Assembly: GCA_963751275.1 (NCBI GenBank)
Contig: CAVVTZ010000007.1
Coordinates: 832,001-896,000, forward strand
From: an uncultured Gemmatimonadaceae bacterium
Lineage (GTDB): Bacteria; Gemmatimonadota; Gemmatimonadetes; Gemmatimonadales; Gemmatimonadaceae
Length of the DNA stretch: 64,000 nucleotides
Direction: 5' to 3'
The notes below the pieces were generated by a model. That model was given only the letters and a program-made list of their open reading frames with translations. It was not told the DNA's origin and made no database searches. Shown here piece after piece: positions 1 through 64,000 of the stretch (within the stretch, counting starts at the first letter, position 1; each line of letters opens with the position of its first letter). The translations under genes were made by a program, and so were the position numbers.

Positions 1-584
1 ATCTTGATCCCCTGATCGGCATCGCCAGGGGTGAACGGCGTGCGGCGGTAGAGCACGTGCGCCACGGAGTCCCCTTCCATCATCTCGCCGACGATCGTGC
101 GCGTCGGGACGACGATGCGCGGACCGGCCGCTTCATCGGACGACTTGAGGTTCCGGGTGCCCGACAGCCATGCGGCGAAGAATTGCGCGGGGGTGAGCAC
201 CTCCAGCTGGAGCAGATTGTCGACGTGGTAGAAATTCTCGAGGAAGCGCTTGCTGAAATTCCCTTCCTGCGACTCGAAGTACTTCTGCACGCACTTCGGC
301 ATGCCGTAGCTCTCCGGATTCTTCTTCTTCTCGAGCTTCTGGCGCTCATCCTCTTCGGCGTAGAAGAGTTGCTTGGCGCGGAACTGCTCGAGGAATTGCG
401 GCGACGCGAGCGCCGCGACCGCGTCCCAATTCTTGGCGGCCAGGGCGGCGAACGACTCCTCGACCACGGCGCTCGGCGACGACGGCGCCTGTGCGGCGGC
501 CCGGCCGGCGCCCGCCAGCGTGATGACGGCGAAGAGCGCGGCGCGCGAGGAACGCGTGGATCGCTTACCCGTACGGGACGACAT
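1..584 (-). CDS. Hypothetical exported protein, truncated at the window edge
   Basis: ATG at 584 with GGGAG upstream. Reads MSSRTGKRSTRSSRAALFAVITLAGAGRAAAQ (signal-peptide-like) and stays open to position 1. Not in the ORF track because it has no stop in the window. Confidence 0.7.
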   Translation of the reverse strand, partial: MSSRTGKRSTRSSRAALFAVITLAGAGRAAAQAPSSPSAVVEESFAALAAKNWDAVAALASPQFLEQFRAKQLFYAEEDERQKLEKKKNPESYGMPKCVQKYFESQEGNFSKRFLENFYHVDNLLQLEVLTPAQFFAAWLSGTRNLKSSDEAAGPRIVVPTRTIVGEMMEGDSVAHVLYRRTPFTPGDADQGIK

Positions 585-694
585 TGTGGCGGCTCCCAAG
601 GGCTGAACTGGCGTGGGGGGGTATTATACCGCGCCGCGCGGTCGGGTGCGAGAGGCGGCACCGAAATGGGCCTCCGCGACGTCTGCCGGCGCCC

Positions 695-729
695 GCGGAC
701 TGCGGACTGTCGGCTGTTGACTGTTGACT
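695..729. repeat. Heptamer tandem repeat tract
   Basis: gcggact gcggact gtcggct gttgact gttgact, abutting the PP2C stop codon. Confidence 0.75.
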
Positions 730-1612
730 AGTCTTTCTTGATCGCGCGCCCGACGATGATCGTGATGTTGTCGGTGCCCCCGCCGTCCAGGGCATCCTGG
801 AGCAGCAATTCGGCGGTCTCCTTGGCCGACGTCATCGTTTCGAGACGCGTCTTGATCTGCTCGTCGCTCACGTGCTTGGTGAGGCCGTCGCTGCACATCA
901 GGTGGATGTTCCGCCAGTGCGCCGTGAGGCGCGTGACGACGGGGAAGGTGTCGTGGCCGCCGATCGCGCTGGAGAGGACGTTCTTGAGCGGCGAGTCCTT
1001 CGCCTGGTCGCGGCTGAGGGCGCCGGCGTCGACCAGGTCTTCGGCGTAGGTCTGATCGCGGGTGATCTGGGTGAGGACGCCATCGCGGTAGATATAGTAG
1101 CGGGAGTCGCCCACCTGGAGCACGTAGGCGTAGGGCCAGACGCCCATCCAGAGCGTGAGCGTCGTGGCGCGCTTGCGGGCATCGGTGCGCTCGGCGGCAC
1201 GCTGGAGCACGCGGCTGTGCGATTCGGTGGCGGCCTTTTGGAGCGTGTCGCGGAAGGCTTCCTCGCGCGCGTCGGGGCTGCTGTAGTAGGCCTGGAGACT
1301 ATTGGCCAGGAATTCGGTGACGTTGGCGAGGGCGATCCGGCTGGCTTCCTCGCCCCCTTCGGTGCCGCCCACGCCGTCGGCGACCATGCCGATGAAGGCG
1401 AGGCGCTGGTCGCTGAACTGGGATTCGTTCTCGAGGCCGGGGAGGCTGGTGAGGCGGACGTCCATGCGTTTGTGGAGCGACGCGAGGAGGAAGTGATCGT
1501 TGTTGTTCTTGCGGACCTTGCCGCAATGGGTGAGGCCGAAGAAGTCGATCTCGTCTTCGCGCGGCTTGCGCTCGAGCGTCTCGGCCGTGGGCGATTCGGT
1601 GTGCATGGACAT
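728..1612 (-). CDS. PP2C/PPM-family Ser/Thr protein phosphatase
   Basis: Motifs GKVRKNNND, VADGVGG, VGDSR, CSDGLT, GGTDNIT. Confidence 0.93.
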   Translation of the reverse strand: MSMHTESPTAETLERKPREDEIDFFGLTHCGKVRKNNNDHFLLASLHKRMDVRLTSLPGLENESQFSDQRLAFIGMVADGVGGTEGGEEASRIALANVTEFLANSLQAYYSSPDAREEAFRDTLQKAATESHSRVLQRAAERTDARKRATTLTLWMGVWPYAYVLQVGDSRYYIYRDGVLTQITRDQTYAEDLVDAGALSRDQAKDSPLKNVLSSAIGGHDTFPVVTRLTAHWRNIHLMCSDGLTKHVSDEQIKTRLETMTSAKETAELLLQDALDGGGTDNITIIVGRAIKKD

Positions 1613-1677
1613 GGCTTGGCCTCCGGATGCCTAACATGGATGGGGAGACCTCGGCACGGAAGAGTGCGTGAGTCCGT

Positions 1678-1840
1678 AACGACGCGTGTAGGGACAAGTA
1701 CCGCTCGAGGGGCGCGTCTGGGAGGCAGCGTGTGGTACGGCTCGGCGGGAGTAGTACGCCGTTCCACTCCCGCCGAGCCGTACCACACGCTGCCTCCCAG
1801 ACGCGCCCCTCGAGTGGTACTAGGGCCCACTCGCGCCCTT
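1678..1840. repeat. Family-A ~160 bp palindromic element, copy 1
   Basis: Arms 1697-1752 and 1766-1821 are near-perfect reverse complements around a 13-nt loop, with imperfect outer arms. Confidence 0.95.
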
Positions 1841-1874
1841 GACAATGAGCTCATTTAAATATAGATATAAGTCT

Positions 1875-2219
1875 ATGAAAGACAGCGAGACGATCAAGGC
1901 GCTGAAGGCGATCGCGCATCCGACGCGCTTCCAGATGGTGCAGGAGGTGGCGGCGGCGGGGGAATTGACGTGCGGGCAGCTGGGTGACCGGTTCAAGCTC
2001 GCGCAGCCGACGATCTCGCATCATCTCAAGCTGCTCGCCGACTCGGGCGTGCTGCTGATGCGGCGCGAGGCGCAGCACGGGATCATCACGGTGAACCGGG
2101 CGCTGGTGGCCGAGCTGCTCGGCTCGCTGCCCGAGCGGCTGGCGCCGGCGACGCCGGCGGCGCCGCGGGCCGCGGCGCGGCCGCGCAAGACGCCGGCGCG
2201 GGGGATGCGCGGGCGCTGA
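1875..2219 (+). CDS. ArsR/SmtB-family transcriptional regulator
   Basis: ALKAIAHPTRFQM...LAQPTISHHLKLLADSG. AT-rich upstream region with TTGACA at 1839-1844. Confidence 0.9.
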   Translation: MKDSETIKALKAIAHPTRFQMVQEVAAAGELTCGQLGDRFKLAQPTISHHLKLLADSGVLLMRREAQHGIITVNRALVAELLGSLPERLAPATPAAPRAAARPRKTPARGMRGR

Positions 2220-2306
2220 TCATCACGCGGGGTTCAACAAGGCCGGGGTGTTCCCGGTTGTTCGATACATTCCTATATCCAGATACTTCAACGAGAGGAT
2301 GTTCCC

Positions 2307-2852
2307 ATGGCACCGTCCCAATGGCAGTTCGACACGTCGCACGCCACCATCGGCTTCAGCGTGCGCCACATGATGGTCTCCAAGGTCCACGGCCAGTTCA
2401 CCAAGTGGTCGGGGCAGTTCAACTTCAATGACCAGGACCCCACGGCGTCCACCGCCGTCGTCGAGATCGACGTCAACAGCATCAACACCAACGAGCCCCA
2501 GCGCGACGCGCACCTCAAGTCGCCCGACTTCTTCGATGTCGCGAATCATCCCGTCATGACCTTCCGCAGCACGAAGATCGAGCGGCACGGCGCGGACTAC
2601 CGCGTTTCCGGCGACCTGACGATCCGCGGCACGACCCGCCCGGTGGTGCTCGTCGCCGAGTTCATGGGCGCGATCGTGGACATGCAGGGCAACGACCGTG
2701 CCGGCTTCTCGGCGAAGGGCTCGATCGACCGCAAGGAGTTCGGCCTGACGTGGAACATGCTCCTCGAGGCGGGCGGACTGGCGGTCGCGGACAAGGTGGA
2801 GATTTCCTTGGAGTTCGAAGCGGTGCGCGCAAAAGCGGCTGTTGCGGCCTAA
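2307..2852 (+). CDS. yceI: YceI-family (polyisoprenoid-binding) protein
   Basis: FSVRHMMVSKVHGQF, RDAHLKSPDFFDV, GDLTIRG, IDRKEFGLTWN. Confidence 0.93.
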   Translation: MAPSQWQFDTSHATIGFSVRHMMVSKVHGQFTKWSGQFNFNDQDPTASTAVVEIDVNSINTNEPQRDAHLKSPDFFDVANHPVMTFRSTKIERHGADYRVSGDLTIRGTTRPVVLVAEFMGAIVDMQGNDRAGFSAKGSIDRKEFGLTWNMLLEAGGLAVADKVEISLEFEAVRAKAAVAA

Positions 2853-2853
2853 A

Positions 2854-3003
2854 TGCGCGTGTAGCTACTAGTACCGCTGAAACAGCGCGTCTGGGAGGCA
2901 GCGTGTGGTACGGCTCGGCGGGAGTGGAACTACTCACGCATCGCCGTACCACACGCTGCCTCCCAGACGCGCTGTTTCAGCGGTACCAGGCCCTACACGC
3001 GCA
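2854..3003. repeat. Family-A palindromic element, copy 2
   Basis: Fills the whole gap between two convergent stop codons. Arms tgcgcgtgtag...ctacacgcgca. Confidence 0.95.
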
Positions 3004-3004
3004 G

Positions 3005-3460
3005 TCAGTCGGTAGGAGGCGTCCCATCGAGGAACATGGAGACCCCTCCGTGCTTGGCACATGCACCATTGTGCTGGTGCGCGTGCGAGTAGGTGCCGTC
3101 CTTGCACTTCGCGGTGGCGCCGGCGGCCGTCGCGTTCGTGACGTCACCCGCGGCTTCCTTCTCGGCCGCCTTCGCGCCCTTGCCGGCATCCTCGGCGGCC
3201 TTCGAAACGGTCTTGCTGGTGTTCTTCGCGGCGATCTCCGTTGCCGTGCCCACCTTTTCGGCGCCGGTCTTGGCGTTCTTCATCTTCGTGGCATTCTTAT
3301 CCACGCCGCCATGCTCGGAGCAGCGGTACTCTCCGGTGGCGGTGGTGGTCGTGCCGTCCTTGCAGACCGTCACCTTCGCGTCCTGCGCGACGAGCGCGGC
3401 CGGCGCGGTGGCGGCCATGAACGCGGCCATCGCGGCCGCGAGAAGCGTGCGATGCGACAT
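3005..3460 (-). CDS. Secreted DUF3761-like protein with two C-K-D-G...C-x-x-H-G-G-V modules
   Basis: AAGGAGGT RBS before ATG 3460. Signal peptide, then CKDG...CSEHGGV and CKDGTYSHA...GACAKHGGV. Confidence 0.8.
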   Translation of the reverse strand: MSHRTLLAAAMAAFMAATAPAALVAQDAKVTVCKDGTTTTATGEYRCSEHGGVDKNATKMKNAKTGAEKVGTATEIAAKNTSKTVSKAAEDAGKGAKAAEKEAAGDVTNATAAGATAKCKDGTYSHAHQHNGACAKHGGVSMFLDGTPPTD

Positions 3461-3522
3461 GTGAACCTCCTTGTCCGTGGAAAGACAATCGAACAAGCCG
3501 TACGAACAGGGTATACACCGGA

Positions 3523-4440
3523 ATGGAGCCCATCGGTCCCGGTGATCGGCCGCGTCGCGGCGTGATCACGTGCGTGCGCGGCCATCGCCCAATCGCGATC
3601 GCCGCGGCCGCGCTGGCGCTCGCATCGCGCGGGATGGCGCAGGTTCCGGCGCGCGACAGCACCGCGGCGCGCCGCTGGGAGATCGCCGTCGAGGCGCGCG
3701 GCGGCGTGCCGTCGGGGACGGTGCAGGTGCGGGAGAACGCGGTGGCCGGCACTCGCTTCACGCTCGGCAGCGGGCTGGATGTGCGCGCGCTGTGGGCCGC
3801 CGGCATGGAGCTCGACTACCGCCCCGATCCGCGCACGCGTCTCTCACTCGAGCTCACGAGCTTCGGCCTCTCGGGCACCGTGACTCCCGCGCAGGAGACC
3901 TATTTCAACGGCACCACGCTCGCGGCGGGCAGCCCGCTCACCACCGCGACGACATTCCCGCACTATCTCGCGGCGACGTTCACCTTCGCGCGGCGCGTTT
4001 CGCGGATCGGCGGCGGCGAGCTCAGCGCGACGGCGGGATTCTCCTTCGTCGCGCTCACGTTCGTGCTGCACGGCACGCTTGCGCCCGGCAGCGCGACGCG
4101 CGAGACGCAGGAGGATTTCGTGACGCAGGAGCTGCCGGTGCCTGAGCTCGGCGTGGCGTATGACGCGCCGCTCGCCCACCGCATGGCGCTGGATATGCGG
4201 CTCACCGGCGGATGGCTGCCGTGGGTGAACAGTCTGCGCAACGAAGGGGGCGTGGTGACGATCACGCAGACCGCCGTGCAGCTCGCCACCACTGTGCGCT
4301 ATGCCCTGACTCCCGCGCTCGGCGCCACGGGCGCGGTGCGACTTTCGTCCTTCTCGCAGAACGAGCAGAGCGGGGAGGACGGCAATCAATTCTCGATGCG
4401 GGCGATCACGGTGGGGATCGGGTTGGCGCAGCGATTCTGA
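3523..4440 (+). CDS. Hypothetical protein, possibly an outer-membrane beta-barrel (start uncertain, perhaps near 3574)
   Basis: Signal-peptide-like N-terminus, alternating beta-strand pattern, C-terminal Phe. Confidence 0.6.
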   Translation: MEPIGPGDRPRRGVITCVRGHRPIAIAAAALALASRGMAQVPARDSTAARRWEIAVEARGGVPSGTVQVRENAVAGTRFTLGSGLDVRALWAAGMELDYRPDPRTRLSLELTSFGLSGTVTPAQETYFNGTTLAAGSPLTTATTFPHYLAATFTFARRVSRIGGGELSATAGFSFVALTFVLHGTLAPGSATRETQEDFVTQELPVPELGVAYDAPLAHRMALDMRLTGGWLPWVNSLRNEGGVVTITQTAVQLATTVRYALTPALGATGAVRLSSFSQNEQSGEDGNQFSMRAITVGIGLAQRF

Positions 4441-4455
4441 CGCGACGGCCCTACC

Positions 4456-4610
4456 AACCGCGTGCATGGGAACTAGTACCGCTTGAACAGCGCGTCTGGG
4501 AGGCAGCGTGTAGCACTGCTCAGCGGGAGTAGTACCAATCACGCCGAGCCGTACCACACGCAGCCTCCTAGACGCGCTACTCAAGCGGTACTAGTTCCTA
4601 CAGGCGCCGT
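4456..4610. repeat. Family-A palindromic element, copy 3
   Basis: ggaactagtaccgcttga...tcaagcggtactagttcc with the shared core. Confidence 0.93.
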
Positions 4611-4685
4611 CGGGAGGAGTTACCGCACGCCGGCGTTCTTGGTCCGCTATACGGAGCCCGAAGAGACCCTTCAGCCCCTGCTCGG

Positions 4686-6062
4686 ATGCCCGCTCCCGCT
4701 CGGTCCACGGCGCGCCGCCTCGCGACGATCGCGGGGCTCGCCGTCATTTACTTTGTCGCGGCCAAGCTTGGCCTGCGCCTGGCGTTCGTGAACGCGAGCG
4801 CGACCGCGGTGTGGCCGCCCACCGGCATCGCGATCGCCGCGGTGCTCCTGCTCGGAACCGACGCGTGGCCTGCGATCTTCATCGGGGCGTTCGCGGTGAA
4901 CATGGCCACGGCGGGGTCCATCTTCACGTCGCTCGGGATCGGCGCCGGCAACACGCTCGAGGCGATCGCAGGCGCGTGGCTCGTGAACCGGTACGGCGGC
5001 GGGCGCTCGAGCTTCGAGCATCCGGAAGGCGTGTTCCGCTTCGCCCTGTTCGCCGGATTGGTCGCCACCGTGATCAGCCCCACGATCGGCGTCACCGGCC
5101 TCGCGCTGGCGGGCTTCGCGAGGTGGCCGGACTTCGGCCGCATCTGGATCACCTGGTGGCTCGGCGACGCGGTGGGCGCGCTGCTCGTCGCGCCGGTGAT
5201 CCTGTTGTGGAACAAGTGGCCGAGATCGTGGTGGAGCCCGGCCCGGGTGCGCGAGGCGGCGGCGATGTACATCACCCTCGTGGGGATCGGGGCGCTGGTG
5301 TTCGGCGGATTCTTTCCGACCGACGTGAAGGATTATCCACTCGAATTCCTGTGCCTGCCACCGCTCCTGTGGGCGGCGTTCCGCTTCGGCTCACGCGAAG
5401 CGGCGACCGGGATGCTCTTGCTGTCGGGGATCGCGGTGGTGGGCACGCTGCTCGGCTACGGACCGTTCGTGCGCGAGACGCAGCACGAATCGCTGCTCTT
5501 GCTGCAGACGTATGCCGGCGTCGTGTCGGTGACGACGCTCACGCTGGCGGCGGTGGTGGCGGAGCGCAGCCGGCTGGAGGGGCAACTGCGCGTGCTGTCG
5601 GTGACCGATCCGCTTACGGGCCTGGCGAACTATCGATTGCTGATCGAGCGGCTCGTGGCGGAGATCGCGCGCGTGGAGCGCACGGGGCGGCCGTTCGCGC
5701 TGCTCATGGCGGATGTGGACGATCTCAAGAAGATCAACGACCGCCACGGCCACCTGACGGGGAGCCGCGCGCTGGTGCGGGTGGCGGAGGCGCTGCGGAG
5801 GTCCAGCCGGAGTACGGATACGCTCGCGCGATACGGCGGCGACGAGTTCGCGCTCATCCTGCCGGAGACGGACGAGCGCGCGGCCCAAGCGGTGGCGGCG
5901 CGCATCGGCAGCCTGCTCGCGGACGACACGGAGGAACCGCGCGTGACGCTGAGTGTGGGAGTGGCAATGTACGCGGAGAGCGGCGTGACGGCGGAGGCGA
6001 TGCTCGCCAACGCGGATTCGCGGATGTATGAGATCAAGTCCGCTCGAAAGGCGACGGCATGA
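4686..6062 (+). CDS. MASE1-domain diguanylate cyclase
   Basis: Multi-TM N-terminus with VWPPTG and WWLGDAVG. TDPLTGLAN, KKINDRHGH, RYGGDEF. Confidence 0.93.
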   Translation: MPAPARSTARRLATIAGLAVIYFVAAKLGLRLAFVNASATAVWPPTGIAIAAVLLLGTDAWPAIFIGAFAVNMATAGSIFTSLGIGAGNTLEAIAGAWLVNRYGGGRSSFEHPEGVFRFALFAGLVATVISPTIGVTGLALAGFARWPDFGRIWITWWLGDAVGALLVAPVILLWNKWPRSWWSPARVREAAAMYITLVGIGALVFGGFFPTDVKDYPLEFLCLPPLLWAAFRFGSREAATGMLLLSGIAVVGTLLGYGPFVRETQHESLLLLQTYAGVVSVTTLTLAAVVAERSRLEGQLRVLSVTDPLTGLANYRLLIERLVAEIARVERTGRPFALLMADVDDLKKINDRHGHLTGSRALVRVAEALRRSSRSTDTLARYGGDEFALILPETDERAAQAVAARIGSLLADDTEEPRVTLSVGVAMYAESGVTAEAMLANADSRMYEIKSARKATA

Positions 6063-6219
6063 ACGGCGCGAGAAGGGCCTAGTAACGCTCGAGGGGCGCG
6101 TCTAGGTGGCAGCGTGTGGTACGGCTCGGCGGGAGTAGTACCAATCACGCCGAGCCGTACCACACGCTGCCTCCCAGGCGCGCTTCTCAAGCGGTACTAG
6201 TTGCTACACGCGCCGTTCA
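6060..6219. repeat. Family-A palindromic element, copy 4
   Basis: tgaacggcgcg...cgcgccgttca. The terminal TGA and TCA are the stop codons of both convergent flanking genes. Confidence 0.95.
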
Positions 6220-6705
6220 GGTCGTCGGTGGTTTCTTCATCCAGAACTCGACTCCCCCGTGCTGCGCGCAGGCGCCTTGGCTCTGCGTCGCGTGCGAGTA
6301 TGAAGCGTCCTTGCACTTGGCGGTCGCGTCAGCGGAGACATTGTTCGTCTTGTCGCCGGCCACTTCGGCCACCGTGCCCTTGGCGGTCTTGCCGACATCC
6401 TCGGCGCCCGTCGAGACGGCGTCACCCGTCTGGCCCGCCGCCTTCTTGACCGTCTTGCCGGTGTTCTCCGCCGCGATGTCCGTCGCGGCCGCCGCCTTGT
6501 CCACGCCGGTCTTCGCGTTCTTCATCTGGGTCGCGTTCTTGTCCACGCCGTGGTGCTCGGAGCAGCGATACTTGCCGGTGGCCGTGGTGGTCGTGCTGTC
6601 CTTGCAAACGGTGGTGACCGTGGGGGGCTTGTCCTGCGCGGCCAGCGTGAACGGCGCGACGAGGAAGGCGGCCACGGCCGCCGCGAGGAGCGATCTATTA
6701 TGCAT
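6217..6705 (-). CDS. Secreted DUF3761-like protein, paralog of 3005-3460
   Basis: Shares TTTTATG.YRCSEH.GVDKNAT.MKNAKTG and ATAKCKD..YSHA...GACA.HGGV with the first paralog. Confidence 0.8.
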   Translation of the reverse strand: MHNRSLLAAAVAAFLVAPFTLAAQDKPPTVTTVCKDSTTTTATGKYRCSEHHGVDKNATQMKNAKTGVDKAAAATDIAAENTGKTVKKAAGQTGDAVSTGAEDVGKTAKGTVAEVAGDKTNNVSADATAKCKDASYSHATQSQGACAQHGGVEFWMKKPPTT

Positions 6706-6730
6706 GAGGAGCCTCAGGATCGATTGTGGA

Positions 6731-6750
6731 TATTGTACATCTGTACAATA
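6731..6750. promoter_or_regulatory. Putative operator (perfect 9-bp inverted repeat)
   Basis: TATTGTACA-tc-TGTACAATA, 25 bp upstream of ATG 6705. Confidence 0.5.
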
Positions 6751-6784
6751 AGAAGCTATGTCGTGACGCGCAGCGCCGCTTGAT

Positions 6785-6950
6785 TGAACGGCGTACCTAG
6801 GGCCTAGTACCGCTCGAGGGGCGCGTCTGGGAGGCAGCGTGTGGTACGGCTCGGCGGGAGTCGAAAGGCGAACCACTCCCGCCGAGCCGTACCACACGCA
6901 GCCTCCTAGACGCGCCTTTCAAGTCGTACTAGTGTCTACACGCGCCCTCA
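6785..6950. repeat. Family-A palindromic element, copy 5
   Basis: Shared core ctagtaccgctcgaggggcgcgtctgggaggcagcgtgtggtacggctcggcgggagt and its inverted copy. Confidence 0.95.
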
Positions 6951-6962
6951 CGGAGGACCCTC

Positions 6963-7511
6963 ATGATCCGAGTGATGATCACTGCCGCGCTCGCCCTTGC
7001 GTTCGCGACGATGCCCAGGCAGGGGATGCGGTATCCGCTGAGCCAGCGTGGCAGCGTGGGGCAGACCGTCGCGTTCACCACCATCGAGATCACGTATGGT
7101 CGTCCCTTTGCGCGGGGGCGCACGTTGTTCGGCGCTGGGGCGGTGGTGAAGTTCGATCGCATCTGGCACCCGGGCGCCGATTCGGCGACGCGCATCACCT
7201 TCGATCATGACGTCGAGATCGAAGGGAAGTCCGTGAAGGCGGGAGAGTACTCGATCTGGATCATGCCGCAGGACAGCGCGACGTGGCAGTTCATCCTCAA
7301 CCGGAAGGCGCACGTCTTCCACACGCAGTATCCGGGGGAGTCGAACGACGCGCTGCGCGTGCCGATCCACACCGAGCGCGGCGCGTACCTCGAGACGCTG
7401 ACGTACTATTTCCCCGTGGTGGTGCGCGACAGCGCGACGCTCCGGTTGCAATGGGGAGAGATGATCCTGCCGGTGCGGATCGTGGCGCCGTATGCGCCGC
7501 CGGGGAGCTAG
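6963..7511 (+). CDS. DUF2911-like exported protein
   Basis: SQRGSVGQTV, ITYGRP.ARGRTLFG, W.PGAD.AT, GEYSIW. GGAGG RBS. Confidence 0.8.
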   Translation: MIRVMITAALALAFATMPRQGMRYPLSQRGSVGQTVAFTTIEITYGRPFARGRTLFGAGAVVKFDRIWHPGADSATRITFDHDVEIEGKSVKAGEYSIWIMPQDSATWQFILNRKAHVFHTQYPGESNDALRVPIHTERGAYLETLTYYFPVVVRDSATLRLQWGEMILPVRIVAPYAPPGS

Positions 7512-8128
7512 GCCGGGATCCGGAAGGCGCAGCTGGGCCGCGCGCCGTGCGCGCATCGCTGCTGCACCCGGCGGCCGGTCTGCGTCTCGAGCATCGATTC
7601 GACGATCGTGCAGGTGGCGGGCACCTTGGCCACCGCGGCCGCGAGCGGACAGCCTTCGCCCCGGATGTCCACGTGCGACTTGGCACGCGTGACGCGCACC
7701 GCGCCGCCCAGCGCGGTGAGGACGCTGCGCGCCGTGGCCGTGCACGAGGCGAGTGACGCGGGCCGGCGGGCCGGCGTGGCGAGATGCCGGCCGGCGTCAC
7801 GGAAGGCCGCGCGCAGGGCGGGTCCGCTCAGGCGGGCCGCGAGCACGGCGACGAGCGCCTCCAGCGCCGGCGCGTAGGCTCGGGAGAGCGCGACGTCGGC
7901 CTGCAGGGTGACCTCGTATTCCACCGCGGGCTTCCCCGCGACGCCCGTGCGCACGGTGCCACCGGCGCGCACGAGCCCGGCGCGCTCGAGCGCGGCGAGG
8001 TGGCCGCGCACGGCGTTGTCGGTGACGCCGAGCGCGGCGGCGAGGTCGTTCACCGTGCACGCGCCGGCGCGGAGGGCGGCGAGAACGCGGCGCCGGTGCG
8101 GCGTGAGCGCGAGGGCAGCGGGGGGCAT
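7508..8128 (-). CDS. Winged-helix transcriptional regulator (COG2345/SufR-like, C-terminal Cys cluster)
   Basis: TVNDLAAALGVTDNAVRGHLAALERAGLV, G.GKPA..Y, and CPL...C...C...C at the C-terminus. Confidence 0.8.
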   Translation of the reverse strand: MPPAALALTPHRRRVLAALRAGACTVNDLAAALGVTDNAVRGHLAALERAGLVRAGGTVRTGVAGKPAVEYEVTLQADVALSRAYAPALEALVAVLAARLSGPALRAAFRDAGRHLATPARRPASLASCTATARSVLTALGGAVRVTRAKSHVDIRGEGCPLAAAVAKVPATCTIVESMLETQTGRRVQQRCAHGARPSCAFRIPA

Positions 8129-8256
8129 GGGAGGAATATAGGGCGCGTTGATAAGTAAACAAGAAATATGACATATCACGAGGCCGCGGCTCATCTCGAC
8201 GGGTCCAGCGCCGCCCCTCGTTGATCCAGCAGGAAATCCCCACACCGCCATTGCGC

Positions 8257-10077
8257 TCAGGCCGTTCTCCGCCGCAGCCGCCGCATCCTCCGCCGAAAGA
8301 GCCGCAACTGCGCGACCACCTGGCCCGCCTCGCGCACCTGCTCGTCGTCGCGCAGTTCGCTCCAGGCGGTCGCGATCGCCGCGCCGTCGATCATCCCGAG
8401 CAGCTTCTCCGGCTCCTTGCGGCTCACCACCGGCAGCTGCTTGACACCGTGCGACAGCATCGTGCTCATGGCCTCATCCAACAGCTCCTCCGGATGCGCG
8501 ACCACAAGGCGCAATGTGCCCACCTCGAGCGCGGTCGGCTCGGCGTCGTGCGAAGCCGCGGCCGCGCGCGACAGATCGCCCCGCGTGAGGATGCCGGCGA
8601 GCGCGCCTTGGTCCGTCACGAGGGGCCACGCGTGCACCCGGCTCAGCACCGGATCCTCGTGCAGCAGGCGGCGGAGGAGGGCGTCGATGTGCATCGCGGC
8701 CGGGACCACGGTGTCCGCCGGGCGCATCACGTCCTCGACGCGGAAGAGCGCGAGCGGGTTGACGGCGTACTCGCGCAGCACGTGATGCCCGCGCCGCGCG
8801 ACCTTCTCGGTGAGGATCGATCGCCGCATGATGAGCACGGTGACGGCGTGCGCGGCGGCGCACGCGAGCAGCAGTCCGCCGATGAGATTGATGTCGTGCG
8901 TGAGTTCGAGCAGGAACACGATGGCAGTGAGCGGCGATCGCATCGTGCCGCCCATCACGGCCGCCATGCTGATGATCGCCCAGACTCCCGGATCGCCGCC
9001 CGGCAGCACGGGGGCCTCGAGCGCGCCGAGCGCGCCGCCCATGATCAGCAATGGCGCGAGCACGCCGCCGGACGTGCCCGAGCCGAGCGCCACGGCCCAC
9101 ATGATCGCCTTCGCGATGAGGAGCGCGAGCACGACGCCCCCAACGAGATTCCCCGCGAAGAGATCGCGGATCACGTCGTAGCCGACGCCGAGCGCGCGCG
9201 GCGCGATGAGGCCGCCCACGCCGACCACGATCCCGCCGATCGCCGGCCACCACATCCAGTGGATGGGCAATTTCATGAAGCCGTCCTCGCACGCGTAGAC
9301 GAGCGCGGTGAGCAGCGCGGCGGCCAGTCCCGCCGCGACGCCCACGACGAGCGCGGCGCCGAGCCCCCCAGCGGGGAGCGCATCGTGCTGTGCACGGGGA
9401 AGACCGCGCCCGCGCCGAGCAGCGGCACACGCAGTGCGGCGCCGACGGTCGCGGCGATCGCGACCGGCACCAGGCTGCGCGGCTTCCATTCGAACAGCAG
9501 CAGTTCGACGGCGAGCAGCACCGCGGCGACGCGGCGCGGCGAAGATCGCGGCCATGCCGGCGGCGGCGCCGCCACCAGCAGCGTCTTCCGCTCGCTGTTC
9601 GAGAGATGGAACGCCTGCGCGAAGACCGATCCGAGTGCGGCGCCGGTCATGATGATCGGCCCCTCGGCGCCGAACGGTCCGCCCGTGCCGATCGCGATCG
9701 CCGAGGAGAGCGGCTTGAGGATCGCGACTCGCGCGCTCAGGCGGCTCTGCCCGATCAGGATGGATTCCATGCGCCTCGGGGATCCCGTGGCCGCGGATCT
9801 TCTCGGAGCCGTATCGTGCCAGGACCCCGATGATCAGCCCGCCCACCACCGGCACGCCGACGGCCCACAGGCCGAGGTGATTGCCGCCGGGCGTGAGGTC
9901 GGTGGCGGCGAAGCGGTGGAAGTACGCGATGGACGTGATGAGCGCGATCAGCCGGACCAGCACGGCCGCCGCGAGCGCGCCCATCGCGCCGATGACCGCT
10001 GCCATCGCCGCGATGAGCAGCATGCGCGGGCGGGCGGTGAAGTCGCCGAGCCGGTCGCGGGCGTGGGAGACGGACAT
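8257..10077 (-). CDS. ClC-family chloride channel/antiporter with CBS domains (apparent indels near 9770, 9550 and 9390)
   Basis: GHGIPE, GGPFGAEGP (in the alternate frame 9273-9770), GTSGGVLAP, C-terminal CBS pair. Confidence 0.88.
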   Translation of the reverse strand: MSVSHARDRLGDFTARPRMLLIAAMAAVIGAMGALAAAVLVRLIALITSIAYFHRFAATDLTPGGNHLGLWAVGVPVVGGLIIGVLARYGSEKIRGHGIPEAHGIHPDRAEPPERASRDPQAALLGDRDRHGRTVRRRGADHHDRRRTRIGLRAGVPSLEQRAEDAAGGGAAAGMAAIFAAPRRRGAARRRTAAVRMEAAQPGAGRDRRDRRRRTACAAARRGRGLPRAQHDALPAGGLGAALVVGVAAGLAAALLTALVYACEDGFMKLPIHWMWWPAIGGIVVGVGGLIAPRALGVGYDVIRDLFAGNLVGGVVLALLIAKAIMWAVALGSGTSGGVLAPLLIMGGALGALEAPVLPGGDPGVWAIISMAAVMGGTMRSPLTAIVFLLELTHDINLIGGLLLACAAAHAVTVLIMRRSILTEKVARRGHHVLREYAVNPLALFRVEDVMRPADTVVPAAMHIDALLRRLLHEDPVLSRVHAWPLVTDQGALAGILTRGDLSRAAAASHDAEPTALEVGTLRLVVAHPEELLDEAMSTMLSHGVKQLPVVSRKEPEKLLGMIDGAAIATAWSELRDDEQVREAGQVVAQLRLFRRRMRRLRRRTA

Positions 10078-10586
10078 CAGCGTACGGGGCGCCGCTTGCG
10101 CGGCTCCTCGAACATCAGTGCGGGCTCGCGCGGAGCGAGTTTCATCGTGCGGGCGAGCGCGGCGAGGCCGCGGGCGAGCGCCCGGGCCTGGGCGGGGGTG
10201 AGGCGCTCGATTCCCAGGACAAGCTGTGCCAGCGGCGGCGCCGGCGCATGCCGCACCAGCTGCCGGCCCGCGGAGGTGACCGTGACGAGCACGCGCCGGC
10301 GATCGGTGGACGCTCGCACTTTCGAGACGAGGCGGCTGGCGACGAGGCGGTTCACCACCGTGGACACGGTGCTCTGGTCCGTGCGCGCGCGCTCGGCGAG
10401 CGCGTTCACCGTGAGCGGCCCCTCCTCGGAGAGGCGCTGGAGCAGGAAGAGCTGGGCGTTCGTGATGCCGGTGCGGTGCTCCACCGTTCGGGCGGAGCGC
10501 CGGAGCGTGTCCACGAGCAGGCGGAGGTGGGCGAGCGATCGCATCCGGTCGGCGCGGAGGGCAGGGGAGGCGGGGGAACGTTTCAC
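10077..10586 (-). CDS. MarR-family regulator
   Basis: GITNAQLFLL, LAERARTDQSTVSTVVNRL, DRRRVLVTVT. Overlaps the clc start. Confidence 0.88.
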   Translation of the reverse strand: MKRSPASPALRADRMRSLAHLRLLVDTLRRSARTVEHRTGITNAQLFLLQRLSEEGPLTVNALAERARTDQSTVSTVVNRLVASRLVSKVRASTDRRRVLVTVTSAGRQLVRHAPAPPLAQLVLGIERLTPAQARALARGLAALARTMKLAPREPALMFEEPRKRRPVR

Positions 10587-10625
10587 GCGAGCAGGTGTCG
10601 GAATGGTAATGAGCGCCGGGGCGAC

Positions 10626-10649
10626 ATATATATTGACATCAATATATAT
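10626..10649. promoter_or_regulatory. AT-rich 11-bp inverted repeat containing TTGACA; probable operator in the marR/pal divergent region
   Basis: ATATATATTGA-ca-TCAATATATAT. Confidence 0.6.
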
Positions 10650-10714
10650 ATATTCCTGTGCGCCGGCCGGCCACCGCCGGCATCCGCCTTCACCCCCAGA
10701 GGAGGTCGATCCCC

Positions 10715-11302
10715 ATGATCCGCCATGACTCCCGCGCCGCGCTGCGGCTTGCCGCGCTCACCATCCTGTGCGCCGGCGGCGCCGCGTGCGCGCATCACCC
10801 GCCGCCGCAGCTGGCCGCCACACCGGCGCCGGCGCCCGCGGCGACACCGAAGCACTCCACGGCGTGGGAGGACTCGGTGGTCCTCGCGAAGATGGCCGCC
10901 GACCGGCACGCCGCCGAGATCGCCCGCGCCGCCGCACGCGACACGCTCAGCATGATGACCTTCTTCTCCTTCGATCAAGCCGTGCTCTCGGATCAGGACC
11001 GCGCCCTGCTCGATGCGAAACTCGCGATCCTGCAGGCGCATCCCGACCTGCAGATCCGTATCGCCGGCGACGCTGATGACCGCGGGTCCGAGGAGTACAA
11101 CCTCGCGCTCGGCCAGCGTCGTGCCGCGGCCGCCAAACGGTACCTGGTGGACCACGGCATCAGCGATTCGCGCATCCAGATCGTCAGCTACGGGCTGGAA
11201 CGCCCGGTGGCGAAGGGCGAGACGGAGCAGGCGTGGGCGATGAACCGGAACGACCAGTTCCTGGTGATCGCGGGGCAGTTGGGCGGGAGCGGGACCGACT
11301 GA
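10715..11302 (+). CDS. pal: OmpA-family peptidoglycan-associated lipoprotein (Pal-like)
   Basis: GGAGG RBS, lipobox-like AAC, FFSFDQA, DDRGSEEYNLALGQRRA, VSYGLERP, NR. Confidence 0.85.
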   Translation: MIRHDSRAALRLAALTILCAGGAACAHHPPPQLAATPAPAPAATPKHSTAWEDSVVLAKMAADRHAAEIARAAARDTLSMMTFFSFDQAVLSDQDRALLDAKLAILQAHPDLQIRIAGDADDRGSEEYNLALGQRRAAAAKRYLVDHGISDSRIQIVSYGLERPVAKGETEQAWAMNRNDQFLVIAGQLGGSGTD

Positions 11303-11315
11303 GCAATCCCGCAAT

Positions 11316-11354
11316 GACGAAGGCCGCCCCCAACGGGGGCGGCCTTCGTCGTTT
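11316..11354 (+). terminator. Intrinsic terminator-like hairpin between pal and the tRNA
   Basis: gacgaaggccgccccc-aac-gggggcggccttcgtc followed by gttt. Confidence 0.75.
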
Positions 11355-11366
11355 CCGTGCTGTGAG

Positions 11367-11440
11367 CTCCCGAGGAGGGACTCGAACCCCCGACCTAGTG
11401 ATTAACAGTCACCCGCTCTGACCAGCTGAGCTACTCGGGA
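11367..11440 (-). tRNA. tRNA-Asn (GTT)
   Basis: TCCCGAG acceptor stem, TAGCTCAG.TGG D-arm, GTGAC-TGTTAA-TCAC anticodon arm, GGTTCGAGTCC T-arm. CCA is not encoded. Confidence 0.96.
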
Positions 11441-11476
11441 TTGGGAGGGGAAGTCTAGTCGCGAACAAGGGCGAAA

Positions 11477-14381
11477 TCAAGAAAAACGGGCGTCAACTGG
11501 CGACTGGCGACTGTTGCCAACGGGTCGAGTTTCGCGCGGCGGAATCGGCTTTGAGTCCAACACAGTGCGCAGCCAGCGGCCGGTGTGGGAGGTCTCGACC
11601 AAGGCCACCTCTTCCGGGCGGCCCATCGCGACGACGTTCCCGCCGCCGGCGCCGGCTTCGGGGCCGAGGTCAATGACCCAATCGGCCAACTTGATCACGT
11701 CCAGGTTGTGCTCGATCACGACCAGCGTGTGGCCGTGGTCCACCAGACGCTCGAAGACGCGCGCGAGTTTCTTGATGTCGTCCAGGTGAAGTCCGGTAGT
11801 GGGCTCATCCATGATGTACAGTTTGCGCCCCTGCGCGCGGCCGCTCGTCGCGAGTTCGCGCGCGATCTTTATTCGCTGGCTCTCGCCGCCGCTGAGCGTC
11901 GGTGCGGGCTGGCCGAGGCGCAGGTAGCCGAGTCCCACCTGCTGCAGCTGCCAGAGTGCCTGGCCGAGCTTCTCCTCGCGCGGGAAGAAGCGGATCGCTT
12001 CGTCCACCGTGAGCTGCAGGATGTCGTAGATGTTGCGGCCGTTCACCTTCACTTCGAGGACACTCGGCTTGAAGCGTTTGCCGCCGCATTCATCGCACGG
12101 CACGTAGACGTCGGCCATGAAGACCATCTCGATCTGGATCTGGCCGGCGCCCTCGCACACGTCGCAGCGGCCGCCTTTCACGTTGAAGCTGAAGGTGCCG
12201 GCGCTGAAGCGTTTCTGTCGGCTGAGCGGCTGCGCGGCGAAGATGCGGCGCACTTCGTCCCAGGCCTTCACGTAGGTGACGGGATTCGAGCGCGGGCTTT
12301 TGCCGATGGGGCTCTGATCGACGAGCACGACATCTTCGAGCGTCTCCCAGCCGGTGATGCTGCCGAATGCGCCGATGATCTCGCCGAGGTGCTGCTTGGC
12401 GGTGCTCTCGCCGCGCAGGCGATTCTCGAGGGCGCGATAGAGGACGTCGTGGATCAAGGTGCTCTTGCCGCTGCCGCTGACGCCGGTGACCACGGTCATC
12501 GCGTTGAGCGGGAACTTCGCGGTCACATCCTTCAAGTTGTGTTCACGCGCACCGCTCACGGTGAGCCAGGAGCGAAGTGGGGCTCGGGAGTCGGGAGTCG
12601 GGATTCGCTCTTGGCCGCTGAGATACTTTCCGGTGAGCGGGCTCTGCGCGGCGTCGGAGATCGGGCCGGAAAAAACAACCCTTCCTCCGTTCTCACCGCT
12701 GCCGGGGCCGAGTTCCACCATGTGGTCGGCGGCGCGGATCGCTTCGAGGTCGTGCTCGACCACGATCACGGTGTTGCCATCATCGCGCAGGCGGGCGAGC
12801 AGCTTCAGCAGGCGGCTCACGTCGCGCGGATGGAGGCCGATGCTCGGCTCGTCGAGCACGTACAGTGCGTCCACGAGATGCGCGCCGAGGGAGTTCGCGA
12901 GGGCGATGCGCTGCGCCTCGCCGCCGGAGAGCGTGCGCGTGGCGCGGTCGAGCGACAGGTAGCCGAGTCCGACGTCCACGAGGAAGCGCGTGCGGGCGCG
13001 CGCTTCGCGCAGGATGTGCGTCGCGATCTGCTGCTCGAAGTCGGAGAGCTTGAGAGCCGGTGATCCACGCATCGAGCGCGTCCACCGGCAGCGCGCTGAT
13101 CTCCGCGATGTTCTTGCCGGCGACGCGCACATTGAGCGCGGCGGGCTGCAGGCGCGCGCCGTGACAATCGCGGCAGACCTGGGCGAGCTGGTATTGGCGG
13201 AGGAAGACGCGGATGTACTGCTTGTATTTCTTGGGCGCGAGATCCTCGAGGAAGGGGATGATCCCCTTGTAGCCGCGCGTGCGGGCGTGGAAGAGCTGGC
13301 GGCGCTGATCGGCGGTGAGATCGCGCCAGGGCGTATCGAAGGGGATGCTCTCCTTCTTGGCGAAGGCGGCGAGGGCGGCGCGCCGGCCGTCGTAGCGCGG
13401 CTTGGTCCACGGATCGATCGCGCCGTCGCGCAGCGTGCGCTCGGGGTGGGGGACGATGAGTTGCTCGTCGTACTCGAGGGTGGCGCCGAAGCCGTTGCAG
13501 GTGGGGCAGGCGCCTCGCGGATTGTTGAAGCTGAATAGTTGAGGTGAGGGGGTGGGAGCCTTTCCGTGGCCCTCGGGACACTCGAAGTGAGTGGTGAACC
13601 GAATACGACTGCCGGCTGTCGGCTGGCGGCTGTCGGTGCCAGCCGCAACGACGAGTGCCATCGCGTCGCCGTCGCCTTCGGCGAAGGCGGTGCTCAGGGC
13701 GTCGGCGAGGCGGCGGGTCGTGTCTTGGAGTGTGGCAGGATCAGTCGGCACCTGCAAACGGTCCACCACGATCAACAGTTCCTTCGCGGCGGTGAGGTCG
13801 TCGGTCTCGGTCAGCTCATCGAGGTGCTTCAGGGCGCCGTCCTGCACGACGCGCACGAAGCCCTGGGCGCGGAGGCCCTCCACCACCTGGGCGTGTGTCA
13901 CCTGGTCGCTCAGGCGCAGGGGGAACGCGATCGAGAAGCGCGTGCCGGGGTCGAGCGTGAGCAGGCGATCGGTGACGGTCTGGACGCTGTCGGGCTTCAG
14001 TTCGCGGCCGCAGACGGCGCAGTACGTGTGCCCCGTGCGCGCCCACAGGAGGCGCAGGAAGTCATAGATCTCGGTGGCGGTGCCGACGGTGGAACGCGAG
14101 GTGCGCGTCGGGTTCTTCTGTTCGATGGCGACGGCGGGGGAGAGGCCGTCAATGAAATCGACGTCGGGCTTCTCCATGCGCTCCAGGAACTGGCGCGCGT
14201 ACGCCGAGAGCGACTCGACGTAACGCCGCTGCCCCTCGGCGTAGATCGTGTCGAAGGCGAGCGAGCTCTTGCCCGACCCGGACGGCCCGGTGATGACCGT
14301 GATCGCGCGCCGGGGGATGTCGACGCTGATCCCCTGGAGGTTGTGCTGGCGCGCGCCGCGGATGATCAGGTGGGACTTCAT
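11477..14381 (-). CDS. uvrA: Excinuclease ABC subunit A (one apparent frameshift near 13050-13070)
   Basis: GARQHNL, GPSGSGKSSLAFDTIYAEGQRRYVESLS, LSGGEAQRI, second GVSGSGKST, zinc fingers. Confidence 0.95.
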
Positions 14382-14393
14382 GCTTTCAAGTTA

Positions 14394-14479
14394 ACTACAG
14401 ACTTGGACTCTAGACTTAGACTTAGAAGGCGGGAAAAGGCGGTAGTCTAAAGTCTCAGTCTAGAGTCCAAGTCTGTAGT
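14394..14479. repeat. Family-D palindrome with hexamer-repeat arms, copy 1
   Basis: actacagacttggactctagact...agtctagagtccaagtctgtagt, with a 23-bp perfect outer stem. Confidence 0.9.
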
Positions 14480-14570
14480 ACAGGCTCCTTGCCGTGAGCT
14501 ACGCCGACAAATAGTTTCGAGTTGCGGCGCGCGCCCCCCGGGTGCGCGCTTTCACGCCTGCCTGGTGCTG

Positions 14571-15839
14571 ATGCCGTATATCAAGCTCGAGGGACAGCAA
14601 TTTCCACTGGTCGCCGGCGAGAATGCCGTCGGCACGGGGAGCGACGCCCAGATCCGGCTGGCCGGGGGCGGCGCGGCGGGCGTGTTCGCGCGGGTGGTGG
14701 TGGGCGCGGACGGTGAGGCGGTGGTGTGGCGCGGCGGCAATGAGGCGGTGAAGGTGAATGGCGTCGCGCTCGGTGCGGAACCGTCGCCCTTGCTGCACGG
14801 CGACCGGATCGAGATCGGGGGGCGGGAGCTCTTCTTCGGCGATGACAGGAAGGCGGGGAACACGCAGTACGTTCCCAACGTGAAGCTCCCGACGCCGGGA
14901 GCTTCTGTTCCAATGGCCGCGCACAAGCCGACGGCGGCGACCGGCGGCCGGCTGATCTCCCTCATGGATGGACGCGAGTACGCGGTGCCGGTGGGCGGGC
15001 TGGTGCTTGGCCGCGATCCGACGTGCGACGTCGTCGTGAGTTCCACCGACGTGTCGCGCAAGCACGCGGTGATCGGCTCGTCGCCCGACGGCTACGTGCT
15101 GACGGACACGAGCACCAACGGCGTGACGGTGAACGGCGCGCGGATCACCGCGCCGGTGCGGCTGGGCAAGGGCGATCTGATCGTGGTGGGGACGGAGGAA
15201 TTCCGGTTCCACGCCGACAATCTCGCGCCGTCGGCGGGGCCGCGGGTGGTCGCGGCGGCGGAGCGCACCGTGCTCGGCACGCTCGCGGTGACCAGCTCGG
15301 GCGTGCTCAACGGGAAGTCGTTCGAAGTGCGCTCGCCGCTCACGCACATCGGGCGCGGCGCGCACAACGACATCGTGATCGCGGACGAGAGCATCTCCGA
15401 CTCGCACGTGAAGCTGCAGCGGCGCGAGTCCGGATGGTGGGTGGTGGACATGGATTCGACGAACGGCACCTACGTGGGCGGCAAGCGGATCAACGGCGAG
15501 CAGCAATTGGTGGGTGCGCCGGACCTGCGCCTGGGCGGTGTGAAGTTCATCTTTCGGGCATCCGAGGCGGAGGCGGGCGGCGCGGGTCAGACGCGCGCGA
15601 TCGCGGCGCTCAAGCCCGGTGAAGGGAAGGCGCGGAGTACGGTGAAGCAGCCGCCATCGGCGAAGACACCGTCGCAATCGGCGACGCCGCCGCGCGTGGG
15701 CGCGGTGACGAGCAAGGAACGGACGGAATCGCGGCCGGCGTTGCCGGCGTCGAAGGGACTGCCGGTGGCGATCTGGATCATCGGGGTATTGGCTCTGGGC
15801 GGGCTCGTCCTGTACCTCCTTTCAACCTCAGGTCGCTAG
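14571..15839 (+). CDS. Multi-FHA-domain protein with C-terminal membrane anchor
   Basis: GR...S..H...STNG motifs twice, a degenerate first FHA, and a hydrophobic C-terminus. Confidence 0.9.
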   Translation: MPYIKLEGQQFPLVAGENAVGTGSDAQIRLAGGGAAGVFARVVVGADGEAVVWRGGNEAVKVNGVALGAEPSPLLHGDRIEIGGRELFFGDDRKAGNTQYVPNVKLPTPGASVPMAAHKPTAATGGRLISLMDGREYAVPVGGLVLGRDPTCDVVVSSTDVSRKHAVIGSSPDGYVLTDTSTNGVTVNGARITAPVRLGKGDLIVVGTEEFRFHADNLAPSAGPRVVAAAERTVLGTLAVTSSGVLNGKSFEVRSPLTHIGRGAHNDIVIADESISDSHVKLQRRESGWWVVDMDSTNGTYVGGKRINGEQQLVGAPDLRLGGVKFIFRASEAEAGGAGQTRAIAALKPGEGKARSTVKQPPSAKTPSQSATPPRVGAVTSKERTESRPALPASKGLPVAIWIIGVLALGGLVLYLLSTSGR

Positions 15840-15840
15840 C

Positions 15841-16614
15841 GTGCAGCTGGAAGTCGGGCAGGCTACCAACGTCGGGATGATCCGGCCGGGCAACGAGGAC
15901 TCGCTGCACACGGACGTGCGCAACGGACTCTTCGTCGTGGCGGACGGCATGGGCGGCCATGCGGCGGGCGAGGTGGCGAGCGAGATGGCGGTGGGGATCA
16001 TCGCCGATGAGTTGCGGTCGGTGAAGGACATCGACGACAGCGTGATCGCGCAGGTGAACCAGGCGATGAAGCGCGCGAACCTCGCGATCTTCGAGCGCAC
16101 GCTCACCGAGGTGGACAAGCAGGGGATGGGCACCACCGCGTCGGTGCTGCTGCTGCGCGACGGGAAGTATCTCATCGGGCAGGTGGGCGATTCGCGCGTG
16201 TATCTGCTGCGCGAGGGCGTGCTGCACCAGTTGACGAAGGACCACTCGTACGTGCAGGAGCAGGTGGACGCGGGATTCCTGACGCCGGAGCAGGCGCGGT
16301 ACCATCCCTACTCGAACGTGATCACGCGCTGTGTGGGCGCCAGCGCGGATGTGGAGCCCGACACCTACACGGGCCCGGTGAAGCAGGGCGACACGTTCCT
16401 CGTCGCGAGCGATGGCCTCACGGGCATGGTGGACGACCGCCGCCTGCAGGTGCTGCTCAAGGCGCCGGCCAACGCGCAGCGCGTAGTGGATGCGCTGATC
16501 TCCGAGGCGAACGGCCGCGGCGGGCTCGACAACATCACGGCGATCGTGGTGCGGATCGCGAGCATCGACGGGGATAAGGTCATCACCCAAGAGACCGACG
16601 CCGTCACGACGTAG
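15841..16614 (+). CDS. Stp1/PrpC-like PP2C phosphatase
   Basis: R..NEDS, VADGMGGHAAGEVAS, VGDSR, SDGL, GGLDNIT. Confidence 0.95.
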   Translation: MQLEVGQATNVGMIRPGNEDSLHTDVRNGLFVVADGMGGHAAGEVASEMAVGIIADELRSVKDIDDSVIAQVNQAMKRANLAIFERTLTEVDKQGMGTTASVLLLRDGKYLIGQVGDSRVYLLREGVLHQLTKDHSYVQEQVDAGFLTPEQARYHPYSNVITRCVGASADVEPDTYTGPVKQGDTFLVASDGLTGMVDDRRLQVLLKAPANAQRVVDALISEANGRGGLDNITAIVVRIASIDGDKVITQETDAVTT

Positions 16615-16783
16615 ATAACGGCGCGTCTAGGCCCTAGTACCGCTTGAGCAGCGCGTCTGGCAACTGAGCGTATGGTACACCGAAGCGTGAGTCGCGCTGT
16701 TCCTACGCGCGCAGCGGTTTACCATACGCTGCCTTGCCAGACGCGCTGCTCAAGCGGTACTAGAGGCCTAGACGCGCCGTTAT
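16615..16783. repeat. Family-A palindromic element, copy 6 (diverged core)
   Basis: ataacggcgcgtctagg...cctagacgcgccgttat. Fills the gap between convergent genes and includes the TAA of the downstream gene. Confidence 0.92.
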
Positions 16784-19043
16784 TTCGTCCCGATCCGTTT
16801 CACCAGATCAGCGTACCTCGGATCCTTCCGCAGGGGCTCGTACGATGGATCGAGATGCAGGTACAGCAGGCCCGCCGACCGGTCCTGGTACGCGCGTTCG
16901 AGCGAGGCGAACGCGCGGTCGAGGTCGCCCATGGCCGCGTAGCCCATGGCGAGGACTTCGCCGCGCACGTACTGCTTCTGCGACTCGTCCTCGAGCCGCG
17001 CGAGAATCGCCTCCGCTTCCTCGCGGCGACCGAGCGCGGCCAACGCGCGCACGATCATCGCGTCGTACGAGCGAACGGGCGTCTCGAGGCCTGCGCGCGC
17101 CGGTACCACGTCGAGCGCCGTCTCGGCGTCGCCCATGCGCGAGGTGCGCCGAGCCGATGTAGAGCGGGGCGCGGAGGAGATCCTCGTCCAGCTCGATCGT
17201 CTTCTCGCCCTGCGCGATCGCCGCGTCGTAGTCCCTGCGCGTACAACAGGAATCGCGCGAGCCACTCGCTGTATGCGACCGAGAGCGGGTCGAGCGAGCA
17301 GCGCCTTGCGCATCGTCTCGATCCCGTCGTCCAGCCGCCCGACGCGAGGCAGCACCGATGCCGAGCACGTAGTGCGCTTCGGCGTAGTTCGGGCTCAGCG
17401 TCACGGCGCGCGCGAGCTGCTGCTCGGCGCTCCGCGAAGTTCCACTCGTGCCAGCACGAGGACCTTGCCGATCGAGGTGATCGCGTCGGCGAGTTCGGGG
17501 TCGCGCTGCAGCGCGCGCTCGGCGGCACGCCTTCGCCCGCGGGTAGGCGTCGTCGGGCGCCACCCAGTCGTCGGCGAGGTTGCACCAGACGTCGGCGATC
17601 CCCGCGTACGCGCGGGCGAAGCGCCGGATCCTGCAGCAGCGCGTGCTGGAAGAGATCGAGCGCCCTGCGCAGCCCGGGCTCCGTGAACTTGTTGAAGAAG
17701 AAGCGGCCCTTCAGGTAGAGCGTTGTACGCCTCGAGATTCTTCGTGGGCGACGACGAGCGGCGCGTCGTCGCCGCGCCAGGCGGAGCTTGAGCGCCTCCA
17801 CGATCGCGCGGGAGATCTCGTCCTGGATGGCGAACACATCCTCGAGCTGCCGGTCGTAGCGTCTCCGACCAGAGGTGATAGCCGTTCTCCACGTTGATCA
17901 GCTGCGCCGTGATGCGGATGCCGGTTGCCCGACCTTGCGCACGCTCCCCTCGAGCACGGACGCCGACGCCGAGCTTCTCGCCGATCTGCCGCACGTCCAC
18001 GTCCTTCCCCTTGAAGGCGAAGGAGCGACGTGCGCGAGGCGACCTGGATGCCGGGCACCTTGGCCGAGCGCGTTGATGATCTCCTCGGTCATGCCGTCGC
18101 TGAAATACTCGTTCTCGGGATCGGCGCTCATGTTCGCGAGCGGAAGCACGGCGATCGCCTTGGGCGCGGCGCTGCTCATGTCGCGGGGTGCGCTGCGGGC
18201 GCGGTGCCGCGTCGCGGCGATGGGCGCAGCGCCTCGGCGAACTCGGCCGCGGTCGGGATACCGGTCCACCGGCGTGCGCGCGAGCGCGCGAGTGACCGCG
18301 TCGTCCACCGCTTCCGGGCACGTCGCGCGTCGTTCGCACCTTGGGGATGGGCGAGACGAACCGCTTCGCGATGATCGCCTGCGGCCGTCGGGCCGGTGAA
18401 CGGCGGCTCGCCGGCCAGCATCTCGTAGAGCACGCAGCCGAGGCTGTAGAGATCGCTGCGGCCGTCGATCCGGCTCTCGCCGCGCGGCCTGCTCCGGGCT
18501 CATGTACGCCGGCGTCCCCATCGCCATGCCGGTCTGCGTGATGCGAGCCCTCGCTGCTCAGCGCCTTGCCGATGCCGAAGTCGGCGACCATCGCCGCGCC
18601 CTCGTGGAGCAGGATGTTCTCCGGCTTGATGTCCCGGTGCACCACGTCGTGGCGGTGCGCGTAGTCGAGCGCCGAGGCGACCTCGCGCGTGATCTGCAGC
18701 GCGTCTCGAGCGGCAGCTGCCGCTCCGCGTCGAGCCGCTCGCGCAGCGAGCGCCCTTCCATGTTCGGCATCACGTAGAAGAGCAGGCCGTCGGCCTCGCC
18801 GGAGTCGAACACCGGCAGGATGTGCGGGTGCGTGAGCCCCGCCGCCATCTTGATCTCGCGCAGGAACCGCTCGGCGCCGATCTCGGCCGAGATCTCGGGG
18901 CGCAGCACCTTCAGCGCCACCTGGCGGTCGTGGCGGAGATCGTGCGCGAGGTACACGATGGCCATGCCGCCCTCGCCGAGCTCGCGGTCGAGGGTGTAAC
19001 GGCCCGCGAGGGCGGGAGAGAGGCGGCTTTGCAGGGGATTCAT
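16780..19043 (-). CDS. Hanks-type Ser/Thr kinase with TolB-like and TPR regions, broken by many indels
   Basis: [66 protein letters not shown] and TPR-like fragments spread over several frames. Confidence 0.88.
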
Positions 19044-19089
19044 CGCGCCGTAGAGATGCATCGCCACGCATGACGTGGCGAGTGGCCAG

Positions 19090-19239
19090 TTCCTGCTGGA
19101 CCAACGAACGGCGACGTTGGACGTTAGCCTGCGTGGAACGTGAGAGTGGGGCTGGTAACGACACGTGTCGTCCCAGCCCCACTCTCAGCATCTACGCAGG
19201 CCCAACGTCCAACGTCGCCGTTCGTTGGTCCAGCAGGAA
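19090..19239. repeat. Family-B ~150 bp palindrome (single copy in window)
   Basis: ttcctgctggaccaacgaacggcgacgttggacgtt...aacgtccaacgtcgccgttcgttggtccagcaggaa, with centre acgacacgtgtcgt. Confidence 0.92.
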
Positions 19240-19266
19240 TTCCCTACTCCGTCGTTGCGAGAGTCG

Positions 19267-19716
19267 TTAGTGCTTCGCCCACGCCCAGCCGGTCATCTTC
19301 CACCCACTCGCTCCCTTCGCGAGCGAGATCGCGAGGATCGAGTTGGTCTCCTTCACCGGCTTGCCGTTCCTCTTGTACACATAATTCGCCGGCGTGACCA
19401 TGTACGCGACGTCGCCCGTGACATCGACGTGGGTGGGCTTGCCAAGCGTCACCACGGGATCCGTGATCTTGTTCTTCTCGGCATCGGCGTTGAAGGCGTT
19501 CGCCCACGCCGTGCAGGCATTCGCGCCCGACCAGACGTGCGGCGGGAATTCGTCGATGATCACCATCGGTGACGCGCAGGCGGCGGCCATCGCCGTGGTG
19601 TCGCCGGCGTTGAAGGCCACGACGAATTGCTTCACCGTCGCGACCACGTCGGCTTGGTCGGTGGGGGCGGGTGCCATGAGGAGAGCGGCGGCAGCGATCG
19701 TGAGAACTGTCTTCAT
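19267..19716 (-). CDS. Exported NTF2-like (SnoaL/DUF4440-type) protein
   Basis: Signal peptide, FV.AFN.GD, IIDEFPPHVW.G, L.K...GWK. Confidence 0.75.
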   Translation of the reverse strand: MKTVLTIAAAALLMAPAPTDQADVVATVKQFVVAFNAGDTTAMAAACASPMVIIDEFPPHVWSGANACTAWANAFNADAEKNKITDPVVTLGKPTHVDVTGDVAYMVTPANYVYKRNGKPVKETNSILAISLAKGASGWKMTGWAWAKH

Positions 19717-19750
19717 CGTTGCTTCATGCTCCTTGATTGGTTGGGGGATC

Positions 19751-19912
19751 AGGGCGCGTGTGGGTCCTAGTACCGCTTGAACAGCGCGTCTAGGAGGCAG
19801 CGTGTGGTACCACTCGGCGTGAGTGGCACGCCGTACGACTCACGCCGAGTGGTACCACACGCCGCCTCCTAGACGCGCCGCTCAAGCGGTACTAGGGCCC
19901 ACAGGCGCCGTT
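19751..19912. repeat. Family-A palindromic element, copy 7
   Basis: Shared core, with compensatory variants gtaccactcggcgtgagt / actcacgccgagtggtac. Confidence 0.95.
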
Positions 19913-19920
19913 CGCAGCGA

Positions 19921-20403
19921 TCACAGGTACCGCGCGACGGCCATCGCGAGGATCGCGACCATCAAGAGCGCGGCGACCGTACGTCCGCCCCGCTGCAGCT
20001 TGTCGAACAGCGCATTGACCTCAGCGGCGGGCGGCGGGCCGCCAGACGACATGAGGGCGGTGATCTTCTTCGCGTTCGGCTTGACCATGAGCATCCCGAC
20101 GGCCAGCGCAGCGAGCGCCGCAACAGCCCCCACACTGTATCCCATCGCCGGACGTGAGTGCACCCAGTCCGGTCCGCCGGCGGTCGAGTCCATCCAGAAA
20201 AGGATGAATCCCGTGAGGATCGTGAGTCCCGCGCCCGCCGAGATGATCACGCTGTACTTCCGTTTCATGATCCCCATCATGACGCCGCCGCCACCCGCGC
20301 CCGCGTCGCGCACGGCGGGCTCGATGAAGAAGGCAAACACGACCACGGCGCCGAACCAGTAGGCGCCGAGGACGACGTGGAGGGCTTTGAGCACAATGAG
20401 CAT
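19921..20403 (-). CDS. Hypothetical 4-TM membrane protein
   Basis: Four hydrophobic segments, LH...G..W.G N-terminal motif, GAGGAG RBS. Confidence 0.75.
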   Translation of the reverse strand: MLIVLKALHVVLGAYWFGAVVVFAFFIEPAVRDAGAGGGGVMMGIMKRKYSVIISAGAGLTILTGFILFWMDSTAGGPDWVHSRPAMGYSVGAVAALAALAVGMLMVKPNAKKITALMSSGGPPPAAEVNALFDKLQRGGRTVAALLMVAILAMAVARYL

Positions 20404-20412
20404 CGGATCTCC

Positions 20413-21633
20413 TCAGTGAAGGGAATCGAGGACCATCTTCGGGTCCAGCGCGACCTTGCGCGCCGTGAACACCCGGAACCAGCGCGCAGATTTATACAGC
20501 TTGTCGCTCAGGACCGGAAGGTCGATCGCGCCGGCCATCCCCGCGGCGGTGAGGCGGATGACGGAATCGTCGCGCATCAGCACGGGGAGATCGAGCGAGA
20601 GCATTTGCGTCTTCGCGGGGTAATCGAGCAGCAGTTCGCCCGGCGCGAGGCCGGCGGCGCTCGCCGAGTTGCTCCTCGGCGGCGCGCACGCGGTCGCGAT
20701 CGGTGGCGATCCAGTCGAGGTCGCGCCCCTCGAGCGAGGCGGCCGGCGTCTCGAAGGCGCGCTTGTAGAGGCGGCGCATGCGGATCGCGGCGAGGAGCGG
20801 GTTCGGCGTGCCGGATTCCAGCGCGAAGAGGAGGCCTTCGTCGGTGATAGCGCACGAGGGACGCGGCGTCGAGCGTGTGCGCGCGCAGCGCATCCTCCAC
20901 GAGGCGCTTGTACATCGCGGTGGCGCTGCGCACGGCGTGGTGCCAGTAGACGTTGCGGTACATCTGGTACTTCGCGAAGAGCAGCGATTCGAGCGCGCTC
21001 AGCGCCTTGGCGCGCACGCCGGTCACGGTGCGATTCGTCGTGGGGTCGGCGAGCAGCACGATCGCGAAGATCAGGCGGTCCTCGTCGATCTCGCCGTACG
21101 GGACGCCGCACATCTTCGCGTCGCGCTTGAGATAGTCGATCTTGTCCAGATCGAGCGAGCCGGAGATCAGCCCCTGCAACGGCGACTGGCTCTTGCCCTG
21201 GATGAGCGCCATCACGCGCGCGGGCGCCTCGGCGCCGTATTCCTTGCGCAGGATCGCGGCCACCTCGCCGCCGGTGATCAGGTCGCGCGCGACCTCCTCG
21301 TGGTGCGCCACGCCGATCTCCTCCAGCGCGTGGCAGAAGGGGTAGTGCCCCACGTCGTGCAGCAGCGCGGTGGCGGCGACGATCGCCGGCTCATCGGCGG
21401 CCACGCCGGCCGAGCGCGCCCGCTTCGCCGAGGGCGTGGAGCGTGCGCTTCGCGAGATGGTACGCGCCCAGCGCGTGTTCGAAGCGCGAATGCGTGGCGC
21501 CGGGGTAGACGAGATGCGCGAGCCCCAGCTGCCGCACGTAGCGCAGCCGCTGGAGCGCGGGCGTGTCGATGAGCTGCCGGGCGACCGCGTCCACACGGAT
21601 GTTGTTCCAGAGTGGATCGCGGATGGTGGTCAT
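20413..21633 (-). CDS. HD-domain phosphohydrolase (dNTP triphosphohydrolase-like), several indels
   Basis: [53 protein letters not shown]. Confidence 0.88.
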
Positions 21634-21646
21634 CGCCGCGGCGCCG

Positions 21647-23271
<1,625 letters not shown>

Positions 23272-23320
23272 GATCGGATCCTGCGAGTCGAGGTCTATGA
23301 AGGCGGCGCGGATGCGCCGG

Positions 23321-25568
23321 CTATTTGCGTGACTGCGCGTCCACGACGGCCACGGCCGCCATGTTGACGATGCTCTGCACATCGCACCCGGCTTCCAGCA
23401 CGTGCACCGGGAGCCGCATGCCGACGAGGATCGGCCCGATGGCCGTCGCCCCGCCCAGCTCTCTCAGTAACTTGTACGCGATGTTGCCCGCGCTCAAGTT
23501 CGGGAAGATCAATACGTTGGCCGGCCCATTGAGCAGGCTGAGCGGGAACTGCGCGTGCAGCTTCTCCTCGTTCATCGCGAGATCGGCCTGCATCTCGCCG
23601 TCCACCACCAGGCTGGGGTCGCGGTGGCGGATGAGATTGACCGCGGCGGCCACGCGCTCGGGCTCCTCGTCCTTCACCGAACCGAAGTTCGAGAAGGAGA
23701 GCATCGCGATCCGCGGCTCGATGCCGAGCGTCCGGAGCAGCTTGCCCGCCGAGATCGCGATGTGCGCCAGCTTCTCGGCGGTGGGCGCGATCGTGACGGT
23801 CGTGTCGCCGCAGGAACACGGTGTGCTTCTCGAACACCAGCATGTAGAAGCCGCTCACGAGGCCGCCCTTGGGGTGCGCGCCGATCACTTCGAGCGCGGG
23901 GCGGATCGTGGCCGGATACTGCTGCGTGACGCCGGAGACGAGCGCATCGGCGTCGCCGAGCGCGACCATGAGACTGCCGAAGTAGTCCGGGTCACAGACG
24001 CGCTCGCGCGCCTGCGCCTCGGTCATGCCTTTGTGCTTGCGCCGCTCGAGCAGGTACTGCGCGAACGCCTCGCGTTTCGAGGCATCGGCCGGATCCTCGA
24101 GGGTGAGTCCCTCGAGGGAGATGCGCACCTCGGAGGCGGTCCGGCGGATCGCTTCAATGTTGCCGAGGAGCACCGGCTCGGCGATCCCTTCGTCGAGCAC
24201 GATGCGGGCGGCTTTGATGATCCGTTCGTCCTCGCCCTCGGGGAAGACGACGCGGCGCGGGTCCTGGACGGCCTGGTTGATGAGGCCGCGCATGATGCCG
24301 CGCGCGCGGCTGAGGCGCGATTCCAGGAGCGCGCGGTAGTCGCCCGCGTCGATGATGACGCGCGCGACGCCGCTGGCGACGGCGGCCCACGCGACGGCGG
24401 GGGCGACCCAGAGCAGGACGCGCGGGTCGAAGGGGAAGGGGATGAGATAGTCGCGCCCGAAGGCGATGTTCTTGAGGCCGTAGAGGCGCGAGACCGAGTC
24501 GGGCACGGGCTCGCGCGCGAGCGCCGCGAGGGCGCGGGTGGCGGCCATCTTCATCTCCTCGGTCACCTGGGTCGCGCGCGCGTCGAGCGCGCCGCGGAAG
24601 ATGAAGGGGAAGCCGAGGAGGTTGTTGACCTGGTTCGGGTAGTCGCTGCGTCCCGTGGCGACGATCGCGTCGGGGCGCGCGGCGAGCACTTCGTTGGGGA
24701 GGATCTCGGGGGTCGGGTTCGCGAGGGCGAAGACGATCGGGTCCGGCGCCATCGCGGCGATCATGGCACCGGTGATCACGCCGCCGCGCGAGAGGCCGAC
24801 GAAGACGTCGGCGCCGCGCAGCGCTTCGGTGATCGTGCGCATGTCCGTGGCGCGCGCGAAGCGCGCCTTGTACGGGTCCATCTCGATCGTGCGGCCCTCA
24901 TAGACGACGCCGTGCACATCGCACATGGTGATGTGCTCGCGCGCAACGCCGAGGCGGACATAGTGTTTAGCCGTAGCAATGGCCGCGGCGCCGGCGCCGG
25001 AGAAGACGACGCGGACCTGGTCGATCTTCTTCCCCACGATCTCGAGCGCGTTGAGCAGCGCGGCGCCGGAGATGATCGCGGTGCCGTGCTGGTCGTCGTG
25101 GAAGACGGGGATCTTGAGCGTGCGCTTGAGTTCTTCCTCGATGCGGAAGCAGTCGGGGGCGCGGATGTCCTCGAGGTTGATCCCGCCCACGGTGGGCTCG
25201 AGCATCTGGCAGAAGCGGATCACATCCTCGGGATCCTCGGCGTTCACTTCGATGTCGAAGACATCGATGTCGGCGAACTGCTTGAAGAGGTTCCCTTTGC
25301 CTTCCATCACCGGCTTGCCGGCGAGCGCGCCGATGTTGCCGAGTCCGAGCACGGCGGTGCCGTTGGTCACGACCGCGACGAGATTGCCGCGCGCGGTGTA
25401 GGTGTACGCATCGTCGGGATTCGCCTGGATGGCGAGGCACGGCTCGGCGACGCCCGGGGTGTACGCGAGGGCGAGGTCCCGCTGGTTGTTGAGCGGCTTG
25501 GTGGGGACGACCGCGATCTTGCCGGGCCGGCCACTGCTGTGATAATCGAGGGCGTCCTGTTTCTTCAT
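23321..25568 (-). CDS. maeB: NADP-dependent malic enzyme with PTA-like C-terminal domain, indel near 23810
   Basis: [60 protein letters not shown]. Confidence 0.95.
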
Positions 25569-25608
25569 CCTACGGAAAGTTACTCGCTTGCGACGGGTTC
25601 TCCTACCT

Positions 25609-25767
25609 ACGGCGTCTGTGGGGCCTAGTACCGCTTGAACAGCGCGTCTAGGAGGCAGCGTGTGGTAGTGCTCGGCGGGAGTAGCACGCCGTACAACTCA
25701 CGCCGAGCCGTACTACACGCAGCCTCCTAGACGCGCCCCTCGAGCGGTACTAGGCCCCACACGCGCC
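25609..25767. repeat. Family-A palindromic element, copy 8
   Basis: gtggggcctagtaccgc...gcggtactaggccccac. Confidence 0.95.
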
Positions 25768-25777
25768 TAGTGAGTAG

Positions 25778-26431
25778 TCAGCGACCCTCGTCCAGCGCGT
25801 TTAGCTTGTCGAGCCGCGCGGCGTACCGTTCCACGACGAATTCGCGGGTCAGGAATGTCTCCACGATCGCGGTGGCCAATCGCGGGCCAATGAGGGATCC
25901 CGCGAGCGCGAGGACGTTCGCGTCGGAATGCTCGCGCGCGCTGATGGTGGTGGTCACGTCGTGGCAGAGGGCGGCGCGGATGCCCTTGATCTTGTTCGCG
26001 GCGATGCAGGCGCTCACGCCGGTGCCGTTCACCACGATGCCGAACCGCGCGCGGCCGGCGGCCACCTCGCGCGCGACGAGCGTGGCGGCGGCGGTCGTGT
26101 CGGGGAGCGCCTTCTCGGGGCCGACGAGGTCGGTCACGGTGTGCTGGAGCTGGTAGAGGCGCGCCGCGACCGCTTCCTTGATCACCGCGCCCGACTGGTC
26201 GCACGCGAGCGCGACGGTCGTCTGCACGAGCGGCTTCGGGTCGAACGAGCCGTAGGCGCGCATCGGCAGCACCGACGTGGGCGTATCGGGCCCGGTGAGG
26301 ATCACGCCCAATTCGCGCGCGGCCGCGCGGGCGCCGGGCGTCACGATCGCGCCGCGGATGTCGATGATGCGCGCTCCGTCGCGCGCGAGGCGGCGCACTT
26401 CCCGCTCGGTGATCGCCCGTTGCTCGGCCAT
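25778..26431 (-). CDS. RpiB/LacAB-family protein with N-terminal extension and degenerate active site
   Basis: AANKIKGIRAALC, AREH.DANVL. The canonical DH and CGTG motifs appear as DQ and NGTG. Confidence 0.82.
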   Translation of the reverse strand: MAEQRAITEREVRRLARDGARIIDIRGAIVTPGARAAARELGVILTGPDTPTSVLPMRAYGSFDPKPLVQTTVALACDQSGAVIKEAVAARLYQLQHTVTDLVGPEKALPDTTAAATLVAREVAAGRARFGIVVNGTGVSACIAANKIKGIRAALCHDVTTTISAREHSDANVLALAGSLIGPRLATAIVETFLTREFVVERYAARLDKLNALDEGR

Positions 26432-26478
26432 TCGCAGACGCTATCCCCGCCCGCTCGCTCGCGCAAGAATGCGGGCGC

Positions 26479-29400
26479 TCAGACTTCGAGGCGGTCGCCC
26501 TCCCGCGCGACCACCACATAGAGGGACGGCATGAGGAAGACGCTGATCAGCAGCCGCGAGAAGAGCCCGCCCACGATCACGAGGGCGAAGGGCCGCTGCG
26601 AGTCGGAGCCGACGCCGGTCGAGAGCGCGGCCGGCAGGAGGCCCAGCGCCGCGACCAGCGCCGTCATCATGATCGGCCGCAGCCGCAGCAGCGCCGCCTC
26701 ATGCGTCGCGCGCACGATGTCCATGCCGTCGCGCCGCAGTTCGTTCACGTACGAGATGTAGACGACGGCCGTCTGTACCGACACGCCGAACAGTGCGAGG
26801 AACCCGATCCCCGACGACGCCGAGAAGGGCGTGCCGGTGAGCTTGAGCGCGAAGATGCCGCCGATCGGGCCGGACAGCGCGACGCCGACCACGGTGATCC
26901 ACGGGAACTTGAAATTGTTGTAGAGCGAGAAGAGGATCAGGAAGATCAGCACGATCGTCACCGGCAGCACGAAGCGCAGCTGGTCGCGCGATGCGGTGTA
27001 GTCCTCGTACTCGCCGCCCCACCGCACGCGGTAGCCCGGCGGCACTTTCACCTTCGCGGCCACCGCCTTCTCGGCCTCCTGCACCGCGCTCGCGAGGTCG
27101 CGGCCCTCCACCGAATACTGGATGCCGATGAAGCGCGAGTTGTCCTGCCGGTAGATGAAGCTCGCGCCGTTGTTCACGCGCACGTCCGCGAGCTCGCGCA
27201 GCGGGATCTGCTGGCCGCCGGGCGCCGCGACGAGGATGTTCCCGATCTCTTCCGGCGTGCGCCGCGATTCCGGCTTGAGCCGCACGACGAGGTCGAAGCG
27301 CCGCTCGCCCTGCACGATCGTGGTGGCCGCGCTGCCGCCCACCGCCGCCTCCACCAATCCGTTCACATCGTCCACGTTGATGCCATAGCGCGACGTCTTC
27401 GCGCGGTCGATGCTGATCGTGAGGCTCGGCTGGCCCAGCTCCTGCACCACCGTCACGTGCGTGATGCCGGGCACGGCTTCGATCACCTGCTTGATCTCGT
27501 TCCCCTTCCTCTCGAGCAGTTCGAGGTCCGTGCCGAACACCTTCACATCCAGCGAGCTCTTGAGCCCCGTTTCGGCCTCGTTCACCGCGTCTTCCGCCGG
27601 CTGCGTGAAATTGAAGGTGATCCCGGTGAACGACGCGAGCCGCTTGTCCACGCTGTCGACGAGCTGCGCCTTCGTGCGAATGGGGCCGGTCCACTCGCGG
27701 TACGGTTTGAGGCCCACGTAGAACTCGGCGTTGAAGAAGCCGGTCGCATCGGTGCCATCATCGGGGCGGCCGTGTTCATCGGCGACCACGGTCACCATCG
27801 GGAAGGAGCGCAGCACTGCGCGGATCTGCGGGACGATCCGCGACGATTCCTCGAAGGAGATCGTGTACGGCATCGTGGATCGCACCCAGAGCGCGCCCTC
27901 GTCGAGCTTGGGCATGAACTCGGCGCCGATGGTCGGCACGATCGCGAGCGCGAGCAGAAGCAGCACCGACGAGCCGCCGATCACGCGCCAGGGGAACCGC
28001 ATCGACCAGTCGAGGCCGCGGGCGTACTTCGCCTTGATCCACTCGAACGCGGGATTGTGCTTCTCGCGCGCGCGGCCGCCGAGGATGAAGAAGCAGAGCA
28101 CCGGCAGCAGCGTGAGCGTCAGGAGCAGCGAGCCGATGAGCGCGAAGATCGTGGTGTCGGCCATCGGACGGAACAGCGTGCCCAATGGGCCCGCGAGCAC
28201 GTAGATCGGCAGGAAGCCCGCGATGATCACGGCCACCGCGTACAGGATGGGGCGGTCCACCTCCGCGGCGGCGGCGATGATCACCTCGCGCACGCCCACG
28301 TTCTCGTCGCGGCGCAGCGACAGCTGGCGGAAGATGTTCTCCACCATCACCACAGCGCCGTCCACGATGATGCCGAAGTCGATCGCGCCAATGGACAGGA
28401 GGTTGGCCGGCACGTGCCGCAGATCGAGGCAGATGAAGGCGAACAGCAGCGAGAGCGGGATCGTCGTGGCCACGATGAGTCCCGACCGCACGTCGTACAG
28501 GAAGAACATCAGCACCACGAGCACGAAGATGATGCCGCGCAGGAGATTGTCCTCCACCGTGCGCGTGGTGAGCGCGATCAGTTCGCTGCGGTCGTAGAAC
28601 GGCCGCACCTTCACATCCTTGGGCAGCAAGGAATCGTTCAGTTCCGCGGTCTTGGCCTCGACCTTCTTGAGCACGACCTGCGCCTGCTCGCCGCGCGTCA
28701 TGAGGATCACGCCCTCGACGGCGTCATTCACGCTGTCGAAGCCGAACTGTCCGAGGCGCGGCGCGGCGCCGATCACCACGTCGCCGATGTCCTTCACGAG
28801 CACCGGCGTCCCGTTGCTCACCGCCACCACGGTGCGGCCAATGTCCTCGGTGGTGGCCATGCGGCCGAGTCCGCGCACGTAGTAGAACTGCCCGCCCTCG
28901 GAATAGAAGCCGCCGCCCGCGTTGCTGTTGTTCGCGGAGAGCGCGGCGGCCACGAGGGGCACCGTGAGTCCGCGCCCCGCGAGGCGCACCGGATCGATCA
29001 CGACCTGGTACTGCATCGTTTCGCCGCCCAGCGAGCTCATGTCCGCCACACCCGGCACCGAGCGGTATTGGCGCTCCAGCACCCAGTCCTCGATGTTCTT
29101 GAGCTCCATCGCGCTCCGGTCCTTGCTCTCGATCACGTAGCGGTACACGAGCCCCGAGGGCGAGAAGAGCGGCGAGACGCTCGGCGTGATCCCCGATGGC
29201 AGGTCGACGTCGGGCAGCCGCTCGAAGACGCGCTGGCGCGCGAAATAATCGTCGGTGCCATCGCGGAAGGTGAGCGTCACATCGGACAGCCCGTAGAGCG
29301 AGATCGAGCGCATCACCTTGAGATGCGGCACGCCGTTCATCGAGAGTTCGATGGGCGCGGTGATGAGCTGCTCCACTTCCTCGGCGGCGTGGCCCGGCCA

Positions 29401-29605
29401 TTGGGTGATGATCTCGACCATCGGCGGCGACAGGTCGGGATACGCGTCCACCGGCAGCCGCAGGAACGACCAGAATGCCGACGCCCACGAGCAGCAGCGC
29501 GAGGAACGCGACGATCGGCCACTGATCGACGGCCGCCGCGACGAGATAGTTGACGAACGACGCCGTGTGGGCGACGCGGTTCTTCGGCACCTCCGGCTGG
29601 CTCAT
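26479..29605 (-). CDS. CusA/CzcA-family heavy-metal RND permease, indel near 29470
   Basis: DAYPD, GAIDFGIIVDGAVVMVEN, EFMPKLDEG, RLRPIMMTA, QRPFALVIVGG. Confidence 0.93.
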
Positions 29606-30762
29606 TGGCTCTGCGCGAATTCGAGGAAGAGCCCGCCCTCGGCCGTCACGCGTTCGCCTTCCTTCAACCCGTCGCGCACCTCGTACCGGTCGCCCACGCG
29701 ATTGCCGAGGGTGATCGTACGCCGCGCGAAGGTGCCTTGCCCGGTCTCGACGAACACGAAGGGCAGGTTGTCGTCATCGCGCAGCACCGCGGACACGGGG
29801 ATCAGCATCCCCTTGATGGTGCGCGACGACTGGATCGCCGCCTGCACGTACATGTCCTTCCGCAGCACGTGGCCGGGGTTGGGCACCTCGAGGCGCACGC
29901 TGGTGGCGCGCGTGGAGGGGTCCACCAGCGCGGCCACGTACACCGCGACGCCCTGGATCGGGTGCGGCAGCGCCGCGCCGGTGATCTGCGCTTTGTCACC
30001 CGGCGCCACGAAGGCGAGATCCGACTCGAAGACGTTCGCCAGCACCCACATCCGGGAGAGGTCGGCCACGGTGAAGCACGGCGTGGTGCCCGCCTGCAGC
30101 AGCTGGCCCGGCGTGATCAGCTTCTCGACCACGGTGCCCGAGAGCGGCGCGCGGATGTACGCCTGCACCGGCGCGGAGTGTTTCGGATCCTGCAGGGCGG
30201 CGATCGTGGCGGAGTCCACGCCCAAGGCGCGCAACTGCTGGAGCGCGGCGTCGCGATCCGACGCCGCCGCCTCGGCATCCTCCTCCGACTGCTCCAGATC
30301 GCGCTTCGCGATCCCATCGGCCTTGAAGAGCTCGGCGTTGAGATCGGCCACGCGTTGCGTCTGCAGCGCCGCGGCCTGCGCCTTCCGGTAGGCACTCACC
30401 GCGGCGGCGAAGTCGGGCGACGAGATCGCCGCGAGCGGATCGCCGCGGCGTACTTCCGCCCCCACTTCCACGAGGAGCTTCACCACGGGCCCGGACATCG
30501 GCGCGAGCACCTGCGTCGAGATGTTCCCATCGAAGGCGACGGTGCCGGTGGTGTTGATTGTCGGGCGGTAACTCTCCACCGTCACCGGGATCACCTTCAT
30601 ATGCTCCCGTTGGTCGGGCGAGAGCGTGAGCGGGCGCTGATCCGCCGCGGTGCTGTCGGCGGCGACGGTCGTGGCGCCCTTCTTCGCGGAGCAGGCAGCC
30701 GCGGCGCCGAGCGCGCAGGCGATGAGGCCGCGGATCGCGCGGCGCTGGATGTGCTGGCTCAT
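29602..30762 (-). CDS. RND periplasmic adaptor (membrane fusion protein)
   Basis: Lipoprotein-like N-terminus, IRAPLSGTV, ADLSRMWV, VDPSTRAT, GLKEGERV. Confidence 0.92.
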   Translation of the reverse strand: MSQHIQRRAIRGLIACALGAAAACSAKKGATTVAADSTAADQRPLTLSPDQREHMKVIPVTVESYRPTINTTGTVAFDGNISTQVLAPMSGPVVKLLVEVGAEVRRGDPLAAISSPDFAAAVSAYRKAQAAALQTQRVADLNAELFKADGIAKRDLEQSEEDAEAAASDRDAALQQLRALGVDSATIAALQDPKHSAPVQAYIRAPLSGTVVEKLITPGQLLQAGTTPCFTVADLSRMWVLANVFESDLAFVAPGDKAQITGAALPHPIQGVAVYVAALVDPSTRATSVRLEVPNPGHVLRKDMYVQAAIQSSRTIKGMLIPVSAVLRDDDNLPFVFVETGQGTFARRTITLGNRVGDRYEVRDGLKEGERVTAEGGLFLEFAQSQ

Positions 30763-32164
30763 GGGGTCGTTTCCGAAGGCTGGGTGTCGAGCGGCGCGCC
30801 GACGGCGCGCTCGAGATCGGCGACGGCGTCGTTCAAGGCGCCGAGGGCGGTGGCGAACTGGTTCTTCGCATCGAGCAGCGAGTTCTGCGAATCGATCACC
30901 TCGAGCGAGCTCGCGCCGCCCAGGCTGTACGTCTTGAAAGCAATGTCGTACTGCTCCTGCGCGGATGGCAGGAGCTGATCGCGGATGAACACCGCTTGGC
31001 GGTAACTCGTGGTGGCGGTGGCGTACGCGTTGCGGAGATCCTGCTCCACCTGCGCGAACACGTCGCGCTGCGTGGCAGTCCAATTCGCAGTTGCGAGATG
31101 CTTCGCCTCGGCGACCTCGCCGTTCTGGTGCTGCCAGAAGAGCAGGGGGACGCTGATGCTGATGCCGCTGGTCCAGCTCTGCGGAAACCCGTAGGGATCG
31201 TTGCGCGTGACGCTGACGTTGAGGTCGGGGAAGTAGTACTGCTGGGCGAGCTTCTCGGCGGAGCGCGCCGCGTCCATCTGGCGGATGATCCCGGCGAGCT
31301 CGGGGCGCCGCTGCATCGCGACCTGCTGGAGGCGATCGTAGTCGTCGGGGACGCTCACCACTTCGAGCGTGTCGGCGGTCTCGATGCTCGCGCCGAGGAT
31401 CCGGCCAATGAGGCGATTGAGCGCGGCGCGCGCATTGGCGACGCCGCGCTCGTTCGCGATGAGATCGTTCTCGCTCTGCGCGACGCCCACCTGCGCTTTC
31501 ACGACGTCGAGGCGCGCGGTGGTACCGGCATTGTAGCGCGCGGTGGTCTTCTTGAGGAAGTCCTGCGAGAGGCTCCGTGCGGAGAGCAGATCCTCGCGGT
31601 GCTGGAGCGCGACGAGGAGCGAGTCGTACGCCTGCGCGGTCTGCGTCGCGATCGCGGCGCGCTGCACGAGGTAGAGCGCCTGGAGATTCCCCACGTCGCC
31701 GCCGGCGGCCTCCCCGCGCAGCCAGAACTTCTGCGGGAAGGGTATCGGTGAGGCCGGCGATGATGTCGGTCTCCCGCACGGGGTGCGGGTTGATCGCTCG
31801 GCCGGGCCCTTGCACCGTGAAGCCGAGCGTCGGATCGGGGAAGGCGGTGGCTTGGGTGACGCGGGCGTGCGCTTGCTGGAGCTGTTCGCGCGCGATGACG
31901 ATCGTCGGGATTATGCGCGAGCGCGCTATCGATCGCCTGCTGCTTGGTGAGGCGGAGCGGCGGCGGGGGCGGCAGCGCCGGCAGGTGCGCGCGCGGCTCG
32001 TTCATGATCCGCTGGCGGTCCTTGGCGACATTCACGGAATCGGCGCGCGCGCGCGCGAGCGAGTCCGCGGCCTGTCGGGCGCGAGCGGCGGAGTCCGGCT
32101 GCTGAGCCGCGAGCGGCAGGGCAATGAGGCCCAGCGTGACGGCGTAGAACGAATGAGAGCGCAT
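30759..32164 (-). CDS. TolC/CzcC-family outer-membrane protein, indels near 31700-31910
   Basis: AIDSALAHNP, RY.AG...LDV, RRPEL, YSLGGASSLEVIDSQ, LERAVG. Confidence 0.88.
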
Positions 32165-32268
32165 GTGTCCGTGAGGTCGGCGCGCGCCGTGCGGCCGCGA
32201 GGATCGCGGCGCTGGTGCGGCGTGCGGTCGGCTTCGCGCCGGCGGGATGGCCGGCGGGCGCGCTCAGG

Positions 32269-32637
32269 TCAGATGCTGAGGCGCGCGCGGGCGGAGGCGG
32301 GAGGCGCCCGTGGGGCGCCGGGGCTCCACGCGATGCGTGCGACGGCCTCCGAGGCCGTCGCGGCGAAGGCCGACGCCGCCGCATCGGGGGCGTTCAAGGC
32401 CTGGGAGCCGCTCGACGTGATGCCGATGAGCGTCTGCGCGGCGCACGCCGCGCAGTCGTCCGGATTGTGCGCGAAATGCAAACTCACGCCGAACGCCTCG
32501 ACGTGCGACGGCGCGCTGTTCCCCGCGTTGGAATCCGCGATCGGCGCGAGCGACGACACCGCGAACTGCGCCGCCGCCACGAGGGCGGCGGCGAGGACAC
32601 GGAAGGTCGAACGGCGACGGGAAATCAGGCGGGTCAT
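32269..32637 (-). CDS. DUF2946-like (CutF/CruR-type) upstream ORF with CxxC and RAPP motifs
   Basis: Signal-like N-terminus, HNPDDCAAC, C-terminal APRAPP. Directly precedes tolC. Confidence 0.7.
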   Translation of the reverse strand: MTRLISRRRSTFRVLAAALVAAAQFAVSSLAPIADSNAGNSAPSHVEAFGVSLHFAHNPDDCAACAAQTLIGITSSGSQALNAPDAAASAFAATASEAVARIAWSPGAPRAPPASARARLSI

Positions 32638-32675
32638 GCCTCTAAGGTAGCTGGAGGGTTTCGGGTTGGCAAAAC

Positions 32676-32761
32676 ACTACAGACTGAGACCTTAGACTGA
32701 GACTTCGGAATGCGGGAGGAACCGATTTCTAGAGTCTCAGTCTAACGTCTCAGTCTGCAGT
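32676..32761. repeat. Family-D palindrome with hexamer-repeat arms, copy 2
   Basis: actacagactgagaccttagactgagact...agtctcagtctaacgtctcagtctgcagt. Confidence 0.88.
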
Positions 32762-32786
32762 TAGAACGCGCCAGACGGCCCGTTCG

Positions 32787-35141
32787 TTACAGATTCACCG
32801 ACACCTGCAGCTGCACCGTCCGCGGGCGTCCCGCCGAGGCACCGCTGAAGAACTGGCCTTTGAGCAGGTACTGCGAGTCGAAGAGATTGTCGATGTACAG
32901 CACCGGGCGCAGGACGGTCCTCCCGAAGATCCAGGTGTAACCGGCGCTGAGGCTCGTGATGAAGTTGGGCGCGACGTGGATGCTGCGGTTGAAATCGGTG
33001 AGTCCCGTGCCGATCGGCTGAGTGATGTCGGCGCCGTTCGTGAGGCCCGTGCCGTACGTGCCTGAGGCGCTCGCGAACCAGTTCTTGCCCGAGTACACGA
33101 CCGAGGCCACCGACGAGATGCGCTGGTCGTGGTCGAGGTCGAACCAGTTGCCCGGCACGCCGGTGGAATCCACGGGAAAGAATCCGCCGGTGATCGGGCC
33201 TTTCCCATATGCGTGATTCAGCGCGAAGTTCACGTAGCCCGACCACGGGCCGGCGGGGCGGATCTCGAGCGTGGCCTCCACGCCCTTGATCTGCACGTCG
33301 GCGATGTTGACCGACGTGACGATCGCCGAGCCGGGCACCGTCTGATCGTCGATCCCGGGCGTGCTCTGCTTGTAGTACCCCGAGAGCTTCAGCACGCCGA
33401 ATGACAACCGCTGCACGTACCCCACTTCGAAGAAGTTGTCACGCTCGGGGAGCGTTGGCGCGGTGACGACGTTGGAATCGGCGACGCTCGTGATGGTGCG
33501 CAGATCCTCGACGTTGGTCGGCATGAACAGCCGCCCGTAGTACGCGTAGAGGGTGGCGCTCGCGGTGGGGTAGAAATTCACGCGGATGCGCGGGCTCCAT
33601 TGTTCCTGGTGGCCGGCGAACGGCGCCGCGTGGTCGTCATAGCGCACCCCGAGGTGGAAGTCGAACCATTCGACCGGTGCGATGACCGATTGCGCGTAGC
33701 CGTCCACGTCGCTGCCGTTCAAGTCCGAGTTCGACGCCGGTCCCGGATTCCCCAGCGAATCCACCGACGTGAACGATTCATGGCCGGTGGTCTGGGAGAC
33801 GAGCGCGCCCACCTTGAACGAGAACATGTGCCCGGTGCGCCACGCGTAGCTCGCGGTCAGGCCGTAATTCTGGAAATTGCGGTCCTCGTGGAGATTGTAC
33901 GGAGTCGTGTCGGGGAAGAAGATGAACGTGGGGTCATCGTCGACGCCCGGGGTGTAGAGGAGCGAGCCCTTCCGGTAGAAGAGTCCGGTGAACACTTCGC
34001 CGCCGGGTTCCTCCGGGCCCGCCTGCGGCGAGCCGGTGAGGTGATGCCACCCGAAGTTGATGAAACTGTTCTTGTCCTTCTGATTGTCGTCGATGATGCC
34101 GGTGGCGGAATCGAAGGGGATCTGGAAATTCGTCGTGGATGCGTTCCCCTCGAGATAGAACTGGTCCCGGTCGCCCGGGGAGTACTCGATCTTCCCGAAG
34201 CCGAAGAGGTCCTGCCCGTAGTTGCTGTAGTTGTACGGCTTGAACGTGGTGGTGTCGTACGCCACCGGATACTGCCGCATGTCCGTCACCTGGCGCGTGC
34301 CCGCCGCGAAGAAGCCCCATGTGCCATTGCTGCTGCTGAGGTCGAGGGTCTGGCCGTTGCTGTTGTACGATCCCGCGTACGCCGACGCCCCCATGTGGAA
34401 CGCGCCCGTGGGGACGCGCGTCGCCACGTTCACGATGGCGGCGTTGCGATTGCCGTATTCCGCGTCCCAGCCGCCGGTGAGGAAGGAGATGCGGTCCACG
34501 ATGGCTGGATCGAACAGCTCATTGAGGCTTCCGGAGATCCCGGGATACACGGGAATGCCGTCGAGATAGTACGTGTACTCGGCGTGCTGCCCGCGGATGT
34601 GCACTTCGCCGGTGGGAGCGCGCGCCGCACCGGTGATCGCCTGCTGCAGGATCTGCGACGTGGTGCTGGTGGGCGATCCGTGATACTCGTCCTGCTGGAA
34701 GACCTGCACGCCACTGCGCGTGTCGATCGCGATCGGTGCGCTGGTGTTCACGGAGATGGCCTGCAGCGTGACCGCGACGGCGACCAACTTGAAGGCGATC
34801 GAGACGTTCTTGCCGCCTACCAGACTGATCGCTCGATCCTCCGGGCGGAAGCCGAGGAGGCGGACGAGCAGTGAGTAGTGTCCTGGTTTGACGTTGTGGA
34901 TCACGAAGCGGCCGAACGGGTCGGCGAGGACGCGCGAGATCACCTGCTGCTGGTCGGTGATGATGCTCACCTGCGCACCCTGCAGTGCCTGGCCGGTGGC
35001 GGAATCGGTGACCGTGCCGCTGACATCGGAGTTGTCGGGATCGGTGGCGGCATGCGCGGTCGCGGGGGCGAAAAGGGCGAACGCCACGCACGCGGCGAGG
35101 CCGGCGAGTTGACGGATGTGCTCGAGTGTTCTGCTGGACAT
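32787..35141 (-). CDS. TonB-dependent receptor with N-terminal carboxypeptidase-regulatory-like domain
   Basis: VSGTVTDSATG, plug HIRG.H..Y.Y.LDG, GG..AEYG, barrel end IDNLFD.QY...GRPRTV. Confidence 0.92.
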   Translation of the reverse strand: MSSRTLEHIRQLAGLAACVAFALFAPATAHAATDPDNSDVSGTVTDSATGQALQGAQVSIITDQQQVISRVLADPFGRFVIHNVKPGHYSLLVRLLGFRPEDRAISLVGGKNVSIAFKLVAVAVTLQAISVNTSAPIAIDTRSGVQVFQQDEYHGSPTSTTSQILQQAITGAARAPTGEVHIRGQHAEYTYYLDGIPVYPGISGSLNELFDPAIVDRISFLTGGWDAEYGNRNAAIVNVATRVPTGAFHMGASAYAGSYNSNGQTLDLSSSNGTWGFFAAGTRQVTDMRQYPVAYDTTTFKPYNYSNYGQDLFGFGKIEYSPGDRDQFYLEGNASTTNFQIPFDSATGIIDDNQKDKNSFINFGWHHLTGSPQAGPEEPGGEVFTGLFYRKGSLLYTPGVDDDPTFIFFPDTTPYNLHEDRNFQNYGLTASYAWRTGHMFSFKVGALVSQTTGHESFTSVDSLGNPGPASNSDLNGSDVDGYAQSVIAPVEWFDFHLGVRYDDHAAPFAGHQEQWSPRIRVNFYPTASATLYAYYGRLFMPTNVEDLRTITSVADSNVVTAPTLPERDNFFEVGYVQRLSFGVLKLSGYYKQSTPGIDDQTVPGSAIVTSVNIADVQIKGVEATLEIRPAGPWSGYVNFALNHAYGKGPITGGFFPVDSTGVPGNWFDLDHDQRISSVASVVYSGKNWFASASGTYGTGLTNGADITQPIGTGLTDFNRSIHVAPNFITSLSAGYTWIFGRTVLRPVLYIDNLFDSQYLLKGQFFSGASAGRPRTVQLQVSVNL

Positions 35142-35288
35142 GGACTGCTCCGGGCATATGTGTGAGTCCGCCGGCGGCGCACGCGAATGCGGCTCCGCCG
35201 AAAGACCGAGTCGTGGATGCGCCGACCGGAGCCCCGAAGGGCCCGCGATCAGCGCGCGCGATCAGTTGTCAGTGGCGCTCGGCTGGAT

Positions 35289-35642
35289 TCAGCGAGCGGC
35301 GGCGGCGGAGCGGGGAGGGGCGCGCGGGGATTTCGGAGTGCCGGCGCGAGCGCGCACCGGCGGGACCGCGGCGATCGCGACGCGATCGCGGTGCGCGGCG
35401 AGCTGGAGCGCCGGCGTCGGCGCGCGCGGCGCGTCGCCCACCATGTGCGACGCGGCACATGCGGCGCAGTTGTCGGGATCGTGCGAATAGTGGAGATGAA
35501 CGCCGAACTCTTCCACGTGCGCCGGCGCACTCGCGCCCTGCACGCCATCCACGAGCGGGCCGAATCCGACGACCACGAATTGCACCGTCGCGATGAACGC
35601 GGCGGCGAGCTTGCGGATGCGCGGAGCGGTCAGCGGTCGCAT
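35289..35642 (-). CDS. DUF2946-like (CutF/CruR-type) upstream ORF, paralog of 32269-32637
   Basis: SAPAHVEEFGVHLHYSHDPDNCAAC, C-terminal SPRAPP. Directly precedes the TonB receptor. Confidence 0.72.
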   Translation of the reverse strand: MRPLTAPRIRKLAAAFIATVQFVVVGFGPLVDGVQGASAPAHVEEFGVHLHYSHDPDNCAACAASHMVGDAPRAPTPALQLAAHRDRVAIAAVPPVRARAGTPKSPRAPPRSAAAAR

Positions 35643-35660
35643 ACGCTCACGATAATCGTG

Positions 35661-36533
35661 CTACCGGACATCCGCCACACTCTTCGCGTAGCCCCTGAGG
35701 CGCCGCAGCATCTTCGAATCGGCCTTCGCATGGTCATCGCCTTTGGGGGTCTCGATCACTTTCGCGACCTTCTCTAAACGCGGATCGGTCATGATCCGTT
35801 GGAACGGTTTCCTGCCCAGCGAGCCCTCGCCGATCAGCTCGTGGCGATCGCGGCGGCTCGCGAAGGGGGTCTTCGAGTCGTTCAGGTGCATGGTGCGGAG
35901 GCGCGCCATGCCGAGCGCATCGTCGAACCGCTGCCACACTCCATCGTAATCCTTCACGAGATCGTAGCCTGCGGAATAGACGTGGCAGCTGTCAACGCAC
36001 ACGCCGACGCGTTTCCTTTGCGCCTTCGGCAAGCGCTCGATGATCGCGGCCAGTTCCTCGAACGTCGCGCCAAGCGCGGTGCCGCTGCCGGCGGTGGTCT
36101 CCAGGCAGAGCACGGTGCGGCCGGGCGCGCGCTCGAGCGCCTCGGCGATCGCGTCGGCGTTGCGCGCGAGCCCGCTCGCGCGGTCGTCCATGAAATTCCC
36201 GGGGTGACTCACGAGATAGGTAAGGCCGAGGGCCTCGCAGCGCCGCAGCTCCGCAACGAAGCTCTCGGTGCTGCGGCGGCGGAGCGCCTTGTCGGGGCTC
36301 GCGAGATTGATGAGATACGAATCGTGCGCCATGGTGACGCGCACATCGGTCTCGGCGAGCGCCGCGCGGAAGCCCGCGATCTCGGCCTCGTCGCACTCGC
36401 GCTCCTGCCAGCGGCTCGCGGCCTTCGTGAACAGTTGCAACGCGGTAGCCTTGATCAGCTTCGCGCGCGGCGGTGCGGTGACGGTGCCGCCGCCCGCGGT
36501 GGAGCAATGCGCGCCGAGCGGCGCTTCGCTCAC
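35661..36533 (-). CDS. nfo: Endonuclease IV
   Basis: LGAH.S.AGG, HDSYLINLAS, HPG, LETTAG.G, C.DSCH, HLNDSK, DRH, ETPK. Confidence 0.93.
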   Translation of the reverse strand: MSEAPLGAHCSTAGGGTVTAPPRAKLIKATALQLFTKAASRWQERECDEAEIAGFRAALAETDVRVTMAHDSYLINLASPDKALRRRSTESFVAELRRCEALGLTYLVSHPGNFMDDRASGLARNADAIAEALERAPGRTVLCLETTAGSGTALGATFEELAAIIERLPKAQRKRVGVCVDSCHVYSAGYDLVKDYDGVWQRFDDALGMARLRTMHLNDSKTPFASRRDRHELIGEGSLGRKPFQRIMTDPRLEKVAKVIETPKGDDHAKADSKMLRRLRGYAKSVADVR

Positions 36534-37735
36534 GGGAGCGGCTTGAGGTAGTCCAGCGGATCCACCGCGTGGCCGCCCGGCCGCAGCTCGAAATGCAAAT
36601 GCGCGGGGAGCTCGGGGTCCGAGACGCCGGCGTATCCGATCACCTGTCCGCGGTTCACGATATCGCCCTTCTTCACGTTGAGACGGCTGAGCGAGCCATA
36701 CACCGAGTAGTCGCCGCCGGCGTGCTGGACGATCACGGTGAGCCCGTACGTGCTGAGCGCATCGGCGACCACCACCTTGCCCGCCGCCACCGTGCGCACC
36801 TCCGTCCCCTCCGCCGCGGCGATTCCGATGCCGTTCCACCGGACGGTGGTGTTGTTCGGGTTCACGACCCGGCCGAAGCTGTAGAGGAGATTCCCCTTGA
36901 GCGGCCAGTCGAAGGTGCCGGTGCCGCTCCTCTTGAGCGTCGGCGCCGCCTTCGGGGCGCGTGACTCGCGCTCGGCCTTGGCCCGCGCGGTCTCCAGCGT
37001 GCCGATCATGTCGGTGAGCTTCTGCTCGTCCTCGGCGAGCGATGCGAGCCGCTTCTCGGTCTCGCGCGATTTCTGCTTGGCGGAGGCGAGGCTGCTCGCC
37101 TGCTCCTCCTGCAGGCTGCGCAGGCGCCGCTCCTCATCGGCCTTCTCACCGAGATTGATCTCGATCTCTTCCTGGAAATGCACGAGGTTCTCGCGCTGGT
37201 GGTCGATCTGCTTGCGCAGGTCGTCCACGCGCTTCACGAGCGCCTGGTCGCGCAGGGCGGCGAGATGCAGGTACTTGTAGCGCGCCACGAGGTCCGCGAA
37301 GCTGTTCGCGCTGAGCAGCACTTCGCTCGAATAGAGGCCGCCGCGCTTGTAGATGTCCACGAGGCGCCGCTGCAGGACGACCTTCTTGAATTCCAGCTCG
37401 TCCTGCGCGCGCACGAGGTCGGCCGTGGTGACGCTGACATCGGCGTTGATCGCGGCGAGCTGGTTGTCGAGCGTCTCCACCACGCGCGCCGTCGTCTCCA
37501 CCTGGCGGTTCACGTTCTCCAACTCTTCGGAGAGGTCGTGCACCGTGCCCTGCAGCGCGATGCGGCGGCGCTCGAGCTCCTGGCGCTCGTTGCGCAGCTG
37601 GTCGAGGCGCGCGCGCTCATCGCGCAGGCGCTGCTCGGCCTGCTGCAGCGTGGGCTGCTGGGCGCCGGCGCGCGGCGCATTCGCGGCGAGCGCGAACGCG
37701 GCGAGCGTAGCGGCGATCGCGAGCCGCCGCCTCAC
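36530..37735 (-). CDS. EnvC-like murein hydrolase activator (coiled coil plus degenerate M23 domain)
   Basis: Long coiled coil, WPLKG, WNGIGI, LHFELR. Lies downstream of ftsEX. Confidence 0.88.
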   Translation of the reverse strand: MRRRLAIAATLAAFALAANAPRAGAQQPTLQQAEQRLRDERARLDQLRNERQELERRRIALQGTVHDLSEELENVNRQVETTARVVETLDNQLAAINADVSVTTADLVRAQDELEFKKVVLQRRLVDIYKRGGLYSSEVLLSANSFADLVARYKYLHLAALRDQALVKRVDDLRKQIDHQRENLVHFQEEIEINLGEKADEERRLRSLQEEQASSLASAKQKSRETEKRLASLAEDEQKLTDMIGTLETARAKAERESRAPKAAPTLKRSGTGTFDWPLKGNLLYSFGRVVNPNNTTVRWNGIGIAAAEGTEVRTVAAGKVVVADALSTYGLTVIVQHAGGDYSVYGSLSRLNVKKGDIVNRGQVIGYAGVSDPELPAHLHFELRPGGHAVDPLDYLKPLP

Positions 37736-38581
37736 ACGTCGCGCAGGTGGCGCCCGACGGACATCGAACTGCCGAGCAGTCCGATGAGCCCTCCGCCGAG
37801 GATGCCGAGCAGCGCAATGTCGCGGTCGAAGAAGACCGTCGTGATGAAGCGGTCGCTGATGAGCTGGCTCGCGCCCCAGGTCATCGCGAGCGCGAGCGCC
37901 CCGCCGGCGACGCCCTTGAGGAAGCCGTCGATCAGGAAGGGGCGGCGCACGAAGCCGTTCGTCGCGCCCACGAGGCGCATGATCGAGATCTCGCGCGCGC
38001 GCGCGAGCACGGCCATGCGGATCGTGGTGCCGATGATGATGACGGCGACCGCCGCGAAGGCGAGGCCGAGCACGACGCCCGCGGCCACGGCGAGCCGGCG
38101 GATGTCGTACAGCTTCTTCACCCACTCCTCGCCGTAGCGCACGTCGTCCACGAACGGATAGCTTGAGCACCCGTGAGGCGACCGAGGCCACATTGGTGGG
38201 ATCGCGATAGCCATCCTTGAGCCGGACGTCGATCGACCCGGGCAGCACGTTCGCGTCGAACACGTCGCTGAACTCGCTGAGCTCCTTGCGCGCGCGCTGG
38301 AGCGCCATCTCCGGCGTCACGTACTCCACCGATTGCACTTCGGGGAAGGCATTGATGTCGCCGAGCGCGGTGGTGATCGCCTCGAGCGGCGTGCCGTCGG
38401 CGATGAACGCGCGGATCTCGACGCGCTCCTCGAGCCCGCGCAGCGCGCGGCTCACGTTGAGCGCCACGAGGCCGAACAACCCGACGGCGAACAGCAGAAC
38501 GCGATGGTCACGATGCTCAGCGTGCTGAGCAGCGGCGCGCGGCGGAAGGCCGAGGACGACTTCGCGGAGCGTGAGGCGCAT
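37732..38581 (-). CDS. ftsX: Cell-division permease FtsX (indels)
   Basis: IGTTIRMAVLARAREISIMRLVGATNGFVRRPFL. Confidence 0.88.
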
Positions 38582-39290
38582 CAGGCGTCCCCATCCTGGG
38601 TGCCGCCGGCACGGGCTGCGCCGCCGAATCGAACACGAGCTGCGCCGTCGATTGAGCTCGATCACGCGGTAGTTCGAGCGCCGGACGAGGTCGAGGTTGT
38701 GCGTCGCCATGATCACCGCCGTGCCGGACGCGTTGATGTCGCGCAGCAGCTGGAAGACGCCGCGGGTGGCGCGCTCGTCGAGGTTGCCGGTGGGCTCGTC
38801 GGCGATCGAGCACGATCGGGATCGTTGACGAGCGCGCGGGCGATCGCAACGCGCTGCTGCTCGCCGCCCGACAGCTCGCGGGGATAGCTCGTCGCCTTGG
38901 ACGCGAGCCCGACCTGCGTGAGCAGGCGGCTCACGCGCGCCGCGAGTCCGTCGCGCGGCGCGCCGGTCACCTCGAGCGCGAAGGCGACGTTCTCCTCGGC
39001 GGTGCGGTCCTCGAGCAGGCGGAAGTCCTGGAAGACGACGCCGAGCTTGCGGCGCAGCAGCGGCACGCTCGCGCTGGCGGATCGTCGACTCGCGGCGGTG
39101 CCGCTCACGCGCACCTCGCCGGAGGTGGGATGCTCCTCCATGAAGATGAGCTCGCAGGATCGTGGTCTTGCCGGCGCCGCTCGGGCCCGGTGAGGAAGAC
39201 GAACTCGCCCTTGGCCACGTGGAAGGTGACGTCGTTGAGCGCGACGCCGGTGCGCGGATATTCCTTCGTGACGTGCGTGAAGCGGATCAT
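38581..39290 (-). CDS. ftsE: Cell-division ATPase FtsE (indels)
   Basis: [47 protein letters not shown]. Confidence 0.88.
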
Positions 39291-40451
39291 CAGCGAATGG
39301 CCTGCTTCGAGGTCGGCGATCAGGTCGGCGGCGTCCTCGATGCCCACCGAGAGGCGCACGAAGCCATCGGGGATGCCGATCGCGCGCGCGCTCCTCGGGC
39401 GTCATGTGCGCGTGCGACGTGAAGCGCGGCTCGCACACCAGCGAGTCCACGCCGCCGAGGCTCGTGGCGTGCGCGAAGATCTGCAGGCGCCGCAGGAAAG
39501 TTCGGCCCCGGCAGGCGCCGCCCTCCACCTCCACCGCCAGCATGCCGCCGAAGCCGTCCAGCTGCTCGCGCGCGATCGCGTGGTCGGGATGCGACTCGAG
39601 CCCGGGGTAGTGCACGGCCGTGAACGCCTTCTGCGACGCGCACCAGTGGGCGATCTTCATGGCGTTCTCGTTCTGCCGCTGCACGCGCACGTCGAGCGTC
39701 TTGAGGCCGCGCTCGAGCAGCCAGCAGGCGAAGGGATCCGGCGCCTGGCCCCACAGCATCATCTTCTGCCGCACTTCCTCGATGTAGTCGCGGTGCCCAT
39801 CACCGCGCCGCCGATGACGTCGTGGTGGCCGTTGAGGTACTTGGTGACCGAGTGGATCACGACGTCGGCGCCGTGCTCGAGCGGGCGGAAGTTGATCGGC
39901 GTCGCGAAGGTCGAGTCCACGACCAGCGCGAGCCCGGTCTCCTGCGTGAGGTAGCTGATCGGCCGCAGGTCGAGCACGCGGCAGCGTCGGGATTCACCGG
40001 CGTCTCGACGAAGATGGCGCGCGTGTGCTTGCGCAGCTTCTTGCGCCAGCCGCGCGACTCGAGCGGATCGACGAGCGTGACGCTGATGCCCATCGCCTCG
40101 AACTCCTGCGTGAGGAGCTGGTGCGTGCCGCCGTAGATCCACGCGCTGGCGAGCAGGTGGTCGCCGGGGCGGAGCAGGGCGAGCAGCGCGCACGCGGTGG
40201 CGCCCTGTCCGCTGCCGAGCACGAGCGACGGCCTCGGCGCCTTCGAGCAGCGCGAGCCGGCGCTGCACGAGCTCGGCGTTGGGATTGTTGCCGTAGCGCG
40301 GATAGCGCAGGCCCTCGCTCGTGCCGACTTCCTGGATGAAGTTGACCGATTGATAGAGCGGCGAGACGACCGGCGTGTCGGCGTCGCGGGACTCGCGCGC
40401 GCCGTGCAGGGCGAGCGTCGAGAGGCCGGGGCGGGATTCGGGAGTGGTCAT
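39290..40451 (-). CDS. Cys/Met metabolism PLP enzyme (cystathionine gamma-synthase/lyase family), indels
   Basis: [50 protein letters not shown]. Confidence 0.88.
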
Positions 40452-40462
40452 GGGTTCGCGGC

Positions 40463-40768
40463 TCAGACGTTGCGGCGGGGCCCGGTGCGGGCGTCGGTGT
40501 TCGGTTTGACGATCGTCACTACTTCGGACGGCAGGGCGCCGGCGATGTCACGCAGCACCACGTGTCCGCGCGGGATCCGGTCGTCGATCGCCAGTGGGGC
40601 GAGTTCGTGACGCCGGGGCCCATACACCCAGACGAGTTCCCCCTCGGTGAGGATTCGGAGCCGCGCATCCTCCGCGCTCATCCATACCATGGTACCGCGC
40701 TCAGGGTCCTGCGGACGGGTGGAGATGAAATCAAGCACCCGGAGCGGCGGATTGAATGTCTCGTTCAC
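40463..40768 (-). CDS. Small protein resembling a stand-alone molybdopterin-dinucleotide-binding (double-psi barrel) domain
   Basis: VWMSAEDARLR.LTEGELVWV.GPR...IDDRIPRGHV. Confidence 0.6.
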   Translation of the reverse strand: MNETFNPPLRVLDFISTRPQDPERGTMVWMSAEDARLRILTEGELVWVYGPRRHELAPLAIDDRIPRGHVVLRDIAGALPSEVVTIVKPNTDARTGPRRNV

Positions 40769-41331
40769 TGCGCCGCTCCCACGGCGACGTAACTCTGCTC
40801 GAGACGCATGGCGAGGCGGCGGCGGAAGAGGCGGTCGAGCACGCGCTCGGCGTCGAAGCCGGCGAGTCCCACCTCGCAGGCGAGCTCGTGCGGGGTGAGG
40901 CGGCCGCGGCGGCAGAGCGTGTCCCAGGCCATCCGCTCTTCCTCGGCGACGATCCCGATGAGGATCACGTCGCCGCCATCGACCTCGGCGACGATCGCGA
41001 GGCCGTGCCGCTCGAGCACCGCCTCGATCGCGTCGTAGTGCTCGTCCTTCACGCCGCGGAAGACGAAGTACGCATTGCGCGGCGGCGGCGCGGCATCATC
41101 GAGGCCGGCGTAGCGCATGAGCAGCTTCGCGACGATCTCATCGGCGCACGAGTAGTCGATGACACCCACGTGCGAGAAGTCGATCACGGTGAGCGACCGG
41201 TCGCCGAGCTCGGCGAGCTGCTTCTCGATGCCATCGCGCACCGCCGCGCCGGTGGGGCGCGTGACCAGATCGGTGTAGAGGTCGCACACCGTGCGGCGCA
41301 GGACGCCGGTGAGGTCGATGTGATTGATCAC
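40765..41331 (-). CDS. Hypothetical protein with STAS-like N-terminus and winged-helix-like C-terminus
   Basis: LVTRPTG, IDFSHVGVIDYSCADE, C-terminal LTPHELA...VLDRLFRRRL. Confidence 0.7.
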   Translation of the reverse strand: MINHIDLTGVLRRTVCDLYTDLVTRPTGAAVRDGIEKQLAELGDRSLTVIDFSHVGVIDYSCADEIVAKLLMRYAGLDDAAPPPRNAYFVFRGVKDEHYDAIEAVLERHGLAIVAEVDGGDVILIGIVAEEERMAWDTLCRRGRLTPHELACEVGLAGFDAERVLDRLFRRRLAMRLEQSYVAVGAAQ

Positions 41332-42215
41332 TTCTCCGCCACGTGCTCGGGGATCGTGATCTGGATCTGGGCGCCGGGGAAATTCGGCAGCTTCTCTTCG
41401 AGCGGCACGTCGTCGTCCCAGGAAGGCACGATGGCGATTCTAGCGGTTCCGGAGCGAACAGACAACTTGCCTTGCCATCTTCCAATGTAACGACGCACGC
41501 CCGCCAGGCCTTGACCGCGGCCCGGATCCTGGAACCGGGACACGCCGCGCAGCACCGCTTCCTCGAGCGCGCGGCCGTCGCCCCACCGTTCGTCCAGGCG
41601 CCGGCCGTGCGCGCTCTCGAGCGACTGCCGGAATCCGATGCCGGCGTCGCACACCGCGATGACCACCACGCGCCGTCCCTGCAGCCGCTTCTTCCAGGTG
41701 TACGTCTGCACCGCGACCCAGCCGCCGCGTCCCGCGTGCTCCACGATGTTCTGGCACGCTTCGCTCAGCGTCATCGCGAATCCCATCGTCGCTTTCGGAT
41801 CGACGTTCAGTTCCTTCACGAGGATCTGCGTCGCCTTCTGCTGGATGCGGCCCACGACCTCGTGCACGTCGTCGCTCTTGGCGATCGGCGTGATCTCGAG
41901 CAGCACGCTGCTCTCGCCGCCGCGCGCACGCGGCACCTTGCCGACGAAATCGTACAGCTCCGCGGCGTGCGTGAAGAAGCCGGTGCGCGCCCAGTAGCCG
42001 GCGGTGTCGTCGGCCTCGGGCGGAATGAACTCGGCGCGCGCGCCGCGCGACTGCGCGAGCGTCAGGAGCGCGGTGAGTCCGTACGGGCTGGCCCAGCGCG
42101 TGTGGCGCGCATCGACGACGAACTTCTCATCCAGGGCGAGCGGCGCGACCTGCTCGAGCACATGCTCGAACGTCTTGTCATCAAGAGAGGGCGGAACGTT
42201 GACGACAGCGGTCAT
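41328..42215 (-). CDS. GHKL/HATPase_c-fold protein with STAS-like N-terminus
   Basis: N box SEACQNIVEHA, G1 DAGIGF, G2 GRGQGL. No transmembrane segment or obvious H box. Confidence 0.8.
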   Translation of the reverse strand: MTAVVNVPPSLDDKTFEHVLEQVAPLALDEKFVVDARHTRWASPYGLTALLTLAQSRGARAEFIPPEADDTAGYWARTGFFTHAAELYDFVGKVPRARGGESSVLLEITPIAKSDDVHEVVGRIQQKATQILVKELNVDPKATMGFAMTLSEACQNIVEHAGRGGWVAVQTYTWKKRLQGRRVVVIAVCDAGIGFRQSLESAHGRRLDERWGDGRALEEAVLRGVSRFQDPGRGQGLAGVRRYIGRWQGKLSVRSGTARIAIVPSWDDDVPLEEKLPNFPGAQIQITIPEHVAEK

Positions 42216-43182
42216 CGCGAGCTGATCTCTCCGCGCAAGTGACGAGTGAGTCCGGTGGCGCCGCGGTGCGCGACGTTGCGAGCGGCCGCGGCGTGCGCGG
42301 CGTCGATCGACTGACGTAAGGTATCACCGTGCAGCAGCCGGGAGAAACAGGTCGCGCCCCACACGTCACCGCAGCCGGTGGGATCTCCCTCTTGACGCAG
42401 CGCATCCACGCTCACGAGTTCGGTGCGGATCGGCCCGGTGCCCGCGGCGCCGCGGTCGAGTTGCGGCGCGCGTGTCAAGTCGCGCAGACGGTCGAAGCCC
42501 GGCGCCGCGAAATACACCGCGCCGCGCGGGCCGAGCGTCACGAACAGCGCGCGCACGCCCTGCGCGAGCGCGGTGGCCGCGAGCGCCATCGGGTCCGGCG
42601 CCGACGCGGTGACTTCCTCGTCGTTCATCTGCAGCAGGTCGAAGCATCGGCACCACTCGGCGGCGTTCGGCAGCGGGCGCAGCGCGCGCCATCCCTCGGG
42701 CTGCACGGCCATCACGAGCATGTGCAGGTCGCAGTAGATCGGACCTTTGAAATGCTGGCGCAGCAGCTGCGCGGTCTCGAGGTCGAGCTCCCACCCCGAG
42801 AGGAAATTGATGTAGAGCGCGTCGATGTCTTTCAGAAGCGGCTTGAGTCCCAGCCACGTCCAGCCGGGCAATCCGCCGGTGAGCTTCTCGCAGCGCCGCT
42901 CGCTGGATTCGTAGACGATCTCGACGCGATTGTTCGGCTGCGCCACTTCGATGAGCGCGGCGTCGGGCGCGATGTGCGCGAGCGATGCGCGTGAACTCAC
43001 GCGCGCGCGACGCGAGATCGCTGCCCACTTTGATGAGCGGCACGATCTGCCACTCTGCATCCAGCGCCGCGTCGAGCGCCGCGAGGGAGTAGGTGATGCC
43101 GCCCCATTCCTCGAACGGGCTTGATCCCGCGGCCGTGGATCGTGTCCCACACGAATGTGCCTATTACGCCGAGCCGTTTCAC
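42212..43182 (-). CDS. PfkB-family carbohydrate kinase (indels near the 5' end)
   Basis: VTLGPRGA, DPTGCGDVWG. N-terminus VKRLGVIGTFVWDTI lies in another frame. Confidence 0.82.
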
Positions 43183-43234
43183 TATCGCTCCGACCAACGG
43201 AGAGATGACGCGGTCCCTGACGGGATATCCGGTG

Positions 43235-43326
43235 CAATCATGTCAATCATGTTAATCCTGTCAGATGCTCTTGCCAGTCACTTCTGGGAACTGCATTTGA
43301 CAGGATGAACATGATGAACATGATTG
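43235..43326. repeat. Family-C palindrome with nonamer-repeat arms, copy 1
   Basis: caatcatgtcaatcatgttaatcctgtca...tgacaggatgaacatgatgaacatgattg. Confidence 0.92.
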
Positions 43327-43341
43327 TGATTGACTAACGAC

Positions 43342-44331
43342 TCACAGCGTTCCACGCTGCTGTTTGAACGTCGCGACCGCTCCGACCATGCCCGCGCTTC
43401 CTTCCAATTCACCCGGCACGATGCGGCATGCGGCGACGGCGGGGCGGAAGGCGCGGCGCTTCACTTCGGCGCGCAGCGGCTCGAAGAGGCGCTCGCCGGC
43501 CTTGGTCACGCCGCCGGTGATCACCACCACGTCGGGATTCAGGATGTTCAGCAGGTTCGCGATGCCGGTGCCGAGGAATCGCGCGGTGTCGCGCACGATC
43601 TCGAGCGCGAGCGCGTCACCCTGGTTCGCGCCCTCGTACACGGTGGCGGCGGTGAGCTGCGCGAGATCGCCGCCCGACATCTTGCGCAGCGCGCTCTGCT
43701 CATCGCGCTCGAGCGCCTCGCGTGCGCGCTGCGCGATCGCGGGTCCGCTCGCGTACGCCTCCAGACAGCCGTAGTTGCCGCAGCGGCAATAGCGGCCCGT
43801 GGAATCGATGGTGGTGTGCCCGATCTCTCCCGCCACGTCGGACGATCCGTGATACAGCTTTCCCTCCAGGATCACGCCGCCGCCGATGCCGGTGCCGATC
43901 GTCACGCCCACCACGTTGCGCGCGCCCTTCGCGGCGCCGCGCCACCACTCGCCCACGGTGGCGCAGTTCGCGTCGTTGTCGAGCGTCACCGGCAGGCGAA
44001 TGCGCTCGAAGATCGCATCGCGCAGCGGGAAGTCGTGCCAGCCGAGGTTCGGCGCGATCACCACGATCCCCTTCTCGCGGTCGAGCGGACCGGGCGCGCC
44101 CACGCCGATGCCCAGGAAGTCCGAGGCCTGCGCCTTCTCACTCGCGAGGACGTCGGAGATGGTGCGCGTGATGAGCGCGACGATGCGGTCCACGACGCCT
44201 TCGGCGCCGCGCTGCGCATGCGTCGGCTCGGAGCGCACGGCGATCTCGCGGCTCCCGTCTTCGGGCATCGCGCCGACCACGATGTTCGTGCCGCCGAGGT
44301 CGACGCCGACGATGAATTTCTGGTTTGGCAT
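43342..44331 (-). CDS. ROK-family sugar kinase (glucokinase-like)
   Basis: GVDLGGT, NDAN, IGTGIGGG, GEIGH, CRCGNYGCLEAYASG. Confidence 0.93.
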   Translation of the reverse strand: MPNQKFIVGVDLGGTNIVVGAMPEDGSREIAVRSEPTHAQRGAEGVVDRIVALITRTISDVLASEKAQASDFLGIGVGAPGPLDREKGIVVIAPNLGWHDFPLRDAIFERIRLPVTLDNDANCATVGEWWRGAAKGARNVVGVTIGTGIGGGVILEGKLYHGSSDVAGEIGHTTIDSTGRYCRCGNYGCLEAYASGPAIAQRAREALERDEQSALRKMSGGDLAQLTAATVYEGANQGDALALEIVRDTARFLGTGIANLLNILNPDVVVITGGVTKAGERLFEPLRAEVKRRAFRPAVAACRIVPGELEGSAGMVGAVATFKQQRGTL

Positions 44332-44426
44332 TCTTCAGCGGGTGATGGAAAGTCTCAGAAGAGTCACGTTCGGGACTTGGGACTCGGGATTCGGTTCGGG
44401 CCGATGGCCGATGACGCGAGGTCAGG

Positions 44427-44516
44427 CAATCATGTCAATCATGTTCATCCTGTCTCAGGCCGTTGCGTTGCATTTCCTGGAACTGCATTGGACAGGATGA
44501 ACATGATCGACATGAT
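44427..44516. repeat. Family-C palindrome with nonamer-repeat arms, copy 2
   Basis: caatcatgtcaatcatgttcatcctgtc...gacaggatgaacatgatcgacatgat. Confidence 0.92.
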
Positions 44517-44552
44517 GTTCTCCTGCCGAGAAATGTGCGATCCACGAATCGC

Positions 44553-45659
44553 CTATTTGGCGGCCGAAGCGTCGAAGATCCCGTCAACGAGCGCCTCGAC
44601 TTGATCCACCGGCAGATCGCGCATGCATTTCCAGTGCGTGAGTGGGCAGGTGGGTGGGCCGTGGTGGTGGCACGGGCGGCAGGGGAGATCGGGCAGCTCC
44701 GCGATCTGTGAATGCGGCGCGAGGGGGCCGAAGCCGAAGGCCGGCACGGTCGGGCCGAAGATGGCGATCGTGGGGGTGTTCATCGCGCTCGCCAGGTGCT
44801 GCGGCGAGGAATCGTTCGTGATCAGCAACCGCGCGCGCGCGAGCAGCTCGGATGATCCGAGCAGACTCAGCTTGCCGGTGGCGTCCAGCGCCATGCCCGG
44901 CTCGGCCGCCGCGACGATGGCGGCTGCCAGCTCGGCGTCGTCCGGGCCGCCCACCACCACCAGTTTGTGCCGCCGGGAAAGGCGGGAAGCGAGCATACTA
45001 TAGTAGGGCCAGCGCTTGGTTCCCCAAACAGAACCCGGCGCTATCGCGATCAACGACTCGTGCGCCCACGCGCCGAGCACCGCGTCCACGGCGCTCTGTT
45101 CCGCGGCGCCCGGGTAGAGGCGCGGCCGCAACGCGCCCTCCGGCGGCTCCACATTCGGGTTCGACGGGAAGGCCAGCCGCCACAAGCGCTCGGCGTGGTG
45201 GCGGTCGTTCCGCCGGATCACGCGCATCGTGTAGAACAGACGGCCCGGCGCATCGGCGAAGCCCACGCGCTCATCGTATCCGGCGAGCGCGGCGAGCGCC
45301 GCCGTGCGCAGCGACCCCTGCGCGATGTACGCGATGCTCCGCGATGCCCTCCGCGAACGCATCGCCTCGCGCAGCCGCTGCGCGACGCGATGCAGTCCTG
45401 TGGCGCCCGAATCCTCGCCGCGCTTGTCGTAGATGTGGAGCGTGCGGATGTGCGGATTGTTCTTGAGAACCGGTGCGGCCGCCGGCGTGGTGAGCACGTC
45501 CACCGGGCCGCGCATCGCGAGTTCGGTGATGAGCGGCGTGGTGAGCACCGCATCGCCGAGGAAGCTCGTCTGCAGCACCAGCTGCTCCACGACGAGCGGT
45601 GGATCGAGCACGCGTTGCCGCTGGACCGCAGGAAGCTCGGCCGTCGGCGTCGCGGTCAT
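44553..45659 (-). CDS. waaF: LPS heptosyltransferase (GT9, WaaF-like)
   Basis: QTSFLGDAVL, APGSVWGTKRWP, TNDSSPQHLA, IFGPT, CRPC...CP..H.KCM. Confidence 0.88.
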   Translation of the reverse strand: MTATPTAELPAVQRQRVLDPPLVVEQLVLQTSFLGDAVLTTPLITELAMRGPVDVLTTPAAAPVLKNNPHIRTLHIYDKRGEDSGATGLHRVAQRLREAMRSRRASRSIAYIAQGSLRTAALAALAGYDERVGFADAPGRLFYTMRVIRRNDRHHAERLWRLAFPSNPNVEPPEGALRPRLYPGAAEQSAVDAVLGAWAHESLIAIAPGSVWGTKRWPYYSMLASRLSRRHKLVVVGGPDDAELAAAIVAAAEPGMALDATGKLSLLGSSELLARARLLITNDSSPQHLASAMNTPTIAIFGPTVPAFGFGPLAPHSQIAELPDLPCRPCHHHGPPTCPLTHWKCMRDLPVDQVEALVDGIFDASAAK

Positions 45660-45662
45660 CGG

Positions 45663-47459
<1,797 letters not shown>

Positions 47460-47520
47460 TCGATTCCCGGGGTATGCGACACGAGCTGCGGCGACGAAGA
47501 AATATAGCGGCGCGCCGCTT

Positions 47521-47896
47521 CGGGCGCCCGGCGGGCCGCCTGACGCGCCAGTCGCTCCGTAACTCGCGCACTGGCGCGCGCGAGTTCCTCGCTGAGCGCT
47601 GCGGCGGCCCGCCGGGGCGCCCTCGCTGCCGGGATCGCGAATGGAGCGACGTCGTTCAGCCCGTGGTTCCCAGTCTGGACCGGCGCGATGTCGTTCGGTC
47701 CGTGAACTCGACGCACGCGGCGGGCACGACTGCCGCCGCGGAGGGTATCGATCATCAGTCCTCGCGCGGGCAAGATGCTCGGCCGCTCGGAAGGCCCGGG
47801 CGGGCCGCCGCAGCGCTCAGCGAGGAACTCGCGCGCGTCAGTGCGCGAGTTACGGAGCGACTGGCGCGTCAGGCGGCTCGCCCGGGCCTTCCGAGC
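47521..47896. repeat. Pair of 78-bp inverted repeats (47536-47613 and 47799-47876), each inside a self-folding ~100-bp element
   Basis: One mismatch over 78 bp. Each contains the inner hairpin aactcgcgc...gcgcgagtt. The second is closed by gctcggaaggcccgg...ccgggccttccgagc. Confidence 0.9.
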
Positions 47897-47958
47897 GTGC
47901 GCGATGATTGCCCCTACTCGCGTGGCTGTCTAGTTTGAACGCCTCCCCCTGCTACGAC

Positions 47959-48867
47959 ATGGAACTCCATCGCCGCGCCGATCTGTTGGATCCCGCCACG
48001 ATCGCGGCGCTCGGGCGCATCGAGGTCGTCGCGCGTTGGGTCGTGGACGGGTTCCTCACCGGGCTGCATCGGTCGCCACGCAAGGGATTCTCGGTGGAGT
48101 TCGCGGAGCACCGGCCTTACCAGCCGGGCGACGAGCCGCGCACGCTCGACTGGAAGATCGCGGCGCGCTCGGACCGGCTCGTCGTGAAGCAGTTCGAGGA
48201 GGAGACCAATCTCCGCGCGACGATCATCCTCGACGTGAGCCGCTCGATGGCGTGGACCGGCGACCGGGCGCGGCTCACCAAGCTCGCGTACGCGGAGCGT
48301 CTCGCCGCGGCGCTCGCGCTCCTGCTGCTGCGCCAGCGCGATGCAGTGGGTCTCATCCGATTCGATGCGGAAGTGCGCACCGCGATCGCGCCGCGCGCGC
48401 GCGTCGGACAATGGAAGCGGCTCGTCGCGTCGCTCGACGATCCGGGCGCGGGGCGCGCGACGCGCGCGGGCGCGGCGTTCGCGCAGGCGGGGCGGCTCGT
48501 GCCGCGGCGCGGGTTGATCGTGCTCATCTCCGATCTCCTGCTCGAACCCGAAGACGTCCTGGGCCCGGTGCGCGCGCTGCGGAAGGCGGGGCATCAGGTG
48601 ACGGTGCTGCAGGTGCTCGATCCGGCGGAGCGCGATCTTGGCGCCTCCGCGGGCGAAGCGCTGTTCGTGGATCCGGAGAGCGACCTCACCGTGCCGGCGA
48701 GCGTCGCCGATGTGCGCGCGGCGTATCGCGCCACGGTGGAGCAGGCGCTCGGCGAATGGCGCGAGCAGCTCGCGCGCGCGGGCGCGACGCACGTGATCGT
48801 GGGCACCGACGCGCCGTTCGGCGTGCCGCTGCGCCGCGCCTTCGCCGCGCGGCAGCAGCTGCCGTGA
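47959..48867 (+). CDS. DUF58-domain (vWA-like) protein
   Basis: G.HRS..KGFSVEFAEHRPY.PGD..R.LDWK, ILDVSRSM, LISD. Confidence 0.92.
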   Translation: MELHRRADLLDPATIAALGRIEVVARWVVDGFLTGLHRSPRKGFSVEFAEHRPYQPGDEPRTLDWKIAARSDRLVVKQFEEETNLRATIILDVSRSMAWTGDRARLTKLAYAERLAAALALLLLRQRDAVGLIRFDAEVRTAIAPRARVGQWKRLVASLDDPGAGRATRAGAAFAQAGRLVPRRGLIVLISDLLLEPEDVLGPVRALRKAGHQVTVLQVLDPAERDLGASAGEALFVDPESDLTVPASVADVRAAYRATVEQALGEWREQLARAGATHVIVGTDAPFGVPLRRAFAARQQLP

Positions 48868-50681
48868 TCGCGTTCCTCTCGCCGGTGTGGCTGCTCGCCG
48901 CCCTCGCCGCGGCGGTGCCGCTCGTGATCCATCTGATGCGCCGGCGCATCGGCGCGCGCCTGGAATTCCCGGCGGTGCGCTGGCTCGAGCGCGCCGAACG
49001 CGAACACAGCCGCTCGCTCAAGCTGCGGAACCTGCTGCTCATGCTGCTGCGCGTGGCGGCCGTGTTGACGCTCGCGCTCGCGGCGGCGCGTCCGGTGGCG
49101 CGCATCGGCGGACCCGGGTTCCTCCATGCGCCCACCGCGGTCGCGATCGTGCTCGACAATTCGCTGAGCACCACGGCGATCGTGAACGGCCGTCCGGTGC
49201 TGGACGATCTCAAGGCCCGCGCGCTGGCGGTCGCCGCGCGTGCCTCCGGCGATGACCGGCTCTGGCTCGTCACCGCCGATGGCACGGTGAACGGCGGCTC
49301 GCGGGGCGCGGTGAGATCGCGCATCGCGCAGGCGCCGCCTCTCGCCGGCGCCGGCCAGCTCGAGAGCGCGGTGGAACAGGCGGCCGCGCTCGTCGCGGCG
49401 AGCCCGCTCGCCGACCGCGAGCTGGTGATCCTCACCGACGCGCAGGCCACCACGTGGGCCGCGCCCGTCGCGCTCGGCGACGTGCGCGTTTCCATATACC
49501 GGCCGGCCGGCGCGCCGCCGCCGGACCACGCGGTGATCATGGCGGCCGCCGAGCCGGCGCGCTGGACGCCGCGCGGCGCCGTGCAGGCGCGTGTCCGCGC
49601 GCCGGATTCCGTGACGTACCGCATCGAGCTGGGCTCGCGCACGCTGGCGCGCGGCACCGCCGGCCCGGACGGCGAGATCTTCGTGCGCGCGGCGCCGCCG
49701 GAGCTGGGATGGATCGCCGGCCTGGTGGAACTCGAGCCCGACGAACTGCGCGGCGACGACGCCCGCCATTTCGCCGTGTGGATCGGCGCGCCGCCGGCGG
49801 TGCGCGTCGACACGTCGGCCGGCATGTTCGCGCGCACCGCGATCGACGCGCTCGCGCAGGCCGGCCGCGTGACCGCCGGCAGCGCGATCACGATCGCCTC
49901 CGCCGACGCGGCGCAATCGCTGCCCGCGCTCCTCACGGCGCCGTCGGACCCCGTGCGCATCGGCGCCGCGAATCGCGCGCTCGAGCGGCTCGGAGTTCCG
50001 TGGCGCTTCGGCGACGCGCGCCGCGGCGCTGCGGCCGCGAGTGCGCCGGCGGGCGTGACCGTGCAGCTCCGCTACACGCTCGCGCGCGCCGGCGGCGCTG
50101 CGGCGGCGGCGAGTGACACCGTCGCGCTCGCGGGCGGAGAACCGTGGATCGTGCGCGGGCCCGGTTACGTGCTCATCGCGAGCCCGCTCACGCCCGATGC
50201 CACCGACTTCCCCGTGCGCGCGTCGTTCGTCCCGTGGATCGCCGATGCGCTGGCGCAGGACCTCGGGACGCAGGGGCGCGTGATCGAGGCCGCGCCGCTC
50301 GCGCGCGTCGCGCGTCCCGTGAACGCCGAGGCGCTCGAATCGCCGGCGGGCACGCGCGCGCCGCTGGACGGCGACTCGCTCGACGTGCCCGGCGAGCCTG
50401 GCGTCTACTGGTTCATCCGGTCCGGCGCGCGCGCCGGCGCGCTCGTGGTGGATGCCGCGCCCGGCGAGAGCGACCTCGCGCGCCTCGACAGCGTGACGCT
50501 CGCATCGCGCGTCACGGCGCGCGACGTTGCCGTCGTCACGGACAGCGCCATCTTCGCCGCCGCGACGTTCGCGTCCGCGCCGCGGCGCGCGGTGGGTGGC
50601 TGGCTGCTCGGCATCGCGCTCGCGCTGCTGCTCGTCGAGGGCGCGATCACCGCCGCGGGCCGCCGCGTGGACGCCGCGTAG
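48864..50681 (+). CDS. BatA-domain/vWA membrane protein
   Basis: FLSP.WL.....VPL.IHL.RR, LL.LLR.....L.LA.ARP, VLDNSLS, LTDAQ, C-terminal TM. Confidence 0.85.
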   Translation: MIAFLSPVWLLAALAAAVPLVIHLMRRRIGARLEFPAVRWLERAEREHSRSLKLRNLLLMLLRVAAVLTLALAAARPVARIGGPGFLHAPTAVAIVLDNSLSTTAIVNGRPVLDDLKARALAVAARASGDDRLWLVTADGTVNGGSRGAVRSRIAQAPPLAGAGQLESAVEQAAALVAASPLADRELVILTDAQATTWAAPVALGDVRVSIYRPAGAPPPDHAVIMAAAEPARWTPRGAVQARVRAPDSVTYRIELGSRTLARGTAGPDGEIFVRAAPPELGWIAGLVELEPDELRGDDARHFAVWIGAPPAVRVDTSAGMFARTAIDALAQAGRVTAGSAITIASADAAQSLPALLTAPSDPVRIGAANRALERLGVPWRFGDARRGAAAASAPAGVTVQLRYTLARAGGAAAAASDTVALAGGEPWIVRGPGYVLIASPLTPDATDFPVRASFVPWIADALAQDLGTQGRVIEAAPLARVARPVNAEALESPAGTRAPLDGDSLDVPGEPGVYWFIRSGARAGALVVDAAPGESDLARLDSVTLASRVTARDVAVVTDSAIFAAATFASAPRRAVGGWLLGIALALLLVEGAITAAGRRVDAA

Positions 50682-53600
50682 TGCTCACCGCACTGCTCGA
50701 CGCCGTCGAGGCGCTCCCGCTCTTCGCGCGCCTCGCCGGTTCGCTCCCCGCGCCGCGCGCCCGCACCACCGCCGGCGGATTGCCCGGCTCCAGCGATGCC
50801 GCGCTCGCCGCGGCGCTCTCGCGCGGCGCCGGCTCCGGCCGCGTCTTCATGGTGGTCACCGCCACGATCGCCGAGGCCGAGCGCTGGCTCGCGGACCTCG
50901 AGGCGCTGCTCGGCGCCGGCGGCGCCGCGCTCTACCCGCCGCGCGAAGGATTCGGCGAGATCGAGCCGCATCTCGAGGTCGCCGGCGAGCGCGTCGAGAC
51001 ACTCGAGCGTCTCGCGCGCGGCGAGGTGCGCATGCTCGTGACCACCGCGCGCGCGGTGCTCGAGCGCACGCGGCTCCCCAGCGTGGTGCGCACCGCGCGG
51101 CTCGAGCTCAAGGTGGGCGACGCGCACCGCCTCGAGTCGCTCGCGGACCACCTGCGCGCCGTGGGCTTCGAGCAGGTGCCGCTCGTGGACGAAGTCGCGC
51201 AGTTCTCGGTGCGCGGCGGCATTGTGGACATCTACAGCTTCGGCATGGCCGGCCCCGTACGCCTGGAGTTCTTCGGCGATGAGATCGCCTCGCTCCGCCA
51301 CTTCGACATCGCGACGCAGCTCTCCACGCGCGACGCCGAGCGTGCGGTGGTGCTGCCGGTGGAAGCGCCGGCGCGCGCCGAGGACGATGAACGGGAACTC
51401 CCGGCGTCCGCCGGCGAGCGCGGCGCGCTCACCGATCTGCTGCCGCCCGACGCGCTGCTCATTCTTCCCTCGCATGCGCATCTCGAGCCCGAGATGCGGC
51501 GCGCGTGGGACGAAGCGCAGCATCACGCGGAGCTCGCGCGCCGCCGCGGCGAGGACACGCCGGGCCGCGACGAACTCTTCCGCTCGCCCGCGGACGCGCT
51601 CGGCGATCTCGCCGCCTTCGGCACGATCGCCGTGGTCGAGCGCAGTGCCGACCCCGAGGCGGAGCCGGCGCAATTCCTCTTTCCGCTGCGCCCGCCGGAG
51701 CCGGTGGAGCGCGACATCAAGCGGCTGCGCCGCCTCGTGGACGATGGGATGCCCACGATCATCCTCTGCGACAACGCGGGGCAGGCCGAGCGCCTCGATG
51801 AATTGCTGAGCGAGAGCGCGGCGCGCCCGTCGAGCGCGGGGCTCGCGGTGGGCGTGCTCGACGGCGGCTTCGTGGTTCCGCCCGCCGGCGGTCACGCCGG
51901 CCTGCGCGTGCTCACCGACCACGAGATCTTCCGGCGCGAGCGCCGCATCCGCCGCGCGCGCCGCTATGCCAGCGGCGCCGCCGGCGCGGTGAACGTCGCC
52001 GCGCTCCTCGCCGGTGACTACGTGGTGCATCTCGAGCACGGCGTGGGGATCTTCCGCGGCATCGAGCGCATCTTCGTGGGCGAGAGCACGATCGAGGCGG
52101 CGGTCATCGAGTACGAAGGGGGCGACCGGCTCAACGTGCCGCTGTATCGCATCGACCAGATCGAGCGCTACCGCGCGGCGCGCGACACCGACGATGATTC
52201 CCCGCCGCCGCGCCTGCACAAGCTGGGCGGCCGCAGCTGGGCGCGCCAGCGCGACCGCACGCGCGCCGCGCTCCAGGAGATGACCGAGGAACTGCTCGTG
52301 CTCTACGCGCGCCGCCGCGTCGCCTCCAAGCAGCCCGCGCATCCCGACGGCAGCTGGCAGCGGCAACTCGAGTCGAGCTTCCTCTTCGAGGACACGCCCG
52401 ACCAGCGGCGCGCGACGGTGGAGGTGAAGCGCGACATGGAATCGCCGCGACCGATGGACCGCCTGCTCGTGGGCGATGTCGGCTACGGAAAAACCGAGAT
52501 CGCCGTGCGCGCCGCCTTCAAGGCGGTGCAGTCCGGCCGCCAGGTGGCCGTGCTCGTGCCCACGACGATCCTCGCCGAGCAGCACGGCCGCACCTTCGGC
52601 GACCGCCTCGCCGATTTCCCGATCAAGATCGCCACGCTCTCGCGCTTCCAGAGCGCCAAGGAGCAGGCCGCCGTGCTCGTTGCGCTCGCGGCCAAGCAGA
52701 TCGACATCGTCATCGGCACGCACCGCCTGCTCAGCCCCGACGTGAAATTCGCCGACCTCGGCCTCGTCATCGTCGATGAAGAACACCGGTTCGGGGTCAA
52801 GCACAAGGAACGCCTCAAGCAGCTCAAGCTCGAGACCGACGTGCTCACGCTCACCGCCACGCCCATCCCGCGCACGCTCCATCAATCGCTCGCCGGCCTG
52901 CGCGACATGACCGTGATCGAAACGCCGCCGCGCGACCGTTCGCCGGTGCTCACCTTCGTCGAGCCGTGGGATGACGGACTCATCGAGGAAGGGATCGCGC
53001 GCGAGCTGGATCGCGGCGGCCAGGTCTTCTTCGTGCACAACCGCATCGAGACGATCGAAGCGATCGCCGATCATGTGCGCCGTCTCGCCCCGCGCGCGGC
53101 GGTGGCCGTGGCGCACGGGCAGATGCGCGAGCGCGATCTGGACGATGTGATGCGCCGCTTCGTGGCGGGCGAGATCACGGTGCTCGTCAGCACGCTCATC
53201 GTCGAATCAGGCCTGGACGTGCCCAATGCGAACACGATGTTCGTGAGCCGCGCCGATCACCTGGGCCTCGCGCAACTCTACCAGCTCCGCGGCCGCGTGG
53301 GCCGCTCGCACCGCCGCGCCTACTGCTACCTGCTCGTGCCCGACGAAGTGGACCCCGATGCGGAGCGCCGCCTGGAAGTGCTCGAGCATCACACCGAGCT
53401 CGGCGCCGGCTACCGCGTGGCGATGAAGGACCTCGAGATGCGCGGGGCGGGGAATCTGCTCGGCCCCGAGCAGAGCGGCTTCGTGCAGGCGGTGGGCTTC
53501 GAGCTGTATCTCAAGATGCTCGAGCAGACGGTGCATCGCGTGATGCGCGGCCCCGACGCGCCCGCCATCATCCCGGCGGACGTGACGCTCGACGCGCCGA

Positions 53601-54010
53601 GCTACCTGCCGGATGACTATCTCGGCGTGCCGGAGGTGAAGCTCGGCTTCTACCGGCGCGTCTCGGCGGCCAGCGATCCGGCGGAGATCGACGCGATGCG
53701 CGCCGAGCTGCGCGACCGGTTCGGCCCGCTGCCGCCGCCCGCCGAGGCGCTGCTGCACGCGGCGCTCTTGCGGGTGTTGGGGGGCCGGTTGGGGATCGAG
53801 GGCGTGCTGGTGCGCGGCGACGAGGCGCGTATTACATTTAGGGCTGATGCGGCGCCTCGATTGAAGGGGCTGACCGCGGCCTTCCACGAGGTGCAATTCC
53901 AGGCCGAAGTCCGCCGCACGAACCCGCTGTCGCTCAAGCTGACGCGACTGGGAGGCGCTACGCTGCTGGATGGCCTCGCGCGGGCGCTGAGAAGCCTGAC
54001 ACGATCCTGA
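50681..54010 (+). CDS. mfd: Transcription-repair coupling factor
   Basis: VRGGIVDIY, DYVVH.EHGVG, MDRLLVGDVGYGKTE, DEEHRFGV, TATPIPRTL, QLRGRVGRS, DLEMRGAGNLLG. Confidence 0.97.
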   Translation: MLTALLDAVEALPLFARLAGSLPAPRARTTAGGLPGSSDAALAAALSRGAGSGRVFMVVTATIAEAERWLADLEALLGAGGAALYPPREGFGEIEPHLEVAGERVETLERLARGEVRMLVTTARAVLERTRLPSVVRTARLELKVGDAHRLESLADHLRAVGFEQVPLVDEVAQFSVRGGIVDIYSFGMAGPVRLEFFGDEIASLRHFDIATQLSTRDAERAVVLPVEAPARAEDDERELPASAGERGALTDLLPPDALLILPSHAHLEPEMRRAWDEAQHHAELARRRGEDTPGRDELFRSPADALGDLAAFGTIAVVERSADPEAEPAQFLFPLRPPEPVERDIKRLRRLVDDGMPTIILCDNAGQAERLDELLSESAARPSSAGLAVGVLDGGFVVPPAGGHAGLRVLTDHEIFRRERRIRRARRYASGAAGAVNVAALLAGDYVVHLEHGVGIFRGIERIFVGESTIEAAVIEYEGGDRLNVPLYRIDQIERYRAARDTDDDSPPPRLHKLGGRSWARQRDRTRAALQEMTEELLVLYARRRVASKQPAHPDGSWQRQLESSFLFEDTPDQRRATVEVKRDMESPRPMDRLLVGDVGYGKTEIAVRAAFKAVQSGRQVAVLVPTTILAEQHGRTFGDRLADFPIKIATLSRFQSAKEQAAVLVALAAKQIDIVIGTHRLLSPDVKFADLGLVIVDEEHRFGVKHKERLKQLKLETDVLTLTATPIPRTLHQSLAGLRDMTVIETPPRDRSPVLTFVEPWDDGLIEEGIARELDRGGQVFFVHNRIETIEAIADHVRRLAPRAAVAVAHGQMRERDLDDVMRRFVAGEITVLVSTLIVESGLDVPNANTMFVSRADHLGLAQLYQLRGRVGRSHRRAYCYLLVPDEVDPDAERRLEVLEHHTELGAGYRVAMKDLEMRGAGNLLGPEQSGFVQAVGFELYLKMLEQTVHRVMRGPDAPAIIPADVTLDAPSYLPDDYLGVPEVKLGFYRRVSAASDPAEIDAMRAELRDRFGPLPPPAEALLHAALLRVLGGRLGIEGVLVRGDEARITFRADAAPRLKGLTAAFHEVQFQAEVRRTNPLSLKLTRLGGATLLDGLARALRSLTRS

Positions 54011-54095
54011 TCCTCTTTCGTCTGCCGCAACGCGTGATGCGTCGGACGGGCCCCGCTTCGCCAGTCACGATTCACGCCCACACCCACCCGATCAC

Positions 54096-55556
54096 ATGAA
54101 GCGTCGCACCGTTCTCGCCCTCACCGCCGCCCTCACGCTGTCCTTCGGCGTCGCCGCCTGTCAGGGTCTCAAGGAAGCGCTCACCGCGCACGTCAACGTC
54201 GCCGCGAAGGCCGGCTCGCAGGAGCTCTCGGTGGACCAGCTCAGCAAGCTGCTGGCCGGCGTGCAGGTGCCGCTGACCCCCGACATCGCCAAGGCGATCG
54301 CGAACATCTGGGTCGACTACCAGCTGCTCGGCACGGCGGCGGCGCGGAACGACACGCTCAACGACCCGAAGCTCGTGGACGACGCGCTGTGGGCGTTCCT
54401 CGCGCAGCAGCGCGTGGGCAAGTATCACGAGCAGATCGTGAAAACGTACAACGTGCCTTCCGTGGCCGGCCCAGCGGAGTACGCCAAGGGCACCTATCTC
54501 GCCGCGCAGCACATCCTGTTCATCGTGCAGCCGACGGCGACGCCGGCGCAGAAGGACTCGGTGCGCCGCGAAGCGCAGAAGGTGCACGGCATGCTGACGT
54601 CCGCGAACTTCTCGCAGATGGCCGAGAAGTACAGCGGCGATCCGGGTTCGGCGGGCAAGGGCGGCGAGCTCGGCATCTTCCAGAAGGGGCAGATGGTGCC
54701 GCAGTTCGAGCAGGCGGTGCTGGCGCTGCAGCCGGGCCAGATCTCGGGCCTGGTGGAGACGCAGTTCGGCTTCCACATCATTCGCCGGAACACGTACGCC
54801 GAGGTGAAGGATGAGTTCGAGCGCGCGGCGAACGGGCCGGCGATCCAGAAGGCCGACAGCATCTACATGACGGGCCTCGAGACGGCGGCCAACATCGTGA
54901 TCAAGCCGGATGCGGCGACCACGGTGAAGACCGTCGTGACGGATCTCGACGCGCACACGAAGGACAACACCGTGCTCGCCACGTACAAGGGCGGCGACTT
55001 CACCGTCGCGCGGCTCGTGCGGTGGCTGGAGGCGGCGCCGCAGAAGGAGCAGATGGCGGACCAGGTGCGGCAGATGCCGGACTCGTCGGTCACCGGCATC
55101 CTGAAGCAGATCCTGCGCAACGAGCTCGTGCTCAAGGCGGCGGACAGCGCGAAGGTCGTGATCGATTCCGCGGAGATGGCGACGATCCACCAGCGCTACA
55201 CGGCGGCCGTGGTCAACTCGTGGACGCAGCTCGGCATCACGCCGACGGTCCTGGCGGACAGCGCCAAGACGTCGGCGGCGCGCGAGAAGGTGGCGGCCGG
55301 CATGGCGAACGCGTTCATGATGCGCTTGATGAACCAGCAGGCGCAGTTCGTGGCGATCGCGCCGCCGGTGGAGAACGTGGCGCGCGCCAAGTACGGCGCC
55401 AACGTGAACACCGCGGGGCTGCAGCGCGCGGTGGAGATGGCGACGAAGGCGAAGAAGACGGCCGATTCGCTCAAGGCCGCGACGCGCCCGCCCAGTGAGG
55501 TCCCGATGGGGCTGCCGCCCGCCGCGCCGCCGGCTCCGCCGAAGCCGAAACCCTGA
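54096..55556 (+). CDS. PpiC/parvulin-type peptidyl-prolyl isomerase lipoprotein
   Basis: Lipobox VAAC, AQHILF, A.KYS.DPGS...GGELG.F.KGQMVPQFE, VETQFGFHII. Confidence 0.9.
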   Translation: MKRRTVLALTAALTLSFGVAACQGLKEALTAHVNVAAKAGSQELSVDQLSKLLAGVQVPLTPDIAKAIANIWVDYQLLGTAAARNDTLNDPKLVDDALWAFLAQQRVGKYHEQIVKTYNVPSVAGPAEYAKGTYLAAQHILFIVQPTATPAQKDSVRREAQKVHGMLTSANFSQMAEKYSGDPGSAGKGGELGIFQKGQMVPQFEQAVLALQPGQISGLVETQFGFHIIRRNTYAEVKDEFERAANGPAIQKADSIYMTGLETAANIVIKPDAATTVKTVVTDLDAHTKDNTVLATYKGGDFTVARLVRWLEAAPQKEQMADQVRQMPDSSVTGILKQILRNELVLKAADSAKVVIDSAEMATIHQRYTAAVVNSWTQLGITPTVLADSAKTSAAREKVAAGMANAFMMRLMNQQAQFVAIAPPVENVARAKYGANVNTAGLQRAVEMATKAKKTADSLKAATRPPSEVPMGLPPAAPPAPPKPKP

Positions 55557-55593
55557 ACCGGACCGCCATTCAGCGTCCGGGGTATTCGAGAGC

Positions 55594-56937
55594 ATGAATC
55601 TCAGTCGCAGTGCTCGGTCCCTGTCCGTGCTCGCCGTCATGGCGGGCACGGCGGGGTTCGCGCGCGCCGGCGTGGCGCAGAACATGGCGCCCGTGTCGGC
55701 CGGCACGGTGGACGGCGTGGTCGCGATCGTCGGCAGCGACGCCATCCTCCGCACCGATCTCGAGGAGCGGATCGTCGCCTACCGCGCGAGCGGTGCGACG
55801 CTCCCGACCGATTCCGTGGGGCAGCGCGCGCTCATGGAGCGCTTCCTCAACGAACTGATCGACGAGGACCTGCTCATCCAGAAAGCGAACGAGCTGAAGG
55901 TGACGGTCAGCGAGAGCGACTACGCACCGACGGTGGACAAGCAGATCGCGCAGATCCGCAGCCGGTTCACCAGCGAGGCGGAATTCCGCAGCGAGCTCCG
56001 CAAGGCGGGCTTCGGCACGCCGGAGGAGTACCGCAAGTTCATGATGGATGGCGCCCAGAAGCAGGCGCTGCAGCAGAAGCTCTTCGAGAAGCTGCGCGAG
56101 GACAAGAAGATGCCGAACGTGCCGGTGACGGACGCGGAAGTGGACGCGTACTTCGCCGCGCATAAGGGGGAGATCCCGCGGCTGCCGTCGTCCGTGACGC
56201 TGCGGCAGGTGGTGGTGACGCCGCAGCCGAGCCCGCACGCGGACTCGGCGGCGTTCTGGCGCGCCGACTCCATCTACAACCAGATCATGAAGGGCGGCGA
56301 CTTCGAGCAGATCGCGAAGCGCGTATCGGAGGACCAGGCCACGCGCGAACTGGGCGGCGATTTCGGCTGGCGGCGCCGCGGCGACTTCGTGCCGGAGTTC
56401 GATCAGGTCTATTTCGGCATGCTGCCCGGCCACGTCAGCCCGCCCTTCCGCACGACCATCGGCTGGCACATCGTGCGCGTGGACCGCGTGCAGCCGTCCG
56501 AGGTGAAGGGGCGCCAGATCCTGATCCGTCCGAAGATCGATTCGGCGGACATCGCGAAGGCGCGCCTGCGGGCGGACAGCGTCGCGGCCGCATGGCGCAA
56601 GGGCGCGAAGTTCGATACGCTCGCCAAGAAATACCACGATCCGACCGAGGAGAAGGCGATCCTCAATCCCTTCCCGCAGGCGCAGCTGCCGGTGGAGTAC
56701 CAGACCGCGTTCAAGGGGCACAAGGCCGGCGACATCCTCGACCCGTTCACGATGATGGACAAGTCGCGGGGCGTGCCCAAGTTCTTCGTCGTGGAGATCG
56801 TGACCATCGACAATGACCGCGATGCGTCGGTGGCCGATTGGCGCGACCGGATCCGCGATCAGCTCGCGCAGGAGAAGGCGATCCGCCGCTATCTCGACAA
56901 CCTCCGGCGCGAGACGTTCGTGGTGGTGCGCCTCTAA
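55594..56937 (+). CDS. surA: SurA-like chaperone/PPIase
   Basis: VDGVVAIVG, LIDEDLL.QKA, two parvulin-like domains. Upstream of pdxA. Confidence 0.82.
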   Translation: MNLSRSARSLSVLAVMAGTAGFARAGVAQNMAPVSAGTVDGVVAIVGSDAILRTDLEERIVAYRASGATLPTDSVGQRALMERFLNELIDEDLLIQKANELKVTVSESDYAPTVDKQIAQIRSRFTSEAEFRSELRKAGFGTPEEYRKFMMDGAQKQALQQKLFEKLREDKKMPNVPVTDAEVDAYFAAHKGEIPRLPSSVTLRQVVVTPQPSPHADSAAFWRADSIYNQIMKGGDFEQIAKRVSEDQATRELGGDFGWRRRGDFVPEFDQVYFGMLPGHVSPPFRTTIGWHIVRVDRVQPSEVKGRQILIRPKIDSADIAKARLRADSVAAAWRKGAKFDTLAKKYHDPTEEKAILNPFPQAQLPVEYQTAFKGHKAGDILDPFTMMDKSRGVPKFFVVEIVTIDNDRDASVADWRDRIRDQLAQEKAIRRYLDNLRRETFVVVRL

Positions 56938-56940
56938 GCC

Positions 56941-57201
56941 GTGCGCGTGGACCTCGCGCTCAAGCGGCTGCTCCTCGTGAAGAGCCGCACCGAGGGAAAG
57001 GAGGCGTGCGACGTGGGAGCCGTATTGGTGAACGGCGCGCGCGCCAAGGCCTCCGCGGAAGTCCGCACCGGCGACCGCGTGCGCATCGACTTCTCGGACC
57101 GGACGCTCGAGATCCAGCTCACCGGCGAGATCGGCAAGAGCGTGAGCCGCGCCCAGGCGAAGACGCTGTACACCATCGTGCGCGACGACCGCGCGCCGTG
57201 A
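56941..57201 (+). CDS. S4-domain RNA-binding protein (Hsp15/YabO-like)
   Basis: MRVD..L....LVKSRT..KEAC..G.V.VNG..AKAS.EV..GD. Confidence 0.85.
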   Translation: MRVDLALKRLLLVKSRTEGKEACDVGAVLVNGARAKASAEVRTGDRVRIDFSDRTLEIQLTGEIGKSVSRAQAKTLYTIVRDDRAP

Positions 57202-58175
57202 CGCGCCCCGCGTTTCGGCCCAAGTTGGCGGTCACGCTCGGCGATCCCACGGGCATCGGGCCGGAGATCGTGGCCGCGGCCGCGGCGAACTCGCGCGTGC
57301 GCACGGCGTGCGATCTCGTGATCGTCGGCCCGGAGGGGACCGGCACGCCGGTGCAGGAGTCCGTGGGGCGCTGGAGAGGCGGAGCGTCTTATGGAAAGTT
57401 GCCCGCCGAATTGCCTCCCGAGTTGGCCGCCGAGTTCGCGGCCGGGTTGGGCGCCGAGATGGACGCCGAGTCGGCCGGCGCGCTCGCCGCGAAAGCGATC
57501 ATGCGCGCGGTGATGCTGGCGGAGCGCGGCGACGTGGCCGGCATCGTCACCGCGCCCATCGACAAGCACGAACTGCATTCGGCGGGGCATTTCGATCCCG
57601 GTCACACCGAGATGCTCGCGCGCCTTACGCACGTGCCCGTGGCGATGATGCTGGCCTCCGACCGCTTGCGCGTGATCCTCGCCACGACGCACATCGCGCT
57701 GCGCGAGGTGCCCACGATGCTCACGGGAGAGCGGATCGCAGCGACCGCGAAGATCGCGATCAAAGGACTCCGCGACTGGTACGGCATCGCGCAGCCGCGG
57801 ATCGCGCTCTGCGCGATGAACCCGCACGCCGGCGACCGCGGGAGCTTCGGCAGCGAAGACGACACGGTGCTCGCCCCCGCCGCGCGCGAGGCCGGCATCG
57901 CCGGACCCTTCCCGGCGGACACGGTGTTCGTGCGCGCTATGCAGGGCGAGTTCGACGCCGTGATCGCGCCATACCATGATGTGGGGATGACGGCGATCAA
58001 GGTCGCCTCCTTCGGGAGCGCGGTGAACGTCACGCTGGGTCTTCCGTTCCCGCGCACTTCCCCCGATCATGGCACCGCCAAGGACATCGCCGGCACCGGC
58101 CGCGCGAACCCGGAGAGCATGGTGCTCGCGATCCTCGAATGCGCCCGCATCGCCAAGGTGATCCATGGGGCATAG
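57198..58175 (+). CDS. pdxA: 4-hydroxythreonine-4-phosphate dehydrogenase
   Basis: TLGDPTGIGPEI, VTAPIDK, GHTE, NPHAG, GPFPADT, YHD, TLGLPF.RTSPDHGTA.DIAG. Confidence 0.93.
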   Translation: MTRPAFRPKLAVTLGDPTGIGPEIVAAAAANSRVRTACDLVIVGPEGTGTPVQESVGRWRGGASYGKLPAELPPELAAEFAAGLGAEMDAESAGALAAKAIMRAVMLAERGDVAGIVTAPIDKHELHSAGHFDPGHTEMLARLTHVPVAMMLASDRLRVILATTHIALREVPTMLTGERIAATAKIAIKGLRDWYGIAQPRIALCAMNPHAGDRGSFGSEDDTVLAPAAREAGIAGPFPADTVFVRAMQGEFDAVIAPYHDVGMTAIKVASFGSAVNVTLGLPFPRTSPDHGTAKDIAGTGRANPESMVLAILECARIAKVIHGA

Positions 58176-59100
58176 CCACTCGCACGGCGGACATGCGCAC
58201 CATCATGGTCACTCGCACGAGCACAGCGACGGCGGCGCCGACCAGCAGCGCCGGCTCACGATCGCGCTCACGATCACGGCCATCCTGCTGGTGGCCGAGT
58301 TCGCGGGCGGATGGATCGCGAACTCGCTCGCGCTCCTCGCCGACGCGGGACATTTGCTCACCGACGTGGCGGCGCTCGGTCTCTCGCTGCTCGTCGCGGT
58401 GCTGAGCCGCCGCCCCGAGACCCCCAAGCGCACCTACGGCTACCGCCGCCTCGAGATCCTCGCCGCCTTCGCGAACGGCTCGACGCTGCTGCTCATCTGC
58501 GCACTCATCATTTGGGAAGCGGTCGCGCGCCTGCGGCACCCCGAGCCGGTGGCCGGTCCGCTGATGCTCGCCGTGGGCGTGCTCGGCCTCGTCGCGAACC
58601 TCGCGTCGGCGCGCGTGCTGCACCCCGCGAGCCACGACAATCTGAACATGCGCGGCGCCTATCTCCACATCCTGGGCGACGTGCTGGGCTTCATCGGCAC
58701 GATCGTCGCCGCGCTGATCATCTGGCGCACCGGCTGGCTCCCGGCCGACACCATCGCCTCGATCTTCGTCACGCTGCTCATCGTGCGCGGCGCCTGGGCG
58801 CTCGTGCGCGACTCGGTGGACGTGCTCCTCGAATCGACGCCCTCCTACATCTCACTCGGCAAGGTCCGCGAGCAGTTGGAGGCGATCCCCGGCGTCGAGA
58901 GCGTGCACGACCTTCACGTGTGGACCGTCACGTCCGGTGTGGTCGCCATGAGCGCCCACGCCATCGTCCGGCAGCCCGAGCGCCACCAGCACGTGCTGGA
59001 GCATATCCACGACGCGATGGCGCTGTTCGGGATACAACATTTGACGATTCAAATGGAACGGCAGGAGATGTTCGAGAAGGAAGGGCACAGGCATGCGTAA
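58165..59100 (+). CDS. CDF-family Zn/Co/Cd transporter (CzcD/ZitB-like)
   Basis: His-rich N-terminus, SLALLADAGH.LTD, TYGY.RLE, NMRGAYLH..GD, VHDLHVW. Confidence 0.93.
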   Translation: MGHSHSHGGHAHHHGHSHEHSDGGADQQRRLTIALTITAILLVAEFAGGWIANSLALLADAGHLLTDVAALGLSLLVAVLSRRPETPKRTYGYRRLEILAAFANGSTLLLICALIIWEAVARLRHPEPVAGPLMLAVGVLGLVANLASARVLHPASHDNLNMRGAYLHILGDVLGFIGTIVAALIIWRTGWLPADTIASIFVTLLIVRGAWALVRDSVDVLLESTPSYISLGKVREQLEAIPGVESVHDLHVWTVTSGVVAMSAHAIVRQPERHQHVLEHIHDAMALFGIQHLTIQMERQEMFEKEGHRHA

Positions 59101-59101
59101 C

Positions 59102-59270
59102 GGCGAACGGCGACTGACGATTGACGACTGACGACTGACGCCTGCCCCGTTCGGTACCGTTGCGCCAGGCAGCTCTTTTCGTGATACTCTGGGCCGCGCC
59201 CATGACATCGCTCCCTCGCCGCACCCGTAGTTTGCAGGCGTCAATCGTCAGTCGTCAGTCGATGTTCGCC
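59102..59270. repeat. Family-E element: inverted heptamer tracts bracketing about 90 bp
   Basis: ggcgaac..cgactga cgattga cgactga cgactga cgcctg / caggcg tcaatcg tcagtcg tcagtcg..gttcgcc. Confidence 0.85.
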
Positions 59271-59290
59271 ACACGCCCTTCTCCGAGCCC

Positions 59291-60883
59291 ATGCCTCACT
59301 TAGATCGCTTCCTCTCCGCCCTCCTCACCAACGGCGCGACGGCCCTGCTGCTGCAGGCCGACGACTGCGCGCAGTTCGATTTCGCGGGGAGCCCGCGGCC
59401 GGTCACGAAGCAGCCGATCACCGGGGCGCAGCTCGCGGCGCTCATGAAGGAGATCGCGCCCGCCGACCTGCACGCCGACATCGACGCGGGGCGCGACATC
59501 ACGTTCAAGTACCGCACCACCGAGTGGGGCTTCAACGCGCGCTACGGGCTCGCGGCGGGACGCCTCGCGGCGAGCATTCGCCCCGAGAGCGCCAACGGCG
59601 ACGACGAGCAGGGCGCGACCACCGCGGCTGCGACGCCCGCGTCGGCCGCCGAGGCCGTTGCCGTGGCGGCGAATCCGGCGCGCGCCGAGATCCGCGTGAA
59701 CGCGGATTCCGAGCCCGCCGACAGCGCCTACCGCGATGAGCTCGAGACGCTGCTGCGCCGCCTCGTGGTGGATGGCGGCAGCGACCTGCACCTGCGCGTG
59801 GGCGAGCCGCCGGTGCTGCGCAAGGATGGCGAGATGAAGCGGCTGAAGGACGAGCGGCCGATGGACAACGCGCGGCTCGAGGTGATGCTCCGCACGATCA
59901 TGCCCGAGCGGAACCGCGATGAGTTCGCGGCCATCAACGACAGCGACTTCGCGTATGAGATCACCGGCGTCGCGCGCTTCCGCTGCAACGCGCTGCGGGA
60001 CCACCACGGCGCGGGCGCGGTGTTCCGCGTCATCCCCGCGAAGGTGGTCACGGTGGAGCAACTCGGCCTGAGCGAAGAGGTGCAGCAGCTCTGCAATCTC
60101 ACGCGCGGCCTCGTGCTCGTCACCGGGCCCACCGGCAGCGGCAAATCCACCACGCTCTGTGCGCTGGTGGACCGCTGCAACGCCACCCGCAACGACCACG
60201 TGATCACGATCGAGGACCCGATCGAGTTCGTGCACCAGAACAAGAAGTGCGTCATCACGCAGCGGCAGGTGGGCGTGCACACCAGCTCCTTCAAGCACGC
60301 GCTGCGCGCCGCGCTCCGCGAGGATCCGGACATCGTGCTCGTCGGCGAGCTGCGCGACCTCGAGACGGTGTCGATCGCGATCGAGACCGCCGAGACGGGG
60401 CACCTCGTGTTCGGCACCCTGCACACCACCGGCGCCGCGCAGACGATCGACCGTCTCATCGACCAGTTCCCCGCGGATGCGCAGGAGCAGATCCGCGTGA
60501 TGCTCTCCGAGAGCCTCAAGGGCGTCATCTCGCAGACGCTGTGCAAGAAGATCGGCGGCGGCCGCGTGGCCGCGCGCGAGATCCTGCTCAGCACCCAGGG
60601 CGTCTCCAACCTCATTCGCGAGGGGAAGACCTTCCAGCTGCAGAGCGTGCTCCAGACCTCGAAGAAGATGGGCATGGTGCCGCTCAGCGATGCGCTCATT
60701 GACCTCGTGGACACGAACCAGGTGGAGCCGCAGGAAGCCTACTTCAAGGCGAACGACAAGCCGGGCTTCGTGAACCTGCTGAAGGCCAAGGGCCACGACA
60801 TCTCCTTCCTCGACGGCGTCGAGCTCGCCGCGACGATGGGCTCCGCGCCGCCGCCGGCCGCGCCCGCCGGCAAGGGCCGCTGA
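59291..60883 (+). CDS. pilT: PilT-family retraction ATPase with an extra N-terminal domain
   Basis: SDLHL, GPTGSGKSTT, TIEDPIE, ALREDPD, GELRD, AETGHLVFGTLHT, NLIREGK. Confidence 0.9.
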   Translation: MPHLDRFLSALLTNGATALLLQADDCAQFDFAGSPRPVTKQPITGAQLAALMKEIAPADLHADIDAGRDITFKYRTTEWGFNARYGLAAGRLAASIRPESANGDDEQGATTAAATPASAAEAVAVAANPARAEIRVNADSEPADSAYRDELETLLRRLVVDGGSDLHLRVGEPPVLRKDGEMKRLKDERPMDNARLEVMLRTIMPERNRDEFAAINDSDFAYEITGVARFRCNALRDHHGAGAVFRVIPAKVVTVEQLGLSEEVQQLCNLTRGLVLVTGPTGSGKSTTLCALVDRCNATRNDHVITIEDPIEFVHQNKKCVITQRQVGVHTSSFKHALRAALREDPDIVLVGELRDLETVSIAIETAETGHLVFGTLHTTGAAQTIDRLIDQFPADAQEQIRVMLSESLKGVISQTLCKKIGGGRVAAREILLSTQGVSNLIREGKTFQLQSVLQTSKKMGMVPLSDALIDLVDTNQVEPQEAYFKANDKPGFVNLLKAKGHDISFLDGVELAATMGSAPPPAAPAGKGR

Positions 60884-63333
60884 GGATCCTCCGCGCCGCC
60901 GCCGCCGCGCTCGTTCTGGGCGGCGCGCTCTACGCGGGCGCGTTCAGCGTGCGCGGCGTGCCCGCGCTCGGCCCGCTGCTCGATCCCGCCAACGGCATCT
61001 GGCATGTGGCCGCGAACGCGGAGCTGCCGCGCGAGGCGAGCGCGCAAGTCCCGGGCCTCACCGCGCCCGTGCGCGTGCTGTACGACGACCGCGCCGTGCC
61101 GCACATCTTCGCCGCCACCGAAGCCGACGCGCAGCGCGCCCTCGGCTACGTCGTCGCGCGCGACCGCCTCTTCCAGCTCGAACTCCACGCCCACGCCGGC
61201 GCCGGCACCCTCACCGAAATGCTCGGCAAGCGCGCGCTGGGCATGGACCGCCGAATGCGAGGGTTGGGCTTGCCGCTCTCAGCGGAATGGAAGCTGGCGC
61301 AGGCGTCAGGCGTCAGTCGTCAATCGTCAGTCGGCATTTTTGCCTTTAGTGAGGGCGTCAACGCCTATATCACGAGCCTCGCCCCGCGCGACTATCCCTT
61401 CGAAGACAAACTCCTCTCCCGCGCGCCGTCGCCGTGGATGCCCATCAACAGCATCCACCTCTTCAACAACATGACGCTGGACCTCGCGTTCAACGGCCAG
61501 GAGATGACGAATCTCGCCGTGCGCCAGCGCGTGGGACGCGCCGCCGCGGACGCGCTCTTCCCGGTGAACAGTCCGGTGCAGGAACCGATCCAGGTGTCGA
61601 GCCGCGCCGAGCCGCGCACGGATTTCCGGATCATCCCGCCCCCGGGCAAGCCCGAGCCGTATCCGTGGCGGGTCGCGTCCACCGAACGATCGCGCGATGA
61701 GTTGATCATCGGCTCGAACAACTGGGCCGTGGCCCCGAAGCGCACGCACGATGGCCACGCGATCCTGGCCGGCGATCCGCACCTCGACCTCTCGCTCCCG
61801 TCGATCTGGTACGAGGCGCACCTCGTGGTGCCCGGCACCATGGATGTGTACGGCGTCACGATCCCCGGCGCGCCGTCGATCATCATCGGCTTCAACCGCG
61901 ACGTGGCGTGGAGCTTCACGAACGTCAGCGGCGATTTCGTGGACCGCTACGTGGAGACGGTGGACGACAGCGCGCATCCGACCCAGTACAAGCTCGATGG
62001 AAAATGGCGCCCGCTCACCACGCACATCGAGCAATACCGCGGTACGGACGGCGCGGTGATCGCGACGGACACGATCTACTGGACGCACCGCGGCCCGATG
62101 CACCATGTGAACGGCCGCTGGATCTCCATGCGCTGGACCGCGAACGACAGCTCGCTCAGCGCGACGACCTTCGAACACGCGCAGCACGCGCACTCCGTTG
62201 CCGAGTTCATGGCGGCGATGGCGCCGTACCGCTCGCCCGCGCAGAACATGCTCGCCGCCGACCGCGCGGGCACGATCGCGATCCGCTCCACCGGCGCGTA
62301 CCCCATCCGCCCCGGCGACGGCCGCGGCGACGAGCTGCGCAATGGATCCACCAGCAAGAGCGACTGGACCGGCTTCGTGCCGCTCGCGAAGTACCCGCAA
62401 TCGGTGAATCCCGCGCGCGGCTATCTCTCATCGAACAACCAGCAGCCCTTCGATCCCGCCGACGATGCGCGTTACCTCGGCAGCGACTGGCCGCCGCCCT
62501 GGCGCGCGATCCGCATCAACGAACTCATGCGCGCCGACGCGAACGTCACGATGGACGACATGCGCAAGTGGCAGACGGACCCGCACAGCGCGCGCGCGGA
62601 ACTGTTCGTGCCCGCGTTCGTCGCCGCGGCTCGCGCGCGCGCGAACTCGAACGATCCCGCGCTCGCGCGCGGCGCGGAAGTGCTCGCCGAGTGGGACCGC
62701 GCGTACACGGCGGACGACCAGCACGCCATTCTCTTCGAGAACGCCATGGCGGAGATGGTCGATCGCGTGTGGGACGAACTCGGCAGCGATGATATCGCGG
62801 GCGGGAGAGTGCCGACGCCGAGCGGGAGCGTGCTGGCCGAGCTGCTGCAGCAGCCGAAGAGCGCGTGGTGGGACGACAAGCGCACGCCCAAGGTCGAGAC
62901 GCGCGATGACATTCTCGCCGCGGCGCTCTCGGCGGCGTATACGCGCACCGTGAAGGAACTCGGCGAGCCCGACGAGGGCGGATGGCGGTGGGGGCGGCTG
63001 CGTCACGCGAACATCTACCACCTGCTCCAGATCCCGGCGCTCAGCGCGTTGCTGGTGCCGAGCCAGGGCGGGCCGAGCACGCTGAGCCCGGTGGGCTCCG
63101 ATGGAAGGCACGGCGCGAGCTGGCGGATGGTGGTGGAACTGGGCCCCGAAGTGCACGCGATGGCGACGTACCCCGGCGGGCAATCGGGGAATCCGGCCAG
63201 CGCGCGCTATCAGGATCATCTGGTGACGTGGAGCAAAGGAGAGCTGGACAGCGTGCGGTTCCCGAAGAGCGAGACCGCGCTCGACCGGCGGCTCGTGATC
63301 TCGACGCTCACTTTGACGCCGGCGGCCAAGTGA
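60880..63333 (+). CDS. Penicillin acylase (peptidase S45, Ntn hydrolase) family; start at CTG 60880 or GTG 60949
   Basis: D..VPHIFA, ARDRLFQ, GSNNWAV, DPHL, GASWRMVV, YPGGQSGNP. Confidence 0.92.
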   Translation: MRILRAAAAALVLGGALYAGAFSVRGVPALGPLLDPANGIWHVAANAELPREASAQVPGLTAPVRVLYDDRAVPHIFAATEADAQRALGYVVARDRLFQLELHAHAGAGTLTEMLGKRALGMDRRMRGLGLPLSAEWKLAQASGVSRQSSVGIFAFSEGVNAYITSLAPRDYPFEDKLLSRAPSPWMPINSIHLFNNMTLDLAFNGQEMTNLAVRQRVGRAAADALFPVNSPVQEPIQVSSRAEPRTDFRIIPPPGKPEPYPWRVASTERSRDELIIGSNNWAVAPKRTHDGHAILAGDPHLDLSLPSIWYEAHLVVPGTMDVYGVTIPGAPSIIIGFNRDVAWSFTNVSGDFVDRYVETVDDSAHPTQYKLDGKWRPLTTHIEQYRGTDGAVIATDTIYWTHRGPMHHVNGRWISMRWTANDSSLSATTFEHAQHAHSVAEFMAAMAPYRSPAQNMLAADRAGTIAIRSTGAYPIRPGDGRGDELRNGSTSKSDWTGFVPLAKYPQSVNPARGYLSSNNQQPFDPADDARYLGSDWPPPWRAIRINELMRADANVTMDDMRKWQTDPHSARAELFVPAFVAAARARANSNDPALARGAEVLAEWDRAYTADDQHAILFENAMAEMVDRVWDELGSDDIAGGRVPTPSGSVLAELLQQPKSAWWDDKRTPKVETRDDILAAALSAAYTRTVKELGEPDEGGWRWGRLRHANIYHLLQIPALSALLVPSQGGPSTLSPVGSDGRHGASWRMVVELGPEVHAMATYPGGQSGNPASARYQDHLVTWSKGELDSVRFPKSETALDRRLVISTLTLTPAAK

Positions 63334-63671
63334 TGCGCACCGTGCTGCGATTCGCGCTGCTGGCTGTGGCGTTCGCGTTGGCGACGCGCGCGGCGGGATG
63401 GTGGGCGGTTCCGGTGACGGCGGGGCTGTGGACGGTGATCTACCGCGGGCCATCGGGGGCGGCGTGGAAGACCGGACTGGCGGCGGTGATCGGATGGGGC
63501 GGGATCCTGCTATGGACCGCGGCGACCGGACCGCTCGGCGAACTGATGAGGAGATTCGCGGGAGTGGTAGGCGTACCGGCGGCCGGACTGATCGTGCTCA
63601 CGCTCGTGTTCGGGGGAGCGCTCTCCTGGAGCGCGGCCGAACTTACCGAGCAGCTACTACCGCGAAAGTAG
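63333..63671 (+). CDS. Small hypothetical membrane protein
   Basis: ATG overlaps the acylase stop (TGATG). Mostly hydrophobic. Confidence 0.7.
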   Translation: MRTVLRFALLAVAFALATRAAGWWAVPVTAGLWTVIYRGPSGAAWKTGLAAVIGWGGILLWTAATGPLGELMRRFAGVVGVPAAGLIVLTLVFGGALSWSAAELTEQLLPRK

Positions 63672-63986
63672 CACCCCTAACTCCGTATTTGGTCACCCGA
63701 ACTCCGCAATTAGCAGAAGAGTTGTGGTCACTGCTCAGGCGCCATTGGCGCTTGCGGCTACGGTTACCAGCAACGCTTGAGCCCTGACCACGCCTCAGTT
63801 GCCAAGTACGGAGTTCGGGGGACCAAGTACGTAGTTCTTGGGGTCCTGAGCCCTGACTGCGCCTCAGTTGCCAAGTACGGAGTTCGGGGGACCAAGAACG
63901 CAGTTCGTGGGGCTACCAGCAACGCCTGAGCCCTGACTATACCTCGGTCGCCAAGTACGGAGTTCGGGTGACCAAGGACGTAGTGC
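63671..63986. repeat. Compound repeat: three direct ~60-bp units plus an inverted partial unit
   Basis: tgagccctgac....cctc.gt.gccaagtacggagttcggg.gaccaag.acg.agt starting at 63778, 63847 and 63927. Inverted partial copy at 63671-63711. Confidence 0.9.
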
Positions 63987-64000
63987 ATGCCGTAATCTGT

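What the first reader, a model, noticed from the sequence alone, without database searches (positions are those of the whole stretch)
1678..25767. Eight-copy ~160 bp hairpin family with compensatory changes between arms and no mobilizing gene in view
Seen: copies at 1678, 2854, 4456, 6060, 6785, 16615, 19751 and 25609, all intergenic. Consensus arm is roughly AACGGCGCGTGTRGGNNCTAGTACCGCTYGA..RGCGCGTCTRGGAGGCAGCGTGTGGTACGGCTCGGCGKGAGT, then a ~10-13 nt loop, then the reverse complement. Copies differ from each other while pairing is kept within a copy: ctcgagggg/cccctcgag (copy 1), ctgaaacag/ctgtttcag (copy 2), cttgagcag/ctgctcaag (copy 6), and gtaccactcggcgtgagt/actcacgccgagtggtac (copy 7) versus gtacggctcggcgggagt/actcccgccgagccgtac (copy 1). 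Most ends carry GTAG or GTGG near the terminus. Known: GT(A/G)G heads mark REP/REPIN elements mobilized by HUH-family RAYT transposases. Inference: a non-autonomous hairpin element or structured RNA, maintained by selection on structure or by arm-to-arm conversion. The ~70-bp arms are much longer than typical REPs.
Basis: partly seen in the sequence, partly recalled or inferred. Interest (0 to 1): 0.82.

Follow-up and report, generated by a model that had tools for sequence, protein, structure and literature searches.

The report
Gene-less hairpins overwritten at gene junctions
About forty long DNA hairpins sit at gene junctions in this bacterium, have the same arms as a hairpin that encloses a small four-helix-bundle gene, and differ wholesale between related species at the same junctions, so they are likely a repeat family that gets copied over in place without any known transposase.

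Summary
The eight hairpins are real. The genome holds 40 full copies. One pair of the same arms encloses a four-helix-bundle gene (PF05635/TIGR02436, S23p/Avd fold), found at that same site in four other records. All 6 such genes in the genome have their own arms and their own gene-less hairpin family. No RAYT, reverse transcriptase, target duplication or Rfam match was found; attC tests failed.
Shown here: (1) At 12 of 13 junctions shared with relatives both arms carry a different block; orthologous copies are no closer than non-orthologous ones (0.711 vs 0.715). One junction holds four different arm families in five genomes. (2) Stop codons abut the element edge (22 of 46). (3) Central spacers cluster in 7-nt steps (53 of 103). 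(4) Arm-to-arm matching is significant here, weak or absent in relatives, with no G-U strand bias, so it is probably copying, not RNA selection.
It behaves like REPIN-RAYT but is not a member. The mobiliser is inferred, not shown. The scan noted such cassettes before (67 notes, at least 65 genomes); ten paper searches found no description.

The parts
1678..1840 (.). Hairpin copy 1 (type A core), between divergent PP2C-phosphatase and ArsR genes; relatives hold a different short hairpin (G002, G005; seen by eye) or none (G004)
2853..3005 (.). Hairpin copy 2 (type A); stop codons of yceI and of the convergent gene end exactly at its two edges; type B copy after yceI in G002 and G004, another family in G005
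4456..4610 (.). Hairpin copy 3 (type A); junction is short and has no hairpin in G002, G004, G005 and in one contig of run X2
6060..6217 (.). Hairpin copy 4 (type A); overlaps the TGA of the GGDEF gene and abuts the convergent gene's stop
6787..6948 (.). Hairpin copy 5 (type A), divergent junction; type B copy with extra 30-nt modules in G002 and G004, remnant in G005
16615..16782 (.). Hairpin copy 6, the one mixed B/A-like copy; abuts two convergent stop codons
19751..19912 (.). Hairpin copy 7 (type A)
25609..25767 (.). Hairpin copy 8 (type A), upstream of the malic-enzyme gene; four different four-helix-bundle arm families occupy this junction in five genomes

Best explanation
The hairpins are gene-less copies of the inverted arms that enclose one four-helix-bundle (S23p/Avd-fold) gene elsewhere in the genome, and they are likely copied into gene junctions, over whatever hairpin was there, with that protein as the predicted sequence-specific helper. 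Shown: same arms around the gene; one repeat family per such gene; whole-element turnover at shared junctions; registration to stop codons; 7-nt spacer steps; no RAYT, RT or target duplication found. Inferred: the protein (relatives are pentamers) binds its cognate arms as single-stranded nucleic acid in about 7-nt steps. Strand cutting would come from host recombination or repair enzymes, or from a co-resident GxxExxY (PD-(D/E)XK family) protein that is packaged in similar AAC-ended arms. Replacement would proceed by gene-conversion-like copying. Matching changes in the two arms would come from recent copying or template switching, not from selection on pairs. The host likely tolerates or uses any long hairpin at these transcript ends, which would keep the site occupied while the sequence changes (untested).
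For: Arms around PF05635/TIGR02436 gene at G000:C10:15323-16029; fold matches 2RLD and 2GSC best, Avd more weakly. Same gene and arms, next to rsmI or trxA as read from neighbouring ORFs, in L047, L101, L102, L116. 32 of 36 PF05635 loci in the genus (3 of the 4 misses cut by contig ends) and 12 of 13 more distant loci have inverted arms. Each of 6 genes in G000 has its own two-armed gene-less family: 18, 7, 44, 19, 41, 21 loci. Type A block in both arms of 32 of 38 parsed G000 copies, 0 of 58 relative copies; 12 of 13 shared sites are A in G000 and B in relatives. Orthologous arm identity 0.711, non-orthologous 0.715, within-genome 0.795 (20 of 21 pairs scored). Copy-8 junction matches arms of L047, L032, L050, L026 in four relatives. 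22 of 46 inward stop codons end at the element edge. Spacers peak at 34, 41, 48, 62, 69 nt; 53 of 103 in one class mod 7, while arms show no lag-7 autocorrelation (0.23 vs 0.28 shuffled). Overwriting at fixed sites is reported for REPINs (bioRxiv 10.1101/2024.10.14.618302, Results and Discussion read).
Against: No activity of the protein was tested and it has no known catalytic role. The cassette in G000 has type B arms while most G000 copies are type A, so the sweeping variant does not match the one cognate cassette found (genome 83% complete). The filled cassettes' spacers (535, 557) are off the 7-nt ladder. A second family shows 6-8-nt steps rather than clean 7. The automated test that other families prefer the same junctions was underpowered (Fisher p 0.09). 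No base-exact empty site was recovered. G002, G004 and G005 are close kin, so counts across them are not independent. Only 3 of 10 GxxExxY loci clearly have arms.
Confidence: 0.55

Rival explanations
1. Host-only concerted evolution. The hairpins spread and homogenise by ordinary homologous recombination, gene conversion and template switching, and the four-helix-bundle gene is a passenger whose loss from the loop seeds each family.
For: Arms are mosaics of a limited set of short alleles. Chimeric and nested hairpins occur (G000:C3:26.9 kb, G005 after yceI). Template switching homogenises inverted-repeat arms (PMC8604942, start of abstract in listing only). No catalytic partner is tied to the arms.
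Against: It does not readily explain replacement by unrelated families at one junction, one family per gene in 6 of 6 cases, 7-nt steps without 7-nt sequence periodicity, or a shared AAC-N-R-C end in 26 of 70 arm ends across families (5.4% background, not independent).
Confidence: 0.25
2. Integron attC-like sites. The hairpins are single-strand substrates of an integron integrase, left at gene ends by cassette insertion, so genes between them move as cassettes.
For: G000 encodes an integron integrase over the TIGR02249 cut-off. Ends are AAC-rich and overlap stop codons. Gene content next to hairpins often differs between species.
Against: RYYYAAC (consensus recalled) at both ends in 0 of 40 copies, AAC at both ends in 7 of 40. 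The two attC-like sites beside the G005 integrase have a different architecture and are not matched by the family model; the 40 kb held one weak 14-bit hit elsewhere. No integrase over cut-off in G001-G005; G005 has a broken one. In three gene-content differences inspected, the extra segment was not bounded by two family hairpins.
Confidence: 0.07
3. True REPINs or MITEs moved by a RAYT or other transposase that is unassembled or lost.
For: Extragenic, two inverted arms, variable centre, genus-restricted, overwritten in place like REPINs. GTAG/GTGG in 56 of 80 arms. Genomes are incomplete.
Against: No Y1_Tnp in 6 of 6 genomes including single-contig G005. No internal REP palindrome. No target duplication. 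IS110 in 1 of 6 and rve in 3 of 6 genomes, none with these arms. The only gene found between these arms is the four-helix-bundle gene.
Confidence: 0.07
4. A structured non-coding RNA or terminator family kept by selection on base pairing, with compensatory mutations.
For: Very stable fold; 14 of 66 pairs with two-sided changes; enrichment between convergent genes, 17 of 40 against 12% of junctions.
Against: No G-U bias on the transcribed strand (33 vs 42); own-partner excess absent in G002 and G005 and marginal in G004. Orthologous copies keep no site-specific ancestry. Unrelated hairpins fill the same junctions. Some RNA-level role of 'any long hairpin' is not excluded.
Confidence: 0.06

Closest known systems
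REPIN-RAYT systems (bioRxiv 10.1101/2021.07.10.451892, abstract and part 1 of 4 of the Introduction read; bioRxiv 10.1101/2024.10.14.618302, passages, Results and Discussion read)
   Same: Extragenic two-armed hairpins with a variable centre; several families per genome, each with a cognate sedentary gene; the occupant of an orthologous site changes over time.
   Different: No RAYT or HUH protein found; arms of about 75 nt lack the short internal REP palindrome; the cognate gene is a four-helix-bundle protein placed in the hairpin loop; spacers vary in 7-nt steps.
ORF-bearing intervening sequences of 23S rRNA encoding S23p (Coxiella, Leptospira; PMC4990558, abstract and passages read)
   Same: An S23p/PF05635 ORF in the loop of a stem formed by terminal inverted repeats; unknown mobility, with the ORF as a proposed mobility factor.
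   Different: Between protein-coding genes, not in rRNA; arms about 80 nt against a 28-bp stem; dozens of gene-less copies; RNase III excision untested.
Avd of diversity-generating retroelements (PMC10053308, passages read; PDB 4DWL, 8UBE)
   Same: Related four-helix-bundle fold (Foldseek probability 0.99-1.0 but E 0.4-0.6); Avd assists template-directed overwriting of a target repeat.
   Different: No reverse transcriptase in 5 of 5 genomes searched; invariant adenines remain in the arms; no TR/VR pair seen.
Integron attC sites (features recalled)
   Same: Long imperfect hairpins whose AAC end overlaps an upstream stop codon; an integrase is present in G000.
   Different: Core consensus not met, no fixed extrahelical bases seen in the arm alignment, dispersed among housekeeping genes, no orientation bias.
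ERIC/IRU, Correia and RUP miniature elements (recalled, no call)
   Same: Dispersed 100-200-nt hairpin-forming repeats close to stop codons.
   Different: No TA or other target duplication; a cognate four-helix-bundle cassette exists.

Membership tests
REPIN-RAYT | Cognate RAYT (Y1_Tnp, HUH) in the genome | tested here: not met
   0 of 6 genus genomes, 63-89% complete
REPIN-RAYT | Each arm contains a short REP palindrome | tested here: not met
   5 single arms fold no better than shuffles, z -1.6 to +2.4
REPIN-RAYT | Extragenic inverted doublet, variable spacer, many copies | tested here: met
   40 full copies between genes, loops 4-46 nt
REPIN-RAYT | Cognate gene sedentary, and sites overwritten over time | tested here: met
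   Gene at one site in 5 records; turnover at 12 of 13 shared sites
ORF-bearing rRNA IVS | S23p/PF05635 ORF inside a terminal-inverted-repeat stem | tested here: met
   Filled copy G000:C10:15323-16029; the window copies lack the ORF
ORF-bearing rRNA IVS | Located in a 23S rRNA gene | tested here: not met
   Neighbours are protein-coding genes
ORF-bearing rRNA IVS | Excised from RNA by RNase III | not testable with these tools
   No RNA holder listed
Integron attC | RYYYAAC / GTTRRRY cores at the two ends (recalled) | tested here: not met
   0 of 40; AAC at both ends 7 of 40
Integron attC | Matches the attC sites of the resident integron array | tested here: not met
   No family hit at the G005 attC-like sites or beside the G000 integrase
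Integron attC | Recombined by IntI | not testable with these tools
   Needs an assay
MITE (DDE type) | Target-site duplication | tested here: not met
   No excess for 2-8-nt repeats at 10 end offsets in 40 copies; old copies may have lost it
MITE (DDE type) | Autonomous transposase with the same ends | tested here: inconclusive
   None at 7 IS110/rve loci; IS630, IS5 and other families and ISfinder were not searched
DGR | Reverse transcriptase | tested here: not met
   0 of 5 genomes; G003 not searched
Rfam RNA family | Score at or above gathering threshold | tested here: not met
   Only a tRNA in the window; sub-threshold generic hairpin hits

The most novel reading that the evidence does not exclude
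S23p/Avd-fold proteins are the specificity factors of a transposase-free class of repeat replicators. Each protein recognises its own arms, measures single-stranded nucleic acid in 7-nt steps, and drives copy-over of its hairpin onto existing hairpins at stop codons, possibly with a GxxExxY nuclease. Families would then compete for a fixed set of gene junctions, much as REPINs do.
Probability: 0.35. Interest if true: 0.9.

Novelty: new variant of a known kind. Interest (0 to 1): 0.72.

Why it matters
PF05635 proteins have solved structures but no known function, and how rRNA intervening sequences move is described as open (PMC4990558, passages). How REPINs are overwritten at fixed sites is also unexplained (REPORTH preprint). 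This family links the three: a cognate gene, about 40 targets, a diagnostic A/B block that marks conversion, and a 7-nt ruler. Each gives a direct assay. If the protein drives the copying, it is a sequence-directed DNA-rewriting activity outside the known transposase families. If not, it is still a clear case of whole-element concerted evolution at gene ends.

Tried and rejected
Rfam at gathering and E-value thresholds: nothing relevant. RAYT, RT, IS110 and rve searches: no partner. Target duplications: none. attC reading: considered seriously after finding an integrase, rejected on core motifs and on the integron's own sites. G-U strand bias and within-copy one-sidedness (p 0.18): negative. 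Sequence heptamer periodicity in arms: none. Automated 'other family at the same junction' test: underpowered, p 0.09; its threshold missed short heptamer hairpins. Ladder test on other families: 6-8-nt steps in one, unclear in two, no usable pairs in one. Viral contigs: 17 short pattern matches, none a family copy (one 11-bit partial hit). Sequencing runs: no RNA holder listed; two DNA runs with 5-6% of words; the letters of the bridged junction could not be read. Earlier scan notes by sequence: nothing; by 'concerted conversion' words: nothing. Ten paper searches found no description of the dispersed cassette; the library lacks most subscription papers and no supplements were read. No covariance model, R-scape test, tree or complex prediction was run.
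Full report
OBSERVATION. The eight copies are present where stated and the five quoted arm pairs are exact reverse complements. Copy 7 folds at z -18.8. A profile from the eight copies finds 53 loci in the window's genome G000 (3.12 Mb, 83% complete), 40 of them full copies of 152-194 nt. BLAST with copy 7 finds the family in 3 of 5 other genomes of the genus and 0 of 35 more distant ones. The two genus misses, G001 and G003, are fragmented assemblies. The closest homologues of the associated protein come from Gemmatimonadaceae records (78-80% identity), so the host is likely of that family. Rfam has no match.

ANATOMY. Each arm is about 75 nt: an outer 30-nt module, which is sometimes repeated, then an inner part. 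Conserved blocks alternate with variable blocks drawn from a small set of alleles. One block comes in two forms that differ by several substitutions and one indel, called A and B here. GTAG/GTGG occurs in 56 of 80 arms but inside the edge, and single arms do not fold on themselves, unlike REP units. With my own dicodon gene calls (imperfect), 17 of 40 copies lie between convergent genes against 12% of all junctions; 15 are tandem and 8 divergent. Of 81 arms scored, 46 face an inward-pointing gene; 22 of those stop codons end 15-17 nt from the anchor block, which is the element edge, and 42 end within 10-33 nt. Stop-like triplets also occur at many edges where no gene ends, so they may be part of the element end. 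No target duplication was found. The distance between the inner cores peaks at 34, 41, 48, 62 and 69 nt: 53 of 103 copies fall in one class modulo 7 and 81 within one base. Among the 12 long G000 spacers 6 do (p 0.004). The arms show no lag-7 autocorrelation. Copies share ancestry, so these counts overstate independence.

THE COGNATE GENE. At G000:C10:15323-16029 one left and one right arm enclose a 141-aa ORF. It scores over the cut-offs of PF05635 and TIGR02436. Its model (pLDDT 91) matches S23-family structures 2RLD and 2GSC best and Avd more weakly. The same gene with the same arms sits beside rsmI or trxA (names read from neighbouring ORFs, not from a scan) in G005 (L047), in two further genomes (L101, L102) and in a metagenome contig (L116). 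It is therefore sedentary. This packaging is general: 32 of 36 PF05635 loci fetched from the genus and 12 of 13 more distant loci have inverted arms; 8 of the 38 matches were not fetched. Each of the six genes in G000 has its own gene-less two-armed family (18, 7, 44, 19, 41 and 21 loci). Three of 10 GxxExxY (PF13366) loci have arms of yet another family. An AAC-N-R-C motif lies at 26 of 70 arm ends across families against 5.4% background (paired and orthologous arms are not independent).

TURNOVER IN PLACE. I fetched 40 regions around listed copies in G002, G004 and G005 and mapped flanks to G000. Of 101 full copies, 96 parsed: G000 has A in both arms in 32 of 38, B in 5 and one mixed; relatives have B in 58 of 58. 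At 12 of 13 shared sites G000 is A and the relative is B. Orthologous arms are 0.711 identical, non-orthologous cross-species arms 0.715 and within-G000 paralogues 0.795; the true orthologue ranks from 1 to 38 of 38 (20 of 21 pairs). Where a relative has the family at a syntenic junction, G000 has it in 14 of 15 cases, against 40 of 2699 junctions overall. At the copy-8 junction G004 has type B, and G002, G005 and G001 have hairpins matching the arms of three other four-helix-bundle genes. An automated test of this cross-family sharing was underpowered (p 0.09), so it rests on individual cases. The copy-3 junction has no hairpin in G002, G004 and G005 (54-56 nt against 232-234) and in one contig of run X2 (73 against 235). 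Either copies are converted in place, or the same junctions are filled repeatedly; the data do not separate these.

'COMPENSATORY' CHANGES. In G000 an arm resembles its own partner more than other copies' arms (0.851 vs 0.780, p 0.0002), but not in G002 (p 0.59) or G005 (p 0.56) and marginally in G004 (p 0.034). One 6-nt block is identical in both arms in 12 of 38 G000 copies (0.9 expected) and 5 of 58 relative copies (5.3 expected). Mismatches show no G-U excess on the transcribed strand (33 vs 42 in 13 copies). This fits recent copying or template switching better than selection on RNA pairs.

MOBILISER SEARCH. No Y1_Tnp in 6 of 6 genomes and no RVT_1 in 5 of 5. IS110 occurs in 1 of 6 and rve in 3 of 6, without these arms. 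All genomes are incomplete. G000 has an integron integrase, but the family fails the attC core test (0 of 40), does not match the attC-like sites in G005, and no integrase over cut-off was found in the relatives.

MECHANISM. I commit, at 0.55, to a REPIN-like system in which the four-helix-bundle protein is the specificity factor and host or co-resident enzymes do the cutting. The link between hairpins and cassette arms is shown directly. The role of the protein, the 7-nt ruler reading and any GxxExxY involvement are inferred. The main weakness is that the sweeping A form does not match the B-armed cassette found in G000. The main rival is host-only concerted evolution (0.25).

COMPARISON AND NOVELTY. 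It works like REPIN-RAYT, including overwriting at fixed sites (REPORTH preprint, Results and Discussion read; Bertels and Rainey preprint, abstract and part 1 of the Introduction), but fails two defining features. The filled form has the layout of an ORF-bearing rRNA intervening sequence (PMC4990558, abstract and passages) outside rRNA. PF05635 resembles Avd (PMC10053308, passages). Ten searches of the held library found no description of the dispersed system; supplements and most subscription papers were not seen. The scan itself has noted gene-in-hairpin cassettes in at least 65 genomes, including this one; these are unchecked AI notes, and I had reached the cassette reading before seeing them. 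Word searches returned no note holding all the terms for in-place conversion or a spacer ladder. Verdict: real; new variant of a known kind; interest 0.72.

Noticed in passing
window 43234-43324 and 44426-44516: Two hairpins of a GACAGGAT-type family; similar arms enclose GxxExxY (PF13366) genes at G000:C7:943 kb and 952 kb and in G005.
   Followed up: partly
window 63671-63984: Arm plus three tandem inverted units of the family that flanks the four-helix-bundle gene at G000:C9:573 kb.
   Followed up: partly
window 14392-14479, 32676-32763, 59098-59269, 61299-61335, 699-724: Heptamer-type arms or hairpins matching the arms of other four-helix-bundle genes.
   Followed up: partly
window 19075-19250: Another long hairpin, about 175 nt, of a family also seen near copy 7's junction in G002 and G005.
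   Followed up: no
window 47527-47618 and 47794-47885: 92-nt arms, 96% complementary, around a 175-nt spacer; unrelated to this family.
   Followed up: no
window 3005-3460 and 6217-6705: Paralogous small genes without NCBIfam match, each next to hairpins; gene order around copies 2-5 differs from that in G002, G004 and G005.
   Followed up: partly
G000:C9:726.7-728.8 kb (L003): Integron integrase with cassette-like ORFs downstream in the same orientation, at a contig end; the site after the first ORF is only an 18-nt core pair. G005 has a broken integrase with two attC-like sites.
   Followed up: partly
G000:C9:673171, C11:42361, C13:20096: Heptamer hairpins of another family that begin and end with the same core motifs as the attC-like sites in G005; a possible link between these cassettes and integrons.
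   Followed up: no
G000:C9:644986-645154: Three head-to-tail 45-nt units related to the arm, between convergent genes.
   Followed up: no
window 11367-11440 (-): tRNA gene.
   Followed up: no
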